Positions 1-64,000 of a DNA stretch of 64,000 nt are shown piece after piece. The stretch is taken from assembly GCA_973895155.1 (NCBI GenBank), contig OZ316897.1, forward strand, positions 62,001 to 126,000, in the 5' to 3' direction. The position numbers and the translations under genes were made by a program. The stretch comes from Marsupella aquatica. Taxonomy: Eukaryota > Plantae > Marchantiophyta. The number at the start of each line of letters is the position of its first letter. The first letter of the stretch is position 1. A model generated the notes under the pieces. It did no database searches and had not been told where the DNA came from. It saw nothing but the letters and a program-made list of their open reading frames with translations.

Positions 1-805
1 TTTTGGATTTAGCCTGGTCATCATTATATTTGGTATTGAAATTCAGATTCTGACGTCATTTTAGCGATTCTTTCAAGAAGAGTAAGGGTTGGCATAATCT
101 CGTTGAAAAATGGAATGTTGTCATCATGACTTTGCAATATTGGGCAAGTTGAGGTGTGAAAGGTAAGGCATGTTACTTGTTATGGGGGTGATATATTGAA
201 ATGGGGAGGTTTTGCAAGATAGAAGAACTCAAATAAATCAACTCAAAGGTGGAATTGATATGATCAGCACACGTACCCTTGAGAGTAACAAACACTTTGA
301 TGATGAGGCACCAACCACAAGTTGAAAACCCCAAAGGACAAGGGTGGGTGTGGATGTCCGGAAAATGGTCTTATTCTTGTGGGGTTAGTGGTATGCATTT
401 TATTGTATGACTTTGTAGAAGAAACATACAGGCAACTTCACCTTGTTTAGTAAATCACCCTTATACTCATTGGGCTCGTTACTTGCTTCCCATGGGCTGA
501 AGATACAACTGTAGAGATTCTAGGTGGGCATCCAAACTCATCAAGGGCATAGTTACACTTGATTTGCGTGAACACCTCCAGTCATCAAATTATTGAATGT
601 TGTCCAAACTAATCTTCTAAGCCATTTTGGTTTGCCATGACACAACCCATGCAGACCATTGAAATAAGCACATGTCAAACTGATTTTTTTGAATACCCTG
701 TCTGATTCTTGTAGGCCCGCTTGTAGATCCATTACAAGGAGTCAGAGTGAATTGCAGAATTGGCCATTGTTTGTAACGGGTCTGGAAGGCTTGACAAGGT
801 TAGTA

Positions 806-1450
806 CATCTTAACACTTGCATTTTATGATTGACATGAGGGCATTCCAGCACTCATGTTGCAAGGCAGGGGGCTGTTTCACCTGGATTCAATTATGATAA
901 GAATTACATATAAAAGTAGAAAGGAAGAATTAAATTCACATCCTTTATTGCCTCCTATTATTTTCACCTTCCCATGTACTTGTTTCGTCTATGGTATCAC
1001 ATTGTTTCTGGGGGCGGTGGTGGTTGGAAAAGGTTGGCACATTTTGACACTTGCATTTAACAATTGAGATAAGGGCATTCCGGCACTCATGTTGCAAGGC
1101 AGGGGGCTGTTTGACCCGGAGTCAATCATACAAAAATTATATATAAAAGTAGAAAAAAAAACCAAATTCACATCCTACATTTCCTCCTACTGTTTTCCCT
1201 CTCCTGCTTGTTTCTATTAAGGTATCATATTATTTCTAAAGAAGGAGGGGGGCAGCTCAAAAATGTTAATATATCTTGACACTTACATTTAATGATTGAG
1301 ATGAGGGCATTCCGGCACTCATGTTGCAAGGCAGGGGGCTGTTTGACCCGGACTCAATCATACAAGAATTACATATAAAAGTAGAAAAGAAAAACCAAAT
1401 TCACATTCTACATTTCCTCCTACTATTTTCGCTTTCTTACATATTTCTAT
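806..1450. repeat. Tandem repeat, about 3 copies of a ~235-bp unit
   Basis: GAGGGCATTCC(A/G)GCACTCATGTTGCAAGGCAGGGGGCTGTTT-like core recurs at ~837, ~1071 and ~1304 with similar flanks. Confidence 0.9.
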
Positions 1451-4269
1451 TATAGTTGTAGTTTGCCAGAGAGAACCAAAAGCACACTTTTATGTCTCTA
1501 AACTTTTATGAACCCTAAAGTTCCACTGACCATTTGTCTTATGAATCTATACAACACAGCGGAGTTATATGAATTCACATGGTCCGAGAATTCCCAAGAT
1601 TACAGGGATTTATGAAAATATACATTTTGACTGGGATGACAAAGATTTAGAGTAAAGATCTCTTTATTTTCACACAAAGTGCATTTTGGAATGACATGGG
1701 AGTTTGAAAGTTTAGATGGATATCCTCTACGAATGCATGATTCTTTCAACATCCCATCCGAGCTTACGACTCTTTTTGGTCTTTCTCCGTGGTTTAAAAA
1801 GCAAAAGCCAACGCCCGCTGAATGGCTCCCTTTTTGCTAAAAGGCATTAAAACAGAAGCTCAATTTAGTCAATTGACACATTAGCTGTCCGCTATAAAGT
1901 TGGATTGCACGACATCACAAGTGACGTGTTTACCATGTTTTGGGAGCTACTCCTTCGCAGTAGCTGTCACCTTCTCCCAAGCCTGGTGGGTTGTGTTGTT
2001 GAGAGATCGCTACTACTACAGTACTCGTTCTGTTGACGGACGATCAGCTGGGCCGGAAAGCAAGGAGCGATACAAATCAGACTTCGAGATTTGTAACTCG
2101 ATTCTGACTTCTGTGTCAATTAGTAACATTTGGCAGTACTATCTGCGGGTTTCCTTCTCAAGCTATCACCAATGGAGAAATCGAGTCGTTGGTCAGTCTG
2201 TTTTACTGGACCATTGCACCTTCATTCGCCGGTGCCCCATGATCAGAAACCAGCGTCAATTGTATCAGAATTTGTGAAATCAAGATCTAAAGTGCCTTGG
2301 TCCTCTTAAAGCGACAGGTTGCCAACCAGCTTTCATAGCAGATCGGAAGGAAAAATTGAACTAAGTCTGCCTCACTGAAGGTGCATGTTTATGGATTTTA
2401 CACATCTTGCCTCTACCACTTCTGTTGACATTTTGTCCTAGCTCAGTGACTGAGGTCGACTTGCGATGATATCCAAAACTCTATGTTAAGTATATGCGGA
2501 AAAGAGATAGTCCTATGAATATCTTAAGAACGTCCTTGAACTAAAGGACATGAGGGGCAATTTGACTAAAACTTTGTACAGATCGTTTAGAGTAGGTCCA
2601 TATCAGTGGACATAATTTTACGGCTGGAGTTAGTAGCCACTTGGATTAATACAACACGGCACCTTAGGCATACTCCAAATCCCACCTTGTAATTTTACTG
2701 GAGACCCCAGTTTTGATCTGGTTGACGGCATTTTGTCTACTCAATTGATTCAGAGCCCTACACCAGCTTGCCAATTTGTGATGGCATAAACGAAGGAATT
2801 TTGCGTCCTCATCGGCCGCTGCAGTCTAGCTCGTCTACCAGCAAGACAAGCGCGAACCATACTTACACCAATAGGTTCAGATCCATGATTTAGGAAAATA
2901 ACCTTTTTGGGGAAGCGTTCGCGGAACCAGATGGGACCCGGCCCCGTGCCTATCGATCTCATGAGTGCCTCTGTAATTATTTGCCTTGTTTTGAGCAGTC
3001 ACTTACATAATCGTACTGTCTGGAGTCTCCAGACAAGAAGGTTTGTTTGATTTTTGTCATCGCTGATCCACATCGTGGGTCGTCTCCTCGATTTAGTCGC
3101 GTTTTTGTTATATCTGATTGGCATGTACGTTCCGTTTGTGAGTACGTTCTAGTGAGAATCCTCCTTGTTACTACCTGCTCCAACCACCCTGGATTGCTGT
3201 GCGTCGGTGAGCAGAGTCTTTCTTGTTGCCTCAAAAAAAACCAAAAGAGCTCCATTAAATTAGTCAGCATACAGAAAGGCGGAGCCCCAGAAAAGAGCGC
3301 CAACCCAGGTGGACCGAAGGTCGATGTGCCGGGACCTGTGAAGCAGAGTCTCTTTCGAGCTTCTCCTGTCGGTGGAAAATTCCGAGTCCCAAATCCCAAG
3401 GGTCTAGCCCAGGTCTCTCCTCCAACCTTACTCAACCCCAAAAGTAGATTATCTGGAACAGTGGGATCGCCTCGGTGGATGGGAGGGGTGGGGGGCTCCA
3501 AGATTCCCCTCTGTAGCCTCCCATGGGAGTCTGGGCCATGTCTCAGTGTAGGGGCTGATAAAGAAGGCTCCAAGAGGGTTGGTTTTCTAGAGTTAGAAAG
3601 TCCGTAGCCCCTTGTGTATCCTCAATCAGCCAGCATATTGTCAGATTATTATCAATATATTTCTTTGACCTATCTGCCTATCCAATTGCCATTTTAGTTA
3701 TTGTAATGCTTGATCACATTGGGAGTTGAGCTACAGACAAAAGAATGGAGGCTTCAAGCTGCCCAAAGGGCAACGTGACTCACTGCCCAAAGAAATAGAT
3801 TTCCTTTAATTTGGTCAGATTGTGGCTTTGTTACTTTTTGTCTTCCCACACTTTGCATCCTTTTTTAGTAAAATTGTTGATTTTTGTCAAATTTTGAAGA
3901 GAGAGTGGGTGAGAGAGAAAGAAACAGACGTGGGATTGCGTTGCAACACTGGACAAGCAGATAGGCCAAAGGAATTGACAATAATCTGACAACCCTGGAT
4001 CACCAATGCCTTGGAACTGGCGCAGAATGAGGCATTGGCACCGATGCCTTGGAACTAGCGCACCGGAGAGGCAGATAGGCCAAAGGAATTGACAATAATT
4101 TGACAACCCTGGATCACCGATGCCTTGGAACTAGCGCAGAATGAAGCATTGGCAGCTACCTCTGCGTAGCCCCACCCATGCTCCAAGAAATCTCAATTGC
4201 CCTTTCCCTCATACAATGAGCTGGATGTCACGACTCCAAGGTTCCACTACATCTGACAACGGCATCTTT

Positions 4270-4583
4270 AGTGTCATTACCACTACATCTGTGTTCCTTG
4301 GGGTGATCAAATCTAGTGTCTTGAGTCAAGCGTTTTCCGCTTGTTGTTGATAGTGGGACTTAACAAAGCTCGATCTTACTTAGAATATCCAGAATCATCT
4401 CCACCATTACCTCCCCGTGGCACACCTTATTAAAGCTGCTCTAACCGATCCAGGACTATGACCTTCACATTTGTCATTTTGAGAAAGCAGCAACTGGCAA
4501 TATATAGTTGTTTGCAGCACCTGTGATGTCTGTGGGGGCCAATGAGAAAGAAATCAAAGTTACAACACATTTGTACATGACCA
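4270..4583 (-). pseudogene. COPB1: Coatomer subunit beta (beta-COP) fragment, intronless, multiply frameshifted
   Basis: Three minus-strand frames give VMYKCVVTLISFSLAPTDITGAANNY / [10 protein letters not shown] / NVKVIVLDRLEQL / HGEVMVEMILDIL / RALLSPTINNKRKTLD / LDLITPRNTDVVVMTLK, colinear with plant beta-COP as I recall it ([44 protein letters not shown]...RALSSPNLDIRRKTLD..LDLITPRN). Confidence 0.8.
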
Positions 4584-5039
4584 AGGGGGGCGGAGTCTAG
4601 ACTTGTCACAAGCTCGGACAACGGGAGGTCACTCATGGTTTGGGAGATCATTTAAGATTTGCAATGTTTTAAGATTTGCAATGCAAGACTTTCAGTGCAA
4701 TGGACAATAGATGTTAAATTAGATGTGGCCTTTGTGATACGTTCTTGCCTCTGTGAAAGTATATCATGCTTATTGTCTGGAGATTGTCTCACAAATGTAT
4801 ATCCTTCCTTTTGTCTTTTGCTGTGCCAAAGACTTTTACTGTGCCGAAAACGAAGACCCAAGCTGTACCGAAGACCAAACTGTGCTGAATTCAAGTTTGA
4901 CAACAAATTTCCAGGAGACCAAACTGTGCTGAATTCAAGTTCGACAACAAATTTCCAAGAGGTAAGTACACCATGTCACAAATTGTAACCACTAGAACAT
5001 AAATGTGAAGTACACGGCTTATATAATGAACAAGTCTGC

Positions 5040-5280
5040 ATCGCGACAGTGCTTGTAAACGTTTTTCATGAGTATTACACACCGTCATGGCTACATGCCA
5101 TTGCATTTATGCCCCGGCCCAGATGCACGCAGTCTGGTTGATCCAGTAATGCACGACAGTGCTTGTAGACGTTTTTCACGAGTATTGCGCACCCTCATGG
5201 CTGCATGCCATTGCATTTATGCCCCGGCCCAGATGCACGCAGTCTGGTTGATCCAGTGATGCATTTACGCCCCGGCCTAG
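5040..5280. repeat. Tandem duplication, ~113-bp unit
   Basis: CGACAGTGCTTGTA...TGCCATTGCATTTATGCCCCGGCCCAGATGCACGCAGTCTGGTTGATCCAGT occurs twice. Confidence 0.85.
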
Positions 5281-8200
5281 ACTCCACTATAGCCAGCAGC
5301 CCATGTTCAACCATAACTACGACATCTGGTCAGCTTGGTTAAGCTTTATTCACTATGATCCAGACCTGTGGATTTTCTTTCCACACCAAGGCGAATTTAA
5401 GCAAGTGGACATTTCAATATCACCCACATCCCTAGCCAACCACGTTTTCTCTACTGCTTTCCTGAATGCATGGCCGAGAATAAAAGGAACGTAGACGTCG
5501 CATGGTATCTAAACTTTAGTGTGCACGAGTTTCAGAGTGATGTTTTGGCTTACTGTCATATTCCAGATGGGATGTGCAAGCTACTGTAGTTTCGGAGTTG
5601 TTCTGCAATGATATAACGCTATCATGTGGACAACTTTCTGGAAATTCTAAAGTATTGGAAGTTAGCATCCTTCTGGTTTTCAATGGTTTCTCCCCGTTGC
5701 GCCGAATGTTCAGTTGAAGCTGATGAACATTTTATCCTCTCTCCCTGCGTAGCTAATTTTTGGGTGTTGTCCAGGAAGTGCTTCATCTGGAAAAGAAGTC
5801 TTGCAAATCTTGATTGACTACTTTAGTGTCTGCTACGACCCATTATCGATCCCATGGTTGGTGAAAGCCTGTCTGAAATCATGCGTAATTAATGAAGCCA
5901 ATCGGATTGGCACTGAGCAATCAAATACTCCAATTTGGGCAGAGTTTGGCTTTGAGACTGTACCCAAACTAGCTTGCTGAGCTAGATGCTGAACTACTCC
6001 ACGCCCAATCAAACTCGGCCCCGGTGCCAATAGTACTACACATGCTATCGCATCATACCTAGCATGAAGTCTACACATGCTATCGCATCATACCTAGCAT
6101 GAAGTCAGCTGATCAGATTGTACACACTACACTGCTGGTCAGGGCTCAAATGCGAAAGCGTTATTCCTGCTACTGGGGCCTACAGCAGCCTTAGCTCCTG
6201 CAGCAGATTAACAAAATATGCAGCAGCCGGGGCTGGGGCCAGAGCTGCAGGTCCAACCGCTCCAGTTGTTGAGGCGCCTACAGATCCTGGTTCATTGGGG
6301 TCATTCGGCCCATTACTCCCTTTGTTGCAAATCGACAGGCGCTTCGATATTTTGTTAATCATACCTCAGCGCCTACCCTTGCCCCATCGTCTCTATCTTA
6401 AAGCAAGATGAGCACCCGCATACGACTAATGTCTACCCAACACTCCCTCTTTCTATTTGGCCGCGCCAGCAGCCAGCCATGCATTTGCAGCAAGGTGCAA
6501 ATTGGCATGACCAACACGACACAACAGTATGAAGTATTTCGAGATCAAAATTCTTCTCGAATCTCCAATGTGTAAATGCGCACTGTATACGGGGCAAAAT
6601 ACTTCTCCTTCAATGTCTGTCTAGGTTGTTTCGAGCTGCTGCAGTTGTACTCTTCCCTATAAGCGAGTTCTTGTCATTGGAAATGGAATGTGATTTAGTG
6701 AATGCCTTTTGCATATCAGGGCTAGGGACATCTACGATATTTTCTGTAGATGGCAATAGGAAAACATAGGAAATGATGGTGGATATGTGCTCCTGTGTCG
6801 TAATTGTTTTTGTTTAGCTACAAAATAATGTTCTGGACCTAATTCTGACTTTCTATCTTGGTTTAGAAGATGCTACTGGCTTGGTGGTGCATAAGGATCA
6901 ACGCAATAAACTATCTTCTGCTACAGTTTAGTTCCTGGCCATATCATGATTGTTTATTAAGATTAGTGGAGTCCCTTACCATGTGAGAAAATCAGTCGGT
7001 GCTTTCATCTCCACAACACTATACTGCCATAGCAGCCCACTTATCATCCAAGGTTTCAGATTTCAAGCTGCCTGATTTTGAGGATTACTACTCATTGTGA
7101 ATAAGAGACTCGACGTTTCAGATTAGGTCGATCGTGGTCTGCAAAATGCGGTGAAAACTACTTCTCTCCTCGTCTATAACGTTTGTAATCTAAGTTGAAT
7201 CATTATTACTGGAACTCGGTCACTAGCCAATTTCAGAACAACCTTTCGTGGGCGACTTCTTGCAGTATTATTGATGGACCTATATCTACTCTTCATTGAA
7301 ATTAAGATGTGGGTACGATTCTTGCCTCCTTGAGAACAGATGATATTGCAGGCATTGTGAGAAGTATTGTCTAGATTGAATGAATATCTACTACTCCCCT
7401 AATTCGATTATGCTGGAGGAGGTGCTGCATTCCACAGAGAAGTGTTGATGAATACTGTTATTACTGCGCTTGAATAAATGCTTGCTCTCTCCATTCCCAA
7501 CGGCAAGGTTTATAATTATCAGATATTGTCGGCCTCGGTAAAGTCATTGACCTTCCCCCATTGTGAAGAGAAGATGAGTAAATTCTATCCCCACGCTAGC
7601 TATGTCCTTATGCTCCTCGCTCCTCCACTACTTAGACTGCTACGCAAGTCTTACAAAGCCAGGCCGATGCTGAACAGGGGAATATTTCCCATGCCATAAG
7701 GTCAGCTGCGCCACCACGAACACCTCCCGGAGCCTCCTTCCTCCGACTTCCAATCCCCGAATAAGCACATGCCCTGCCCTGCCTAGGACTTCACTCTCGT
7801 GTCTCAATCGCAGTCATGAGTTCAGCATCATTGGTAATACCTACGGTGGTCCCCTATGGCGCTGCTCTCCTTTGTATTGCGCGTGGGAAGACCGAAATCT
7901 AGCGACATTTTCAAACCATGTATTGTGCAGCCGTTATGAGCAACTCGCATCCTTTGCTCACAAATTAACTGTCTTTCTCTGTCACGCCCACGGTTTTGCT
8001 GCTGAACTTTGCAATTTCAAACACTTCAACGTAGGCCTCTTTAACTTTCTCTGGGCGCTTCAAGGAGATGGATTCCAAACAGCCCTCCACCGGGATATAA
8101 TCACTGAGACTACACTTCAATGCCTACAATGTCACTACGCGCGCCACGAAGCGAAGGAAAGGAATGACGGAAAAAATGTGGCAGAGGCTTGCCTTCAGCT

Positions 8201-9137
8201 CGGAAGCTCTTCACCAACAGCTCAGTCGCACCGACAAATCAAGTGCGAAACCTCTAAGTTGGCCTACATTGAAGTACCTAGGACTTCTGATTGCTGGTCT
8301 CATAGCTCGCAAGGTGCACTGTCAAATTCCCATAACGCCACGTTCGACTGGCTCAGCTTCGCTGTCAAGAACGATGGGCTTAGCCTTCTTAAGGTTGATC
8401 CACTTACGGTGACAATTCTCCGAGGAGAGCTCCTGGTCAAACTCTTGAGTGTCGTCCACCTTGAAGGAACCGGAGCTAACTCCTTTCCAGCTTCCTTTCT
8501 TCAACTGCGCATGGCCAGCCTGCTCTACTTTCAGCTTTCCAGATGCTACTGCGCGTCAGGGAGAGCACTATGGGTTGTGGGTTGGGCAAAGCCTTCCCTC
8601 AAATCCACAATAGTTTTGAATCCCTTTCCACCAGCCGGCTTAGCCCTGCCTCACTGATGTCCCCACCTCGCCAGAAAGCCACATTTTCATCCTTGTAAAG
8701 GGATCGTGCACTTTTGGAAGACCGAAGCCTGACGGGTGCAAGATTGGGGATATCAGCGGAACTAGGGATTCCCCGGAAAACCAGCATCCAGGCAAGGCAT
8801 TCTTCAGTTTCAGCATCCTTTCCTGAGCTTCCAATCCTTGCTGAGAATCAAAGGGCAAGAGGGATTCCAGAGCCCACTCTAGTGTTTGATGCTATGGAAT
8901 GACATCTAATTTTAGGGTCCCTAAACCCTAGTGACATCTATTTGTAGGAAAGAAGTCTTCATTGTTTACAAACTTGATTCATGCTTGTTTCATAGCAGTC
9001 CTTGTATTAATTAAAACATCAATGTGCTCTTAGTTAAGAAAACTACTATTGGGGAATAAATGACCTTGCCATGAGGGTACTCTATTTGGATGGCAGTTTT
9101 TACTGCAAAAGTGAGGAGGTCTGGCTGGGATGGGACA

Positions 9138-9380
9138 TCATTGGGTTTGCGCATTCTTAAGCCATGAATTGCTGACTATTTTGTTCAAGATGACTCCAAA
9201 ATTCAATGAATCCAGTATATACTAGATGGACTAGGTCTATGCAACTAGGATGGGAGACCTTTTAATATTCATTGGGTTTGCACATTCTTAAGCTATGAAT
9301 TGCTGACTAGTTTGTTCAAGATGACTCCAAAATTCAATGAATCTAGTATATACTAGATGGACTAGGTCTATGCAACTAGG
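9138..9380. repeat. Tandem duplication, ~131-bp unit
   Basis: CATTGGGTTTGC...GACTAGGTCTATGCAACTAGG at ~9138-9249 and ~9270-9380. Confidence 0.9.
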
Positions 9381-9874
9381 TTAGGTTTTCTCTTCTGACC
9401 ATGTTGTCATTATTATAACAAAAATTAACAATCTTTATTTAGTCCAATTTTAACTCACAAATTTCCAACCATACTTTAATAACCTATAATTAATTTTTAT
9501 AGATAATTTTTGGTTACATGCATGAATGATCTTAGTGTACACATGATATATGACATTGAAATCAACAATTTATTATGTAACCCTAAGGATTATCATTGCA
9601 ATGACAATAATTCTTTTGAATCCTTTGTATTTTATCTCATTCGTATCCTTGTTTGAAATGGTGTTGCAGAGTTCTTTTGGCTCTTCATGTCAACATAGAA
9701 TCAAGGTGTAGGGTGAGCAATTGTAGTAGTGGATCAGATCTCTCGTGGGCTCACGAACCTGAAGGTAGGGCTGGTGTCCATCCTATACACAGTGACACTT
9801 CCAATTCATTCCAATTACAACAAATATCTTTCCAGCATGTCAACTAAATTGCAATGTCTTATTGATTTGTAGGC

Positions 9875-10555
9875 ATGGCACGTAACAAGCAGAAGGCCAA
9901 GAAGCCTAAGACGGAGGTGAGCAACACACAGGTGTCTTGCACAGATTGTGAGAATTTCTCCAAGAGTCAAGTGTACCAGAAGGCAGCTCATTGTTGTGCC
10001 ATTTGTGATGATGGTGGGGGCTTGGTTATCTGTGATGGCCCATGCACGAGACATTTCCACCTAAACCCTGAGTCTAACCTTGCTGTAGAGAACAATTGTC
10101 CAGGGGTGGGGCTCCCCTCTGCACACAAGGGAGCCTGGATGTGCACTGATTGTGTAGAGAAGCAAGCTAAGTGTGCACAGTGTGGAAAGTTGGGGTCTTA
10201 TGAGACCTTTGCTGATGCCGGACTAGTTGTTAGGAAATGCCCTGACAGATTTTGCATAAGATTTTATTGTTTGTCATGTTTGCCTACTCATGCCACAGTC
10301 TGCCCACTTCATACATGCAAGGCATGTGGTGAGCATGATGATGAGTATTGGACAGACATAGTCCATTGTGTTAGATGTCCCACAATGTGGCATTTTCATT
10401 GTTTGAAGGACCTTCAAGCAGAAGGCTATGCTTGTGACAGAGAAATCTATGATCACTCTGCACATGGCGTTGATCGATGGATCTTTTATTGTCATCGCCA
10501 TCCGATTGATCCTACTTTGCATACTCCTGTCAGAGATCACATATCTTGGCTTTGA
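9875..10555 (+). CDS. Stand-alone EDM2-type composite PHD-finger protein (226 aa), intact
   Basis: CAICDDGG..ICDGPCTRHFH...WMCTDC..KQAKCAQCGKLGS...KC...C.RFYC..C...CPLHTCKAC...HCVRCPTMWH..CL...FYCHRHPID..L.TPVRDHI follows the EDM2 PHD region including the TPVRDH end. Basic NLS-like N-terminus. AG acceptor-like site just before the ATG. Confidence 0.85.
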   Translation: MARNKQKAKKPKTEVSNTQVSCTDCENFSKSQVYQKAAHCCAICDDGGGLVICDGPCTRHFHLNPESNLAVENNCPGVGLPSAHKGAWMCTDCVEKQAKCAQCGKLGSYETFADAGLVVRKCPDRFCIRFYCLSCLPTHATVCPLHTCKACGEHDDEYWTDIVHCVRCPTMWHFHCLKDLQAEGYACDREIYDHSAHGVDRWIFYCHRHPIDPTLHTPVRDHISWL

Positions 10556-10956
10556 AGCTGAACGAAGTGGGTTGGTACAGTGCCCCTAATGTGGATGTAT
10601 TGTTTGGAGATTACAGAGAGTTCATTTTTGATGAGAAGGGCCATTGAAATATTAGGCAGCAGTTATCTTGTGCTTACATGTGGCTAGGTACATGCCACTA
10701 AAAACTTACCTTAAGCCTTCCATGATCTCTTCAGACTGAGCAATCATTTTGAAAATTAATAAAATTATAAACTTATTGTTATGTGTCTATGAAGTATAAG
10801 GCTTTTTTAACGGATGACAAATTCTTCGTTTGTATAAATTCTTGATTCTGATTCAATGGGTAGTCCTTCATTTATAACATACTTCATATGTATTATCACA
10901 AAACAATACTCAAGACACTATCTCCTTTTTGTATTCTGTGCAGTATCATTCATATC

Positions 10957-11070
10957 AACATTTGTACAATATTGAAGCCAGACCCAAGAAAAGAAGTGAC
11001 AACTGCTTTCGACAACATTTGTACAATATTGAAGCCAGACCCAAGAAAAGAAGTGACAACTGCTTTCGAC
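10957..11070. repeat. 57-bp perfect tandem duplication upstream of the TET/JBP-like gene
   Basis: AACATTTGTACAATATTGAAGCCAGACCCAAGAAAAGAAGTGACAACTGCTTTCGAC x2. Confidence 0.9.
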
Positions 11071-11089
11071 AAATCAGTACTTTGGGAAG

Positions 11090-11268
11090 GTGAGTACCTA
11101 AACATCAAATTTATTTCTTTCTGTCCTCCTAAATCTTAAATGGTTCATAAATCCAATGATAAAAGTTACAACTTACGGCATTTTGGTACTCAGATCTTAA
11201 ATGGTTCGTGTACTATTTGACCGGAATTGTAATTTTTACTAAATAAATTATTTGTTCTTACATGGCAG
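11090..11268 (+). other. Predicted 5'-UTR spliceosomal intron of the TET/JBP-like gene
   Basis: Donor AAG|GTGAGT at 11089/11090; T-rich tract and GCAG|ATG acceptor abutting the start codon. The upstream exon has an in-frame stop, so it is likely UTR. Confidence 0.6.
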
Positions 11269-12633
11269 ATGGGAAAAAGAAAGCATAATACTTTAAGAAA
11301 AAAAGAATTGGGGGAAGATTTTTCTGTGGATGTATTTGCTACAGTGTGGGAAGACCTCAAAAAATTAGATACCGTAAAATTGAAGTTTGCACTTCATTGG
11401 ATTCTATGTCATGACAACATTCTTGAACTTTTTGTTAAAAAAGTTCTTAGCCTAGAGTCTTCAAGATTTTCAAGAACACTATTCTTGAATGGGTATCAAA
11501 ATTGTAGAAGCCATATCATTCAGATCTTTCCTCCTGAGGTGTTCATTGAAATTGATGATATCTTTTTTCATCATGGTTTCAGACTAAAATTACCTCAACC
11601 TTTGAAAAAATCAATTACTATGTTTTCTAATCTTGACATTAGAAAGCTTAAACTTTTTCAAAAAGAAAGAGATAATCTTTGTAGAAATGGAGGAACTTAT
11701 GCTAAAGTTGAAGTAGACGTTCAACGTATTTCCTCTTCAAAACTAAAAACACTTACTGGTGTAATTTTAGGTGATTGGGATCAAACTACAACAACATTTA
11801 CCTCTGATCCAAACTTTATTTTCTTAAAATTTCCATCAGACCTCATTATCGTAGAAGAAAAGAAAGGATTTACCTATCTTTTTGATAGGTCTGGAGTCAA
11901 ACCATATTTGATAGCAATGATATTCCATCAAGATATCCTATCACCTGATTCAATGGTCTTCATTCGAAGATTATTAGAACAATTACATGCTGCCCATCAT
12001 GTTATCCAAAGAGGGAAAGGAAAAAGATCATGGGAAAGTAAGATGACAGGGTTTGGTCCTTTTCATAATCCTTACAAAAAAGATCAAAGTTGTGTATCTT
12101 TTTATACTCATGAACAAAAGATAAAGACATTCTTCAATCAAGATTGTCCCGATGCAGCCAATTTTGAAGACATGGTAGATAAATATTCTCATCGAGAGTT
12201 AATCGACATTATTCTTGGACTCTACATGTGGTTATGTCCACAAATGTTAGACAGCTTTTTAGATTATTCTCATCCTTACTTATGTTCAAATGATTATAAG
12301 ATGAACATATTTGAGAAAGCACTAAAATGTAAAGGTCCTAGTGCTTATCAATTATATATTAGTAAAGATTATTGTGTAGAAACTCATGCTGATCATGATA
12401 CAGCAGAATTTACTTTATGTTATGTTAGTCATCCTGATACCAAGATTTCTCCTGGAAACTTTGTTATTCCAGAGTATGGAATATTATTACCTATTAGAGA
12501 TGGTAATTTATTTTCATTTCGTAGTGACATTATCCATGGTACAGGATATAGAATTCCAACATCAAATTCTATATATGTAGGAGCTATTACCATAAACAAA
12601 AAATTAGATAGACTTTTACAAAGAAAACATTAA
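11269..12633 (+). CDS. TET/JBP-like 2-oxoglutarate/Fe(II) dioxygenase (454 aa), intact
   Basis: HxD (ETHADHD, His at 12385), GNFVIPEYGILLPIRDGNLFSFRSDIIHGT with distal His at 12535, upstream RG...KMTGFG motif. This spacing is typical of TET/JBP DSBH domains. The canonical C-terminal 2OG-binding Arg is not obvious. ORF is markedly AT-rich. Confidence 0.75.
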   Translation: MGKRKHNTLRKKELGEDFSVDVFATVWEDLKKLDTVKLKFALHWILCHDNILELFVKKVLSLESSRFSRTLFLNGYQNCRSHIIQIFPPEVFIEIDDIFFHHGFRLKLPQPLKKSITMFSNLDIRKLKLFQKERDNLCRNGGTYAKVEVDVQRISSSKLKTLTGVILGDWDQTTTTFTSDPNFIFLKFPSDLIIVEEKKGFTYLFDRSGVKPYLIAMIFHQDILSPDSMVFIRRLLEQLHAAHHVIQRGKGKRSWESKMTGFGPFHNPYKKDQSCVSFYTHEQKIKTFFNQDCPDAANFEDMVDKYSHRELIDIILGLYMWLCPQMLDSFLDYSHPYLCSNDYKMNIFEKALKCKGPSAYQLYISKDYCVETHADHDTAEFTLCYVSHPDTKISPGNFVIPEYGILLPIRDGNLFSFRSDIIHGTGYRIPTSNSIYVGAITINKKLDRLLQRKH

Positions 12634-13566
12634 TAAAAAAGTAAATATATTATTTGTATTTATCATTATTTTTTATTACTTTGAACAAGTTAAAGTATGG
12701 ATTCTTTAATTTAAGGAATATAGGATCATAGGAAAATGTGTAAGAGTATGAATCATGGCATCTTATGCTAGGAGTGGAAAAACCCGAGGGTTAAGAGGAG
12801 ATGATGGTCCAACAAAGAAAAGCTTCTTCAAGAGGAGGAGGTGAAAAGGACCTAGACAGTAGTGAAAGTAGGAATCTCAATGTCAAGTGGATAGTTTTCC
12901 TCAACATATCATACATCTCCCTTAAGTTCTTACAGAACCTTGAAAGGCCTATAAATACATCATCCATTTTGACACTCCCATCCACTACTAGGTGATTTAT
13001 CTTGGAGAATAGAATGGGAGTGGTATTCTTGACCAAGTATTCATCATGTTGGACCCTAGATATATCATTCATTTCATGATAATGAGCTTTAGAACCAATT
13101 TTCTAGAGGCAACTCCAAGGCTAGTTAGGACCTGATAGGCACAGTACCAATCCTAATATTTCTTCAAACCAAGTAAATGGTTTTTTTTCTTTCAAAAAAC
13201 CAATAGAAACCCATGGGAAGGGGGGCCCAACAGGGCAACAAAAACCGAAGCAGTAAAATGCAAACTTGGTGAGACCAAAGGAGTCCAAAGGTGCGAGGGC
13301 TCAAAAGGAGGGAACAAGGTAGGAAAAAACACTAGTCAAAGGAAAATCCTGTAAGCTATGACTGTTTCAACTAGAAAGCTATGCATCCGAACGAGTAATC
13401 CACCTAAGACGTTCCTTACTCACCAACTCTTTGACTCTTAATAATCTAGTATGTTTTCTACTAGGACCCGAGGCCTCATAAAGGCCATGCAAGGCATCCA
13501 ATATTTCTGAAAGGAGGAGATTCAAGTTGAACCTTCTACTTGTCGTATAGCAATAAGTATCAAAAG

Positions 13567-14788
13567 TGTAATTTCTCACTTAAAACCGAGATTCTGATCC
13601 CTTAAAGAACGTATTTTGGTATGAATTGACTAACTTTCATCATTCTGAGTGATATAGAACTCATAGCTCTACACTTTCTATACTTCTCAACAAAATAAAG
13701 TAAACAAAACATAAAAGTAACTTAACTTCAGATTTACAGACTAGAAAGGAAATGATTCCAGTTTTGGAGACTCTAGTAAATTATTGCCACACCTTCAGAA
13801 AGGACTTAGTCTCAATATAAGCACGCCTAAAGTCTCTCAACTCATCAATCTTTCTACTGAAGATACAAAATTGAACAGAGATGAAGTTCTGAATCTGATA
13901 AACAAAGCAGCTTTTTGATTGCAAATGTAATGATATGCCTTAAAATGCCATCAACACGGTTTGACATGAGCGTCACACAATTCAGTCAAACTCTAAGTCA
14001 TATTCCGGAACAAAGCAACGGTACTGAAAGCTCTGAGAATCAAATTTATTTCTCATTCATCAACAACTACTCTTGAATTGGCTAGCGAATCTTGACTCTA
14101 CAAGCAAGCCTAGTAGTGAATTCAATACGAGTCTCAGAAGTCTGTAACTGAATTCAATCACCACAGGAATTCCTGAGTTTCAATCACAACTTCAAACAAA
14201 TGTTGTTTCACTTCCATACAACGCACTCTCAACATGCCTTGTTACAATGGGAGGAGGGACTATTCAAAAGATCCAATTCTGAATAAAGTGTTGTCTCTGA
14301 CTCTCTCTCTCCCTCTCTGGTTCAAATGAGCATCCTACTATGTCTTATAAGTGCTAAGGTCCTAAAATGAAGGAAATATGAAAAGCTATACCTGTTGAAC
14401 TTGAACTAAGTATGAGGAAAGTATAGCATAAGTACTTAGAGGTCAGAAAATACTACTATATGGGTAATCTATTTTGAAAGTTAAATCTAAGTATCGGAAG
14501 ATAAGGGACACTTCTAAAAGCATTGGGTGTGGATGGACGCTTCTGAGCGTCAAGTCAGAGTGGACGCTTTTAGAAGCGTCATGAGTTAAAGTACTCGAGA
14601 ATAGTCGATGCTGCTGAAAGCGTCGGGAGTGAATCATTGGAAAAGACCGGACATTTTTGGAAGCGTCGGTCGAAAAATGGTCGATGAGGGTAGACATTTC
14701 TGTTTAGCGTCCAGAATAGAACAAATGCTTAAAAAATGTTGAAAATAAACTGTCTTCCAAGAGGAATGGTAGAGATCGTCATTCCACA
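13567..14788 (-). repeat. Putative 3' LTR (~1.2 kb)
   Basis: Begins TG two nt after the purine tract AGTGGAGGGC (14791-14800, minus strand); TATA-like CTTATAAG at ~14344-14351; candidate end ...AATTACA at 13567. Left boundary uncertain because no second LTR is available. Confidence 0.55.
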
Positions 14789-14864
14789 TAGCCCTCCACT
14801 GAAATTTTGCCGTGTCCACACAAGACAACCACACTTTGATTAAAGACCAGTGCTAGATTCTTCA

Positions 14865-15233
14865 TCAAAAATCTTCTGGCTTGGGAATCCAAGTGGTACT
14901 CAAGACCATTGATGGAATATGGTTGTCATTGGGGTTCACAACATAAAAATCAAGGTCATAAAATTCTTCTCCAATTTGTAATGGCACTTGTTTTACTCTT
15001 CCCCAAAGTGAAATTAATCGTCCATCGATTGAGATTTGAGCACATATGGGCTGAACGTGTTGGAGAACTAATTGATGAAACAGTTTGTGGGACAGTAAAT
15101 TTATTCCAGAGCCTGGGTCAATAACAAAGTGCTGAATAGTGTGTCCTTCCAATTTAATCTCCCCTTCAAGAGAATACTGAAATGCGCAGGAGAGAAAATC
15201 ACAGCAATCCATAGTAGCTTTTACGGTCCACAT
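14865..15233 (-). CDS. Retropepsin-like aspartic protease domain
   Basis: FVIDPGSGINLLS active-site-like motif, GRVKQVPLQIG...LDFYVV...MVLSTTW (variant of xILGxxW). Confidence 0.65.
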   Translation of the reverse strand: MWTVKATMDCCDFLSCAFQYSLEGEIKLEGHTIQHFVIDPGSGINLLSHKLFHQLVLQHVQPICAQISIDGRLISLWGRVKQVPLQIGEEFYDLDFYVVNPNDNHIPSMVLSTTWIPKPEDF

Positions 15234-15342
15234 GATGACTCAAACAGAATAAGTGCTCCTCAGTGCTTCAATCAGGTCCATTCATACTCCAGGGAATAAA
15301 CGCCCCTTCAAATCTTATATACATGAAGACGTTGCAAATCTG

Positions 15343-17820
15343 CTATCTACTCAACAACCCTTGAGTAACAACGTCCGGCCACGAAGGAGGAGTAGGTAAC
15401 CTTACTAGTCTCCTAAGTGACTTATACCCTTGAGCAGAAGAGTTCATAGCCTTATTCCGTATCAACTGTTCTCGTAGCTTAACAAGCTCTTTCTCGTACT
15501 TATGCGGAACAGCATACCCTTCATGGCAGACCCAAACAGAGTATTGGTATGGCCAAGGAAACTCTGGAGTTATTGGCGGAAAAGGAGCTTCAGCACGTCG
15601 GAGGACATATACCCAACACCAAATTTCATATTCCAAACATTTATATCTTCTACCCTTATCAATGGGAGGAATAGCCTTACCCGGCTTATAAGTGGGAATC
15701 AACATTCGAATACTCGGTAGATACGTACCAGGTAAAATCTGTTGTTGTTGATGTATACTCTCCATTTCCAGATGTCGGAAAGCTATCCGAAAATCATTCT
15801 TCTCCCACTTATGAATTGAAGCAAGGTTAGGTATAGGAATTAGGGATGGTAGTACCACTGTGTGCCCAAGTTTGGGAGGTACTCTGATAATACGAGGATC
15901 TTCGTCTTCCTCTCCATCGCTTGGAGCTCCTTTCCAACGAAAAATAATGTCTGGGTTTGAAGAAGGTATCACCGACTCCTTAGTAGGCCAACGTGATAGT
16001 ACAACAGGAGATGAAGATGCAGGAGGTGGAGAAGAATTCCCCATTGTCGTGTTGATGGGCTTCAGCTGCTCAAAATCTGGTGAATTTGCTTCATGAAAGA
16101 TCTGTTGATTTCTTACACGACGCAACCTTTTCCCAGGTCTTCGAGTATATGTCACTTGAAATTGCTCCGTAATAAGTGAACTCTCATCTCCAAGTGATAT
16201 CCGAGTACCCTTATCTCTGCTTGAATCCAGTAAGATAGAAGCTGATGCAGAGCTAAATGCCAAATCAGGTGTTCCAGACAGAGGTATGGGTGGAGATACA
16301 CTCTTGGTCTCAGGTAGCCCTAAATTGCTTGAAGGTCCAAGAGATGGAGTGGTCTGTAGACTGTGTTGAGACTCAAGTAATCTCTCTTCTGGAAGGTAAG
16401 CTGGAGAAACCCAATCAACAGATGGGTGTGGAGGAGGCCCTTTTCTCGCCAATGCTTCTGCTAACTCCTCAGACATAATCAGAGCAACTGTTATCCTGGT
16501 TTCGGGGGTCGGCCACATAGGAAATGGCATGACAAAATTAGGTGAAGTTGGTTGTCCAGCTACTCCTTCTACATCTACTATTTCGTCCTCTGAATCAGCC
16601 TTAAACAACTTTACAAGCTCCGGGCATAGTACCGCCAGAGGTTCCATTGATTGTTGTACAAGAGGAACCACATCTAGGTTTGGGGAGGGACTACGAGAAT
16701 CTTCCGAATTATACTCCTGTAAAGCTTTTAAAGCATTATTACTCACTTCCATGGGTGGTGAAGCAGGGTTCTGTGAAGTTTTATCATACCCATCCGCTGC
16801 AGTAGTATATTGTTGAGGAGGTTCTCCTGGTAAGCTTTCTTCATCCACATCCATCCTGTCTTCGTCATTCGCTCTGAAAGCAAAATTGTCCTGATCAAGA
16901 TCTTGATCCTCTGATGGGTGGGAAAGAATTGGCTCGTCTCTCCCGCCAACTGGTTCTCTTGTCTCTTTCAGTCTCCGAACTTCATTTACCAGCTCAGATT
17001 CTTCGCAAGTGAGTAGTTCGCATAACGCCACCAGTGTTGAATTGGATCGGACTTCTCGTACTTCCGGCAACTCATTTGCTTCACAGGTAGATGCGCTCCA
17101 ATGGGTACGATAGAAGACTTTCTCTGAAAGGAGCAGACATTTATGCTTGTGATAAATGTGAGCTAGATAGGGAGTCAAGTTGGTAAATCTCAACTTTCCA
17201 GCTTGCAACCTGCTATGAAAGTTCTTTACCTGGGTATGAATTACCCTATATAAGATCTTCGTCCAATTGATGGTCTGCTTCTGTTCTAATGAAGAGATAA
17301 CGGTGGCAGCGAAAGAAAGAGTAATACGTGTCTGACTCTCTGGATAGAAAATTGGTGATAGAAATCGAAAAAGATGCTGCAAAGAGGTAACTAAACAGTC
17401 CGTGGTTACCCAACCATTTCGCCTCTTAAAGGATTCAGGAGCAAAGAAAGACTCTATATAAGCTCGGGGCTCTCCATCAATCCTCTCCAAATCCTCGCCC
17501 GTTGTCGGCGTCGAGTAGACTCCCGCTATGAGCGCTTCAGTCCAAACACTTGGACGCGAGCGGACACCGATTCCTTCCTCAGCGTCCCACACACCTTGGT
17601 CGATGAGGCTGAACTCACACATCCTCCAAGGGAAACGAAGTAATTTCTTCAAGCCCATCAATGCAAGATTCGTCCTCAATTGTCGGCGGTCCACCATATT
17701 CGACGGGATAATTGCGAGTATTGGTCGCGTCGTAAGTTTGGACTCCACCATCGTGTCAATCATAAAGGACGCTTCTCTTGCCGTTCCTAGAAGTGGACGC
17801 TTCTTGCAGCGTCCCGTCAA
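15343..17820 (-). CDS. Gypsy extra ORF (825 aa): PMD/Transposase_32-like N-terminus plus long Pro/Ser-rich region
   Basis: Intact long ORF downstream of pol. GLKKLLRFPW...WTEALIAGVYSTP..G...NGW...C...LFRFLSPIFYP...INWTKIL...LTPYLAHIY pattern. Confidence 0.65.
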   Translation of the reverse strand: MTGRCKKRPLLGTAREASFMIDTMVESKLTTRPILAIIPSNMVDRRQLRTNLALMGLKKLLRFPWRMCEFSLIDQGVWDAEEGIGVRSRPSVWTEALIAGVYSTPTTGEDLERIDGEPRAYIESFFAPESFKRRNGWVTTDCLVTSLQHLFRFLSPIFYPESQTRITLSFAATVISSLEQKQTINWTKILYRVIHTQVKNFHSRLQAGKLRFTNLTPYLAHIYHKHKCLLLSEKVFYRTHWSASTCEANELPEVREVRSNSTLVALCELLTCEESELVNEVRRLKETREPVGGRDEPILSHPSEDQDLDQDNFAFRANDEDRMDVDEESLPGEPPQQYTTAADGYDKTSQNPASPPMEVSNNALKALQEYNSEDSRSPSPNLDVVPLVQQSMEPLAVLCPELVKLFKADSEDEIVDVEGVAGQPTSPNFVMPFPMWPTPETRITVALIMSEELAEALARKGPPPHPSVDWVSPAYLPEERLLESQHSLQTTPSLGPSSNLGLPETKSVSPPIPLSGTPDLAFSSASASILLDSSRDKGTRISLGDESSLITEQFQVTYTRRPGKRLRRVRNQQIFHEANSPDFEQLKPINTTMGNSSPPPASSSPVVLSRWPTKESVIPSSNPDIIFRWKGAPSDGEEDEDPRIIRVPPKLGHTVVLPSLIPIPNLASIHKWEKNDFRIAFRHLEMESIHQQQQILPGTYLPSIRMLIPTYKPGKAIPPIDKGRRYKCLEYEIWCWVYVLRRAEAPFPPITPEFPWPYQYSVWVCHEGYAVPHKYEKELVKLREQLIRNKAMNSSAQGYKSLRRLVRLPTPPSWPDVVTQGLLSR

Positions 17821-17970
17821 GACTAAGTTTTAGGGTGGACGCTTCTCTCAGCATCCAGTGCAAAAACTAAAATTCTGAACACTTGTGAAAGGGGAGGGAA
17901 TGCTGATTCTAATAAAGTACAAACTACCTACCGCCCTCCACTGAAACTATGACCTGTCCCAGGTGAAACA

Positions 17971-19283
17971 CTAAATAGGAGACTCATGATATCGCTTAAC
18001 CCAGAATCCATTGATTCGGGTGTCAAGTGGGTGACCGTCTAAGGTAGTCAAGGAAACCGAACCGTTAGCCCAGATTTGGGCAACTCAATAAGGACCAATC
18101 CAATGGGTATGGAGTTTCCCAGGAAATAACATATAACAGGAATCAAAGACTAATGCTAAATCACCAACATCTAAATTCACGACTCGCAGCTTTTGATCAT
18201 AAACAAGCTTACGCTTGTTCTGAATTGTAGCTGTATGGTCTAACGCTAAAAGTCTAACTTCTTCTAATTTGACAATATCATAAAACCTATGTGGGAGACT
18301 AGCCGCTGGAGAGAGACGGTTGGATACCAAGAGTCGTTCTGTCGGGAAGGAGAATTCAATAGGAATAATACTGTCTAGGCCATAAGTCGGGTAGAAGGGA
18401 GTGTGAAGGGTTGTAATTTTCTCGGTAGTACGGTAAGCCCATAATGCAGAATGTAACTTCACATCCCAGTCTGTCTTGTGAGACTCTACTATCTTATTCA
18501 GGATCTTGCCCACAATGCCATTAGCTCTTTCCGTTAAGCCATTAGCTCTGGGTTTGTAAGGAGTAGTTTTGCGATGCTTGATAAGATATGTGTTAGTAAT
18601 TAACTCAATAGTTGAGTTAAGAAAATGCAAACCCCTATCGCTTACCAACTCCAAAGGACACCCGAACCGAGTAATAATGTGCTCAAAGAGAAATGCAGCC
18701 GTTGTTGTAGCATCATTCTTGCGAGTGGCTTTAGCCTCCACCCATTTGGTGGCATAATCAGTGGCCAAAATAATGTATTTACTTCGGCTTTTTCGAGCTG
18801 TTGGTGAAATTGGGCCAATAAAATCAATACCCCATTTCTCAAATGGTGTCAAAGGCAGGATGGGCGTAAGAGGCCATTTGGAACTAGCAGTGGGTTTCCC
18901 TATTCTTTGACAGGGGTCACACGTCTTAATAAAGTTGTAAGTATCTCTATGCATGGTAGGCCACCAGTACCCATCATCCAAAATTATCTTTACAGTAGTA
19001 TTGACAGCACAATGGCCACGTGTTTCACCAGAATGTAAAGCTTCAATTACTTGTGGGAGTTCCCTGTTCTCCAGACATCGTCGCATCTTCTGATCAGGAC
19101 CTTGTTTAAACAAAGTGCCCTGAAGGATAGTATAAGGTCCCACCTTATGTGCAAAAACAGCTCGTTCTTCCGCATTAAGGCCTTCAGGAAAACTACCATG
19201 AATCAACATGTGCACAATATCAAAATACCGTGAAGACTCTCCTTCAATGTGCCACAAATGCTCATCTGGGAATTCATCAGAAA
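17971..19283 (-). pseudogene. Gypsy pol C-terminus: integrase (HHCC, D,D35E, GPY/F) with one in-frame stop at 18085
   Basis: H(SGETRG)H...GYWWPTM...CDPCQ, WGIDFIGP, VSDRG, NGLTERAN, KLHTHWIGPY*; frame continues to TAG at 17971. Confidence 0.95.
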
Positions 19284-19919
19284 GATTATGCTGATTCTCT
19301 GGCCTGGGTAAGATGCACGGGCATTGGGCAAGGTGAATCTTGTCAGAAGTTCACATTTGTTAGACTAGAACCATTGGGATGCACAAGCTTTGAGGTCTCC
19401 TAAGCAATCACCAGTGCCTTTGATTTTGTCCCTAAACTAAGCAAAGTTCTCTTGTAGCATGTTAAGGGGAGCCCTCTACCTCTAAACCATGAGATCCTAA
19501 ACTAACTTCACTTGAGACATCTCTAGGTACGTAAATAAACAAACACTCATCAGGGAGGTCCAATTCTCAATTTCAGAGATAGTAGACATAGAAGTAGGCC
19601 CTATGGAGATAGATGAAATCAATAGAACTGAGAAACTAGTGGGGAGCAGGAAAACTACTCATACACAAATAGTCGCTTCCAAGTTGAAATTCCAAGTTTT
19701 AGAATAGAAAGAAAAGTGACTCTTCTATGGTAATAATGGATAGAAACCAAACAGAGATAAATAATAAGAAAAAAAACAACTAATGCAAAGATAAATTGAA
19801 TTTAGGGTGAAATGAATACAATGGGCATCATCATATATACGGGCATATATATCTCACAGCTTTGTTCATTAGAATCCCCTGGGAACTCCACATGTAGAGA
19901 TTTTGACTTTGATTCTTAT

Positions 19920-22900
19920 CTAACTGTAATTGTAATCAGTAAACATATCAAAGTGAATTCGCTCCGAGGTCGTGTTGTCCCTTTGATCAAGTGCAGCATA
20001 TCGAGCTTCCCGATCTTCATCTACTTGCTCTTGTCTTGCATGACACTGAGCCCATCTTCTCTTACTCATGTCATTCCTAAATGCCATTTGTCTCTCCTCT
20101 CTCTGTCCGGGGGTTTCCTCAACCATAATACCTTCCTCATTGTACAGTTTATACACACCAGGTCCTCGCTTGTCTGAAAGTTGTAATTCATCATCAATGT
20201 CCCCTTCTTCTAGGGATTGAGTAATGAGGTAGGACTTACTGACACCTGCAGCACTTCCCCATCTTAACATAGGCAGCTCACCTTTCAAAAACCCAGCTGC
20301 CACCATCAAATTGTACATCCTAGCAGCCGAAGGCCCTGCTCGACTAAATAATTTCCACAAATCTAGACCACCATCCTCCATCTCTCCAGTAACTGAGATG
20401 CGGACATCTGCTTTCTTGCCTGACCTTCCCACAACTTTGTATAATGTTCTTGTGAAGCAGTACCATTTGAAATACCGAGGATCCTTGAGCATGTTGTTGT
20501 ATGTTTCAATGTGATGGACACTCCACAACCATTTCTCGATCTGCTCCAAAAAACTTATCTGCTGATTTGTCCTGTAACTAGGTGTCATTAGTATCCGGAT
20601 ACTTGGATGGTGCTGCCAGATAGAAAAGTAAGTGGGGGTCGCTTCGTACATAACAGCTATTCCATCCTGTCCTTCTATTTGATCTCCCTCTTGCACTTGG
20701 TAATCCTGTGGTGGATCATGATATCCCCAAAGCAAAGCGGGACCAAAGTACTTCCCAATATTATAATTATACACACCTAGCTCTAACCATGTAATAACTA
20801 CTTCCGTGGGAGTCACTGCTTCCCAATAACTACTTTTCTCCAAGTGAACCAAAGATACATCTTCGGGGTTAAAGGGGTATACATCATTTCTAAAGTAACC
20901 CCCTTGACGAGCCACCACCGCTGGGTCACACCTCAATTCATAAAAGAACCTCATTGCCAAGTGACTAAGCTCAGGTGCAATTGGTAGATTGAAACTCATC
21001 CAATCATCAGATACTACTATGTCAGAGGTGAAAAATGGGTTGAATGCGACAGTAACCCCGTCCCTCTCCATCTTCTTCCACTGGGCAGCCTCCAAAAATG
21101 TGATGAGTCGGGGAAGTGTATACTTCCCACAATTGATCCGTACTTCCCGAGCAGCCCACGTTTTCAATATCAAGGGCAACAACTCATATAACTTACTATA
21201 AACATCTAGACAACATTTTCTCTGGTTATCCCTCTGTGCTAATCCCTCATGAACCATATTAGCCATTGCTTTAAGTGCAATAAAAGTTTCATTTTGAGGA
21301 TGCTCCCTTTCTAATTCCGACAACATGAATTGAGCTATTCGACTGTTAGCCCGACCTCCTAATCTATAAGACAAATCCTCAGGTAATTGTACATTAATAT
21401 GTCCAGACCACTCAAAAAAAGGCAGCATGAATCTAATCCTTATGGGGACTTCATCCCAAATCTGATCCCAATCTCCAGGTCTGATGTCCCTTTTATTTAC
21501 CTCTGCACTGGCCAAAATTATCCGAAGGGTTTCTAGTCCGAGGGCTTCATCAACCTCAATCGGATGCCAACCATCACTCTGCTCTCCAGACATTGTGGTC
21601 CAGTGGTTGATGCTGATCTTTTTCAGGATCTCAACTCGTTGTTTGTTTATTGGGTCTTTCAAAGCCCCATCCAATAACTTGGTGGCTTTCTTTGCTTCAT
21701 CTCTCAACTCTTGCACTCGAAGTTCCCAAGCATCATAAGCATGTCGTGGTATCCGAACATCCTTAGAATTACATTGCACCAACTCTCGCTAGGCTATTTC
21801 ACCCAACCACTTCTTTCTCTCCTTCTCTCTCTGCTTGGCACTTAATTCCAATGTTCGGATATACTCCACCCTCTCCAGGTTTTGCTGCTCCAACTTTTGT
21901 AACGCTTCAAAAGTCAGTGTGAGCTGCTGGGTAGTTTCTTTTAGCGACTTCTCTATCACTGTTATCATCTGAGAGGTATGACCTGCACATTGAGAGTGAG
22001 TATGGCGCACTTTAGCAAATTCATCTTCTACTTGCAGCCGCTTCTCCTTTTCTTCTTCATATTGGCCTGAAGCCTCCTTGCTCGCTTTTTGGGCCTCCTT
22101 CAATTGTGCATTCAACTCTCTGCCCTCTTCTTCAAAGGCAGCTACATACCGACTCAATTCTTCTGCCTTTGTGGTATTCTGAGCGTGTTGCTTCTCTGCT
22201 TCCTTCCGGACAGTTGTCACTTCCTCTATCAGCAAAGTAATCCTTGCCTCTTTTTCTTGGGACTTCATCTCCTGCTCATACAACATTTGTTCTCGTATCT
22301 CCACCTTCTCATTGAGGAGTCTCACCATCTCCTTGTTTTCCTTCAGCAAACTCTCCAACTTCTCAATCCTCTCTTGGAGCTTAAGGTTGGTGTTGGCGCT
22401 TCTGAACAGATCTTCTTCCTGCTGCTTTGCCTTTTCTCTCTCTCTTACCCCAGTTTCTGCTTCGAGTGCACAAATGTGAGCCAACCCGCACACTTCCTTG
22501 GCTTGATGTAACCACAAACGCTTGTCACTTCCTACAGGGAAGGGTCGATTAATAAACTTCATCCTCTGCTCAAAGGAGGTGAGCTCAGACAGAACAACAT
22601 TTGATAACAACTCTGTCAACACTGGTTGATGGTATACATAATCAGATTGGGCAGTGGATGTCACAGCTTCTTCTTCCTCTTCGACCGGGATTATCACTCT
22701 CCTTTTCTTTCTTTTCAAGGACTTAACACACGCATTCCCCTTTATCCTCAATGTACGTAATCCTTGTGCGCCTTCTTCATCAGAATTGTCCACTTCATCT
22801 GCACTGCTTGAGACCAGGCCCGAGACCAGGGATCCCTTTGGGGCATAGAGTCTCGGATTATCTTCTTCCCCATCCTCGCTCTCCGACTCCTCCTTTTCTT

Positions 22901-23657
22901 CTTCCTCCTGGTTTGCCTCCTCTCGCTCCTCTGAATCGCTATCCTGCAAGGAGATTATTGTGACCGCGGTTGTGATCCTATCGGCAGTGAGGGCGTGGTC
23001 CATCACTACGCTTAATACATATGCACAAATTGACGGAAACAATGGTAGCCCCTTCCTGGTTATAACACTTGCAAGGTTGCGCTTCCATATCAGCAATGGG
23101 TGAAGAGTTCCATCTAATACTCTCTTGGCAACTGATAGTTGCTCTGGCGTTACATAATGGTACCCACTCTTGAGGATTACCCATTTAGTAAAGAACTCCA
23201 CATACTTGCGGACCTCTTGGTTTGTCATAACGCCATATTGGACCTTCTTCTCATGCTGGAGCTCTCCTCCTTGTTTTAGGAAGGCACTCATCTCTCTTCC
23301 CGTAAGTGCCTCAATTGGATAGTCAGCTGGTAGGCTGTCTGGGGCGAAAATCCCAAACAAAGTCGCTAATTCCTTGTTGGGGATGCGGTAGGCTTGTGCT
23401 CTGTATGTGATAAACACTCCAGTATCTGCAAAATTGACATCCACAATATCTTTGTAAAGCTGACAAGCACGATCAATTGATACAAACCTATCAATTCGGA
23501 CAAGCCCATAGCATCGAGCCCTTTCAAATATCTCTCTGTATTCTTCAATGAAAGCCACCTCAGAGATTGAGTTCCTCAATCTTTCTTCTGGAGTTGATCG
23601 AGGTTGTTTATTTTTGGCTGGAGGGACCTCTACTCGGGTTTGATTTGGAGATGTCAT
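19920..23657 (-). pseudogene. ~1245-codon ORF split by one TAG (21789): PMD/Transposase_32-like domain, acidic/basic linker, coiled coil, then ~620-aa unknown globular region
   Basis: ORFs 21789-23657 and 19920-21782 are in the same frame, separated only by the stop plus two codons (GEIA*RELVQC). No introns apparent. Confidence 0.7.
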
Positions 23658-26600
23658 TGTGAAATCTTTACAAATGAAGGTAGTTCAGTCAACTTATCCA
23701 CTTCGCAAACATTCGGAACATCCTTCCTTCCTAAAGATTTCAATGGGGCGCTCGCACTGTGGAAACTCTAATATACTTGGCAAACATGTTGGTCTCATAG
23801 ATTGAAGTGGTTTCAACGATGGCACGGTCAATTGAATAGCGGACGGTGGTCTTAGTGTCTTAGTGCCTTTCCTTTTATGGTGTTTGAATCCTCTTCCTCC
23901 TACGACTTGGAGCAATAGCTTCCCTCGTTCCACTTCCTTCTGTATCCAAACAATGATGACTCTTCTTCTCTTGAATGGAGACTGAGGGTACAATCCCTCT
24001 TGTGATGATATTCGCTTGAATGGAGAGGGTACAATCCTGACACTGTTCATTTTCTTGTCGGCCACCCTTTTGTCCTATATCTCATGAAGTTGGGTACACC
24101 CCACACAACATACAAACCGTTAAAAGTTTCTGACAATTAACTTAGTTGTACTTAGACAATACTTTAATATATAAATCATGACTTGTTAATCATTAATTAT
24201 GCTTTATTATCTCTCTTTGCAACACTATTAGGGGGTCACACATTACACACAACTTATAAAAAAGGAGATTGAACTAAAAAAGAACAAACTATATGACCAA
24301 AGGATAGACTCTCAATCTAGGGGATCTTTCCGCAAGCCACCTAATGTAGAATAGTTTTCATTACTTAGATAGTTTGCACTACTATATATTATTCACAACT
24401 ATATTATATCTCAAATATATGTTTCTTGAAGAAGTGTGTTATAATTCCACTCCTCTCAATTAGTTGTTTATTTTAATATATGTACTAGAAAGCTTAATTT
24501 CTACTCAATTAGTAGTTTAATGTATGCTAGTAGAACATTATGGACCATATTAGACTCTCAAAACTCAAGCTAAAAGCCCTTATTTTCCTGGTCATATATT
24601 ATGCAGAAGATTGCAAAAATCACATCACTTTGGATGAGGTAATTAATTTCTCCTATATTTTCACTAAAATTTGTAAAATTATCTTATCATAACAATCTAC
24701 GATACCATCAAAATTTTGACCATAAATAATAGCCTTTGATAACTTGAGTTAGAGTTAATATTACATACATTAATTATACTCAAACAAGGCCTAAAAAATG
24801 TAACTAGGGGGCCCACGAACTAATTCCAAATACTCTTTTAGCTCCAATGCACTATCTTTAAAATTTGAAATATTATGGTATCTCCTCAAAACAACAAGCT
24901 GTAAGACTCTAATGCATATACTGAAATCTCTTGTTTAGACTCTATTAGGACATCAAAGCCCAGCCGTAACTCAGTTATAGCTTAGGACATAAATCATTTT
25001 TATGGCCTGGAAGTAACTTCTTATGGGGTACCTACAAAGGTGCCCCGCAAGTCTCATACATCATAAAGTTTTATGTCCGTAGGGTGAAGACCATATGTTT
25101 TAAGAGAAGTCGCCCCGGCACTAGTCACTAGTGCAAAGCCTGCCCGGCACAAGTGGCCCCTACGATGATCCCAGTGATGGAATGAGGGGTGAACTGAGTG
25201 TATTTTCCCCACTCACGAATTTGGGCAGCTCCTCTGAAATTCTTGATGAAATCCATCTGGGCATCACACTTAGGTCCACATTCATCAATATCGTTGCTGT
25301 TTGTCCTGAATTCGTAGTCAATGCACTATTGGGGTGAGGAAGAGATTCCCTCCAATCTTATTTAATGATGAGAGCCGCATAGGTGACGGTGAGCAAGCTC
25401 ATTGACATGGCTGCTACGTCGAGCTGTGAATTGTGGTGATGGATGGTTGTCTCCCAAAATTGTTCTACAGGCACTCTCGAGCAAGGAATTCTTCTAATTG
25501 TTTGCTACTTGTTATGCCATATTACATGAATTTAGTTTTGACAAAGAACAAACAGTTCTGAAACCGAGATTCTACGGGGAATAGAAATTGTTTGCTCTTG
25601 GATGTCCTTTGCTCATTTTAACAGACTTTCAAACAATGGATTTGATTTTAGAAGTATGTTGGTGACAAATCCCCACATGTAACAATCTATTGCACATCAC
25701 ATGAAACTAAAATGCTAATCTCTGTGCAAGCGCAATTGAACAACTACTGTTTTTTACTCATCTCTACTTCAATGTTGGTGTCTCTATTAGCTTTGAGTGC
25801 TTAATTTCAGAGTCTCTCTTAGCTTTGAGTGCAGAATTGTGACTACGCCTGTCGAAATAGTTTCGAGGCGCTCAATTGTCTCAGAAGTTATTAAATTCCT
25901 AGGTTCAACACAGTGGCAAAAGTTACGACGATGCGCCGTCCAAATTTCTGCTGTTCTGATTCTGGCCAACGCTTTCTATTCTGGATTTGATTGCCACTAC
26001 ATTTACTTTGTTGCTAAGACCAAAAATCTCTCTTGAAGACTCATTGACAGCCTACGATGGTGATGACACCTGCAACTTTGTCACCATCCTTAAGATTCTT
26101 TTCTACCCCATAACTAGTTCTTACAGGACGTGTCAAAGTACCTGATCAACTTCTGCCCTTAAAATTCCCGTAACTTTGTTTTACGGCTATTTGAAAGAGG
26201 GACTGACAGTGGACAGGGCTTATGGCTGTGTTTTGACACGCCCTATTGGCACTCTTGTTTGGTACTCTCATCCGAAGAGATCTAGTACAAAAGTTTATGG
26301 CTTTCTATGTCACTTCCCGATCAAATTTGTTCATTGCTCTGACTTGCATTGTTCAATTTAAACTGTGTATTCAACTTAACTGAACATCAGGACATGGAAC
26401 ACATTATGTACAATAATTATGCACAAGCACACAACCAAGAATGTGTGTCCAGACCAACTTATAACACTAAGTTCTCTCAAAGATCAGCCAAAAATCTTCA
26501 AATGAATGTAATTAATCTCCAAAATGTAGTTCAATAGCTCTCCTCTAGACTAACAGGCCCTTTCTTAATCTTGGCCAGTTGGACCTCTCTCTCTGAGTCT

Positions 26601-26904
26601 CTCTCTCTCTCTTGGATGAAGCCATTGTCGACAACTTAACTAGAAGGAAGAGATTTTTGTCCACTTATCAGTCATTTGCAAACCAATCTCTTCATCACTA
26701 ACGATGAAGGTAGGGATTTTCTGATTGCTCAATGAATGAATGAGGGGGTCTCAACCTTCCTTTGACCCTAAATGCATGCTCCCTTCCTCCTCTTCCACAA
26801 ACTTTGCTTTCATCTCCCTCATCCATCCGTACTTGCACGACCATGAGAAATTTCACTCCTTGGTGGCATTCACTCATTCGAGGCTTGACACAGGGTATGG
26901 TCCT

Positions 26905-29900
26905 TTAATCCTTTAAATCTTTTGTTTGAAGGTTTCGCCACTTGTCTTTCAGATCAATCTGTGTCAAAGTCAATAAAACATGATAGATGAGCATGCAATT
27001 TGTCTTGTGTGCAAGGGTAAATACAGTAATACAAAAAGCAGGATATAACCATAGAAGACTTACTTCAGACCGGTCAATGAAGTGTGCACCCTCGGCAGCA
27101 AGAATTCGACTCCACTTGCCTGGTCCAAACCTGAAATTAACCTTGGCTTAGAAAACCTCTTGTTCTTAGAGAAAAACACCAATTAATACCAGCTAGGTAA
27201 GATATTACGTCAATGCATTTTGATTGATAAGTCATAGGTTCACTACTTGCCTGCGGACTGCCTGTTTGAGACAATTTGTTTCCTCTTTAGACCACCTTTT
27301 AGTTGCCCTACGAACACGTATTAGACCATTGGGGCCTTCTTTCATGACTGCCCGGGTGATCAATTTGGAATTTTGTATTCCAATACAATCTTGATGCAGC
27401 CTCAACCTCTTAGATGACGGGCTGGACGTATCCTCCTTCCCTGTGCCCTGCAAAGACATCCAATTTGTAATACTCCAGCAAGGATTGCAAACATTACAAA
27501 ATACAGTACATCTTCCATACTGTACAAGATAGATGTTGTTGTCACCAATGATTAAAAACAAGAAGTTTCCTGCGGACCACCTCACCTTGGCACTCGAAGT
27601 TGCTAGATTGCCCTCCTCTGCTTTGTCTTTGGATTGGAACGGGGTGATTAGGGACCGAGAAGCAGGATTTAGCAAATCTATAATTCGTTTTCTCCCTAAG
27701 TTCTTCCCCATTTCACAAATGCCTTTGTAATTCTCACTCTGTGGGGCTGGAAGCTCAACTAATCTCTGTTCTTCCGGATGAATTAGGTGTTGGACTTCAT
27801 TTGATGATTGTTGCATTTTGCTAGTAGTAATTCCTCTGTTGAGCATATTAACCTCTGTGCTCACCTCCCTGGGCCCTCACTCTTACTATATAAAGTGAAC
27901 CCCCCTGAGAACAGACACCCCCCATGTACCCCTTCTTAATATTTTTGTTCACAAAAAAAATCCCCTTGTTAATATAAAAATATTAACTTTTCCTATTAAA
28001 TTTTATCCTTTTGTAAATTATAATATAGTTTTTCAAGGAATTGAAAACATCATTGAATTTTTAAAATTGCAAATATCATACTGAAATAGATAAGACTTTA
28101 TTTTGCATAGGGGACTTGTATGTTACGCCTTTGTTTAGGGTACATATTTTATATAGTTAAACAAAATTAGTACCAGAGAATTATAGTTCTTCCTGTAGTA
28201 TACAGACAAGCATGGCTGCACTATCCTCTCAGTGTTCCTAAAGCCCACGAAACCAAACTTGCCTTATGACGACAAATAATTAAATATCTGATTTACTATA
28301 TGAACATGTGCGCAAGTAAAGTGATGACATGTGTGCCAACCATATAGTGACATGTGTACTTGGCATTTTGGGTACCCTTGCATAAGATTAATCTGACATG
28401 TATTTGATAAGAGCCTTATTACTAATATTGTGCTGAATATATATACATGGATGTTGCCTACTTTAAAAACTATTATAAAAATTAGTTTGCATTACATTAA
28501 AAACACCCTTGCGATGTTCGCACGTCCTCCCTGTATTAGTAACACTTAGGGCCCAGGGGCTCACCTCTGTCACAAAAAGAACACCACATTAGAGACTTCA
28601 ATTCTCCATCAACAGCACATACAAAGACCTAGGAGTCTGAAACTACTCTATACACTATCAATCTGAACTAATCAATGCTAGTTCTAGTGCAATTTTGGTC
28701 AAACTGTAAGACTACATATGAGTTGAACTATGACATTGGTGAGCACTACATACCATACACTGGTTGGGAGGATGCCTGCTTTGGCAACAATACAGGCGCC
28801 ATGATCTGCTGGTTGGCCACCTCCAAAGGAGCTCCTTCATTCTCATCTATCAAATTCTCTTTACCTGTTCCAATCTCCACCCGCCTTTTTCTATAGTGAT
28901 TCAATTTAGACTGCAAATACAACCATCCAATTAACGGAAATGATATTTCTCCACCACAATATGTATATTCACAATGACTTGCAGCAAACAACAAATCAGT
29001 CCCACCTTTTACCAAATCTGATAGCTAGTGAGAGAAGACAAGGCCCAAACATTGTTAAAACAATGCATCTGTCTCCTAGCCTGTGAGTGCGGGACAAAAC
29101 CAATGGAAAAATCCCAAATTTTTTGTGCACCACTCCATCGAGCGGTGCAAATTAAACCAACTATTTAATAAGACATTTAAGAAAACAATCCTTTGGAGGA
29201 GGAGGGGAAGGGAGAGAATCATGAGCTAAGTTACCCAAGGTTGATCCAAATAAATACCTGAAGCTCAACTCGGACTTCCTCGGCAACACTTTCATACTTG
29301 TCTTTCAAAGTATCCACATCCCTACGAACTGAGGCCAAGGTGGTCACCATCATTTCATTCCTCTGTAGGAGTAGCTCCAACTTGACACCTATTGTGTTGT
29401 TTGCCTCTACTTGCATCCTCAAGTTGGTCAGTATTGTTTCGTTCCTCTCTGTCTGTAACTCCAAGGTGGTTGTCATCTTCTCATTCCAGTCTCTCTGGCG
29501 CTCTTTCTCTATTTTCAACTCACCTACAACCTCCATCAAGCACAGGCATGATGTACAACAAGATCTGACTGTTTTTGAAGCTTCTGAAATGCTCAAGGGG
29601 AATACATTCTTTAGTGTGAATATGTCAGAGTGCTCCAGCAACTCCGTACCAGTTGTTGTCAACTCGATACCAAATTTTGTCTTCAATTTTCCCTGTTCTC
29701 TATCCTCTGTTCCAGGCGTTGCTTCCGCTTCGCCCAATGTCTTCCCTGATATTTCATGTTCTTTACCCCCCGACAGAGGTTTTGTCTCTTGAAGACTCAA
29801 TGTCTTCATGGACGTTGCATGATCTTCATGGATTATCCCAACCTTTGTCACCATCTCATTGTCACAAGCTCGATTGAACAAAGAACCATCTTGGTGTCCG

Positions 29901-30820
29901 TTCACAAAAGAACCATCTTGCTGACCTTGCGGCTCTGCTCCACTAGTTGAGAATAGCCCAAGAAGTCCTCCACTGCTACATGGATCACCCTCATGCACAC
30001 TAGAAACAACAGTTCCTTTGGCATGTCCTGACATTGCATCATCGTCGTTCACAATTTGCAGATGCATTGTGAGATGTTTTTGTCCTGTGCAGTTCTCCTC
30101 CATCCCGTGGTTTTCCACTCCATGATGCTCCACACCCACTTGAGTAGATGTTTTCCAATGGAATACTTGTGGCCTTGGCAAAGACACAATTGAAGGGGAC
30201 TTCTCACTCAACAGAATTTGCAGATGGGATCCAAAATTGTAAGTGCAAGTCATGTTACCTTCAGAGATTTGTTTCCGGGCTCTGCAGAGGAGGTCGATCA
30301 GTCTCCCGCCAAGATATTCTCCCCAATTCTTCCTACTACTTGTTTCTTCAACTTGCTTTATCTGGCACAAAGACACATCGGCCCTGCTCCCCTTAAAGTG
30401 AAGAGCCCCCAATTGAAACTCTAGCCTCTCTCTGATTAGGGAATCTTTGCAATATTGCAATGAGTAAGAACCATTGCTGTTCCTTTTAATCCCTGCGAAT
30501 GACCTTGGATTATATCGAACTGCTTTTTGCTCAAATGGCTCCCCTGACCCTTGCAACTTGAATGTCTTCTTGGTAGAATCCAAACTCAAGTCTATTCTTC
30601 CCCCACAAACCCATGTTTCAGATTGTTCACTGTCAAAGTTCCGGATGAAATCTATCATGTCAGACTTAGAATGACTCTTAGTGTCCCAACGAACTCCCAA
30701 AACAAAATCTGCAAGCCCATTGTGCTGAAGATATTCTGAATGTTGCGCTTGACACAATGTCGTTACCACAAGTGGTGGGATAAAATAGAATGTTGGCATC
30801 GCCATAGGCTTGGAAGACAT
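26905..30820 (-). pseudogene. Multi-exon gene: PMD-like domain + coiled coil + C-terminal telobox (TRF-like) Myb domain, disrupted by a MITE
   Basis: Large exon 30820-29258 ends CAG|GT. Final exons splice to RWSKEETNCLKQAVR|RFGPGKWSRILAAEGAHFIDRSE|IDLKDKWRNL, matching the telobox consensus DLKDKWRN; stop at 26905. The phase link between 29258 and 28890 is not resolved. Confidence 0.7.
27867..28558. mobile_element. 692-bp non-autonomous TIR element (MITE) with 8-bp TSD
   Basis: TIR CCCTGGGCCCT / AGGGCCCAGGG (imperfect match extends to ~22 bp); TSD GCTCACCT at 27859-27866 and 28559-28566; AT-rich non-coding interior. Confidence 0.92.
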
Positions 30821-30982
30821 CGTTGTCCCTTCTTCCCACTAGTAGGCATGTACACCAAACCTCTGGTGGCACACTATCTTGGTTTGATATCAGTTTGATA
30901 TGTAGACAAATGTCATGCTAGACTGTGGTGACAATGAGAATGGTCGTGCTCCCCAGGTTCTTACAATAGTCTACGAGCTCAT

Positions 30983-31480
30983 TACAATAGTGTCAATAAC
31001 ACCAAGTAATTAACATTCATCACCAAGAATGCTAAAAATGCATTTGAGTCAGGATATTCGGGTGCTATGGTGATTGGCGCGAATGAAATCCGCCACTTCC
31101 CCGGGAAAATTCACAATGTCTATGCACACATGAACCCACTGTCCCTACTTGTCAACCTTGGGTTCAACTAGAAAGAATTGTAGGGAACTAGATCCAGAGG
31201 CACATAGACATGTACAGTAATAAATCTGGTGTACAGTGTCAATAACACCAAGTAATTAACATCCATTGCTCAAAATGCTAAAATGCATTTGAGTCCAGAT
31301 ATCCGGTTACTATGGTGATAGGCACAAATGAAATCCACCACTTCGAGGAAGATCCACAAAGTCTATGCACGCAGGAACCCATGTACTGTCCCTACCCATC
31401 AACCTTGGTTCAACTAAAAACAATTGTAGGGGAACTAGATCTAGAGACACGTAGCTATGTTTTGCAATAAATCTAGTGTG
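30983..31480. repeat. Diverged tandem duplication, ~245-bp unit, upstream of the telobox gene
   Basis: AGTGTCAATAACACCAAGTAATTAACAT...ATGCATTTGAGTC...GGAACTAGAT occurs twice. Confidence 0.8.
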
Positions 31481-32586
31481 ATTCAATCCGCACAATTATG
31501 TTCAACTATTCAATCTGTACAATTATGTTTAACTACAGTATAATATTCACGCTTATTCTATGATCCAAGCCGTCACCAAAGATTTGCTCTAGAGGGATAA
31601 TAATGTGGATTCCTATGAATCACCTAACAAGAAGCGGGCACTAACTAAGTACAAGTGTCCCTAATTAAGGCTTCCATGCTTGAATTGGTCTTAGCCAATA
31701 GGAAGCAAGACCAAATTAACAATACTTTTTTGTGTCCTCATGAATACATATATTCGAAGCTCTTAATCTACCACCAATGCTCTCTCCCCTTGCACCAGCC
31801 TAGGTACTTACATTCTTGAGGAGACCCATCTAGTGTGTCTAGAATGTTATACACAAGCCAAGGGAGAAGGAATTTTTTGCCCATTCCCTTTCTTTCAGTA
31901 CACCTCTGTATGACATAAATTCCCATTGCGACATTTTCCTTTCTAGCATAGAGTGGGAGCCACACAAGGAACCACGGCTCCACCCTTTCCCATTCTTTCA
32001 GTGTGCCTTTGGTGTAGAGCAGGAGCCAAATATTGGAACTGTGTAATCCTGCACACCTCTAAGCTTGAACTCAGGCAGGCTAATTTCATAGTGTGTCGGA
32101 TTGGGATATGACAAAAAGCTAAAATCTCAGCCCACAAGATGCAGGTAATTAAGATTCCTAGTTAGAGAACCCCTCCCTAACCCTAGTACTTCCGGAATGA
32201 CATACAAACGGGCATACAAAGGCCCAAAGGAAAATGAATTTTTTGCCTTTCCCAATCTTTCAGTTCTTTTAGTGCACCTTTAGCGTAGAGCAATCCAAAA
32301 GGATGAATAGGGCGTGTCAAAGTGTTACAGTCCAAAAAAATAAATCAAAGTGTTGTGGGATTTGTATTTTGGTAGCCCATAGTGATTTTGTCTTGACTGT
32401 AATAGTGTTTTATGACCTGAGCAATTGAGTTACATCTATGCAGCTTTAACACTCCCTAATGGAATCTTGGAACTATGTAATCATGTACCTCAGAGCTTGA
32501 ACTTAGGTGGGCTAACTTCATGGTATGTACCTTTAGTATAAGGCAAACAAATAAAATTCCAGCAGACAGGATCATCCTAATTCACC

Positions 32587-33765
32587 ATGTACAAATATTG
32601 AGGCGAGACCAAGGAAAGAACTGTACACTCCTTGGGACAAATCAATAGTAGATTTATGAAGGTGAGTACCTTAACATCAAAATCCCCCCTTTCTTCCCAC
32701 CTAGTACATGTAAAATATTCATAAATCTAATGATAAAAATTACAACTTACAACTGCATTTCGGTACTCAGATCTGAAATGGTTCGTGTACTATTTGACCA
32801 GAATTATAATTTTTACTGAATTAGAATTAAAATCTTGAAAAAATTTATGTGGATTTGTTTGCTATAGTGTGGGAAGATCTAAAAAAATTGACACCATAAA
32901 ATTGAAGTTTACACTTTATTGGATTCTTTATTATGAAATATTCTTGAACTTTTAGTTAGAAAAGTTCTTAAACTAAAGTCCTCAAGGTTTTGAAGGACAC
33001 TGTTTTTGAATGGCTATCAAAGATGTCACCTTTTGGATGTGGTTACAATTATCCCTATTTTCATTGCTCCCCGTGTGAATGAGGGTACTCTTATCTCCTG
33101 AGGGTACCCTTGTGCTTGAGGGTACTCTTATCAGTGAGGGTACTCTTATCAGCGAGGGTACTCTTATCAATGGGTACGCTTATCAATAATGGTACTTTGA
33201 TCAATAAGGGTACCCTTATCAATGAGGATACTCTTATCTCCTGAGGGTACCCTTGCGTATGAGGGTACTCTTATCAATGAGGGTACTCTTATATCAGCAA
33301 GAGTACTCTTATCAATGAGGATACTCTTATATCAGCAAGAGTACTCTTATCAATTAATGGGTACACTTATCAACAATGGTACTTTGATAATGAGGGTACC
33401 CTTATCAGTGAGGGTATTCTTATCTCCTAAGGGTACCCTTGCGTTGGGCCTTGTGCATGAGGGTACTCTTATTAATGAGGGTAATTTTATTAGTCATAGC
33501 AAGCAACAAAGCAGGCAGGGAACCCCATGAAGGCGCCCCGCACCGGCAGAAGGACTCCGAACATACTGAAAAGACCCTAAACCTCACTAGACCAACATTT
33601 TGGGTATTGCATGGACAAATACTAGCCGAAGTACATGCCTAAATTTACCTGCTCTGTTTTAGTTCCCTAAACCAGGGGTGATTTTTTTCATCAAATCCAT
33701 ACATTGTATCCTAGTTTTTTTCACACATGATGTAAACCTACATAATGTGAAAGTGGGAGAGAAGA
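32587..33765 (+). repeat. Long direct repeat copy 1 (TET 5' remnant + GAGGGTACTCTTAT minisatellite + conserved tail)
   Basis: Highly similar to 40827-42160 from TGTACAAATATTGAGGCGAGACC to GTGGGAGAGAAGA. Confidence 0.92.
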
Positions 33766-33940
33766 CTTATGATTTGATACAATCTTCATTTAACTATAGT
33801 ACAATATTCACTAATCATCAGTATATATGGTAAGCTCCAATTCCTCCATATAGTATGTAGATAAAAATTGAAGCAATCGATGAAATAATTAACAATTTCA
33901 TTACACTTGATATTAATTACACTGCTTCCTTACTTCTTCC

Positions 33941-36900
33941 TCACCAGTACTCAGGATATTTTGTTTTCACAATAGCAGCAGCAAACAAAACAAAGTTATT
34001 CACTACTTTCCCTGTACCTATCTGCATGAACCAAGTAGCAAGTTCTTCATCACTTTTCTCTCGAATTTCCGGAAATTCCTTGAACAATTCTGTTTGTATC
34101 CGAGAAACCCTCCAGCCTTGCCACACAAAATGTCAAAGACGCTCGCCTGTTCTATCATTGCACTGATCACCATATGGTCCTTTATGAATACACATTCCAG
34201 TGACAACTACAGTATGTTGAAAGTGACACTTAAAACAAGTCCATGCATTTTGAGGGAATGTGTTCTTGCAGGTCCGGGCCTGGTGAGATCCTAGACATCT
34301 AAAACACAATGACCGCAATATAGGACAGTTGACAGCATTGTGTACTTCTTGCTCCCTTGATTCAGGACACTGACAAATTAAGCATTGACTTCCATCACCC
34401 GCAAAAGTTCTGATGATACGAAGATCCCTTTTATCACTCTCAAAAGATCGGCTGTGTGCCATAGCCCTTAGCCTTGCAACCACAGGCTCTGCTTCATGTA
34501 CCCCTTGTATAATTGGGGTCATCGGCAAGGTGTTTCCTTGTCGTCTTGGCATGGGAGTGGCTGGGGGTTGCGTAGGAGTTTCATATGTTGACTCATCCGA
34601 ACCCCCTCTTCCTGGAATTCCCATTGAAGATGATGCTACCTCATGTGGTGGAATTGAGGCTGTTCTACAAGGAATGTCTTGTGTGAACACCTCAAAGTCG
34701 ACTATGTCCACACCTGGGCTGCACATCACAGATGCTTGGGAACACAAGTCACACAAACTAGAGAATGGAATAAGATGACATACTTGAGGTTTTCCATCGA
34801 CCTGGTCATGGAGCCCAAACCGACGACATGATGTCTTGTTCTCTATCCATTTGTGTGAAGCCGCTGTGGTTGAATCAATGCGTTCGGCCATCTTGCGATA
34901 AGCAAGGTTGGTCACCACATAACTCATCGCCGGGAGCCCATCACGTCCACCTCGTCCAGATTCTTGGTGGAAGTGTTCCAGAGACCTGAAACTACCACGA
35001 TGAATGACAAGCTTAACCCATTTATAATTGTATCCACTACTAATCACTCCGGTGGCCACCATGATCTTACAAGCACCTGACGTCCAAGAACTCAATGAAG
35101 CCCTCTTCACCGCTATGTCCAGATGCGCATGCACATACACACATGACATTTCTTTCCCTTGGAGGATTCTTGTAGTTGATTCCACCTCCTCGCGGGTTAG
35201 ACAAAATACTAGGGCCCTCTCTTCTGGCAAAGAATATGCTCTCCAATCACGCAGAAGACTCACTATTTCTTGATCCATCATGTTATGGCCAACCTCAACA
35301 ACGGCATACCTGATGTTGGGTCTCACAGTAGGACAACGAATCCACACCATCTCTGTAGCTAACATCCGCTCAATATCAACTTGATTCTTGGGTGCTAGGG
35401 ATGCAGTTAACCCTATGATTTGGCAATTAATTTCCATGAGGCCAACCAACTTTTTCATTGACGGTCGAAAGTCAGATAACAGGAGGTGCACCTCGTCGTA
35501 GACAATGGAATGCAAGGAACCACTGCATTTCAACTGCTTTGCCAAGATAATGAATAGTTTGGATTCTGCAGCAATCTCCACAGCCACAAAAATGATTGAA
35601 GGAGGTGTTGCCACTTCGACTGCACCATCCTTATACACAACACAACTAATATTTGCTTGTTTGCATTCCTCTACGTGGCCCTCTACTAGGATAGTGAGTG
35701 GAACGATCACAATCACCGTCCTATTCTGTCCCATGGTGGAAGGTGCCATGAACACCAATGATTTTCCAGACCCAGTGGGTAGTATGGCAACAAAGTCCAC
35801 CACATTATCTATGGATAGAGCAACTGCTGTTGCTTGTTCCGACGATTTCCACTGTTGATGACCAAGCCTTCTTAAGGCTTGACAAGCTCCAGCAGTCCTA
35901 TTGAGACAAACTTGTAGCAGGGGATCACTTTCTCCACTTGCCAATAATGTCTGATGGATGTTTGAGTGGAAAACTGTAAACCGCCTCCTTTTGGGAATTT
36001 GCCTCACCTCATATTCAACACCTCCAACGGGTCCCAAAAAGTCAAAAGGTGCAGTCGACATTACCTCGGGCCTCTGTGACCCACCGAGGCCAACCAACTT
36101 GTGCCACAATCGTGACACCAATACACACCCTCTTAAAATATGTCCATCCATGCCTCTAGGATCCTTTGTACTACGAGCATAGTGATGGCCGACCATAGCT
36201 GTTTCATGACCACCTGCTACATCCACAAGGTCTTCTTGTAAATGGGCCTTACAAGCTCGTATATTCTCACTCCAATGTGCTGCCACATGCCGGTACTTTG
36301 CAATCCCAAATGGAATGCCACAGTGCTTTTGGAAAGCATCTAATACACTGGCAGAAAGGTCTGCTCCCGTCAGCCTCTTGTCCATGGCCACAAACCAACA
36401 ATCCAGGTACATTGCTGCAACTTCCGGACCCCACAAAATATTCGCCACGAAAGATTGTACTGGGCGAACTAGACATAACAATTTCACAAATAGGTGGCTT
36501 TGATTGTCAGGAATGAACCGAGCAGTGAGGTTTATAGGTTTCCCAGCATTTGCACATTTGTGGTAGGATTGATAAACCATCAGCGTATCAGATAACCAAA
36601 TGAATGCTCTATCCCCAGTGGCAGTGTTGCGAATCAATAGGCTCGAGTATTCTTCCCCTCTTGCAGGTAATCCAGAACAGAAATGCAGAAGTAGGTTCAA
36701 TAGCCTCTGTAGCTTGGAACATGCAACCATCCACCTGTGGAGTGCACGCATGTTCCAAATAACTCCATTTACATTGTCCACTCGTAGGATGAAATGTGCC
36801 ATCATCATAGTATTACTGAACATGTGGTTCAATAGATCCTTTCCATGTTGTTGGAACTCTGGATTTCGGGCGTCTATGAGAAAAGAATAATGCACTTCGT

Positions 36901-38898
36901 CTGTCTGGATAGCATCATGAATGCAGCCCTTGGTACTCACCAAATTGAGTATCCATTCAGATTTGAGACCGAGAAGAACATCATGGTTGAGTGTTGTTGT
37001 CGCTTCTTCAACAATGGCACGGATCATATCCCTGAACGCATTCAATGTGATAATATCACCGTCAATTGAGCATGTTGTTTGTGTATCGTCCATGTGTATG
37101 AGATTTGGTCGAGCATGGGTGCCTCGATTAATTGTTTTTGCCAGTCGCATGTACTCCCGAACTTGAGTAATCGGCGTGTCCAATGCCACATCGCTCACGT
37201 ATTTCTCCAGGATGTTTACTTCATTCCCAGGTAGGCCACGTGGGTTTGGATGCCAAAGAGCTTGTGAGAGTTCCATCAGGATTGTACATCTTGCCCAGTA
37301 GTGAAGTATTGCCAATATTTTGGTGATTTTCCCAATTTTGCAAAATGCATACCCTGTGGATTGGGAACCCAGCCCGTCACTCTTTAGAGAGTGGAGGATA
37401 AAGAACCGAGTGAGCAAACAATCCGCCGGTGAACGAGCATACAACAGCTCCGGAATTTTTGGAGTCCAGAGAAGAAGTAGTACTCGATGGATATTTGTGA
37501 GATCAATATCACCTTCTTCTGCAGGCCGCGCCTCACTTGGTTGGCCTAATTGTGCCAATAATTGTTGCAGGGCACCTTTTAGATCCGGCCTATCTGTGTA
37601 TATAACACAATGTTGAGGCCGAGAATCATAAGTACAAGAACGAACGAGGCAAAGAAGAAGGGAAACCATTCCAGCACAGTATTGTGGAACAGTGTTTTTC
37701 TCTTGTAGTCCACCCAATCCCCTTGTGACATCGGCATTTGGAGTCGGCTTCATCACCATTCTTTGCACCCTATAATCTAAATTTCCACTAAGAATATTTC
37801 TTGTGCATGTCATGTACGCACGGACCACAGTGCCCAAGTACGATAGTGAAGACCCAGGGTCGGCGGGCCTTGGGGGTTCCATCTCAGATTGCACTCAACA
37901 AATGGCACACCTTCCGGCATGAACTGGGATGCAATCTCATGCCATCTTGATACCCTTAGCCACGGCGACAATTCCCTCACTGGAGGTGCAAGATCTGTCT
38001 TTAATGACTGTAGATGAGCTTGAAAAACTTTTGCGACTGCACCTCTCGTACTCTGAGCTACTACATCGTCCGCAAGGTACACATTGCCATGGTCCACTCC
38101 ATAGAATTTGCGGCCGACTCCCTTGAAGAGGGCTTGCACTTGACATGGAGTAGCAATGTCCTTGAAACCAAGGTGGTTGTGTTTCATACATCGGTGATTT
38201 GCCATCGTCCGCTGTGATCTACAAAAGAAGATACATCTCGAGCAAGAGAAGCCCCAATGAATGAGGACGCCCGGAACTGGAGACAACAATTCTGCAGTTG
38301 GATTGATTGTGTATGGTAGTAGGGACGCATCATTTGTACGTGTGAACAACACACCCTGCAACAAAACCGACAATTGCTCTGGTGTTGGATTTGTGATTGA
38401 ATTTTGTGTTGCAACTCTCACCCTGTCCATGTTCCTTCGATGACTTCCAACATGACGGATAATGCTACTTCCTTCCGTGTGCTGAAGGGCTGTATGGCAT
38501 TGCAAGCATACTAGAAGAACAAGGTTGTTGTGGTGAACAATGCAAAGCTTTGCATTTCTCAACATGTCTGGTGTTGCTAACAGGTCATGATCTAGGATAG
38601 TGGTGGGGACTTGGTTGACAATTGGATCGTCTACATCCATGAACGGGTCAACTCCTACTGCTTCATTGTGTTTCCTTTTGTAGTGAAGATGTAAACTATC
38701 ACTACGGGGATAGGACGAGGAACATGTGGCCACAGGGCAATGGAATCGACCATCCTCTTCTTTCTCAATGATCTGGGTTGTGCCATTGTTGAGCTGCAAT
38801 TGGTAAGTAGAACGGTGAACTGAGCGGGAATGGGAACTGCGAGAGTTTGCTGACTGAAATTCTTCCCCACACTGACTACATCCAAATACTGTCACCAT
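33941..38898 (-). pseudogene. C2H2 zinc fingers + DUF3505-like region + tyrosine-recombinase-like domain + RecQ helicase + C-terminal Zn knuckles (~1650 codons; one frameshift ~37895, one stop at 34133)
   Basis: CSQC..H..H and CPVATC..H..H fingers; PWLRVSRW; SGLPARGEE, YHK, KYRH, GH......HY; RecQ motifs LPTGSGKS, DEVH, TAS, VAT..SSG, QESGRGGRDG, RQC-type CRR...C...CDLC; CFRC...H...C. Frame continues past the TGA at 34133 to 33941. Confidence 0.85.
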
Positions 38899-40773
38899 CC
38901 TGCATGAAAAACAACAAAATTAGCTGATGCCATATTTTGCTCTGAAATTATATAGAGCTCTTCACATCAGATTTTCCCGTGGAGCTCCACAATGGACTCT
39001 GAAGCCAATCTCAATTGGCCAACTATCCTAGTATTTTTCATTTTCCATTACCTATGTCCCAAGCTTGATCTGCACCATGAATGTGCAATGTAACCCAAAG
39101 CTTCACTGACATAGAAGTTGGTTGAGCATGTTCACACATTCAACGTACTTTGTGAGCACAGACACAAATTAAACGAATTCAATCCGAATCTTCTCCAAAA
39201 CCTGGTCAGTTGGATCATATTTTCACTATCTTGGGAAGTGAACTTGTACCATGCACTCTCTCGATGCCCTTGGGGCTAATAATTACTCCAATGCCTCTAA
39301 AGCCACCAAACTAATTAATAAAGCCCAAGAACTTATGCCATGGTAATTAGTGACACTATACGGTATATATTGTCATTCCATATGATAATAAATCACATAC
39401 TATTATTCATTGTACAGTCTATGTTCTTATATTTTGATGTGCTATTACTAGGACACTGAGAACTTATACATACCACGTACATACCCTAAAAAATTAAACT
39501 TAGAATGATAGAGCCTTGTGTATACATACTGCATCTAATGCCTAGTTGCAATGAAATAAATAATTCTACTTCAGGATATATTATTTATGTGTGTAGGACC
39601 CCCTAAATGTTTTCACTGGTAGTAAAGTAATCATTAAACTGTTAAACCCTTTCAAGGTATTATAAACACTTAATGAACACTCAACTATTATTTGATTCCT
39701 ACCCAGAACAATCTTTATGGTACAACCTCTCGCCAAGTTATTGAGTATCCACCAGGCTACAAGTAGTCAATTCAGATTGGCGGCAGAAGAATAATCATTT
39801 TGCCTTGAGTAACTCTGAAGTGTGATTCGTTTATGCCTGGTTTGGCCTTGATTTGTCATCCGTCACATCTGGTCATCCCGCCCCTATCCTGACACCGTCC
39901 CAACCTCATCCCAACCCTATCCCAACCCCACCCGGTCCCAACCACACCCCGTAGGGCAACATGTAAACTTGCCCGTTAACTCAAACCGGGCATTTATCCC
40001 ACACAAAGATCATCCAACCCCAGGGGCAAGTGAATAATCATTATGCATGGAGTAACTGTGGAGTGTGACTCATTTCTGCCAAGGGAAGATCATCCAAACC
40101 CAAGGGAACACAGTACATTGAAAATGGTCAGAACATTGAACTACACAAACAAAGAGGGAGCTCGACCTGTACTTGCTCTAGGTTGGTCTCCTAGTGGTGT
40201 TGGCTATGCTGACGAGGAAGAAGCCTGAAGCAAGCTGCCTCTCTCCAGCCACAATTCCAGGATCCTGAAAATTAAGCTTAGTTCACACCCTGACTTGGGC
40301 GTATGGCCAGGTTGACATTTTCCCTCCCTATCATTCTTATTGTTAGGAGAACAGGATTGACAGTTTTGAAGTAAATTCTGGTGTATTATCCTTTCCTTTT
40401 AATTAGTAGATATTTAAAAAACAGAAGGGTTTGCAGAATTGATCACAAAGGACATGGTTACATTTCATTATATTGAGTTTATGATGGTTTTATTACATAA
40501 ACCCTAATTTTGCTTTGAACTTTTTATTGAATACTCCACGTTTCTCAGATTGCACAAGGGGACCTGGTTGACATTGGGATGACTTTGTGAGTGCAAAATC
40601 TACTTCCGTTAGTAGTTGGGAAGCTATCCGCCCTCTTTCACAAGATATTGCCTTACAGTTCATTCAAAAGTAAGTTGGCTTCAAGCACTATTGTTGCCAA
40701 TGATATGAAGCTCTATATGCACTTGGAGAAATGAGTTTCAGTTTCAGGTTTCTTGTCATTGTTTTTGGTCATC

Positions 40774-42160
40774 CTCAAGACACTAAATCCTTTTAGTGTT
40801 CTGTGCAGTGTCATTCATGCCAACATTGTACAAATATTGAGGCGAGACCAAGGAAAAAACTGTACACTCCTTGGGACAAATCAATAGTAGATTTATGAAG
40901 GTGAGTACCTTAACATCAAAATTCCCCCTTTCTTCCCACCTACATGTTGAATTATTCATAAATCTAATGATAAAAATTACAACTTACGGCATTTCGGTAC
41001 TCAGATCTAAAATGGTTCGTGTACTATTTGACCGGAATTGTAATTTTTACTGAATTGGAATTAAAAGAAAAAAAATTCAGTGGATTTGTTTGCTACATTG
41101 TGGGAAGATCTAAAAAAATTGACATCATAAAATTGAAGTTTACACTTTATTGGATTCTTTGTTATGAAAACATTCAAGTTGAACTTTTAGTTAGAAAAGT
41201 TCTTAAACTAAAGTCCTCAAGGTTTTGAAGGACAGTGTTTTCGAATGGCTATCAAAGATGTCACCTTTTGGACGTGGTTACAATTATCCCTATTTTCATT
41301 GCTCCCCGTGTGAATGGGGGTACTCTTATCTCCTGAGGCTACCCTTGTGCTTGAGGGTACTCTTATCAGTGAGGATACTCTTATTTCCTGAGGGTACCCT
41401 TGCGTATGAGGGTACTCTTATCAATGAGGGTACTCTTATATCAGCAAGAGTACTCTTATCAATGGGTACGCTTATCAATAATGGTACTTTGATCAACGAG
41501 GGTACCCTTATCAATGAGGATACTCTTATTTCCTGAGGGTACCCTTGCGTATGAGGGTACTCTTATCAATGAGGGTACTCTTATATCAGCAAGAGTACTC
41601 TTATCAATGGGTACGCTTATCAATAATGGTACTTTGATCAACGATGGTACCCTTATCAATGAGGATACTCTTATTTCCTGAGGGTACCCTTGCGTATGAG
41701 GGTACTCTTATCAATGAGGGTACTCTTATATCAGCAAGAGTACTCTTATCAATGGGTACGCTTATCAACAATGGTACTTTGATAATGAGGGTACCCTTAT
41801 TAGTGAGGGTATTCTTATCTCGTAAGGGTACCCTTGTGTTGGGCCTTGTGCACGAGGGTACTCTTATTAATGAGGGTACTTTTATTACTCATAGCAAGCA
41901 ACAAAGCGGGCAGGGAACCCCATGAAGGCGCCCCACGCCGGCAGAAGGACTCCGAACGTACTGAAAAGACCCTAAACCTCACGAGACCAACATTTTGGGT
42001 ATTGCATGGACAAATACTGGCCAAAGTACATGCCTAAATTTACCTGCTCTGTTTTAGTTCCCTAAACCAGGGGTGATTTTTTTTATCAAATCCATACGTT
42101 GTATCCTAGTTTTTTTCACACATGATGTAAACCTACATCATGTGAAAGTGGGAGAGAAGA
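40774..42160 (+). repeat. Long direct repeat copy 2 (shared part 40827-42160), with expanded 133-bp higher-order minisatellite
   Basis: Matches copy 1. Its 5' ~480 bp aligns to ~10908-11500 (TET 5' exon, intron and start of CDS, translating KLKFTLYWILCYENI...LLVRKVLKLKSSRF versus KLKFALHWILCHDNILELFVKKVLSLESSRF). Confidence 0.92.
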
Positions 42161-43039
42161 AAAATAGCAAAAACCAAAGCAAGCCAAAAAAAATCAGCTT
42201 TTTCCAGGAAGAAAAAAAAACTTCACCTCCAGGAGGGAAGGAAAAAAACTCCAACTTCAGGCGCTAGGGAAAAAATTAAACCTGAGGGAGGGCAGGGAAG
42301 GAAAAACAATTTGAGCTTCAAGAAAGGGAAACTTTAAGATTTTAGACAATAGGAAAACTTCAGGTAAGGTAAGAGTCAAATATTTTTTTGTAGTATTTGT
42401 AAATTAAAGTCGGGAGTTTTGAACGTATCTATTCTCTTCAGTGAATTTATTTTGGCTACCTTGTTCCCCAGAAAGGCAAGCATTACAGTGCGTCGGTTGA
42501 AGTGCAAAGAAGATAGGACTGTATTTTCTTTCCTGGGTATTGACCAATAGACACATTATTAAAATATGGGGTACCATTTATTCTAGTAAACAATTCTCTC
42601 ATTACATTCAATATAAATGGACCCTAAACTCCCCCTACCCCATTCTGGTGTAGTCGTTTATTTTTACCGTCAACCCTAGATTTTTGGAACCTAGAAGCGA
42701 CATGTGAGGCACACTTCACATAAATCAAAATTTATTTTTCCCCGGTCCCACATGACCTGCCAATTTTCCCTTGCATTGGACATTGGCATTTAGATAAAAA
42801 AACACTACTCAAATAGATGATTGTACAACATAACAAATGTGTTGTACGACACCTCATTTGTGGCCAAAAACTCATTTGTGGCCGAAGACTGTTTGTTACA
42901 TTCCTACTTTACCTAACCTGCATGATTACATCATGTCATCGCGCACGTTTATAGTCTTTGTGTCCATGTATGTAAAACCCCACATTTTTACAGCCCAGCT
43001 TAGTACATTTCTTAATACATTCATTCATACTTTAATTAA

Positions 43040-43455
43040 TTATTGGATTACCCCGGCATTTGCTTCGTATCTATGCGTAGGATACCCCGGCATTTGCTTT
43101 GTATCTATGCGTAGGATTACCCCAGCTTTTGTATCCATGGGTGTGGCCAATTTCCGAACATTAACCTTACTGGTACTTTATTAATTATAAGATTACCCCG
43201 GCTTGCGTTTCGTATCCTTGTGTAGGATTACCCCAGATTTTGTATCCATGTGTATGGCACAAATCTTGAACATTAATTAATGTACATTTATTGATGGATA
43301 AGATTACCCCAACTTTCGTATCTGTGTGTATGGCACAATATCCTAAGATTAACCTGTCTAGTACATTGCTTCGTGATTGGATTACCCCGAGGTTCGGACG
43401 TATTCCTAACATTAACCTTAGTTGTACATTACTCGATTATTAGATTACCCTGAAT
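43040..43455. repeat. Degenerate GGATTACCCC minisatellite
   Basis: GATTACCCC followed by TTT(C/T)GTATC recurs about 8 times. Confidence 0.75.
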
Positions 43456-45774
43456 TGTACACGTATATGGCCCAATTTCCTAATATGAACCATAATACTG
43501 CATTACATGACCTCAACTTTTGTATCTCTTATTGACAATGGCCGCTTATCATGTAAACAGAGTCAAGAGTGTGTGGTTTTCTCAAAATACCCAGCCTTGT
43601 TCTTTTTCTTTAAACAGTGTTGTGTGGGTTTATCAGAATACTTGGCCTTGTTCCTTTACAGATGAACACCTATTAAGATTAAGAGTGTACCAAGGGTCAG
43701 CACGAGGTGCAATACAATGCCCACAACAAGATAGATTAGGCAACCATACTACCCTGTTGTGCCTGTTTGTTCCCAAACAAACCTTCACCCCTAACCCCTA
43801 CTAGAAGGTTGCCCATTCAACCTCCTTACAGTAGCAGGCTGAACAGAAATCAACATTGATTCTATATCAATCAACATCCGCCACAATGTTAATTCACTTT
43901 TTGAAGAGGGGAAAAAAAGTTCAGTTGAATTCAAAATGGTGAATTCTTGCTCAAGCCAAAAACGTCATCCATTACACAAAAGTTTCTATTCATGTAAGGA
44001 AATAGTTCTTCAATGTTGAACGAAGACTTCTCTGAGCAACATCACATCATGTGCTCAGCGTGAAGAGTCCTGGTGATAAACTTGCTGCTGGTTTCTACTC
44101 CCCAAGGGATCCAACGTTCAGCTCCCGTGCACCTGCAGTGAGAGGTAGGTTTTAATTGAACTCATGTATCCTCATCCGATCACTACAAGCAAGGGCAATG
44201 TCAAGGTAGCAACCATTTCAGCTACATCTTAAATGGCCATATGTTGCATCACCTACAATCATCTATACAAAAGTTCAGCTTAGTTACGCTTCAATTTTGT
44301 GTACGAGGATGTGTAAAATTTGCCAATGAACTATAACAGTAATAAGAGCACCAGACTTTGAGCTGCTCACCATCTACAGGGGATATTTGTGGACCACATT
44401 ATACCCAAAGCGCAAGTTTTTAGTGTTGCACCCACAAAGCTCACCACCTACACCATGAATTGATGACAAATCCAATTAATTTCACCATACACACAAGAGA
44501 AGACAACAGTTCCAGCTTATTGTGGGAATACCACACATCCCGAGTGGTACTGAATATGCAATCAATGAGGTCACACTTTTGCATCCATCCACAGCAATTC
44601 ACCTTGCAATCATGAAATGGTGAGACCGTACCCTGCCTGTCATTGTGCTTTTGGTAAATTTTGCCAAATGCACCTCAGCTTCCTCCTCTTTGACTGTTGT
44701 TTTTGGGTTCAACAGTTGTATCCCCTTCACCAGTTCATACAGGATGTTCACTCCAGTCCACCGTCTCATTGGAGGAGTCCAAAACAACAGCTGACTCTTG
44801 TTCCGGCTCGAGTTGGGGTTCTGGGAAAAGCTCAACTTCAAGGTTGGGTGCTATACCCTTGACCTCATGCCAAGTCACCTCCCATAAACTATACCCACTT
44901 ATACTACTCCGTTGCACAAGGACTCCTTCTTTGTGCATGATAACAACTTGTTCTTATACTACTCCGTTGCACAAGGACTCCTTCTTTGTGCATGATAGCT
45001 GTTCTTCAGCAACTCAGGAATGACATCTTCCAACTTTTCACTGCTTTTTCCCCTCAGTCGGGGCTGAATCTACATATCCAATCGGCCCACCACAGCCAGC
45101 CATATTGCTCAAAAACTAGGCAGCTAGCCCAAAGAGTTTACTGTTCACTTGCAGCACAATCTTGGACAATAACCGGGAAATCAATTGCAAGGACGCATCC
45201 ATACCACGATACTCTATGGCTAGATGTCTGACACCAACATCCAACACATCATGAAGCATCACAAACATAACCTGGTGAAAGAAAAGGCCACATATTGTTA
45301 GAGGAAGCTGGACATTATATGCAGAGGAGGATATACACCGCTGCAATCACAATATGGTCAATTTCCGAACTTCCTTTCTCTCTTCTGCCCACATACTCGT
45401 GTCAGAACTTGTGCTATGCAAAGCCATATCTCACCCACTTGTTATGTGCCCATAGATGCATCCTTTTTTAGGCCCTGTGTGGTGCATACACTATCAGCAT
45501 TCTCGTCACCTGCATCTCATATCCAATGGGAGTAAACCTTAGCCTACTTCAAATACAATTTTACAGAGTGACCCGCTAAAACATGTACGGCACATACGCA
45601 CCTCTTTGCACACCACCAACTGGAGGTTTTGCAAATGCTTGGGCAACATGGTGGCAGAGGATGTCATTAGCTCAGCTCAAGTGGCCTCCAATCACTCGTC
45701 ATAACTGTAAGAGTCTCAAAGCCTGCCTCAAAAGCCTCTAGATGGCGAGCAATGTGCCTTAATTTGTGAATGCT

Positions 45775-48700
45775 CTATCGTCTCGGCCTTCCTACTGCCT
45801 GTTGCCTAGACAACCTGAGTCGCTCCTCTTTCAGTACTTCCTGCAATATTGCGTTATCCTTTTTTCCGCTACTCAAACTTCCGTGTACGCATTCATCAAT
45901 CAGTGTCCTCTTTCTCTGTTGTACATGCCACAATGTCTCCTCAATAGTATTCCTCATTAGGAAATGTGTAACAAACACTTCTTTTGTCTGCCCTAGACGA
46001 TGAGTTCTGTCCACTGCTTGATCTTCTGCTGTTGGATTCCACCATATATCTGTAAAGAGTACATGATTGGCAGCCGTGATATTTAATCCCGTATTGGCAA
46101 CCTTTAATGACAGTAGGGCGACTTGTATCTGAATCAATCCAGTGTAGTGAAATGCTTAGTGAGTGACCGATGTACAATTTCTCAAAAACATGCACCAAAA
46201 CAACCTATATGGGGTGCTTTATGCATACCTGGCGAGATTCGGCAAAGTCTCTCAGATTTTGGTCACGCTTCTCCAAACTCATGCTCCCGTCCACCCTTGT
46301 GAACTGGATGTTTGCACTTTCAAGAGTTCCTTGTAACAAGTCAATTAAGCTGGTCCATTGAGAAAACACAATGGTCTTATCGTCACTTCCAGACTCTCGC
46401 AGCTCGTTCAAGTAAGACATGACACCATCAATTTTGGGTGATGGCCCAGAAGTATGAAAACCGAGAATTTCCAAGTCCTCCTCTGCCAATTCAGTGCCAG
46501 ACGACGTACATATATCACATACTCTGTACACCGTACTCCATGAAATTTGCTGCTTACAGTGTGGTGCTCCGCATATTATGTCCTCTTCCAGCGGATCAAA
46601 ATAACAAGCTGAACTGGAATAGTAATAGTGACCACAGATGGAAATCATGGGGTCATCAAAAAGCTCACCCTGCAAATATTACAAAAATGGACTTCAAAGT
46701 TAGTGTGCAATGTCAAATGTTTCACCAATCGCCACCGGTTGAACAACACTCCCACGGGGTACTGGATTTACAAATAGGATTTACTATGTGCGAAAAATCA
46801 CCTGGCACTTGTTACAAGTCACCCCTTCTGGAGCATCCAACAACTTGTTTACCAATTCGCCTGAACGGACTCCATCGGGTTGGATCTTGGGAGTATTCAC
46901 ACTATCTTCTTTTTCATTGTGAAAGACAAGGTCACAATGCCCACAGTGGCGTCTCATTCTCAGCATCAACGACAGTAATTTAGCTTTCTCTTTCTTATTT
47001 CCCTTCTGTGAAGCCCACAAATCGACCCGGTTGAGTAATTGTACAAAACAATAGGGCAACCACGGTATCTGTGCACAATTGAAGAATGACAAAGTACACC
47101 CACATAGGGTGGGCCAAACTTTGGACATACCGAGTCTTCCGTTGCACTCCTTGCCTCTAATTTCTTATACACTATGGCATCGCCTTCAACTAAAAAGTCA
47201 AGATGAGCTACTCTTACATGCTTCTTAGGTAGATTCAGGATACCTGCAAACAAAATATGTCCAGCTATAAGATTGCATACAAACATACAACACATCGAAA
47301 TCCATATGAAATTCAACCAATTCCAAATAATGGAAAAGTCCAATTCCAACACATGTGAACATTGTAGTTGTAGTTGTCTTACTCTTATCTCTTCTCAATG
47401 TAATGGCCCTCAGCTCCTTGTGTAGTATTGCGTGTCCAGCTTTCCTACTTTTTGCAATATGCTGCCTCAAAATCTTGAACTGGTCTATGTCACAGTAAGG
47501 GGGGTATCCAAGAAATTTGAAATAACTGTATGCCTCCCAAGTAGAATTTGACACAGGAGTTCCACTTACACACCATCTGCTTTTTGCATGTAGGTTGCAA
47601 GCAGCTAATGCTCTGCCACTCCTATGGTTTGAGATTGCCTGACACTCGTCTAGAATCACCCTGTACCATTGTACCTGCTCCAGGCAAGGAGGCAATGGAT
47701 CCTTCATTTTCTTGGGTGTTGGCTCCACAGGAATTTTTTGACTTAATTTCCCTTTCCTTCTCAGTGTAGGTGGGTCTGTAGTGGAATGTTGGGCGAGAGT
47801 GCCATAAGTGGTAATTATAACATCGTATAAGGCCAACTGCTTTGGATCCATACATCTGTCCGACCCGTGAAATATTAACACCTTTACATTTGCCCTTTGC
47901 AGTAGTTTTAGTGGTAATCTCACGTTTCCATTGAGTCATAACACTTCCAGGACAAACGATAAGGGTCTTGCTTCTGGGTGGTCGATTGGTGACTAAGAGT
48001 GTAATCAGTTGAATTGTCTTCCCCATTCCCTACCAACAAATACAGTTAGTTCATTTCATGCAATGGGGAAGAAAATTCCAAGTTCACACCACAAAACACA
48101 TGATGACCCTGAAGTCAATGCGCAGCCCACTCAACATTAGGAAATGATGTGAGCTTTAGGGTTTTACCTGGTCATCTGCCAAAATACCCCCAAAACATTC
48201 GGAATCACCACTCTCCCTTGACAACATCCAGAATAGACCTTTCCGTTGATGTTGATAAACTGTCACATTTTGCATAAGCCCATCTGGTGGGCTTGCTTCT
48301 CTTGTGAAGTCCCTATCATCGATGTATTCCTGCAATGGTCACGGAATAACAATCAGCCTTCTTAACCGGCTCTACTCATCCAAACTGAGTATTTGGACAA
48401 GACGCTGTGACATGGTTAGTTTACTCACTCGTTCCTCTGCTTGCGAAAAAGGTTGGACTCAGACTCGGGGAAAGTCCATCTCTGAATCTGAACAGGAATC
48501 TGCGATTGTACGACGCACGGAGGTAGCGTCAATGTCAACATGATCCAAGCTATCCCCTTCATTATCAAAAGACCACAACAGTCGTCGCCTTTTTGGGGGG
48601 TCCTCCAAATTAATACGAGTCAATTGCGAGACCACAGATGGAGAACAACTTGCAATCTCATCCCTCTGTACGCGATTTTTACATGGCACTGGCACTGTTG

Positions 48701-51131
48701 TCATTTCATTGTTGGAGGTTGAACCAAGTAATGGACGTCCATGAGCTTGCCTCTTTGGTTCCGCGATGAACGGTGTAACTGGTTCAGCGTTCGACACTTG
48801 CTTTCTCTTCAAATTCCTCACTGTACATTCCAACTCTTCAACCTTTGCAAGAGCTATGTGCAATTGGTCATCCTTGAATTTTAATTCTACTTTCTGAGTC
48901 AAAATTATTTGTTGCAAGTCTACATTCTCGCCCAATCTACAATGCACCTGTTCAAGCTCTGCCATTGTACGCTCTAAGTCCAATTTCAAAGACTCCACGT
49001 TAGTGCACTGAGTATTGCGTTTGGCAGTGCACTTTGCTACCTCATTTCTCAGTTCCCCCATGCACATTTCGTTCTCCTTCAAAGCTTTGTGAGCAATTGC
49101 GTATTCCGCCTTCAGCCTTGTCTGTTCTACAAGTGCTCGTTGAAGGTCTTCCAACTTGCTCTGTGACTCTAATCTGAACAACTGAAGTTGTGTGCTCACA
49201 TCATCTCGTTGTTTAGTGCACCCTGCAAGTTCACTTTCCAATTCTTCCATGCGCATTTGGATATCCTTCAAAGCACATTCAGCACCTAAACATGATTCCA
49301 TGCGCACTGCCTGCTCTACAACCTTCCGTTGAACATCTTCAAACGTGCAGTCTAACGACAATTTCAACAACTCAAGTTCATTGATCGCGGCATCTCATCC
49401 TGCAACACACCTTTCAAGGTCAGCACTCAATTCTGCCATGCGCGATTGGTCCTCCTTCCAACCTTGTTCAACAGCTTGGTAATTGTCATTGCGCTTTGTC
49501 ACCTGCACAAGCTTTTCTTCAAGGGCTTTCAACTTCCATTGTGACTGCAATTTGAACTCTTCAAATTCGCTGGTGACCGCATCTCGTTCTGCAGTGCCCA
49601 TTTGAAGTTCAGCACTCAATTCTGCCATGCGTGATTGGTCCTCCTTCCAACCTTGTTCAACAGCTTGGTATTCGTCATTGCGCTTTGTCACCTGCACAAG
49701 CTTTTCTTCAAGGTCTTTCAACTTGCATTGTGACTGCAATTTGAACTCTTCAAATTTGCTGGCGATAGCATCTCGTCCTACAGTGCCCATTTGAAGTTCA
49801 ACACTCAATTCTGCCATGTGCGATTGGTCCTTCTTCCAACCTTGTTCAGCAGCTTGGTATTCATCATTGCGCATTGTCACCTGCATAAGCTTTTCTTCAA
49901 GGTCTTTCAACCTGGACTGTGACTGCAATTTGAACTCTTCAAATTCGCTAGTGACCGCATCTCGTTCCGCAGTGCCCATTTGAAGTTCAGCACTCAATTC
50001 TGTCATGCGCGATTGGTCCTCCTTCCAACCTTGTTCAGCAGCTTGGTATTCGTCATTGCGCATTGTCACCTGCACAAGCTTTTCTTCAAGGTCTTTCAAC
50101 CTGCATTGTGACTGCAATTTGAACACCTCAAATTCTCTGGTGATTGCATCTCGTCCTGCATTGCACATTTCTTGTTCAACACTCAAATTTGCCATGCACG
50201 ATTGGTTCTCATTCCAACCTTCTCCAGCATCTTCATATTCGTCATTTCGCATTGTCTGTGCCGTCAACTCCCCTTCAAGGTCATCAATCCTGCCTTCTAA
50301 CTTTGATTCCGATGACTGAAGTTTACATTGAATAGGTTGAGGTTGGGTTTCCCTTCTTGTAGTACCCTCGTTGCCAACATTTGGCCCCGATATAAGGCTT
50401 TCCCATGAAAATCCCCAATGTAGCAGCAACTGTGTAATAGCAGTCCCACAATAAGCGGGGAACGCCTTTGACTCACGAACATTCCTCATACCCTGAAGGT
50501 GTTTCTTGAATTTACTTATTTCCAAAGCCAATTCATCGTAAACTAAATCACTCCAATCTGGTAGCAATTTTGGCACAGGGCCTGCTAGTCTTTTTCCCTT
50601 CGGCAAAGTACCACATAAATACCAGTAGAAATAACTCAATTGTTTCGCTGATAACTGTGAAGGCTTCTCCTTACCCAGCAGAATTTCCTGCACCACTCTA
50701 ATTGCCCCAGACCATCTATCATACGGAGCTCTCAAAAGCTTTAAACTATAGGGATTCCCTCTTATTCGTGGACGAACAAACAAATCATTGAATTCAGGAC
50801 AGTGCATTCTCTGCCTATACTTGGCAAATGTACCAGATGGCAGCTTGAATGCCGCACGTAACACATCTTGTGTGATTTTCAATGAACATCCTCGGAATTC
50901 ACTGGATTTTGATGCATAATCAAATCCCAACACAAACTCCTTCACCCCACATACGGCTGTTATGTTGTAATCAATCCCAAAAGTTTGTTGCAGACCAAGG
51001 TTGAAAATCATTGACGATCGAGTTGGATCACCTCCCACCAAACTACGAATTCGTTCCGGTGTGCAGGAATGCCACAACGTTCCAGTGCCGCCTGTTTCAA
51101 TTCCAACCCACGGATTGTCAAAATGTTCCAC
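45775..51131 (-). pseudogene. Multi-exon fusion: PMD-like domain + repeated coiled coil + SNF2-RING-helicase of the Ris1/FRG (CHR27/CHR28-like) group; nonsense codons at 49395 and 48459, frameshift ~47900
   Basis: EASPPDGLM..V...HQRKGLFWM..RE....CFGGILADDQ|GMGKT, TLIVCP.SV..QW..EI, YDVIITTY, WYRVILDECQ.I.N, RWCVSGTP, LRMRRHCGH, degenerate RING (CNKC|..DDPMISICGH...C...CGAPHC), KTIVFSQWT, LLSLK...GLNITAANHV..D.WWNPTAEDQAVDRTHRLGQTK. GT-AG introns at e.g. 48168 and 46229. Confidence 0.85.
49400..50260 (-). repeat. Coding tandem repeat, 180 bp (60 aa) x ~4.5, coiled coil
   Basis: RNDEYQAAEQGWKEDQSRMAELSAELQMGTAERDAVTSEFEEFKLQSQ..LKDLEEKLVQVT repeated. Confidence 0.95.
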
Positions 51132-51674
51132 ATATCATCACTAAACCGCAATGCAAAATTCAACTATATGCAATGACGACCAACTATTAAGTATTGTAAT
51201 CCAAACCTTCCTTTTCCACCTCCTTGTAGGGCTGGACCTCATCGTAAGGTGACTCTGCCTTGTCCTCCATGTTTTGGATCTACTGTGCTTGAAATTCACT
51301 TCTGTCGTATGAAAGGTAGTCCAATTAAGTAAACCCTAATCCTATCACCAACACATTGCCGTGAGCAACTCATGAGGCTTACTCGACGGAAGGAGGGTAT
51401 TGACACGCAAGGAGCCTCTCAAAACATGACAGATTCCATTTCTGCAAAGCTGCTTGTTGCTCTATTGGATGCTGTCAATCCATGTACTTAAACTTAAACT
51501 CCTTGTTGTGAAGAAACATTCCCTTTGTTATGAAGCGTCTTGTCCAAGTCACTGCCAACCTTTCTGGAATCCGGAAGATGCGAACTAAAATGCTCCTATA
51601 TTGTTAGCACCCCATAAGCACCAAAGTTGTGCACAGTTGGTGCTCGGGTAAAGGGCATTGTACAGTCCTTCTGT

Positions 51675-52848
51675 ATTACCCGAGCACACTATGGCTGTGC
51701 GTTATAGAATACCCCATCCCTCGTACCCCCAACCTTCAAAATACTGTAATTTGAATATACATACATACCCTTCGGTGCACATTGACATTGTTTTGCATTA
51801 CCCCAGAACATGGTGGCTGTGGGTTTTGGAAAACCCCATCCCTCGTACCCCCCAACCTTTAAAATACTGTAATTTGATAATACATGTACCCTTTGGAACA
51901 CATTGGCACTTGCATTACCTCATGGTGGTTGTGCGTTTTGGAATACCCCATCCCTCGTACCTCAACCTTCAAAATACTGTAATTTGATACATACATACCC
52001 TTCAAAGCACATTGGCACTTGCATTACCCGAGCACTTGGTGACTATGCGTTTTGGAATACCCCATCCCTCGTACCCCCCAACCTTCAAAATACTGTAATT
52101 TGATATATACATACCCTTCGGAACACATTGGCACTTGCATTACCCCAGCACATGGTGGCTGTGCGTTTTGGAATACCCCATCCCTCGTACCCCCCAACCT
52201 TCAATACTGTAATTTGATACATACGTACCCTTCGGTGCACATTTACATTTGCATTACCCCAGCACATGGTGGCTGTGCATTTTGGAATACCCCATCCCTC
52301 ATACCCCTCAACCTTCAAAATACTGTAATCTGATATATACATACCCTTTGGAGCACATTGGCACTTGCATTACCCCAACACATGGTGGCTGTGAGTTTTG
52401 GAATACCCCATCCGTCGTACCCCCCAACCTTCAAAATACTGTAATTTGATATATAGATACCCTTTGGAGCACATTGGCACTTGCACTACCCCAGCACATG
52501 GTGGCTGTGCATTTTGGAATACCCCATCCGTCGTACCACCCAACCTTCAAAATACTGTAATTTGAAACATACATACCCATCCGAGCACATGGACATTTGC
52601 ATTACCCCAGCACATGGTGGCTGTGCATTTTGGAATACCCCATCCCTCATACCCCTCAACCTTCAAAATACTGTAATTTGATATATACATACCCTTCGGA
52701 GCACATTGGCACTTGTATTACCCCAGCACATGGTGGCTGTGAGTTTTGGAATACCCCATCCCTCGTACCCCCCAACCTTCAAAATATTGTAATTTGATAC
52801 AAACATACCCTTTGGAGCACATTGACATTTGCATTACCCCAGCACATA
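51675..52848. repeat. Satellite array, ~116-bp unit x ~10
   Basis: GCATTACCCCAGCACATGGTGGCTGTG..TTTTGGAATACCCCATCCCTCGTACCCCCCAACCTTCAAAATACTGTAATTTGAT repeated. Confidence 0.95.
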
Positions 52849-53164
52849 ATTATATACAAGCCATCCGGATAGTGCACTTGTGATGCCCGTTGAACTCAAA
52901 TTGCCATCGGAAGCTATATATATGGACAGATTGCTTGACAGAATTCCACAATTACTTGTTATACTGTATAGTTGATATATTCTTGTGTTCATTTTTCCTG
53001 TCCATTTGGAAATTGCACAAATTAACAAAAGTATCCATAAAGGTCTGTCATCGTAGAAAGTGATGACATCAAGTCAATTTTGAGCACTCCCTCGGAGGTG
53101 TAATTGTTTAGCATTTGTAAATACCTCGCACTATATATCACGACTGTACACATTGAATTAGTTC

Positions 53165-54790
53165 TACTCAGCCATTTCCCACGTCCAAATTTGAATGGTG
53201 ACACTTTTGATACTAACGGAGTTTAAAGGTTTCAACATGAATGCTATTGCTGCAAAAATGTTTAACCGGAAATGTTATGGGAGTTTACGGTTTAACCGGA
53301 AATGTTATGGGAGCCTACGAGCAACGAGCACATTAAGGAACCAGATTGAAGACGGGCAATAGGAATTCTAGAAGCCCAATACTTCCCGACCATAATACCA
53401 TCCCAACCATGGTGCAGAAGGGAATTTGAAGGCGGCAAGCACATTAAGGAACCAAATTGAAGGCGGACAGGAATTCTAGAAGGCCAATGCTTCCCAACTA
53501 TAATACCAGCCCAACCATGGCGTTGAAGGGAATTTGAAGAAAGTGATGACGTCAAGTCAATTTTAAGCACTCCCTCGGAGGTGTAATTGTTCAGCATTTG
53601 TAAATACCTCGCACTATATATCACGACTGTACACATTGAATTAGTTCTAATCAGCCATTTCCCACATCCAAATTTGAATGGTAACACTTTTGATACTAAC
53701 GTAGTTTAAAGGTTTTGACATGAATGCTATTGCTGCAAAAATGTTTAACCGGAAATGTTATGGGAGTCGACTACGGTTTAACCAGAAATGTTATGGGAGC
53801 TAATCAGCCATTTCCCACGTCCAAAATTGAATGGTGACAGTGCTTTTGATACTAACGGAGATTAAAGGTTTTGACATGAATGCTATTGCTGCAAAAATGT
53901 TTAACCGGATATGTTATGGGAGTCGACTACGGTTTAACCAGAAATATTATGGGAGCTAATCAGCCATTTCCCATGTCCAAAATTGAATGGTGACACTTTT
54001 GATACTAACGGAGATTAAAGGTTTTGACATGAATGCTATTGCTGCAAAAATGTTTAACTGGAAATGTTATGGGAGTCGACTACAGTTTAACCGGAAATGT
54101 TATGGGAGCTAATCAGCCATTTCCCACATCCAAAATTGAATGGTGACACTTTTGATACTAACATAGTTTAAAGGTTTCGACATGAATGCTATTGCTGCAA
54201 AAATGTTTAACTGGAAATGTTATGGGAGTCGACTACGGTTTAATCGGAAATGTTATGGGAGCTAATCAGCCATTTCCCACGTCCAAATTGAATGGTGACA
54301 CTTTTGATACTAACGGAGATTAAAGGTTTCGACATGAATGCTATTGCTGCAAAAATGTTTAACTGGAAATGTTATGGGAGTCGACTACGGTTTAACCGGA
54401 AATGTTATGGGAGCTAATCAGCCATTTCCCACGTCCAAAATTGAATGGTGACACTTTTGATACTAACGGAGATTAAAGGTTTCAACATGAATGCTATTGC
54501 TGCAAAAATGTTTAACCGGAAATGTTATGGGAGTCTACGGTTTAACCGGAAAATTATGTTATGGGAGCCTACGAGCGACGAGCACATTAAAGAACCAGAT
54601 TGCAGACGGGCAATAGGAATTCTAGAAGACCAAATGAATACTTCCCGACCATAATACCAGCCCAACCATGGCACAGAAGGGAATTTGAAGGTGAAGAGCA
54701 CATTAAGGAACCAGATTGAAGGTGGGCGGCAGGAATTCTAGAAAGCCAATCTTTTCCGACTAAAATACCACCCCAACCATAGTGCAGAAG
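53165..54790. repeat. Satellite array, ~155-bp unit, interleaved with a second ~118-bp unit
   Basis: CAGCCATTTCCCAC.TCCAAA.TTGAATGGTGACACTTTTGATACTAAC...ATGAATGCTATTGCTGCAAAAATGTTTAACCGGAAATGTTATGGGAG repeated about 7 times; GAAGGGAATTTGAAGG...GGAATTCTAGAAG unit at ~53320-53540 and ~54570-54790. Confidence 0.9.
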
Positions 54791-57260
54791 GGAAGGGTCT
54801 GTCGGCAATTTGAATTACTTGTTCCCAAGCTGCTGCCAAGTGCAAGCAAGCGTGGACGTGGGTTCCCACTTTAGTTAGACAAACCATATCGAAGAAATTC
54901 ATTGAACGTGGGACGAACGAAAGTATTGTGCTTGCAAAAAGAATAGAGACAGTTTGTGTCTATCCCAACTTCATATTCTCGTTGCCATTGGCAACAGAGA
55001 AGAAGATTTAATTGCACAATGAATTGGTAATACAGAGTGTACAATGGTTTTGGTGGGGACAGTTGCCAACTCAATAACTTTGAGCTTTTAACTATGTTAT
55101 TACCTAATTATCGCTGAAAGTGCTCAGACAATAAATGTTCACCTATTGCCGTAAAGTATAAACATTGTGCACGTTCAGTTCCGCTACTTGAATTTACTAA
55201 ATCAAATTGGCAAGTGTTGGATTACACATCACTTCCCAAGTTAAAGCAACTTAAATTAGCTGGAGTGAGGGTCGCCACCTATTGGAATTTGGAAATGGAG
55301 TGCTTCTTGTGCACCACCATCAGCTTTGCCTCGGCTGACTTTTGGTGTAGTCCTCCCATCAAGCGTGCGCAGCCCCTGAGACACGAATTGCAGCTCATGA
55401 GCTTCAAACGCTCTACAAGCATTACAAGCATTTGTGTGGCAATTCTAATGGTTGTCGTGAGCAATTGAAGGATAGACTTATACTGTAGATAATAATGCCG
55501 GCAGCCCCATCCCAATTTCCTCATTCCAATCAGTAGTGTGCTCTGGTTTATTCCACAGCTCTTGTGGGGCCTGATAGAAACTTCCAACCATGGTAACTCA
55601 AATGAGCAAGAAGCAGAAGAGGTATTCATCAATTTGACTAACCGGTGTTGCGACAACGCTTGCTTGAAAGGACTCAAACAATTCCAATGCCAATTTTCAA
55701 GTGGCTCGCTCAGCCACTCACTGCGAAGTTGCGCAGCTACCTTCGGTTCTGCTATTGCATGAAGACACGGAATTGGCCAAAAAATTTGCAAACAGTTATG
55801 TGAAGGAGAAACGATGCAGGTGGGGCAAGTCAATGGCCCGGGCCAAACTCAAAGCATCGATTCAGAGCTTGAAAGCGAACAAAATGGCAGCTAACTAAAA
55901 AGTTTTGCTGTGGTGGGTGTGTTGACCTCGCCACACAACAACTCACGGGACAGCAGGGTGAAACAAGTTATAAAAAGTTAAGTTCCAAGATTTTTGGCAC
56001 TTAACTTTCCAGTGAAGTACTCGCAAAATGACGGACACTAACTAGAGATCGTTAGTGATTTTAACTATCAGATTTAACTATGAGTGCGAGTTGAGCCGGC
56101 AGGAACCCTGCGCCTGTTTTCTTTTGATTTAACAGGATTATTTAGTTGAAAAGATAACCCACCCTAAGAAAATTAACTAGGCGCAGGGAGGTTCTGGACA
56201 GCCCAAATGTCTATTTTTACTTAGAATCTCATGTTGAGCGAGTATTTAACCAAAAAGTTAAGTGCAAACACACATGGAACTTATCTTTTTTCACCCTCGC
56301 ACTCACATAAATGTTTGTCGTGGTAGAAGAGCAGAGAGCCAGAGCCACGCACTCTTTCAGTCCCACTTTGTCTTGGCTTGGGTTTGTTACTTACTATGCT
56401 CCATGTTGACAACATTCCCTACTCCTTGTTCCTCCTCGGACCCAATGACATCAGACTTTTAACATGACGGGTTTTTCAGTTAGAACTGGGGATAGGAGAA
56501 AAATTTGTCTTTAATCAATGCAAATGATCAGAACAGCCACACATTCAAGCACATAATTATATACAAGCCATCTGGATAGTGCACTTGTGATGCTCGTTGA
56601 ACTCAAACTGCCATCGGAAGCTATGGACAAAATGCTTGATAGAATTACACAATCACTTGTTATACATAGTTGATATATTCCTGAATTCATTTTTCCTATC
56701 CACTTGGAAATTGCACAGATTAATAGAAGTATCCATGAAGGTCTGTCATCGTAGAAAGAGATTTCCAGCAAAAACTTGTAAGAAAATTGCAAGACGTGAG
56801 GTGCTCAACAGTTTTTTGTGTCTTGGCCAGTCTTGGGAGGCCATAGGCATTCGTCTATTTGCAGGACGTTTGTTAGCTTTTTTGGGTTTGCATAGATTAC
56901 GGTATGGTGGCTACAGAGAGCAAATTGCCCGCCATCGCTCACGGATATGAAGGAAATGCTAAGTCGAGCTGCAATTCCAACCAGAAGAGAGAAGAGACAG
57001 GTACAAAGGAAGATAGCAGGAGAGCTAGAACTATAATGCGACAGAAGTGGCAGTAAGTTAATTTGAAGGCTGCTTTCACGCTCTGTCAAAAAATATGAAA
57101 AAGTTTTGTCTCGGTATGGCCAGCGCCCACTCGCAGTGGAAGTCTAAACTGACCTCATTGAAATCTACAAATGTGATCCACCGCCGTGCAACAGAGGCCA
57201 CCTCCCGTGGACCTGTCCACTTGAAGAATCTTAACCCACCTAGTATTCCCACGGCCGACA

Positions 57261-58158
57261 ATGAGGAAATCTTCTGCATCCCCCATGGAGATTCTACAAC
57301 TGGGTAGCCAACGGATTTTTAGGAATAAGGTGGTACTAGGCTTTGAATCGGAATTCAATTCCTGGCAGGCTAGAGATTGGCTGTCAGCTTTCAACCAGGA
57401 GAATGAGATTAAGTTGGGACTCCACGACAAACTGCCTAAGTAATGCTCTCTTTGTGGTTCAATTCAACGCCAACTTGGGGGAAGACATCCAACGACAACT
57501 TCTCCAAAGATCTCCTCTCAAGGTACTTGACAAACATGCCGTAGTGAATGACTACAAAGCAAACTTTGACCTGTGTAACCAACCAGACTTCAAGCAGTTG
57601 GAATCTATCTACATCAAATGGGGCGACCCGATGATCTATGAATTTATCAAGTTCATTGAGGCGCCGGTGGGTAAATTTACTCGGGCTAAGCTAGCCTCCG
57701 GTATTGAGCATCATCACATTTCAGCTCTGGTGGAATCCACACTCAAGATTTTCCCAACGGCTTAGTGACTCCGAGGTGTCTACTATCCTCTTCGACTACG
57801 TGGGCAGGAATCTGCGGTCAGTGTTGTTTTTGCTTCTCCTACAGGCACTTACCGGCCGCGTGTTCTGCATCACGGCCCCATTATTTTGACAACCTGGTAA
57901 CACAATTCAACATTCGTGAAGCAGGAACTCGACATCCCACACATCAAAAGGAACGGCCGGATCGCGAGGTCCTACAAGTGTGCCAAGGGGTGGAGTATAA
58001 GGCAAGGCAAAAGGCAGCTTTTTGGCAGGCGTAGGCTGAGGAGCAGCAACAACGGGAGGAAGCTGAATTACAACACCTGGCATTACGGGCCCAAGAGTTT
58101 GAGGCGGATCGGGCATAGACCCGGGTGTGGATTAGCATTGAGTCTAGAGAGTAAATAA
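57261..58158 (+). pseudogene. Decayed LINE (L1-like) ORF1: DUF4283-like region + CCHC zinc knuckle
   Basis: Across frameshifts: NKVVLGF...SWQARDWL...KLP.ALFVVQF...LLQRSPL.V....VNDY..NFD...FDYVGRNL, then CCFCFSYRHLPAAC (CX2CX4HX4C). Confidence 0.55.
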
Positions 58159-59357
58159 TATATCACAACTGTACAGAGTGAATTAGTTCTAATCAGGAAG
58201 CCTGGTCTTCTTTAATTTGTATCTCATTTCCCACGTCCAAAATTGAATGGTGACACATTTTATGCTAACGGAGTTTAAAGGTTTCAACATGAAAGCTATG
58301 GGAGTCTACGGTTTAACCGGAAATGTTATGGGAGCCTCCACTTTAACCAGAAATGTTGTGGGAGTCCATATGCTGAAACTTGGAGACATACCATGCATCG
58401 CATGTGAGACACAGCCTTTACATAAGAGTCTTGTATGGTGGGTTGGACAGTGAAGGCAATTTGGGTCCTAGGAGTGTCTGAATGGAGTTGCAACACAGAT
58501 GGAGGTGAGTAGCAAGGCATGAATACCGCAACCATGGATGTTGTACAGAAGAGAAGCTCCATCACTACACACTCGGCCTGAAACCACGCCACGCCACTGC
58601 CACCAGTAAGCATAAATAATGCAACCATTCGGAAATGCCTTCGCTCGAAGACTGCATCCAACAACGACTCGAATCCATCACTTGCTGCAATTATTGACAA
58701 CGTTAGTACGCCATCCAAGCAACACAAGATTCACGATGCACTGCCACCAGTAAGCATAAAAACCGTAACCATTTGGAAACGCCTTCGCTCAAAGACTGCA
58801 TCCGACAACGACTCTAATCCATCACTTGCTGCAATTATTGACGACGTCAGTACGCCATCCAAGCAACGCAAGATTCAAGATGCAGATTGAAGGGAATTTG
58901 GAGGTGGCGAGCACAATCAAGGACCAGATTGAAGGCCAGCAACAGGAATTCTCGAAGGCCAATGCTTCCCGACCAAAATACCGACCCAACAATAATGCAG
59001 AAGGGAATTTGAAGGTGACGAGCACATTTGAAGGCTGGTACAGGAATTCTAGAAGCATTGACCAAGCTTTGTTTCCTTTGTATTTCTCACGAACCTAATT
59101 GAATGGTGACACTTTTGATGCTAACGGAGTCCAATGGTTTCAACATGAATGTTATAGCTGCAAAAGACTTTTATTGGAAATGTTATGGGAGTGCGGGACT
59201 ACAAGTGAGTCACAATGAATGCTAGTGGTGTATGAACACTTAAAAAATAATGTTATGGGAGCCTACGGCAACCACCCGTAAGTCACCCTAATCAATACTA
59301 GCGGAGTTTAAAGGTTTTAATAATAATGTTGTGGGAGTCCAAATGTTGAAACGTCGA

Positions 59358-59920
59358 GACCGTGCACTGCATGTAGGAGACCATGCACCGCGCTCCCTAA
59401 ATACCCTGAAATGGCCTGAAGACCGGCCTCATTGCACGCGCTGTGCAGAGAAGATATATACAGACCGTGCACTACATGTAGGAGACCATGCACCGCGCTC
59501 CCTAAATACCCTGAAATGGCCTGAAGACCAGCCTCATTGCACGTGTTGTGTAGAGATCGACTTGCTTTGTAATGTTGGTTCCTTTGTATTTTCATGGCAG
59601 GACGGTCTTTTTCGGGCACTCGTGGCAAAAAGACCACGAAAAAGACCGCAAAGACTGGGCATTGCGATCGCTGGGCTGCACAAAAATGTATATATAAAAA
59701 ATACCCTGAAATGGCCTGAAGACCGGTCTCATTGCACGCGCTGTGCAAAGAAGATATGTACAGGCCTTATTGCATGCGCTGTGCATAGAAGATATATACA
59801 GGCCTAAAGACCGGCCTCATTGCACGCGCTGTGTAGAGAAGATATGTACAGGCTCCCTAAATACCTTGAAATGGCCTGAAGACCGGGCTCATTGCACGCA
59901 GAGTGAGAGGAAGATATATA
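59358..59920. repeat. Tandem/subrepeat array of ~100-bp units
   Basis: AATACCCTGAAATGGCCTGAAGACCGGCCTCATTGCACGCGCTGTG..GAGAAGATAT recurs about 5 times. Confidence 0.9.
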
Positions 59921-59921
59921 C

Positions 59922-59948
59922 AGGGTTTAGGGTTTAGGGTTATAACCC
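59922..59948 (+). repeat. Short interstitial plant telomeric tract ending in a palindrome
   Basis: AGGGTTTAGGGTTTAGGGTTATAACCC. Confidence 0.8.
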
Positions 59949-60552
59949 ATATAAGAGTTAATATTAACCCAAATACAAAATGGGAAACAAGTTCATAGTA
60001 TTGGGTAGTTTAGGGGACAGGTTAGTAAAATGCTGTTTTTTTTTAACTATCATGGCATAAGCTTGCAGCTGACCAGCTCATGATCAGTGACAAACTGATG
60101 AGGTTCTCAACAATGACCACCCTCCCGCTCATGAACAGTGACAAACTGATGAGCTTCTCAACAATGACCACCCTCTACAACCCGTAACAGGTCAGTTTTA
60201 GGACTAAAATGTAGAGAGTGTCATCCGTGTCAAATAATACGTTTGGCAAGGTCCATTCGGGTTGCTCAAATCTACATCAGCATTTCAGCATACTTGAAGG
60301 TCCATCCTGGCTTCAAGTTCTCACGGATCAGGTCCTTGCTTTTTAATTGACAAGCTGGAAAAGCATCTTCAATTCCACCCCTGAGGGGTCTTTCACTTGC
60401 TTCATACAACTTTCCCCATTAACTTTTTCAATGGGGTTGCCATGGGGATATCGCCCTCCTGCAATCAATCTGCTCCTCAAATAATCCAAGACTCGTCAAC
60501 TGTGAATGTAAGTGGTGTTTAAACATTGCAATGAAATCATCATGACACACTG

Positions 60553-60837
60553 TTGAAAGGGATGGATCCTAAATTCCTGATGTATTTCATCGCTACTCAC
60601 GAGAGTGACTCAAGAATTGCACACAACTACTGGGTTCAAGTGTGTTGCTTCCCTTGTTGCTCTTGTGATGACTTCTACAAGAGGCACACACGAGAAAGAC
60701 CCTACATGTCTTGTAAACATCTCCTCTGGGTGTACTTAAATAAGTTTTTGCTTAATCTAGAGAGAGACGATCTTGTGAAACAGCCAATTCTGACTGTTGG
60801 TGAACTGAGGAGTTTGATTCCGTTACACAGTAGTTGA
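60553..60837 (+). pseudogene. SWIM zinc-finger C-terminal fragment
   Basis: YWVQV..FPCCSCDDF........YMSCKHLLWVY (CxC...CxH) followed by QPILTVGEL. Upstream frame interrupted by stops. Confidence 0.7.
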
Positions 60838-61357
60838 GTCCATCTCTTTTATCCGTTAAGGTGGACGTTAAAGAGTACCTGTTTTTGTTGCATTCCAGGT
60901 TTCAAAACCTGAACATTGGACACTTTCCGAGTAATAAGAATGCTGATGGTATGTTAGCGAGGATCTTCTGTATAATAAGTGTGGGTCCTAAATGTTGCCT
61001 ATTTTAACTAGCGATGTCGCTAACAATTAACAACACATATAAAGATTTAATTCAACCGAACTTCTGTGAAAGTTTAACATACATGGAGTGATTGCATGCC
61101 ATCCACAACGGAAATCACTCAAGTACCGGTAGGCAATATTTACTAGCAATCTCGCTAGCAAGGTATACACTCATGAAATTGAAAAAAACTTTCAAAGCTT
61201 TATTCAGATATGTGTCCAATATTTATCAAAACATCTGTAACTGACAAAATGTCCGTGTCCTACCGATCATTTCATTGTAAGGTCACGGACTTGACAGAGA
61301 TTAACTGTAAAACTACGGGGGTTCAAAACGCGGAGTGATTGTCGTCTAGGGTACTAT

Positions 61358-61786
61358 TCATGGAGATGCTGCCTTGTAGGCGTCTGAATCTGTGTCCGAA
61401 TCCGTATCATAATCGGACGAAGCTAGGATGTCGGATGTCCAGTAGTTGTGTATGTCGATGTCCCTCCAGTAAGACTCCTCCTCCTCTCTCTTCCGCTTCT
61501 TTGAAACTCCCTTAGAAACGGATATGTTTGTGCGAGAAGACATTGGTGCTCTGGAAACAACGCTTGAAGTTGTTTCCTTTGGCGGTGCAGGTCGCTGAGT
61601 TGAAGCACAGACAACAGGCGGGACCCGACTGGATGATGATCCAATCTTGAGCGAAGGGGGTCCACTCTTCCTTGCCGGAGGAGAGCTTGGTGGCGAGTCC
61701 ACTGGGCCGTCAGTTTCAACGTTGTAGCGGCGGACCTCTAGAACCCATTTGGGTTTTGGAGCGGAAGAGTCATTGTTCTTTGCCAT
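61358..61786 (-). CDS. Hypothetical low-complexity protein (142 aa) with basic NLS-like and acidic tail
   Basis: ATG-initiated open frame, KKRKR motif; no recognisable domain. Confidence 0.3.
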   Translation of the reverse strand: MAKNNDSSAPKPKWVLEVRRYNVETDGPVDSPPSSPPARKSGPPSLKIGSSSSRVPPVVCASTQRPAPPKETTSSVVSRAPMSSRTNISVSKGVSKKRKREEEESYWRDIDIHNYWTSDILASSDYDTDSDTDSDAYKAASP

Positions 61787-62759
61787 TTATGTCTGTAACA
61801 AACGTTGTTGTGTATCAGATTACTTTCTCAACATGTGTTTACCAAATAGAAACAGTCACCTTCAAAACATCCAAGCTCATCGAGTCAAAACGCGCAAAAC
61901 TACGAGAAGGAAAATAGAACTGGGAAAACCAGACTTTCTCATTAACAATAACGCTACTTGCTGTGAAGAGGTCTCCCGGTATCCAACTTACATCTCCTTG
62001 TGCGACAAAAACTTTGCAAGAATGCGACACACTCGAGACACCAGATCCCCTCCTCGCCCGCGGATATGACAACACAAGCTTGATTGAAGTTACTCTGCGA
62101 TGCGAAGACGATCGTGAAAGAGTGAGGAGATGACGAAAGTCATATAATGAGAACATTGTTAGGAATGGAGATGAGTCGAGAGGTCCGAATGACATATAGT
62201 GCATTTCGGGAGCCTCGGATCCTCTGAAATGGTTTCGCGTTTCACGCTTCACTCATGAGGAAGGGGACATTGGATTCTGTCGTGATATGATCCGGTGTGG
62301 TGCTGTTGCTGCAACCGTTTACACCCGTGCTTTCTAATGAGTGCTTTTCGTGTGGGTCATGACCGCACGGAGTATTTCATGCGAGAATGATGGGCAGAGT
62401 TATGGCTAGCGACTTTGCTGGCCTGATGTAGGTTGGAATTATATATTGAATTATGGTGCCATCGATGACCGTTCGTGTCCGGGGAATACGTAATATGTAC
62501 CAATGCATCGTCGGGATCGCTTTTTAAACCCAACGGGAGTTAAATAAATAGGTGGAATAGAAGGTTCCTTTTAGGCTAGCAAGAGTCACTTTATGCTAGT
62601 GAGGTTGTTTTTGTGCCAAATTTTGGGTATTCCAAGGAGAAAATGATCCCGTGCAAGGAATTTTTTTACTGTTTCCTTGCATGCTACAATGACCCCATCT
62701 TCACTAGCAATGTAGAAAACGTGAAGATGTACACTAGCGATGTAGAAAACGAGGATGGT

Positions 62760-63653
62760 TCAACTGGTACGCCGATGCGCCAATACTTGCATAGCATTAG
62801 CCATATCCTTGAACACAGACACCATGGCTCTACGATCAGCAGATGCAGACTCCTTCTCAGTCGCTTCAAGAACCATTTTATTTTTCTCCAGTTCAAATTG
62901 TTTGTCAAAACAAAGCATTCGATTTGTCATCTGATCATTATATTGAGAGACGAGATCAAACTTTCATGACTAGTTTTCAGAACTCCCGAGATATCCACAG
63001 TCCTTCTTCGCTTTGCTCTTCGTGTCGATCCTGCTACGCTATCTCCCGGGGCCACCGGGGCCATAGACCCATTATGAGGCTCTCTCTCAGGGGACAAACT
63101 CCTAAATTTCATATGCAAAAGCTTGGTGCGAAGGGGACTGAGGACATGGTGCAGCTGATAGATTAGGAGAGGCAATGTGCACGCCCGAATCAAATGTGGC
63201 AGGAGGAACCATGCACGGCCGTTGCAAACAAAGTGAATCCATTATATCTTACAAATCCTTGCTGAACTTGGGAACAAGTTTAGCCTGGATCCACTCATTT
63301 TTGCTCATATTATAATATGACGATACTCCAGAAGATAAGATAAAATCTCTATTGGCTTTCCAATCACCAAACAAATTGTTCCATTTGGTCGTGCAAACTG
63401 ATCTTGTTCTGTCCGAATAGCCCTTACCACTCATGAACGATGCAATATCAATCCACTTTTGGACACTTGATAGAAACGACGCTGTCCAATGTTATCCACT
63501 GACGTCCAATTCGAGTTCAGTTTTCTTAGCCTGAGCCAAGCACAACATTTCTTGGTCATTCCAATTCCGCGCTCGAGGTCTGGCTAGTCTATCCTGGGAT
63601 TGCTGAGAATCAGGAATGGAGAAAGTAGAAGCCGGGGGAGTAGTAAAGGCCAT
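62760..63653 (-). pseudogene. Trihelix (Myb/SANT-like, ASR3/SH4-type) protein with C-terminal coiled coil; frameshifts and stops
   Basis: RARNWNDQEMLCLAQAK...KWIDIASFM..KG..R....CTTKWNNLFGDWK..RDF...SYYNMSK.E....LVPKF, then RRAKRRR and FELEKNKM...MANAMQVLA in shifted frames. Confidence 0.75.
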
Positions 63654-64000
63654 TGGATGACGATTAAAGCTTAGTGAAGCTTTCAGGAACACACAAGCTT
63701 CCAAATCAGTGCTGCTGCGATGACTCTCACAGTGGCGATCCAGGCACAACACTACTGCACTCAGAGTGGCGATCCCGGCACAACACAGAAGCTACGACTG
63801 ACTTTGACACTGCAACAATAAGTGACGGGACGGCGACAATGCCACACTTCAACAAGAAGTTACAGGAAGTGACGGGACAGCCGAGTGAAACATTGTAAAA
63901 AAAGTTAAGTTACAAGTACTCATGGCACTTAACTTTTTAGTTAAGGACACAAAAAGCGGTACTCACTAACTATTGTCGGTTAAAGTTTTTAACTATAACA

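Follow-up and report, generated by a model that had tools for sequence, protein, structure and literature searches.

[quoted passage not shown] Their products begin with C2H2 motifs (OrsD), followed by a conserved "TLH domain" and then by a RecQ helicase (bioRxiv 10.1101/2024.02.27.582403). The window, that is, the whole 64-kb stretch of Marsupella aquatica DNA analyzed here, contains a gene that shares this three-part architecture with the TLH genes of Magnaporthe, Fusarium, S. pombe (tlh1/2), and Ustilago (UTASa). In both settings, the genes lack introns, occur in multiple copies, lie within repeats, and are often decayed. However, there are several differences between the two. The host of the window gene is a land plant, its TLH domain can be assigned a tyrosine-recombinase fold from a structural model, and it is linked to a gene with an N-terminal domain (N-domain) and a coiled coil and lies beside TET-like genes.

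Yeast Y′ elements are helicase-encoding repeats of chromosome ends that spread by recombination, and partial tandem copies occur. The layout of the window, in which the TLH gene lies between the repeats A and A′ (~1.16 units), resembles such partial copies by analogy, although the Y′ helicase differs in kind from the C2H2–tyrosine recombinase (YR)–RecQ protein. Cryptons and DIRS-Ngaro elements, also eukaryotic, have a catalytic domain of the tyrosine-recombinase type, and DIRS/Ngaro carry terminal or split direct repeats. In contrast, the window gene has no reverse transcriptase, its recombinase domain is fused to a RecQ helicase, and the direct repeats around it are a duplicated dead gene fragment rather than element-defined ends.

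Starships are headed at their 5′ end by a DUF3435 captain, are flanked by direct repeats (sometimes TIRs), and have insertions matched to empty sites (PMC11162782). As in the Starships of Pezizomycotina, accessory genes in the window lie within a TE-rich island close to a gene for a tyrosine-recombinase-type protein, yet the window lacks both a 5′ DUF3435 captain and flanking repeats. Fungal TET/JBP genes are borne by KDZ, hAT, IS3EU, and other DNA transposons and have been suggested to counteract silencing (PMC12730594). A putative TET/JBP-type gene family is likewise multiplied alongside mobile or repeated DNA in the window; however, its TET-like gene has no transposase gene or termini, and the TET label derives from a motif and language-model similarity.

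A preliminary description of the sequence had treated positions 8910–59948 as a possible single ~50-kb Starship-like cargo element. The interval is probably a repeat-rich mosaic of independent units lying side by side and not one mobile element. Its features are as follows.

8911–8930: proposed left end, a head-to-head telomere-like motif, TTTAGGG t CCCTAAACCCTA (read directly)
9875–10555, plus strand: intron-less PHD ORF, 226 aa, three NSD-type PHD fingers (Pfam, PDB)
10906–12633, plus strand: putative TET/JBP-like dioxygenase unit, comprising a ~360-bp upstream part in common with A′ and an intact 454-aa ORF (11269–12633)
14868–15239, minus strand: retropepsin-like fragment (Asp_protease_2, E 1.6e-3, below the cut-off)
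15343–17820, minus strand: 825-aa ORF, mostly low-complexity, no Pfam match
17974–19350, minus strand: Gypsy-type integrase remnant with H2C2, rve, and C-terminal part (Pfam and frame reading)
19920–23657, minus strand: two adjoining long ORFs of 622 and 620 aa, no Pfam match
26908–30820, minus strand: multi-exon gene with an N-terminal TE-type ("PMD-like") domain, a coiled coil, and a C-terminal telobox Myb (Atlas neighbors, exon reading)
32588–33765, plus strand: repeat A, which combines a dead 5′ fragment of TET with a minisatellite of 18 bp and a tail of unique sequence
33944–38898, minus strand: TLH-type gene with OrsD/C2H2, a predicted tyrosine-recombinase-fold domain, and RecQ helicase; ~1651 codons, decayed (Pfam, alignment, AF2)
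40771–42160, plus strand: repeat A′ (40827–42160) with 56 bp more of TET-upstream homology on the left
45778–51131, minus strand: multi-exon gene with an N-domain, 63-aa (189-bp) coiled-coil repeats, SNF2_N, a RING-like stretch, and Helicase_C (Pfam on exons, exon reading)
51675–59911: satellite block, with a 116-bp array (51675–52847), a 153-bp array (53647–54552), dispersed copies (56548–59192), and 105-bp repeats (59357–59911)
59926–59939, plus strand: proposed right end, two telomere units, (TTTAGGG)2, in the tail of the 105-bp repeats

The TLH gene reads from 38898 to 33944 and, as had been described, encodes a YR-RecQ protein in the order N-terminal C2H2 motifs, TLH domain, RecQ helicase. 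Its ORFs match only OrsD (E 8e-9), DEAD (4e-16), Helicase_C (4e-14), and ResIII in Pfam. The gene is interrupted by a frameshift inside 37810–37894 and by an in-frame stop at 34133–34135. The middle domain is conserved across 34 family members. The family retains the pattern R…K…RH…H…Y, and eight relatives keep R412, K446, R535-H536, H563, and Y572 (ORF numbering) without exception. The AF2 model of this domain, built for the copy from the window, has a pLDDT of 80. Its top 29 VIA structural matches all belong to the tyrosine recombinases, topoisomerase IB, or the protelomerases, the best being 4a8e_A (Z 11.8, rmsd 2.9 Å, 172 residues); Cre, XerA, and lambda Int head the Foldseek list, though only weakly (E 0.3). 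On the basis of the model, the middle domain has a tyrosine-recombinase fold in which the R-K-(H)xxR-H-Y residues are present, and the domain is putatively catalytic.

TET-derived sequence physically brackets this gene at 32588–33765 and 40827–42160, in agreement with the preliminary description. The TET part of A comprises the upstream region and ~88 codons, with the start codon deleted. A and A′ share 95.5% identity outside the minisatellite; their identity to the live TET gene is only about 73%, and the gaps relative to it are common to both copies. They contain the same TET 5′ part twice and are thus two copies of one already dead fragment carrying the same deletions. No target-site duplication is found at A/A′, and the homology of A′ to the region upstream of TET extends 56 bp past the edge of the A/A′ repeat. 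Because the same dead fragment occurs twice, the bracket would have arisen when ~8.2 kb was duplicated locally, or by templated repair. Two other origins do not fit: A and A′ would not be element termini, as they are the same dead 5′ fragment without a TSD, and the TLH gene would not have inserted into and split a TET gene, as the same 5′ part lies on either side. No flanking repeats are found at the TLH relatives L001 and L002.

Downstream of the TLH gene lies the N-domain gene, which ends in a telobox Myb encoded by three exons (27864 to 26908, minus strand) that contain WSKEE, FGPGKWSRIL, and DLKDKWRNL and have plausible splice sites on direct reading. Pfam matches to the separate exons are marginal (E 0.16). 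A single Myb repeat with LKDKWRN, the telobox of TRF-type proteins, in its third helix can be read across the three spliced exons, in line with the telobox Myb gene claimed earlier. The claim of several PMD-like fusions has fared less well. Only the N-domain of ORF 29231–30820 has PMD/DUF1985-type Atlas neighbors (score 0.92), the sole such lead among the ORFs, and this domain may be PMD-like. The PMD profile (PF10536), however, matches none of the candidate ORFs, of which there are four or five, nor the homologues at L002 and L003, and no similarity of the N-domains of the ORFs to one another is detectable.

The PHD ORF matches PHDvar_NSD, PHD-1st_NSD, and PHD_NSD in Pfam (E 5e-5 to 1e-3, all three below the Pfam cut-off), and it matches NSD2 in the PDB (E 2e-5); the PHD gene of the preliminary description is thus retained as a triple-PHD ORF. 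The neighboring TET-like ORF is also intact. It has two homologues only (34–36% identity), and its HxD (373–375), H423, and R428 are unvarying across the three aligned sequences. Among its 30 Atlas language-model neighbors, 18 fall in Tet_JBP or 2OG-FeII_Oxy_6 clusters. On the basis of the HxD…H motif and this similarity, the ORF may encode a TET/JBP-like dioxygenase, which preserves part of the earlier TET assignment. Profile searches do not bear it out: neither the Tet_JBP profile (PF12851) nor any other Pfam entry matches ORF 11269–12633 even at E 10, the PDB profile search yields nothing, and the AF2 model (pLDDT 33) is too poor to show a fold. Comparison with A′ places the 5′ edge of the TET-unit homology at 10906, 350 bp past the PHD stop codon, so that PHD and TET are separate units.

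The SNF2-helicase gene that had been described is present as well. Read exon by exon (48338 to 45778, minus strand), it encodes SNF2_N, a cysteine-rich RING-like stretch of atypical appearance, and Helicase_C; its PDB matches are RAD5 (E 5e-6, a generic match) and INO80. In RAD5/RAD16-type SNF2 proteins with the layout of FRG1/2 (CHR27/28), a RING separates the SNF2_N and Helicase_C lobes, and the gene is a candidate member of this type. The introns of the Myb and SNF2 genes are ordinary and spliceosomal. The earlier statement that the interval contains no recognizable housekeeping gene stands only insofar as nothing further is recognized in the ORFs scanned.

The ends proposed for the interval are not borne out. 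Telomere heptamers are scattered through the window (23 versus about 8 expected), the proposed ends being two of these 23, and no telomere array occurs in the window. Repeat comparison finds no TIR, LTR, or direct repeat joining ~8.9 kb with ~59.9 kb, and no structure at the right end matches the head-to-head motif at the left. No transposase is detected in any ORF scanned in the 64 kb, where recombinase-type functions are limited to the broken TLH gene and the Gypsy integrase remnant. The TLH gene (33.9–38.9 kb) is mid-interval, about 21–25 kb from each proposed end, and its ORFs have no Pfam match to DUF3435. Membership among the Starships is thus not supported.

The mosaic would consist of seven kinds of units: the intron-less PHD gene; the TET/JBP-like gene with its own edge; LTR-retroelement remnants and long orphan ORFs; the spliced TE-type N-domain/coiled-coil/telobox Myb gene; the decayed TLH gene with C2H2, tyrosine-recombinase fold, and RecQ; the spliced N-domain/coiled-coil/SNF2-RING gene; and satellites. 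These units may have accumulated and been copied among similar regions via segmental duplication, ectopic recombination, and separate insertions, in a manner that can be likened to that of Y′ elements in yeast and of chromosome ends with TLH genes in fungi. The interval could alternatively be a giant ~50-kb Starship-like transposon in which the YR-RecQ protein mobilizes captured silencing-pathway genes as a counter-defense toolkit. Chromatin-type genes do surround the tyrosine-recombinase-fold gene, so that this part of the reported cluster is real, and transposon-borne TET/JBP and other chromatin modifiers are known in fungi, oomycetes, and plants (PMC12730594). Nevertheless, a single giant element is highly improbable: terminal repeats and TSDs are lacking, the end motifs are arbitrary, and the recombinase gene is central and broken. 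Its parts are also mixed in structure and unlike in age and type, with intron-less ORFs beside multi-exon genes, a Gypsy remnant, and satellites, and the flanks of TLH relatives are without homologues of TET, PHD, Myb, or SNF2. The "nest of elements" offered as a fallback in the preliminary description comes near the picture given by the sequence. An ordinary host cluster of resident PHD, TET-like, Myb, and SNF2 chromatin regulators, single-copy and syntenic within TE-rich DNA, would account for the spliceosomal introns, the intact TET and PHD ORFs, and the active-site pattern kept by TET homologues from two other sources. It is nonetheless improbable, as the presence of dead TET fragments elsewhere in the window shows that the TET family is repeated, and the Calypogeia fissa TLH locus has no synteny of PHD, TET, Myb, or SNF2 genes within ±10 kb.

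A smaller mobile unit deserves more weight than either of these, although it too is rather unlikely. The adjacency of the TLH and N-domain genes is new and recurs in Calypogeia fissa and at L003. At L003, a homologue of the N-domain of ORF 29231–30820 lies on the same strand as the TLH gene, 2.9 kb downstream of it; in Calypogeia fissa (L002), the homologue is on the opposite strand and 5.6 kb downstream. TLH identity across the three genomes with this linkage is only 34–49%. A homologue 3–6 kb downstream in two other genomes points to a possible small linked TLH unit, and on the mosaic reading, too, the two genes would form a linked unit that is either co-duplicating or syntenic. In a compact composite element, they would duplicate or move as one ~8–15 kb unit, with the tyrosine-recombinase domain breaking and joining DNA, the C-terminal telobox Myb of the linked gene possibly steering it to telomere repeats, and TET and PHD as neighbors or occasional passengers. 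The fold and conserved catalytic pattern are consistent with such an element. However, common termini are not found, the N-domain gene lies outside the A/A′ block, and it is not detected downstream of TLH at L093 (8-kb flank) or near TLH at L001 and L089 (flanks of at most 3.3 kb). The change of strand in Calypogeia fissa and the failure to find a Myb at L002 or L003 also argue against it, and one chromosomal compartment may simply house both families. The mosaic is retained as the preferred reading.

Within the mosaic, the retroelement remnants occupy the left part. RT, RNase H, and an LTR pair are not found for the Gypsy remnant, and there are no LTR-like direct repeats; a full Ty3/Gypsy LTR retrotransposon would have an LTR pair around a gag-pol region encoding RT, RNase H, and IN, of which the integrase part only is present. 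Of the two adjoining long ORFs, the 620-aa one has zero homologues in a search of 5.8 billion proteins, and the 622-aa one is laid out as an N-domain, an acidic tract, and a coiled coil. Of note, the long ORFs between 15 and 51 kb lie nearly all on one strand; since they represent about four to five independent units only, this strand bias is not significant.

The 8910-59948 interval, which a preliminary description read as captured silencing-pathway domains carried by one giant Starship-like element or a nest of related elements, is probably best explained as a mosaic in which repeat and gene units are independent of one another and a local duplication surrounds a dead telomere-linked helicase (TLH) gene. 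An ORF listing and Pfam scans (~80 ORFs), along with an exon-by-exon search for the spliced Myb and SNF2 genes, yield the following inventory.

Genes and repeats of the window (coordinates, strand, feature)
9875-10555, +, PHD gene, an intron-less 226-aa ORF with three NSD-type PHD fingers (sub-cut-off matches)
11269-12633, +, TET-like gene, an intact 454-aa ORF
14868-15239, −, retropepsin-like scrap
15343-17820, −, long ORF, function unassigned
17974-19350, −, Gypsy integrase remnant (Pfam, frame reading)
19920-21782, −, long 620-aa ORF, function unassigned
21789-23657, −, long 622-aa ORF with N-domain, acidic, and coiled-coil parts, function unassigned
30820 to 26908, −, spliced Myb gene with a 529-aa first exon (N-domain and coiled coil) and a C-terminal telobox Myb
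38898 to 33944, −, TLH gene with C2H2/OrsD, “TLH domain”, and RecQ helicase (Pfam)
48338 to 45778, −, multi-exon SNF2 gene with SNF2_N, RING-like, and Helicase_C
51.7 to 59.9 kb, satellites of 116, 153, and 105 bp

The PHD gene is recognized from three Pfam PHD matches, all under the Pfam cut-offs, and from a PDB match to NSD2 (E 2e-5). RT and RNase H are absent upstream of the Gypsy integrase remnant, and self-comparison detects no LTR pair around it. The intact 620-aa ORF has no Pfam match and no homologue among 5.8 billion proteins; it abuts the 622-aa ORF in another frame, and thus the two may form one gene. A search around this pair for TG...CA ends with 5-6-bp TSDs returns three matches versus ~2.5 expected by chance. 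Neither tRNA genes nor Rfam families are found across the whole window.

The TLH gene, previously designated YR-RecQ, has the same domain architecture as the published TLH, i.e., C2H2/OrsD, a “TLH domain”, and a RecQ helicase (bioRxiv 10.1101/2024.02.27.582403). An exhaustive HMMER search reveals a wide family, the closest member being an unnamed protein of the leafy liverwort Calypogeia fissa with 49% identity, in keeping with a liverwort-type host. The C. fissa assembly (GCA_965154635.1) contains at least one further TLH-type gene model, CAM6084535.1, located on a 46.8-Mb scaffold. Generic RecQ matches swamp a word-indexed search for homologues of the helicase ORF, and a metagenome scan with the TLH alignment returns mostly bacterial RecQ proteins and distant TLH relatives, with no TET or N-domain neighbours. 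In an eight-member alignment of the middle domain, the residues R...K...RH...H...Y are invariant and the motif GH(T/S)xxTAxxxY is found. The AF2 model of the window's own middle domain (34 sequences, pLDDT 80, pTM 0.72) has tyrosine recombinases, type IB topoisomerases, and protelomerases as its top 29 structural matches, the best being 4a8e_A (Z 11.8, rmsd 2.9 Å, 172 residues); with Foldseek, Cre, XerA, and lambda integrase likewise come first, though weakly. On the basis of this catalytic-type pattern and these structural matches, the YR-RecQ designation is confirmed.

The TLH copy is decayed: its frame shifts within 37810-37894, and an in-frame stop interrupts it at 34133-34135, with 63 more homologous codons beyond. 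The closest relative, at 8673-13633 of the C. fissa locus (L002, CBCUJL010000074.1), is itself interrupted by several single in-frame stops, its ORFs abutting at 9613/9617, 9916/9920, 12328/12332, and 12931/12935; this makes it a pseudogene as well, despite its annotation as a 1097-aa protein. Among plants, the window's locus represents a counterpart of the repeat regions that bear TLH genes at fungal chromosome ends, and its helicase gene includes a recombinase-fold domain.

The TLH gene is flanked by two TET-derived repeats, A (32588-33765) and A′ (40827-42160), which are 8.24 kb apart, make up a 9.6-kb A-TLH-A′ block, and bear out the bracketing noted earlier. Both harbor the same part of the TET unit, namely the upstream region and ~88 codons, after which come an 18-bp minisatellite and a tail that is common to the two. 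They also have the same deletions compared with the live TET gene (ORF 11269-12633), among them the loss of the start codon, and they are 95.5% identical to each other outside the minisatellite, while each is ~73% identical to the live gene. From about codon 88 onward, the minisatellite stands in place of TET coding sequence in both dead fragments, with ~20 copies at 33080-33440 versus ~28 at 41313-41819. No TSD is visible around A or A′. The homology of A′ to the TET upstream region extends 56 bp to the left beyond the A/A′ edge, indicating that A′ lies in its native TET context and that A is the secondary copy. At the level of sequence, this structure suggests that a TET fragment, dead beforehand, was copied by local duplication or by templated repair. 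An interpretation of A and A′ as the LTRs of an element does not fit a dead TET 5′ fragment that is present twice and has no TSD, and the insertion of TLH into a TET gene does not fit either, as A and A′ are the same TET part. Repeats of this kind do not flank the TLH relatives at L001 and L002. The alignment with the TET unit also fixes the 5′ edge of that unit at 10906, 350 bp past the PHD stop codon, so that PHD and TET are separate units.

The live TET-like ORF is a probable, rather than demonstrated, TET/JBP-like 2OG-Fe(II) dioxygenase. Its only two homologues in a large protein collection (34-36% identity) both retain HxD (373-375), H423, and R428, and of the 30 language-model clusters nearest to it, 18 are Tet_JBP or fungal 2OG-FeII_Oxy_6. 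Against these stand the absence of a Pfam match even at E 10, a three-sequence profile that yields only a chance match and no relative in the PDB, and an unusable AF2 model (three-sequence alignment, pLDDT 33); the grade of probable weighs the two sets, and the earlier TET-like assignment holds to that extent. This gene family is commonly described as absent from land plants. The locus places a TLH gene next to a putative TET/JBP-like family member in a land plant.

The telobox Myb and SNF2 genes were both correctly recognized. The telobox Myb lies at the end of its gene in three spliced exons with the motifs WSKEE, FGPGKWSRIL, and DLKDKWRNL. Its first intron (exon 1 boundary at 27235, minus strand) is apparently of the GC-AG type with the donor AG|GCAAGT, and this splice restores the frame to give the expected junction AVRRFGPGKW. 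Upstream of the SNF2 exons lie ORFs for an N-domain and for coiled-coil repeats of 63 aa; at 49390-50256, the latter form an in-frame 189-bp tandem repeat (4.6 copies, 89% identity) within the N-terminal portion of this SNF2-type gene.

Several PMD-like fusions had also been proposed. The N-domain of o29231, the ORF at 29231-30820(−), has PMD/DUF1985-type language-model neighbours (score 0.92) and is the sole candidate to do so; the PMD profile of Pfam matches none of the ORFs. Mutual comparison of the putative PMD-like N-domains by hhalign and BLASTP gives no signal, and the best non-member match of a three-sequence N-domain profile is the SNF2-gene N-domain at a non-significant E of 0.57. 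What the candidates share is an architecture (N-domain, coiled coil, variable C-terminal module), for which homology is not demonstrable.

A single giant Starship-like element is highly unlikely, with nothing structural in its favour; the initial interpretation is partly supported, in its nest form only. No repeat, direct or inverted, joins the proposed ends in a self-comparison run at two sensitivities, and repeats carry on beyond both ends. A ~135-bp family, for example, has copies inside (55935-56290) and outside (63862-63996) the proposed element; it may be MITE-like, and its imperfect inverted arms span 78 nt (55972-56049 and 56213-56290). The telomere-like palindromes taken as boundaries consist of a head-to-head motif of 20 bp at 8911 and a pair of telomere units at 59926, and they do not hold as such, given that 23 telomere heptamers are scattered over the window versus ~8 expected (~2.7 times over-represented). 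Two short multi-unit patches occur (8911-8930 and 59926-59939), one of which caps the 105-bp repeat array; these patches might mark sites where telomerase took part in repairing a break. No transposase domain is found among the scanned ORFs of the window, and its only recombinase-type functions are the integrase scrap and the TLH gene, which is broken and lies centrally. By definition, a Starship has a DUF3435 captain at its 5′ end, repeats on its flanks, and the support of an empty site (PMC11162782); the window has neither such a captain nor such repeats at the proposed ends. The initial observation is partly confirmed, namely for the PHD, Myb, YR-RecQ, and SNF2 genes and for the bracket but not for the boundaries. 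In land plants, a giant cargo transposon would, to our knowledge, be a first, so it is of consequence that the evidence lends no support to one here.

The main live alternative to the mosaic, itself rather improbable, is a compact unit of TLH plus an N-domain gene. It is motivated by the TLH–N-domain association, on sequence the only multi-gene linkage supported across the genomes compared (flanks of the TLH relatives and 80 metagenome loci). The o29231 gene begins 3.1 kb downstream of the TLH end (33944) on the same strand, a distance of 3.3 kb when counted from the premature stop (34133). A homologue of its N-domain is also found downstream of the TLH gene in two other genomes: after 2.9 kb at L003 (ENA ERZ25067493, TLH 34% identical), where both are on one strand, and after 5.6 kb in C. 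fissa (TLH 49% identical), where their strands are opposite. However, L093 has no such homologue within its 8-kb downstream flank; the flanks at L001 and L089 are too short for a judgment. TET-like, PHD, Myb, and SNF2 homologues are found neither beside the TLH relatives nor in the 80 metagenome loci. The idea of a telomere motif conserved downstream of the TLH gene was rejected, as its orientation in the window is opposite to that in C. fissa. In a doubtful extension, the unit would be a previously undescribed chromosome-end unit of bryophytes, mobile or self-duplicating, in which TLH acts as an active tyrosine recombinase with an N-domain/coiled-coil partner targeted to telomeres by Myb, while TET-like and PHD genes, as recurrent passengers, blunt silencing. 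Beyond the preferred mosaic, the linkage across liverwort genomes offers a concrete lead on the spread of chromosome-end gene families. At two loci (L093:5368-5694 and L094:9488-9814), a small ORF with a Crinkler (PF20147) match lies ~2 kb downstream of a fragmented TLH relative, in a low-GC (37%) organism present in several public samples.

Follow-up and report, generated by a model that had tools for sequence, protein, structure and literature searches.

A predicted TET/JBP-fold dioxygenase-like protein encoded beside a stand-alone NSD/EDM2-type PHD protein in a liverwort genome

TET enzymes, which oxidize methylated DNA, are not known from land plants, and a literature search found no paper in which TET JBP is linked to land plants or, more specifically, to liverworts. 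In TET2 and CMD1, the N-terminal Arg (R1261 and R244, respectively) binds the C1 carboxylate of 2OG and stacks on the base, and the co-substrate of CMD1 is vitamin C. TET2 and NgTET1 each contain two strictly conserved 2OG-binding Arg residues (R1261/R1896 and R224/R289, respectively; PMC7854593). The second of these (TET2 R1896, NgTET1 R289) binds the C5 carboxylate of 2OG from the strand that follows the distal His (PMC7854593). CMD1, a green-lineage TET homologue from Chlamydomonas (PDB 7cy4-7cy8), has lost the functional C5-carboxylate Arg and nevertheless modifies 5-methylcytosine (5mC) in DNA, using another co-substrate (PMC7854593). The fungal TET/JBP proteins (PF20515; CcTet, PDB 7vpn/8jkk) form a further group, whose genes are often carried by DNA transposons (PMC12730594). 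Among PHD proteins, the C4HC2H ending has been described as the signature of EDM2 and NSD1 (PMC3776765). Readers of the EDM2 type contain two and a half to three atypical PHD units in the NSD/EDM2 order.

The window analyzed here is a stretch of 64,000 nucleotides from the liverwort Marsupella aquatica (contig OZ316897.1, positions 62,001 to 126,000). It contains a 226-aa PHD ORF and a 454-aa TET-like ORF (Table 1), both uninterrupted, co-oriented and separated by 713 bp. Each CDS is single-exon and no exon joining is required. The preliminary description had reported two intact ORFs on the same strand about 0.7 kb apart, and both were confirmed at the same positions. Its statement that most neighboring ORFs are interrupted by stops applies only loosely, as long uninterrupted ORFs, e.g. 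a 1253-aa helicase, occur in the window as well. A plant-type telomere motif is present in the window, and the surroundings of the pair are probably transposon-rich, subtelomeric DNA. The N-termini of both proteins are basic and NLS-like, which suggests a nuclear location for each. Both coding sequences are under purifying selection and, judging from their relatives, neither is a chance ORF.

Table 1. Features of the PHD and TET-like genes and of related repeats in the window
Feature	Coordinates	Strand	Evidence or remark
PHD repeat unit	9823..10755	+	blastn, 79% to related contig L006; neither flank aligns
CDS, stand-alone NSD/EDM2-type triple-PHD protein, 226 aa	9875..10555	+	dN/dS 0.19 vs L006
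5' portion of the TET unit, presumably comprising promoter and 5' exon	10906..11089	+	blastn; also present in the other TET 5' copies of the window, from 40771 on
Perfect tandem duplication of 57 bp (2.1 copies), shortly before the intron donor	10956..11072	+	
Predicted 5'-UTR intron, 179 nt, GTGAGTA...GGCAG	11090..11268	+	conserved in L003
CDS, predicted TET/JBP-fold Fe(II) dioxygenase-like protein, 454 aa	11269..12633	+	
Direct repeat; first ~440 bp are a decayed TET 5' unit (codons ~16-88)	32588..33765	+	no PHD upstream
Second copy of the 32588 repeat (40827-42160) with upstream DNA (40446-40821)	40446..42160	+	no PHD upstream

The fold of the 454-aa protein was assessed with an alignment-based model (pLDDT 80.3, pTM 0.84); a single-sequence AlphaFold model reached a pLDDT of 37 and was left unused. 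The predicted layout consists of an N-terminal helical domain (residues ~1-140) and a double-stranded beta-helix core (residues ~190-454), in which R248, H373, D375, D377, H423 and R428 are located. In Foldseek, CMD1 (3.8e-7), CcTet (2e-6) and TET2 (1.4e-5) are the best matches and fill the top 20, with modest TM-scores (0.33-0.41). VIA-align gives the highest Z-scores for TET2 (14.5-14.6), next to NgTET1 (13.3-13.6), CcTet (13.1-13.8, with 253-260 residues aligned) and CMD1 (13.1). The top 16 chains all belong to the TET family (Z 12.9-14.6, 213-260 residues aligned). AlkB, FTO and P4H obtain Z-scores of 10-12 with the same aligner; AlkB stays at or below 12.0 (11.4 in one comparison) with ~167-171 residues aligned, and the TET-family chains align about 80 residues further on the model. 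Viral JBP1/TET-domain proteins are found among the top structure matches in BFVD. At the level of the model, the TET/JBP-like fold proposed in the preliminary description is thus borne out: TET2, CMD1, CcTet and NgTET1 score above AlkB and P4H with both aligners. The structural check whether AlkB, P4H or small-molecule oxygenases would be the best hits returned TET/JBP members first, in Foldseek as well as in VIA-align.

The sequence of the 454-aa protein is far more isolated. It has no match in Pfam (E ≤ 1) or among PDB sequences; a hit to USP16 from the phmmer/profile search against PDB sequences (E 4e-4, 70 helical residues) was treated as chance. Below the Pfam threshold, PF20515 (2OG-FeII_Oxy_6) is the only family that recurs among the relatives (4 of 23 members, in the correct register), and Tet_JBP (PF12851) gives one faint match, also in the correct register (E 0.13). 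The best-scoring relative reaches E 0.0014 and 19 bits in Pfam, where the cut-off is 27. Full-length relatives of the ORF have 34-36% identity (E 1e-92 and 1e-80), and 47 matches were obtained in 1.84 billion representative proteins. A profile search of 5.8 billion proteins yielded no annotated relative, a metagenome scan with the close TET subfamily found nothing, and no fungal relatives came from the sequence searches; the neighbors of the protein in the Atlas are fungal clusters with PF20515. The TET-like proteins form a small family with intron-free coding sequences, absent from the annotated protein databases and known only from unannotated raw assemblies.

The protein has only 13-16% identity to CMD1, without a sequence-level match, and the N-terminal domains of the two are unlike. 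With the fungal TET/JBP proteins it shares the faint PF20515 similarity of its relatives and the occurrence as a multi-copy family in TE-rich DNA; however, no member of the family reaches the Pfam threshold and no transposase is linked to the gene here. The core and the iron triad are as in TET2 and NgTET1, whereas the Cys-rich and CXXC domains are absent.

The HxD...H motif noticed earlier was confirmed as H373-x-D375...H423, the triad that is also found in CMD1. It is conserved across the family alignment (H373 in 32 of 32 members, D375 in 32 of 33 and H423 in 26 of 26), and D377 is near-invariant. The caveat in the preliminary description, namely that the usual Arg after the distal His is missing, was correct as well: R428 is the sole basic residue between H423 and K444. 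The position aligned to the C5-carboxylate Arg is Ile435, and 21 of 24 members have Ala, Val, Ile, Thr or Ser there. Only three distant family members (P0040, P0046 and P0048) keep an Arg at this position. The protein therefore lacks the second of the two 2OG-binding Arg residues of TET2 and NgTET1. It differs in this respect from CMD1 too, which retains an Arg at the aligned position, although pointing away. R428, R248 and K366 are conserved. R248, a candidate for the N-terminal Arg, is present in 19 of 20 members and precedes H373 by 125 residues along the sequence, similar to the 121 residues in TET2.

Because the C5-carboxylate Arg of the last strand is absent, the co-substrate pocket appears atypical, and therefore 2OG may be bound in another way or be replaced by another co-substrate. 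R428, R248 and K366 would be the candidates for an alternative binding of 2OG; the use of a different co-substrate would resemble the situation in CMD1. With its iron triad, the protein would most likely bind Fe(II) and oxidize a flipped-out base of a nucleic acid, for which 5mC or thymine may be the likeliest substrates. The fold could also have been kept without this function, the protein then being a 2OG-independent or inactive derivative, or one acting on RNA, protein or small molecules instead of DNA bases. The substitutions at position 435, the absence of a Pfam family at threshold, the modest TM-scores and the Z-scores still obtained for AlkB, FTO and P4H are in line with such a loss. 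We nevertheless regard it as unlikely, albeit an alternative of some weight: the triad and D377 have remained near-invariant under long-term purifying selection, the TET-family chains always come first with their longer alignments, and CMD1 demonstrates that 5mC in DNA can be modified despite the loss of a functional C5 Arg (PMC7854593).

The 226-aa ORF had been described as an EDM2-type PHD protein, and this holds. Three NSD-type PHD models match it in the order PHD-1st_NSD, PHD_NSD and PHDvar_NSD, all below the Pfam gathering cut-off, and it aligns to residues 639-794 of NSD2 (E 2e-5). Its nearest Atlas cluster contains NSD-like PHD proteins of Streptophyta. Four relatives of nearly the same length were collected (44-80% identity, 220-245 aa, with a conserved stop). 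A metagenome scan with the PHD added only L007. Every Zn ligand is invariant among the ORF and these four relatives. The order of the modules is that of EDM2 and NSD1-3, and the last unit ends in C206-x-x-H209, the terminal Cys-x-x-His (C4HC2H) of EDM2 and NSD1. The protein consists entirely of the PHD cassette: a SET domain is absent, as are the ELP methyltransferase-like, PGR and Pro-rich domains of EDM2. Presumably, the protein is a reader of histone tails. A possible AG acceptor (9871-9872) lies shortly 5' of its ATG.

Upstream of the TET-like CDS, the 5'-UTR intron predicted in the preliminary description is plausible, as a GTGAGTA donor is paired with a CAG acceptor that ends directly before the ATG. 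The intron is conserved over its whole length in the related contig L003. No splice joint was found at this intron in the contigs and reads examined, and none of the listed runs is described as RNA. Similarity to the other TET copies sets in at 10906-11013 (blastn), and their alignments begin only with the second unit of the 57-bp tandem duplication. Fragments of the TET 5' region also form part of the repeats around the helicase gene in the window.

Does the adjacency of the two genes have a meaning? The preliminary description had proposed a mobile two-gene system, in which the PHD would locate silenced chromatin and the oxygenase would act on its 5mC, thereby protecting the element. Fungal TET/JBP genes do indeed ride on DNA transposons (PMC12730594), and the TET 5' fragments in the repeats around the helicase gene would fit mobility. 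Nevertheless, no TIR, LTR, long direct repeat or transposase was found to enclose the pair, and no transposase ORF is present within the first 15.3 kb of the window (1-15.3 kb). CACTA termini were sought around the PHD gene and around the pair; the best pair (16/28) falls within the chance distribution, no transposase ORF is near, and the only support for CACTA is a weak match to a Transposase-associated domain (E 0.031) at the end of the PHD contig L004.

The two genes also have separate homology boundaries. The similarity to other PHD copies (L006) stops near 10755, and that to other TET copies begins near 10906. The spacer at 10774-11041 is at baseline depth. The summed contig depth over 9970-10640 is 10-400x that of the flanks, and in run X1 it is 1200-8100 for the PHD exon compared to ~100 for the TET gene and the flanks, although these sums do not represent true copy numbers. 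The PHD exon is many-copy, while the 454-aa TET gene is about single-copy in the best-covering runs.

Linkage was examined in other copies as well. None of the six TET contigs (L001-L003 and L008-L010) carries a PHD upstream, three of them being long enough upstream to show one; those that extend far upstream carry distant paralogues (19-28% identity), and the informative contigs are few and short. The closest TET copy, L003 (76% across the 213 intact residues of the N-terminus and 63% across the entire tblastn match), has only 666 bp of upstream DNA. This DNA matches positions 40446-41048 of the window and not the spacer between PHD and TET; 40446-40821 lies upstream of one of the two additional TET 5' fragments, neither of which is preceded by a PHD. 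Vice versa, no TET-like coding sequence is found on the four PHD contigs (L004-L007), and L004 and L005 share a gene order in which a BRCT gene follows the PHD. PHD and oxygenase are thus unlinked in all other contigs examined, an outcome that the preliminary description itself had named as refuting its proposal, and, together with the missing termini and transposase, the separate boundaries and the unequal depth, this largely refutes the mobile-element model, which we consider very improbable.

A non-mobile version is conceivable too, where the pair has been co-opted locally and the PHD protein recognizes a mark of heterochromatin and thereby recruits the TET-like enzyme, or licenses it, in subtelomeric chromatin, followed by duplication of the segment. 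Both genes are intact, co-oriented, closely spaced and under selection, and each protein has its basic NLS-like N-terminus. In addition, alternative letters at about half depth extend across 9300-13300, flanks included (X1), as would be expected if the entire segment were present twice. However, the linkage is not conserved in the other contigs, the conserved neighbor of the PHD family is the BRCT gene, and the upstream region and 5' intron of the TET unit are shared with copies that lack a PHD. A co-opted pair is hence judged distinctly unlikely.

The explanation we favor, as probable though far from certain, is that two independent genes, one for a TET-fold enzyme and one belonging to a many-copy PHD cassette, adjoin by chance in transposon-rich, probably subtelomeric DNA. 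The PHD gene is many-copy, selected and stand-alone; in related loci it is accompanied by the BRCT gene and perhaps by a transposase, but not by a TET. On present evidence, the idea of a reader-eraser transposon should not be carried forward. By analogy with CMD1, the clade, in which the C5-carboxylate Arg has been lost and the iron center retained under selection, might use a co-substrate other than 2OG and write a novel base modification in the subtelomeric heterochromatin of liverworts, at this locus and one duplicate perhaps guided by the PHD; this we see as speculative and quite improbable. What the locus does offer is an intact and selected family of the predicted TET/JBP fold in a plant genome, with a co-substrate pocket that appears unlike that of the canonical TETs. 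The oxidation or hypermodification of 5mC in some bryophytes would thereby become a testable question.

The PHD ORF (226 aa) and the TET-like ORF (454 aa) are uninterrupted, lie in the same orientation and are separated by 713 bp, as the preliminary description had stated. Both are real genes. The PHD protein has four relatives of 220-245 aa (44-80% identity), and all Cys/His zinc ligands are invariant in it and in these relatives. Two proteins of 447-449 aa align with the 454-aa protein over its whole length; they are 34-36% identical to it (E 1e-92 and 1e-80). A search of 1.84 billion representative proteins returned 47 matches, mostly fragments. Purifying selection is seen in both genes: dN/dS is 0.19 for the PHD gene against the closest PHD-bearing contig (L006), and pN is ~0.43 versus a saturated pS of ~0.82 for the TET-like gene. 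Ten members of the TET-like family, including all full-length ones, were looked up; none of the ten has an NCBI or UniRef record, and their sources are the Logan, ENA and JGI raw assemblies.

Coordinates of features in the window and of the PHD-BRCT loci on two comparison contigs
Feature	Position	Strand	Remark
Telomere-like motif TTTTAGGGTCCCTAAACCCTAG	~8912-8935		back-to-back
131-bp unit x1.9	9138-9380		96% identical
PHD ORF	9875-10555		
57-bp tandem duplication	10956-11072		perfect
Predicted 5' intron	11090-11268		179 nt
TET-like ORF	11269-12633		
Its N-terminal region	11269-11690		residues 1-140
Aspartic protease remnant	14868-15239		near 529-825 aa ORFs
ORFs of 529-825 aa	15343-17820, 19920-21782, 21789-23657, 29231-30820	minus	
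Ty3-type integrase	18085-19257		near 529-825 aa ORFs
Direct repeats, 1.2-1.3 kb	32588-33765, 40827-42160		83% identical
DEAD/RecQ-type helicase ORF	34133-37894	minus	between the direct repeats
OrsD-domain ORF	37810-38898	minus	between the direct repeats
(TTTAGGG)2 unit	59926-59939		
PHD-BRCT loci	L004:1911-5471, L005:232-1891		two distant loci

The proposal that the two genes form a mobile reader-eraser module did not find support. Neither terminal inverted repeats nor long direct repeats were found around the pair, and the best CACTA-type terminal pair (16/28) lies inside the chance distribution. No transposase match was found among the ORFs at window positions 1-15.3 kb; the closest genes that can be recognised as belonging to a mobile element encode the protease and integrase of an LTR retrotransposon and lie from ~14.9 kb on. 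The homology boundaries of the two genes are separate as well. The alignment of L006 is limited to 9823-10755, and the remaining TET copies, namely the closest relative on contig L003 and a pair of decayed 5' fragments inside the window, align from 10906-11013 onward. The upstream DNA of L003 matches window 40446-41048 and not the PHD-TET spacer. Judged from these boundaries and the L003 match, the TET unit carries its own upstream region, common to copies without the PHD gene.

Summed contig depth, which is only indicative, is unequal along the locus: the PHD exon reaches 10-400 times its flanks, the spacer is at baseline, and the TET-like gene is at flank level (~100) in X1, the run that covers the locus best, whereas runs from a second organism show it at ~10-20 times the depth of the flanks. 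Throughout 9300-13300, flanks included, X1 shows alternative letters with roughly half of the depth. They point to a second copy or haplotype of the whole segment in the source organism, ~98-99% identical, and fit a whole-segment duplication rather than the transposition of a two-gene unit.

Linkage was also checked on other contigs, which are few and short. The PHD profile (positive controls: 249-426 bits) had no match on six TET-bearing contigs, three of which are informative with 1.5-2.3 kb of upstream sequence, room for a PHD gene spaced as in the window, and carry distant paralogues. No TET-like coding sequence was found on four PHD-bearing contigs. Termini, transposase, boundaries, depth and both sets of contigs thus argue that the two genes are not one unit.

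One PHD-bearing contig, L004, carries a tandem-BRCT ORF (BRCT_2, 6.9e-7) downstream of its PHD gene, and then an F-box-like ORF and a weak match to a Transposase-associated domain. The ORF downstream of the PHD gene on a second contig, L005, is homologous to this BRCT ORF (E 9e-8), which points to a conserved pairing of PHD and BRCT genes, perhaps as transposon cargo. No trace of a BRCT homologue was found in the window. L004 alone gives a weak hint of a CACTA association of the PHD gene; there is none in the window. The 131-bp unit 0.5 kb upstream of the PHD gene contains, in each copy, the 18-nt palindrome ATCTAGTATATACTAGAT.

The PHD protein matches Pfam models in NSD order, all below cut-off (PHD-1st_NSD 39-93, PHD_NSD 96-140, PHDvar_NSD 148-179), and aligns to NSD2 residues 639-794 (E 2e-5). 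In the Atlas it lies closest to a cluster of NSD-like PHD proteins from Streptophyta (0.92). EDM2 is described as a binder of H3K9me2 whose PHD fingers are atypical and number two and a half (PMC7529245), and C4HC2H is the ending of EDM2/NSD1-type cassettes (PMC3776765). The last zinc ligands of the PHD protein are the invariant C206-x-x-H209. Because of this ending and the NSD-order matches, EDM2/NSD-type PHD cassette is a fair name, and the earlier EDM2-type call holds at the domain level. In contrast to EDM2, the protein consists of the cassette alone, without EDM2's other domains.

In the TET-like gene, the predicted intron lies directly 5' of the ATG, bounded by a GTGAGTA donor and a CAG acceptor. 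It is strongly conserved in L003, and similarity is lost farther upstream. No splice joint was seen at the intron; no run with the locus is recorded as RNA. The 57-bp duplication is located close to the donor, on its 5' side, in what is presumably the promoter or 5' exon, and is recent and specific to this locus because other TET copies align from its second unit only. The L003 relative (L003:667-1680) is intact over the N-terminal 213 residues, where identity is 76%; its frame is lost after ~residue 213 and regained ~75 codons later, so that it is a frameshifted copy or lies on a contig with errors.

The 454-aa protein matches neither a Pfam family nor any PDB sequence. A model built from a 23-sequence family alignment reached pLDDT 80.3 and pTM 0.84; the single-sequence model failed. 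In Foldseek its best matches are CMD1 (3.8e-7), CcTet (2e-6) and TET2 (1.4e-5), ranked above anthocyanidin synthase, FTO and NgTET1. A second, independent aligner, run against 48,161 representative chains, places TET2 first (Z 14.5, 246 aligned), followed by NgTET1 (13.3), CcTet and CMD1 (both 13.1), with AlkB next (11.4, 171 aligned). In a repeated structure comparison the 16 best entries all belong to the TET family, and annotated JBP1/TET-domain proteins are among the best matches in a viral structure library. Among the relatives, sub-threshold PF20515 matches are the only recurrent sequence hints, together with one Tet_JBP match, at co-linear positions; the Atlas likewise points to these families. 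The TET/JBP-like call is thus supported, since the best structural matches are TET-family proteins and not AlkB, P4H or small-molecule oxygenases. The N-terminal ~130 residues, outside the coverage of the structure searches, form a confidently predicted helical domain (pLDDT 76-95) that is conserved in the family.

The reported HxD...H motif is essentially invariant (H373 32/32, D375 32/33, H423 26/26), and D377 is present in 31/33 members. In canonical TETs a pair of strictly conserved Args holds 2OG (TET2 R1261 and R1896; NgTET1 R224 and R289), and CMD1, without a functional C5-carboxylate Arg, cannot use 2OG and uses vitamin C instead (PMC7854593). The window protein, in contrast to canonical TETs, lacks the last-strand Arg: Ile435 occupies the aligned position, and R428 is the sole basic residue between H423 and K444. 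The caveat that the 2OG-binding Arg after the distal His is missing was therefore correct, and it holds for most of the family; R-x-T is kept at this position in only three distant members (P0040, P0046 and P0048). R248 is conserved in 19/20 members and R428 in 17/24; R248, K366 and R428 are candidates for active-site roles.

Elsewhere in the window, the first ~440-490 bp of each direct repeat around the RecQ gene is a decayed TET copy that comprises the upstream region, the 5' intron and ~80 codons from the start of the gene, which confirms that these repeats are TET-derived. Pfam gave no match at E<=0.001 for the minus-strand ORFs of 529-825 aa. Both telomere-like motifs are of plant type and consistent with a subtelomeric setting.

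No TET/JBP-fold enzymes from land plants are reported in the searchable literature. The modelled structure and the sequence comparisons point to a family under selection, with a predicted TET/JBP fold and missing from annotated databases, whose co-substrate pocket is unlike that of canonical TETs and whose source is probably a liverwort. The point of interest that is left is this dioxygenase, and not a mobile reader-eraser module.

What the first reader, a model, noticed from the sequence alone, without database searches (positions are those of the whole stretch)
36170..36690. Cryptic tyrosine-recombinase catalytic set fused upstream of a RecQ helicase
Seen: SGLPARGEE (Arg ~36660), YHK (Lys ~36559), KYRH (Arg ~36291) and GH......HY (Tyr ~36180) in the order and spacing of the YR R-K-HxxR-H-Y signature, between a C2H2/DUF3505-like N-terminus and a full RecQ core. 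Known: this architecture resembles fungal telomere-linked helicases, which are usually annotated only as helicases; YR-driven eukaryotic DNA elements (Cryptons, Starships) exist. Inference: a YR+RecQ transposase defining a poorly described class of DNA element, here in a plant genome.
Basis: partly seen in the sequence, partly recalled or inferred. Interest (0 to 1): 0.87.

Follow-up and report, generated by a model that had tools for sequence, protein, structure and literature searches.

The report
Recombinase-helicase (TLH-type) gene copy in a liverwort
This is a nearly intact copy of a "telomere-linked helicase" gene, a family known from fungal chromosome ends, in what looks like a liverwort genome. 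Its unexplained middle part has the shape and key residues of a DNA cutting-and-rejoining enzyme (a tyrosine recombinase), which could explain how such genes spread.

Summary
Each is kept in at least 98 of 100 among 102 distant relatives.

- **Fold:** an AlphaFold model (pLDDT 85.5) finds only tyrosine recombinases and type IB topoisomerases in its 25 best matches among 48,161 solved chains (archaeal Xer, Z 11.0).
- **Second domain:** the 260 residues upstream resemble the recombinases' N-terminal DNA-binding domain, weakly (Z 4.3-5.7).
- **Missing residue:** the histidine of the HxxR motif is absent across the whole family, so "KYRH" is not HxxR.
- **Family:** with two C2H2 fingers, an OrsD domain and a full RecQ core, this is the published telomere-linked helicase (TLH) architecture. 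No paper I could search calls the "TLH domain" a recombinase or reports TLH genes in plants.
- **State of this copy:** a 1-base frameshift at 37894/5 and a stop codon at 34133-35. No contig laid over either site in public runs of the same or a sister species carries it; there the gene reads as one open frame of about 1652 codons.
- **Mobility:** not shown. One sharp breakpoint at 33763-66 and two flanking 1.2-kb direct repeats are leads only.

The scan had already found this family on other pieces of this genome.

The parts
37810..38898 (-). Upstream ORF (362 aa), the N-terminal part of the gene. It holds C2H2 motif 1 (C7-x2-C10-x12-H23-x4-H28, 38815-38880), C2H2 motif 2 (C54-x4-C59-x12-H72-x4-H77, 38668-38739) and an OrsD/DUF3505 domain (residues 122-241, 38176-38535).
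   Evidence: translation; OrsD E 7.9e-9. The two patterns fit the published TLH C2H2 patterns quoted. The ORF is colinear with residues 27-346 of the intact relative P0002.
37894..37895 (-). Frameshift site. The upstream ORF and the main ORF are in different frames and overlap by 85 bases. All contigs laid here from four public runs carry one more base between 37894 and 37895, which makes the two ORFs one reading frame.
   Evidence: tblastn of P0002 switches frame between 37900 and 37864 with no length to spare for an intron; read-laying table 4.
34133..37894 (-). Main ORF, 1253 aa: tyrosine-recombinase-like module, RecQ helicase and a C-terminal Cys/His cluster.
37115..37852 (-). Helical domain (main-ORF residues about 15-260) resembling the N-terminal core-binding domain of tyrosine recombinases.
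   Evidence: AF2 model m480055cef270, pLDDT 83.6. The eight best of 48,161 chains are N-terminal domains of Brujita integrase, XerA, a Haloarcula integrase, Xer, IntI, Ndc10, XerD and XerH, at Z 5.7-4.3. Each Z is weak on its own.
36080..37108 (-). Tyrosine-recombinase-like catalytic domain (residues about 263-605), equal to the 'TLH domain' of the literature. Candidate active-site codons: R412 36659-36661, E415 36650-36652, K446 36557-36559, R535 36290-36292, H536 36287-36289, H563 36206-36208, Y572 36179-36181.
   Evidence: AF2 model m11c74d2f690e, pLDDT 85.5, pTM 0.82. VIA-align ranks 1-25 are all tyrosine recombinases, type IB topoisomerases or Ndc10, with Xer 4a8e at Z 11.0. Conservation. 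Colinear register with XerD R148/E151/K172/R247/H270/Y279.
34901..35908 (-). RecQ-type helicase core (residues about 663-998): motif I PTGSGKS (35759-35779), DEVH box, motif VI QESGRGGRDG (34937-34966).
34742..34828 (-). Four-cysteine stretch CRR...C...CDLC just after the helicase core. It looks like the RecQ zinc-binding subdomain.
   Evidence: One search gives the position. The likeness to the RecQ zinc motif is my own knowledge, not a tool result; Pfam RecQ_Zn_bind did not hit.
34220..34384 (-). C-terminal Cys/His-rich cluster (zinc-knuckle-like), conserved with P0002.
34133..34135 (-). In-frame TGA that ends the ORF early. Contigs of runs X1, X3 and X5 read G instead of A at 34135, which gives a sense codon.
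33941..34132 (-). 63 further codons in the same frame, about 56 of them aligned to the C-terminus of P0002. The next stop is at 33941-33943.
33763..33766 (.). Breakpoint about 175 bases downstream of the natural stop. To its left the window has repeat R1. Contigs of both species instead continue with an unrelated flank. The three bases AGA are shared by the end of R1, the end of R2 and that other flank.
   Evidence: read-laying table 7.
32588..33765 (+). Direct repeat R1, with about 20 copies of an 18-base unit (AATGAGGGTACTCTTATC).
40827..42160 (+). Direct repeat R2, in the same orientation, 1.9 kb upstream of the gene start. Its non-tandem parts are 92.9% and 96.3% identical to R1.

Best explanation
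[quoted passage not shown] In the other laid contigs it is one intron-free frame of about 1652 codons. Its parts, in order, are two C2H2 fingers, an OrsD domain, a two-domain tyrosine-recombinase module, a RecQ helicase with a zinc subdomain, and a Cys/His tail.

Shown here: the recombinase fold; the near-invariant R412, E415, K446, R535, H563 and Y572; the intact helicase motifs; and family membership.

Inferred: the protein cleaves DNA through a 3'-phosphotyrosyl link at Y572 and rejoins it, as Xer, Cre and Crypton enzymes do, while the RecQ motor unwinds or branch-migrates the substrate. In that way the gene would copy or move itself by site-specific recombination, at chromosome ends in fungi and also at internal sites here.

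The window copy differs from near-identical contigs by a one-base frameshift and a nonsense codon. It is either a very young pseudogene or it carries two assembly errors.
For: - **Fold:** ranks 1-25 of 48,161 chains are all tyrosine recombinases, type IB topoisomerases or Ndc10. Z is 11.0 (rmsd 3.1, 163 aligned residues) for archaeal Xer, 9.6 for XerH, 9.5 for XerA and XerD, and 8.6 for Cre. The model has pLDDT 85.5.
- **Upstream domain:** the eight best matches are the N-terminal domains of the same enzymes.
- **Conservation:** the catalytic set is kept in at least 98% of 102 members at 20-50% identity. H563 to Y572 is 9 residues, as in XerD.
- **Register:** an hhalign alignment places the family's R, E, K, R, H and Y on XerD R148, E151, K172, R247, H270 and Y279.
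- **Family size and shape:** 1390 cluster representatives at E<=1e-3, mostly with the same OrsD + middle domain + helicase layout. Named members come from Agaricomycetes, one annotated 'tlh1'. Atlas clusters are Ascomycota and Basidiomycota.
- **Selfish-element traits:** many copies in this genome, both intact and dead (earlier notes); no introns; a decayed copy in Calypogeia; a 99.7% identical contig with an open frame in run X1; and a sharp breakpoint shared by two species just after the 3' end.
Against: - No sequence profile links the domain to known recombinases. Pfam gives no hit at E<=10 for 10 members, a family profile finds no PDB chain at E<=10, and hhalign against XerD/XerC gives E 0.52.
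- The HxxR histidine is absent in the whole family.
- I could not measure whether the residues cluster in space, because no model coordinates are available.
- No element ends, target duplications, empty sites or circle junctions were shown.
- No RNA run holds the sequence.
- There is no telomere array in this window or in the related loci L001-L003 and L008-L010.
Confidence: 0.55

Rival explanations
1. The gene is a host chromosome-end maintenance factor, not a mobile element. The recombinase-like domain and the RecQ motor would act together on telomeric or subtelomeric DNA (recombination-based end repair, resolution of joint molecules, or topoisomerase-like nicking). Copies would multiply only through ordinary subtelomeric duplication.
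For: The literature places TLH genes next to telomeres in fungi and one choanoflagellate, with large duplicated subtelomeric blocks. Type IB topoisomerases also score well against the model (Z 7.9 and 7.2).
Against: This copy is internal, with no telomere array within the 64 kb. The family is patchy and multi-copy, with dead copies. A liverwort relative is only about 50% identical, which suggests fast turnover rather than a conserved host gene.
Confidence: 0.25
2. The recombinase fold is a catalytically dead DNA-binding module, like the kinetochore protein Ndc10, and the protein acts only as a targeted helicase.
For: Ndc10 appears among the structural matches (Z 6.0 and 5.9; its N-terminal domain at Z 4.5). 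The HxxR histidine is missing. There is no profile-level similarity to active recombinases.
Against: R, K, R, H and the tyrosine are each kept in at least 98 of 100 members over deep divergence, with the spacing of active Xer enzymes. That pattern is hard to explain without catalysis. From my own recollection, Cre tolerates loss of this histidine and type IB topoisomerases carry a lysine there.
Confidence: 0.12
3. The two flanking 1.2-kb direct repeats (R1, R2) are the element's own recombination sites or LTR-like ends. A circle of gene plus one R would integrate at the short motif AGA at the end of R, giving R-gene-R or head-to-tail arrays.
For: R1 and R2 lie in the same orientation on both sides of the gene. 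The R1/gene junction has the form a circle or tandem junction would have. The other two junction types that this model needs are both seen in contigs, and all three share AGA: other flank + AGA + gene end, and R end + AGA + the flank at 42161. Cryptons are reported to use a short motif shared by donor and target (PMC9977147).
Against: The non-tandem parts of R1 and R2 differ by 4-7%, while the gene is 99.7% identical to another contig. R is 5-7 times deeper than the gene in run X1. A third, partial R at 10906-11500 has no gene beside it and shares 56 more bases with the sequence upstream of R2, so the R1/R2 edge is not a natural repeat end. Relatives in L001-L003 have no such repeats. Three shared bases are expected by chance once in 64.
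Confidence: 0.15
4. The sequence is fungal contamination of a plant assembly, or the motif match is a chance resemblance.
For: All named relatives are fungal.
Against: The copy is embedded in 64 kb of ordinary repeat landscape of similar composition. Runs of two organisms hold it or near-identical sequence. The nearest protein is from a liverwort assembly. The fold and conservation results exclude chance.
Confidence: 0.03

Closest known systems
Fungal telomere-linked RecQ helicases (TLH: Magnaporthe TLH1, S. pombe Tlh1/2, Ustilago UTASa, Fusarium and Botrytis TLHs; Monosiga)
   Same: Same order of parts: two N-terminal C2H2 motifs fitting the published patterns, a conserved domain directly upstream of the helicase (about 250 aa in the papers, about 340 aa as delimited here), and RecQ motifs. 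Also multi-copy, with a mix of intact and broken paralogues. One relative is annotated tlh1.
   Different: The host is a bryophyte-like plant, not a fungus. This copy is not at a telomere. The papers I could read treat the TLH domain as of unknown function, whereas here it has a tyrosine-recombinase fold and active-site set.
Xer-type tyrosine recombinases (archaeal XerA, XerD, XerH) and Cre
   Same: Best structural matches for both the catalytic domain (Z 11.0-8.6) and the N-terminal domain (Z 4.3-5.7). R-E-K-R-H-Y are in register with XerD, with H to Y spacing of 9.
   Different: No significant sequence similarity. The HxxR histidine is absent. The catalytic domain is about twice as long, with insertions. 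It is fused to zinc fingers and a helicase. There are extra invariant residues, R429 and Y444.
Cryptons (eukaryotic DNA transposons with a tyrosine recombinase)
   Same: A eukaryotic, intron-poor gene for a tyrosine recombinase. Cryptons are proposed to move by site-specific recombination at a short motif shared by one terminus and the target (PMC9977147). A 3-base shared motif at the one mapped breakpoint would fit.
   Different: In the papers I read, Cryptons carry no helicase (fungal ones have GCR1_C). I had no Crypton sequence to compare, and no ends were defined here.
Starship 'captain' recombinases (DUF3435)
   Same: Fungal tyrosine recombinases that move large DNA.
   Different: No Pfam family of any kind hit the domain at E<=1 (window) or E<=10 (10 members), so DUF3435 did not either, if the library holds a model of it. 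No cargo structure was seen.
Ndc10 (kinetochore CBF3 subunit)
   Same: A eukaryotic protein with a recombinase fold, among the structural matches.
   Different: From my own knowledge, Ndc10 has lost the catalytic residues. This family keeps them.

Membership tests
Tyrosine recombinase / type IB topoisomerase superfamily | Catalytic-domain fold | tested here: met
   Ranks 1-25 of 48,161 chains all belong to the superfamily. Z is 11.0 for Xer 4a8e (rmsd 3.1, 163 aligned residues), 9.6 for XerH, 9.5 for XerA and XerD, and 8.6 for Cre. Foldseek alone was weak (E about 0.5), though lambda Int, Cre and XerA were among its top ten.
Tyrosine recombinase / type IB topoisomerase superfamily | Catalytic residues Arg-I, Lys (beta hairpin), Arg-II, His/Trp-III and the Tyr nucleophile, in order | tested here: met
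   R412, K446, R535, H563 and Y572 are each kept in 100-101 of 102 members. They are colinear with XerD R148, K172, R247, H270 and Y279. K446 follows a predicted strand pair, and Y572 ends a helix 9 residues after H563.
Tyrosine recombinase / type IB topoisomerase superfamily | His-II of the HxxR box | tested here: not met
   Position 532 is Ala here and S/N/A/R/G/Q across the family. XerD H244 falls in a gap.
Tyrosine recombinase / type IB topoisomerase superfamily | N-terminal helical core-binding domain | tested here: inconclusive
   The eight best matches of the upstream 300 residues are such domains, but Z is only 5.7-4.3, a range common for helical bundles.
Tyrosine recombinase / type IB topoisomerase superfamily | Match to a curated sequence model (for example Pfam Phage_integrase) | tested here: not met
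   No recombinase model hit at E<=10 in 10 members. A family profile found no PDB chain at E<=10.
Tyrosine recombinase / type IB topoisomerase superfamily | Active-site residues clustered in space; covalent 3'-phosphotyrosine intermediate | not testable with these tools
The intermediate needs biochemistry.
Telomere-linked helicase (TLH) family | Two N-terminal C2H2 motifs (Cx2-3Cx8-14Hx3-5H and Cx2-5Cx11-16Hx4-5H) | tested here: met
   C7x2C10x12H23x4H28 and C54x4C59x12H72x4H77 in ORF 37810-38898. The patterns are quoted from bioRxiv 10.1101/2024.02.27.582403.
Telomere-linked helicase (TLH) family | Conserved 'TLH domain' of about 250 aa directly upstream of the helicase, homologous to that of named TLHs | tested here: inconclusive
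   The domain is in the right place and is homologous (E 6.9e-19) to the middle of P0087, annotated 'ATP-dependent DNA helicase tlh1' by its depositor. I had no sequence of an experimentally described TLH (Magnaporthe, S. pombe) to align.
Telomere-linked helicase (TLH) family | RecQ-type helicase motifs | tested here: met
Telomere-linked helicase (TLH) family | Position next to a telomere | tested here: not met
There is no telomere array in the 64 kb, only two TTTAGGG units after an imperfect one at 59919-59939.
RecQ helicase family | SF2 core closest to RecQ enzymes, plus a zinc-binding subdomain | tested here: met
   phmmer E 1e-24 to RECQ1 and 1.5e-24 to 1oyw, which I recall as E. coli RecQ. 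The CRR...C...CDLC stretch at residues 1023-1051 was found by inspection. No RQC or HRDC domain was detected.
Crypton transposons | A discrete element with a short motif shared by one terminus and the target; excision and insertion | not tested
   Only one breakpoint was mapped (33763-66, with AGA shared).

The most novel reading that the evidence does not exclude
TLH genes would be the recombinase genes of an unrecognised superfamily of eukaryotic DNA elements that pair a Xer-like tyrosine recombinase with a RecQ motor. Such elements would spread by site-specific recombination into chromosome ends and internal sites, across fungi, choanoflagellates and bryophytes. That would explain both the 'telomere-linked' pattern and the many-copy, partly dead families seen here.
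Probability: 0.35. Interest if true: 0.85.

Novelty: new variant of a known kind. Interest (0 to 1): 0.7.

Why it matters
TLH genes have been catalogued at fungal chromosome ends since 1998, without a function for their family-specific domain. If that domain is an active tyrosine recombinase, several questions become testable:

- how subtelomeric gene families spread from end to end;
- whether TLH genes are selfish elements or telomere-repair factors;
- how a fungal-type family came to be in early land plants, by ancient inheritance or by transfer.

A recombinase joined to a RecQ motor in one chain is a combination I did not find described for any mobile element. It could also be of interest as a tool enzyme.

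Tried and rejected
- **Sequence route to known recombinases failed.** Pfam at E<=1 on the window ORFs and at E<=10 on ten members gave no recombinase model. A domain profile (A2) against all PDB sequences gave nothing at E<=10. The profile of A1 only found helicases. hhalign against XerD/XerC, lambda Int and Cre was not significant (E 0.52, 0.057, 0.21), and only the Xer alignment was colinear.
- **Foldseek against PDB** gave no match at E<=0.001.
- **Word-index protein searches** gave one liverwort hit and no named relatives.
- **Literature.** Nine searches found no paper linking TLH or RecQ with a tyrosine recombinase. 'Crypton-H' appears only as a RepeatMasker class name.
- **Flanking repeats in relatives:** none in L001, L002 or L003.
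- **Telomere repeats** of fungal or plant type: none in the related loci L001-L003 and L008-L010.
- **Notes search by sequence** was blank, which means nothing here.
- **Intron instead of frameshift at 37810-37894:** rejected. P0002 leaves 11 residues for 36 bases, and all contigs show a one-base difference.
Full report
**What is there.** The minus strand carries an ORF of 1253 aa (34133-37894). Just upstream, in another frame and overlapping it by 85 bases, lies an ORF of 362 aa (37810-38898). Pfam finds DEAD (residues 687-838) and Helicase_C (889-986) in the first, and OrsD/DUF3505 (E 7.9e-9) in the second. The best solved relatives of the helicase part are RecQ enzymes: human RECQ1 at E 1e-24, a chain deposited as 'ATP-dependent DNA helicase' (1oyw, which I recall as E. 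coli RecQ) at 1.5e-24, then WRN, RECQ5 and BLM. Motif I (PTGSGKS), the DEVH box and motif VI (QESGRGGRDG) are intact. A CRR...C...CDLC stretch follows where RecQ enzymes have their zinc subdomain (the last point is by inspection). The upstream ORF has two C2H2 motifs, C7x2C10x12H23x4H28 and C54x4C59x12H72x4H77.

**The observation.** An exhaustive HMMER search with the non-helicase part (residues 1-680) found 1390 cluster representatives at E<=1e-3. The long ones that I scanned have the same layout, middle domain plus helicase, most with OrsD. In an alignment of 102 members that cover the region, at 20-50% identity, the counts are: R412 in 100, E415 in 102, R429 in 100, K446 in 101, R535 in 101, H563 in 100 and Y572 in 101. 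H536 is H in 80 and Q in 22. The family consensus reads G-x-P-A-R-G-T-E ... Y-x-K-T ... R-H-x-x-A ... One detail is wrong: the residue three places before R535 is variable, so there is no HxxR histidine.

**Is it a tyrosine recombinase fold?** Sequence methods say nothing:
- no Pfam recombinase model hits at E<=10 in ten members;
- a family profile finds no PDB chain at E<=10.

Structure is clear. An AlphaFold2 model of residues 200-640, built on 81 sequences, has mean pLDDT 85.5 and pTM 0.82. Foldseek was weak (E about 0.5), with lambda integrase, Cre and XerA already among its first ten. The exhaustive VIA-align search of 48,161 chains gave only tyrosine recombinases, type IB topoisomerases and Ndc10 in ranks 1-25:

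| Chain | Z | rmsd | aligned residues |
|---|---|---|---|
| archaeal Xer 4a8e | 11.0 | 3.1 | 163 |
| XerH | 9.6 | 3.3 | 157 |
| XerA | 9.5 | 4.2 | 157 |
| XerD | 9.5 | 3.8 | 160 |
| Cre | 8.6 | 4.7 | 188 |
| Brujita integrase | 8.3 | 4.5 | 161 |
| bacterial topoisomerase IB | 7.9 | 3.6 | 160 |
| IntI | 7.7 | 5.5 | 185 |
| Flp | 5.8 | 4.4 | 178 |

I fetched E. coli xerD and xerC, lambda int and P1 cre from annotated records and aligned the family profile to them. The score against XerD/XerC is not significant (E 0.52). The alignment is nevertheless colinear over the whole catalytic domain. It puts R412 on R148, E415 on E151, K446 on K172, R535 on R247, H563 on H270 and Y572 on Y279, while XerD H244 falls in a gap.

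A second model, of residues 1-300 (pLDDT 83.6), has as its eight best matches the N-terminal core-binding domains of the same enzymes. Z is only 5.7-4.3, so this is suggestive and no more.

**What family is it?** Two preprints describe telomere-linked helicases (TLH) as two N-terminal C2H2 motifs, a 'TLH domain' of about 250 residues directly upstream of the helicase, and RecQ motifs. They give the function of the TLH domain as unknown, and report the family from fungi and one choanoflagellate (bioRxiv 10.1101/2024.02.27.582403; 10.1101/2022.03.07.483234). The window gene fits the two C2H2 patterns and the layout.

Named relatives are from Agaricomycetes (Gloeophyllum, Pleurotus, Leucocoprinus, Marasmiellus). 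One is annotated 'ATP-dependent DNA helicase tlh1'. Atlas clusters are Ascomycota and Basidiomycota. The closest protein of all is from the liverwort Calypogeia fissa (48-51% identity), where the locus is broken into several ORFs.

Nine literature searches found no paper that links TLH or RecQ with a tyrosine recombinase, or TLH with plants. Subscription journals are mostly outside that library, so this is not proof of novelty.

**State of this copy.** P0002 is an intact 1654-aa relative on a Logan contig. It aligns colinearly: residues 27-346 in one frame (38760-37900) and residues 358-1651 in the other (37864-33956). That leaves 36 bases for 11 residues, so the break is a frameshift, not an intron. 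The alignment also runs through the TGA at 34133-35 for about 56 more residues. The next stop is at 33941-43.

I laid Logan contigs of four runs on 33500-39400: two of the same organism and two of a second organism that holds 30-43% of the words. Every contig over 37894 has one more base there. Runs X1, X3 and X5 read G instead of A at 34135. In those contigs the gene is therefore one open frame of about 1652 codons. One 5814-base contig of X1 differs from the window at only 16 letters and one gap, which is 99.7% identity.

No contig supports the window's two lesions. Contigs drop rare variants, so I cannot tell a young pseudogene from two assembly errors. No run on record as RNA holds the sequence.

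**Surroundings and mobility.** The gene lies between two direct repeats in the same orientation, R1 (32588-33765) and R2 (40827-42160). Each holds 20-28 copies of an 18-base unit.

At 33763-66, about 175 bases after the natural stop, the window is discontinuous with other copies. Contigs of both organisms that match the gene side continue leftwards into an unrelated flank. Contigs that match R continue rightwards into the sequence found after R2 at 42161. The bases AGA are common to all three junctions.

This is what a Crypton-like integration of a 'gene plus R' unit at a short shared motif would give, with a head-to-tail junction in the window (model in PMC9977147). I rate it low, for these reasons:
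- the non-tandem parts of R1 and R2 differ by 4-7%, against 0.3% for the gene;
- R is 5-7 times deeper than the gene in run X1;
- a third, partial R (10906-11500) stands alone and shares 56 more bases with the sequence upstream of R2;
- relatives elsewhere have no such repeats;
- three shared bases are weak evidence.

There is no telomere array in the window, only two TTTAGGG units after an imperfect one at 59919-39, and none in the related loci L001-L003 and L008-L010.

**Earlier notes of the scan.** The same family was reported on many other pieces of this genome. The notes include intact copies of 1652-1653 aa, one said to lie 9.7 kb from a plant-type telomere, and one said to be a discrete insertion into a microsatellite. 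I reached the fold and conservation results independently. I did not check the telomere or microsatellite claims.

**Verdict.** The recombinase fold, the active-site set and the TLH likeness hold, apart from the missing HxxR histidine. The claim that this is a transposase of a new class of element remains an inference.

My best reading is that TLH proteins are active tyrosine recombinases coupled to a RecQ motor, and that they spread their own genes; I give this about 0.55. The main rival is a host chromosome-end function without self-mobility (about 0.25).

Noticed in passing
window 32588-33765, 40827-42160, 10906-11500: A repeat family (R) with an array of 18-base units (AATGAGGGTACTCTTATC; a 145-base higher-order unit in R2). 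In run X1 it is 5-7 times deeper than the gene. Its right edge is usually followed by the A-rich sequence at 42161. The third copy is partial and holds a perfect 57-base duplication (10956-11072).
   Followed up: partly
window 15343-23657 (minus strand): A retrotransposon-type integrase ORF (18085-19257; Integrase_H2C2 + rve) lies among three long ORFs (825, 620 and 622 aa) that match no Pfam family even at E<=1, not even a reverse transcriptase. GC skew is strongly negative from about 20 to 32 kb and from 44 to 54 kb.
   Followed up: partly
window 9875-10555 (+): An ORF of 226 aa with three weak NSD-type PHD-finger matches (E 5.5e-5 to 1e-3, all below Pfam's cut-offs).
   Followed up: no
window 59919-59939: A short interstitial plant-type telomere motif: two perfect TTTAGGG units after an imperfect one. 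It is not an array.
   Followed up: yes
window 29231-30820 (-) and 49395-51131 (-): Long ORFs (529 and 578 aa) without a convincing family. The second has an acidic stretch and a faint ubiquitin-like match (E 1.3e-3).
   Followed up: no
window 30989-31479 and 43045-43310: Tandem duplications with periods of 247 bases (2 copies, 82% matches) and 111/34 bases, on either side of the R-gene-R block.
   Followed up: no
L010 18718-19985: In the Leucocoprinus birnbaumii contig, a gene with a Cauli_VI (caulimovirus inclusion-body) domain lies 4 kb from the TLH-family gene.
   Followed up: no
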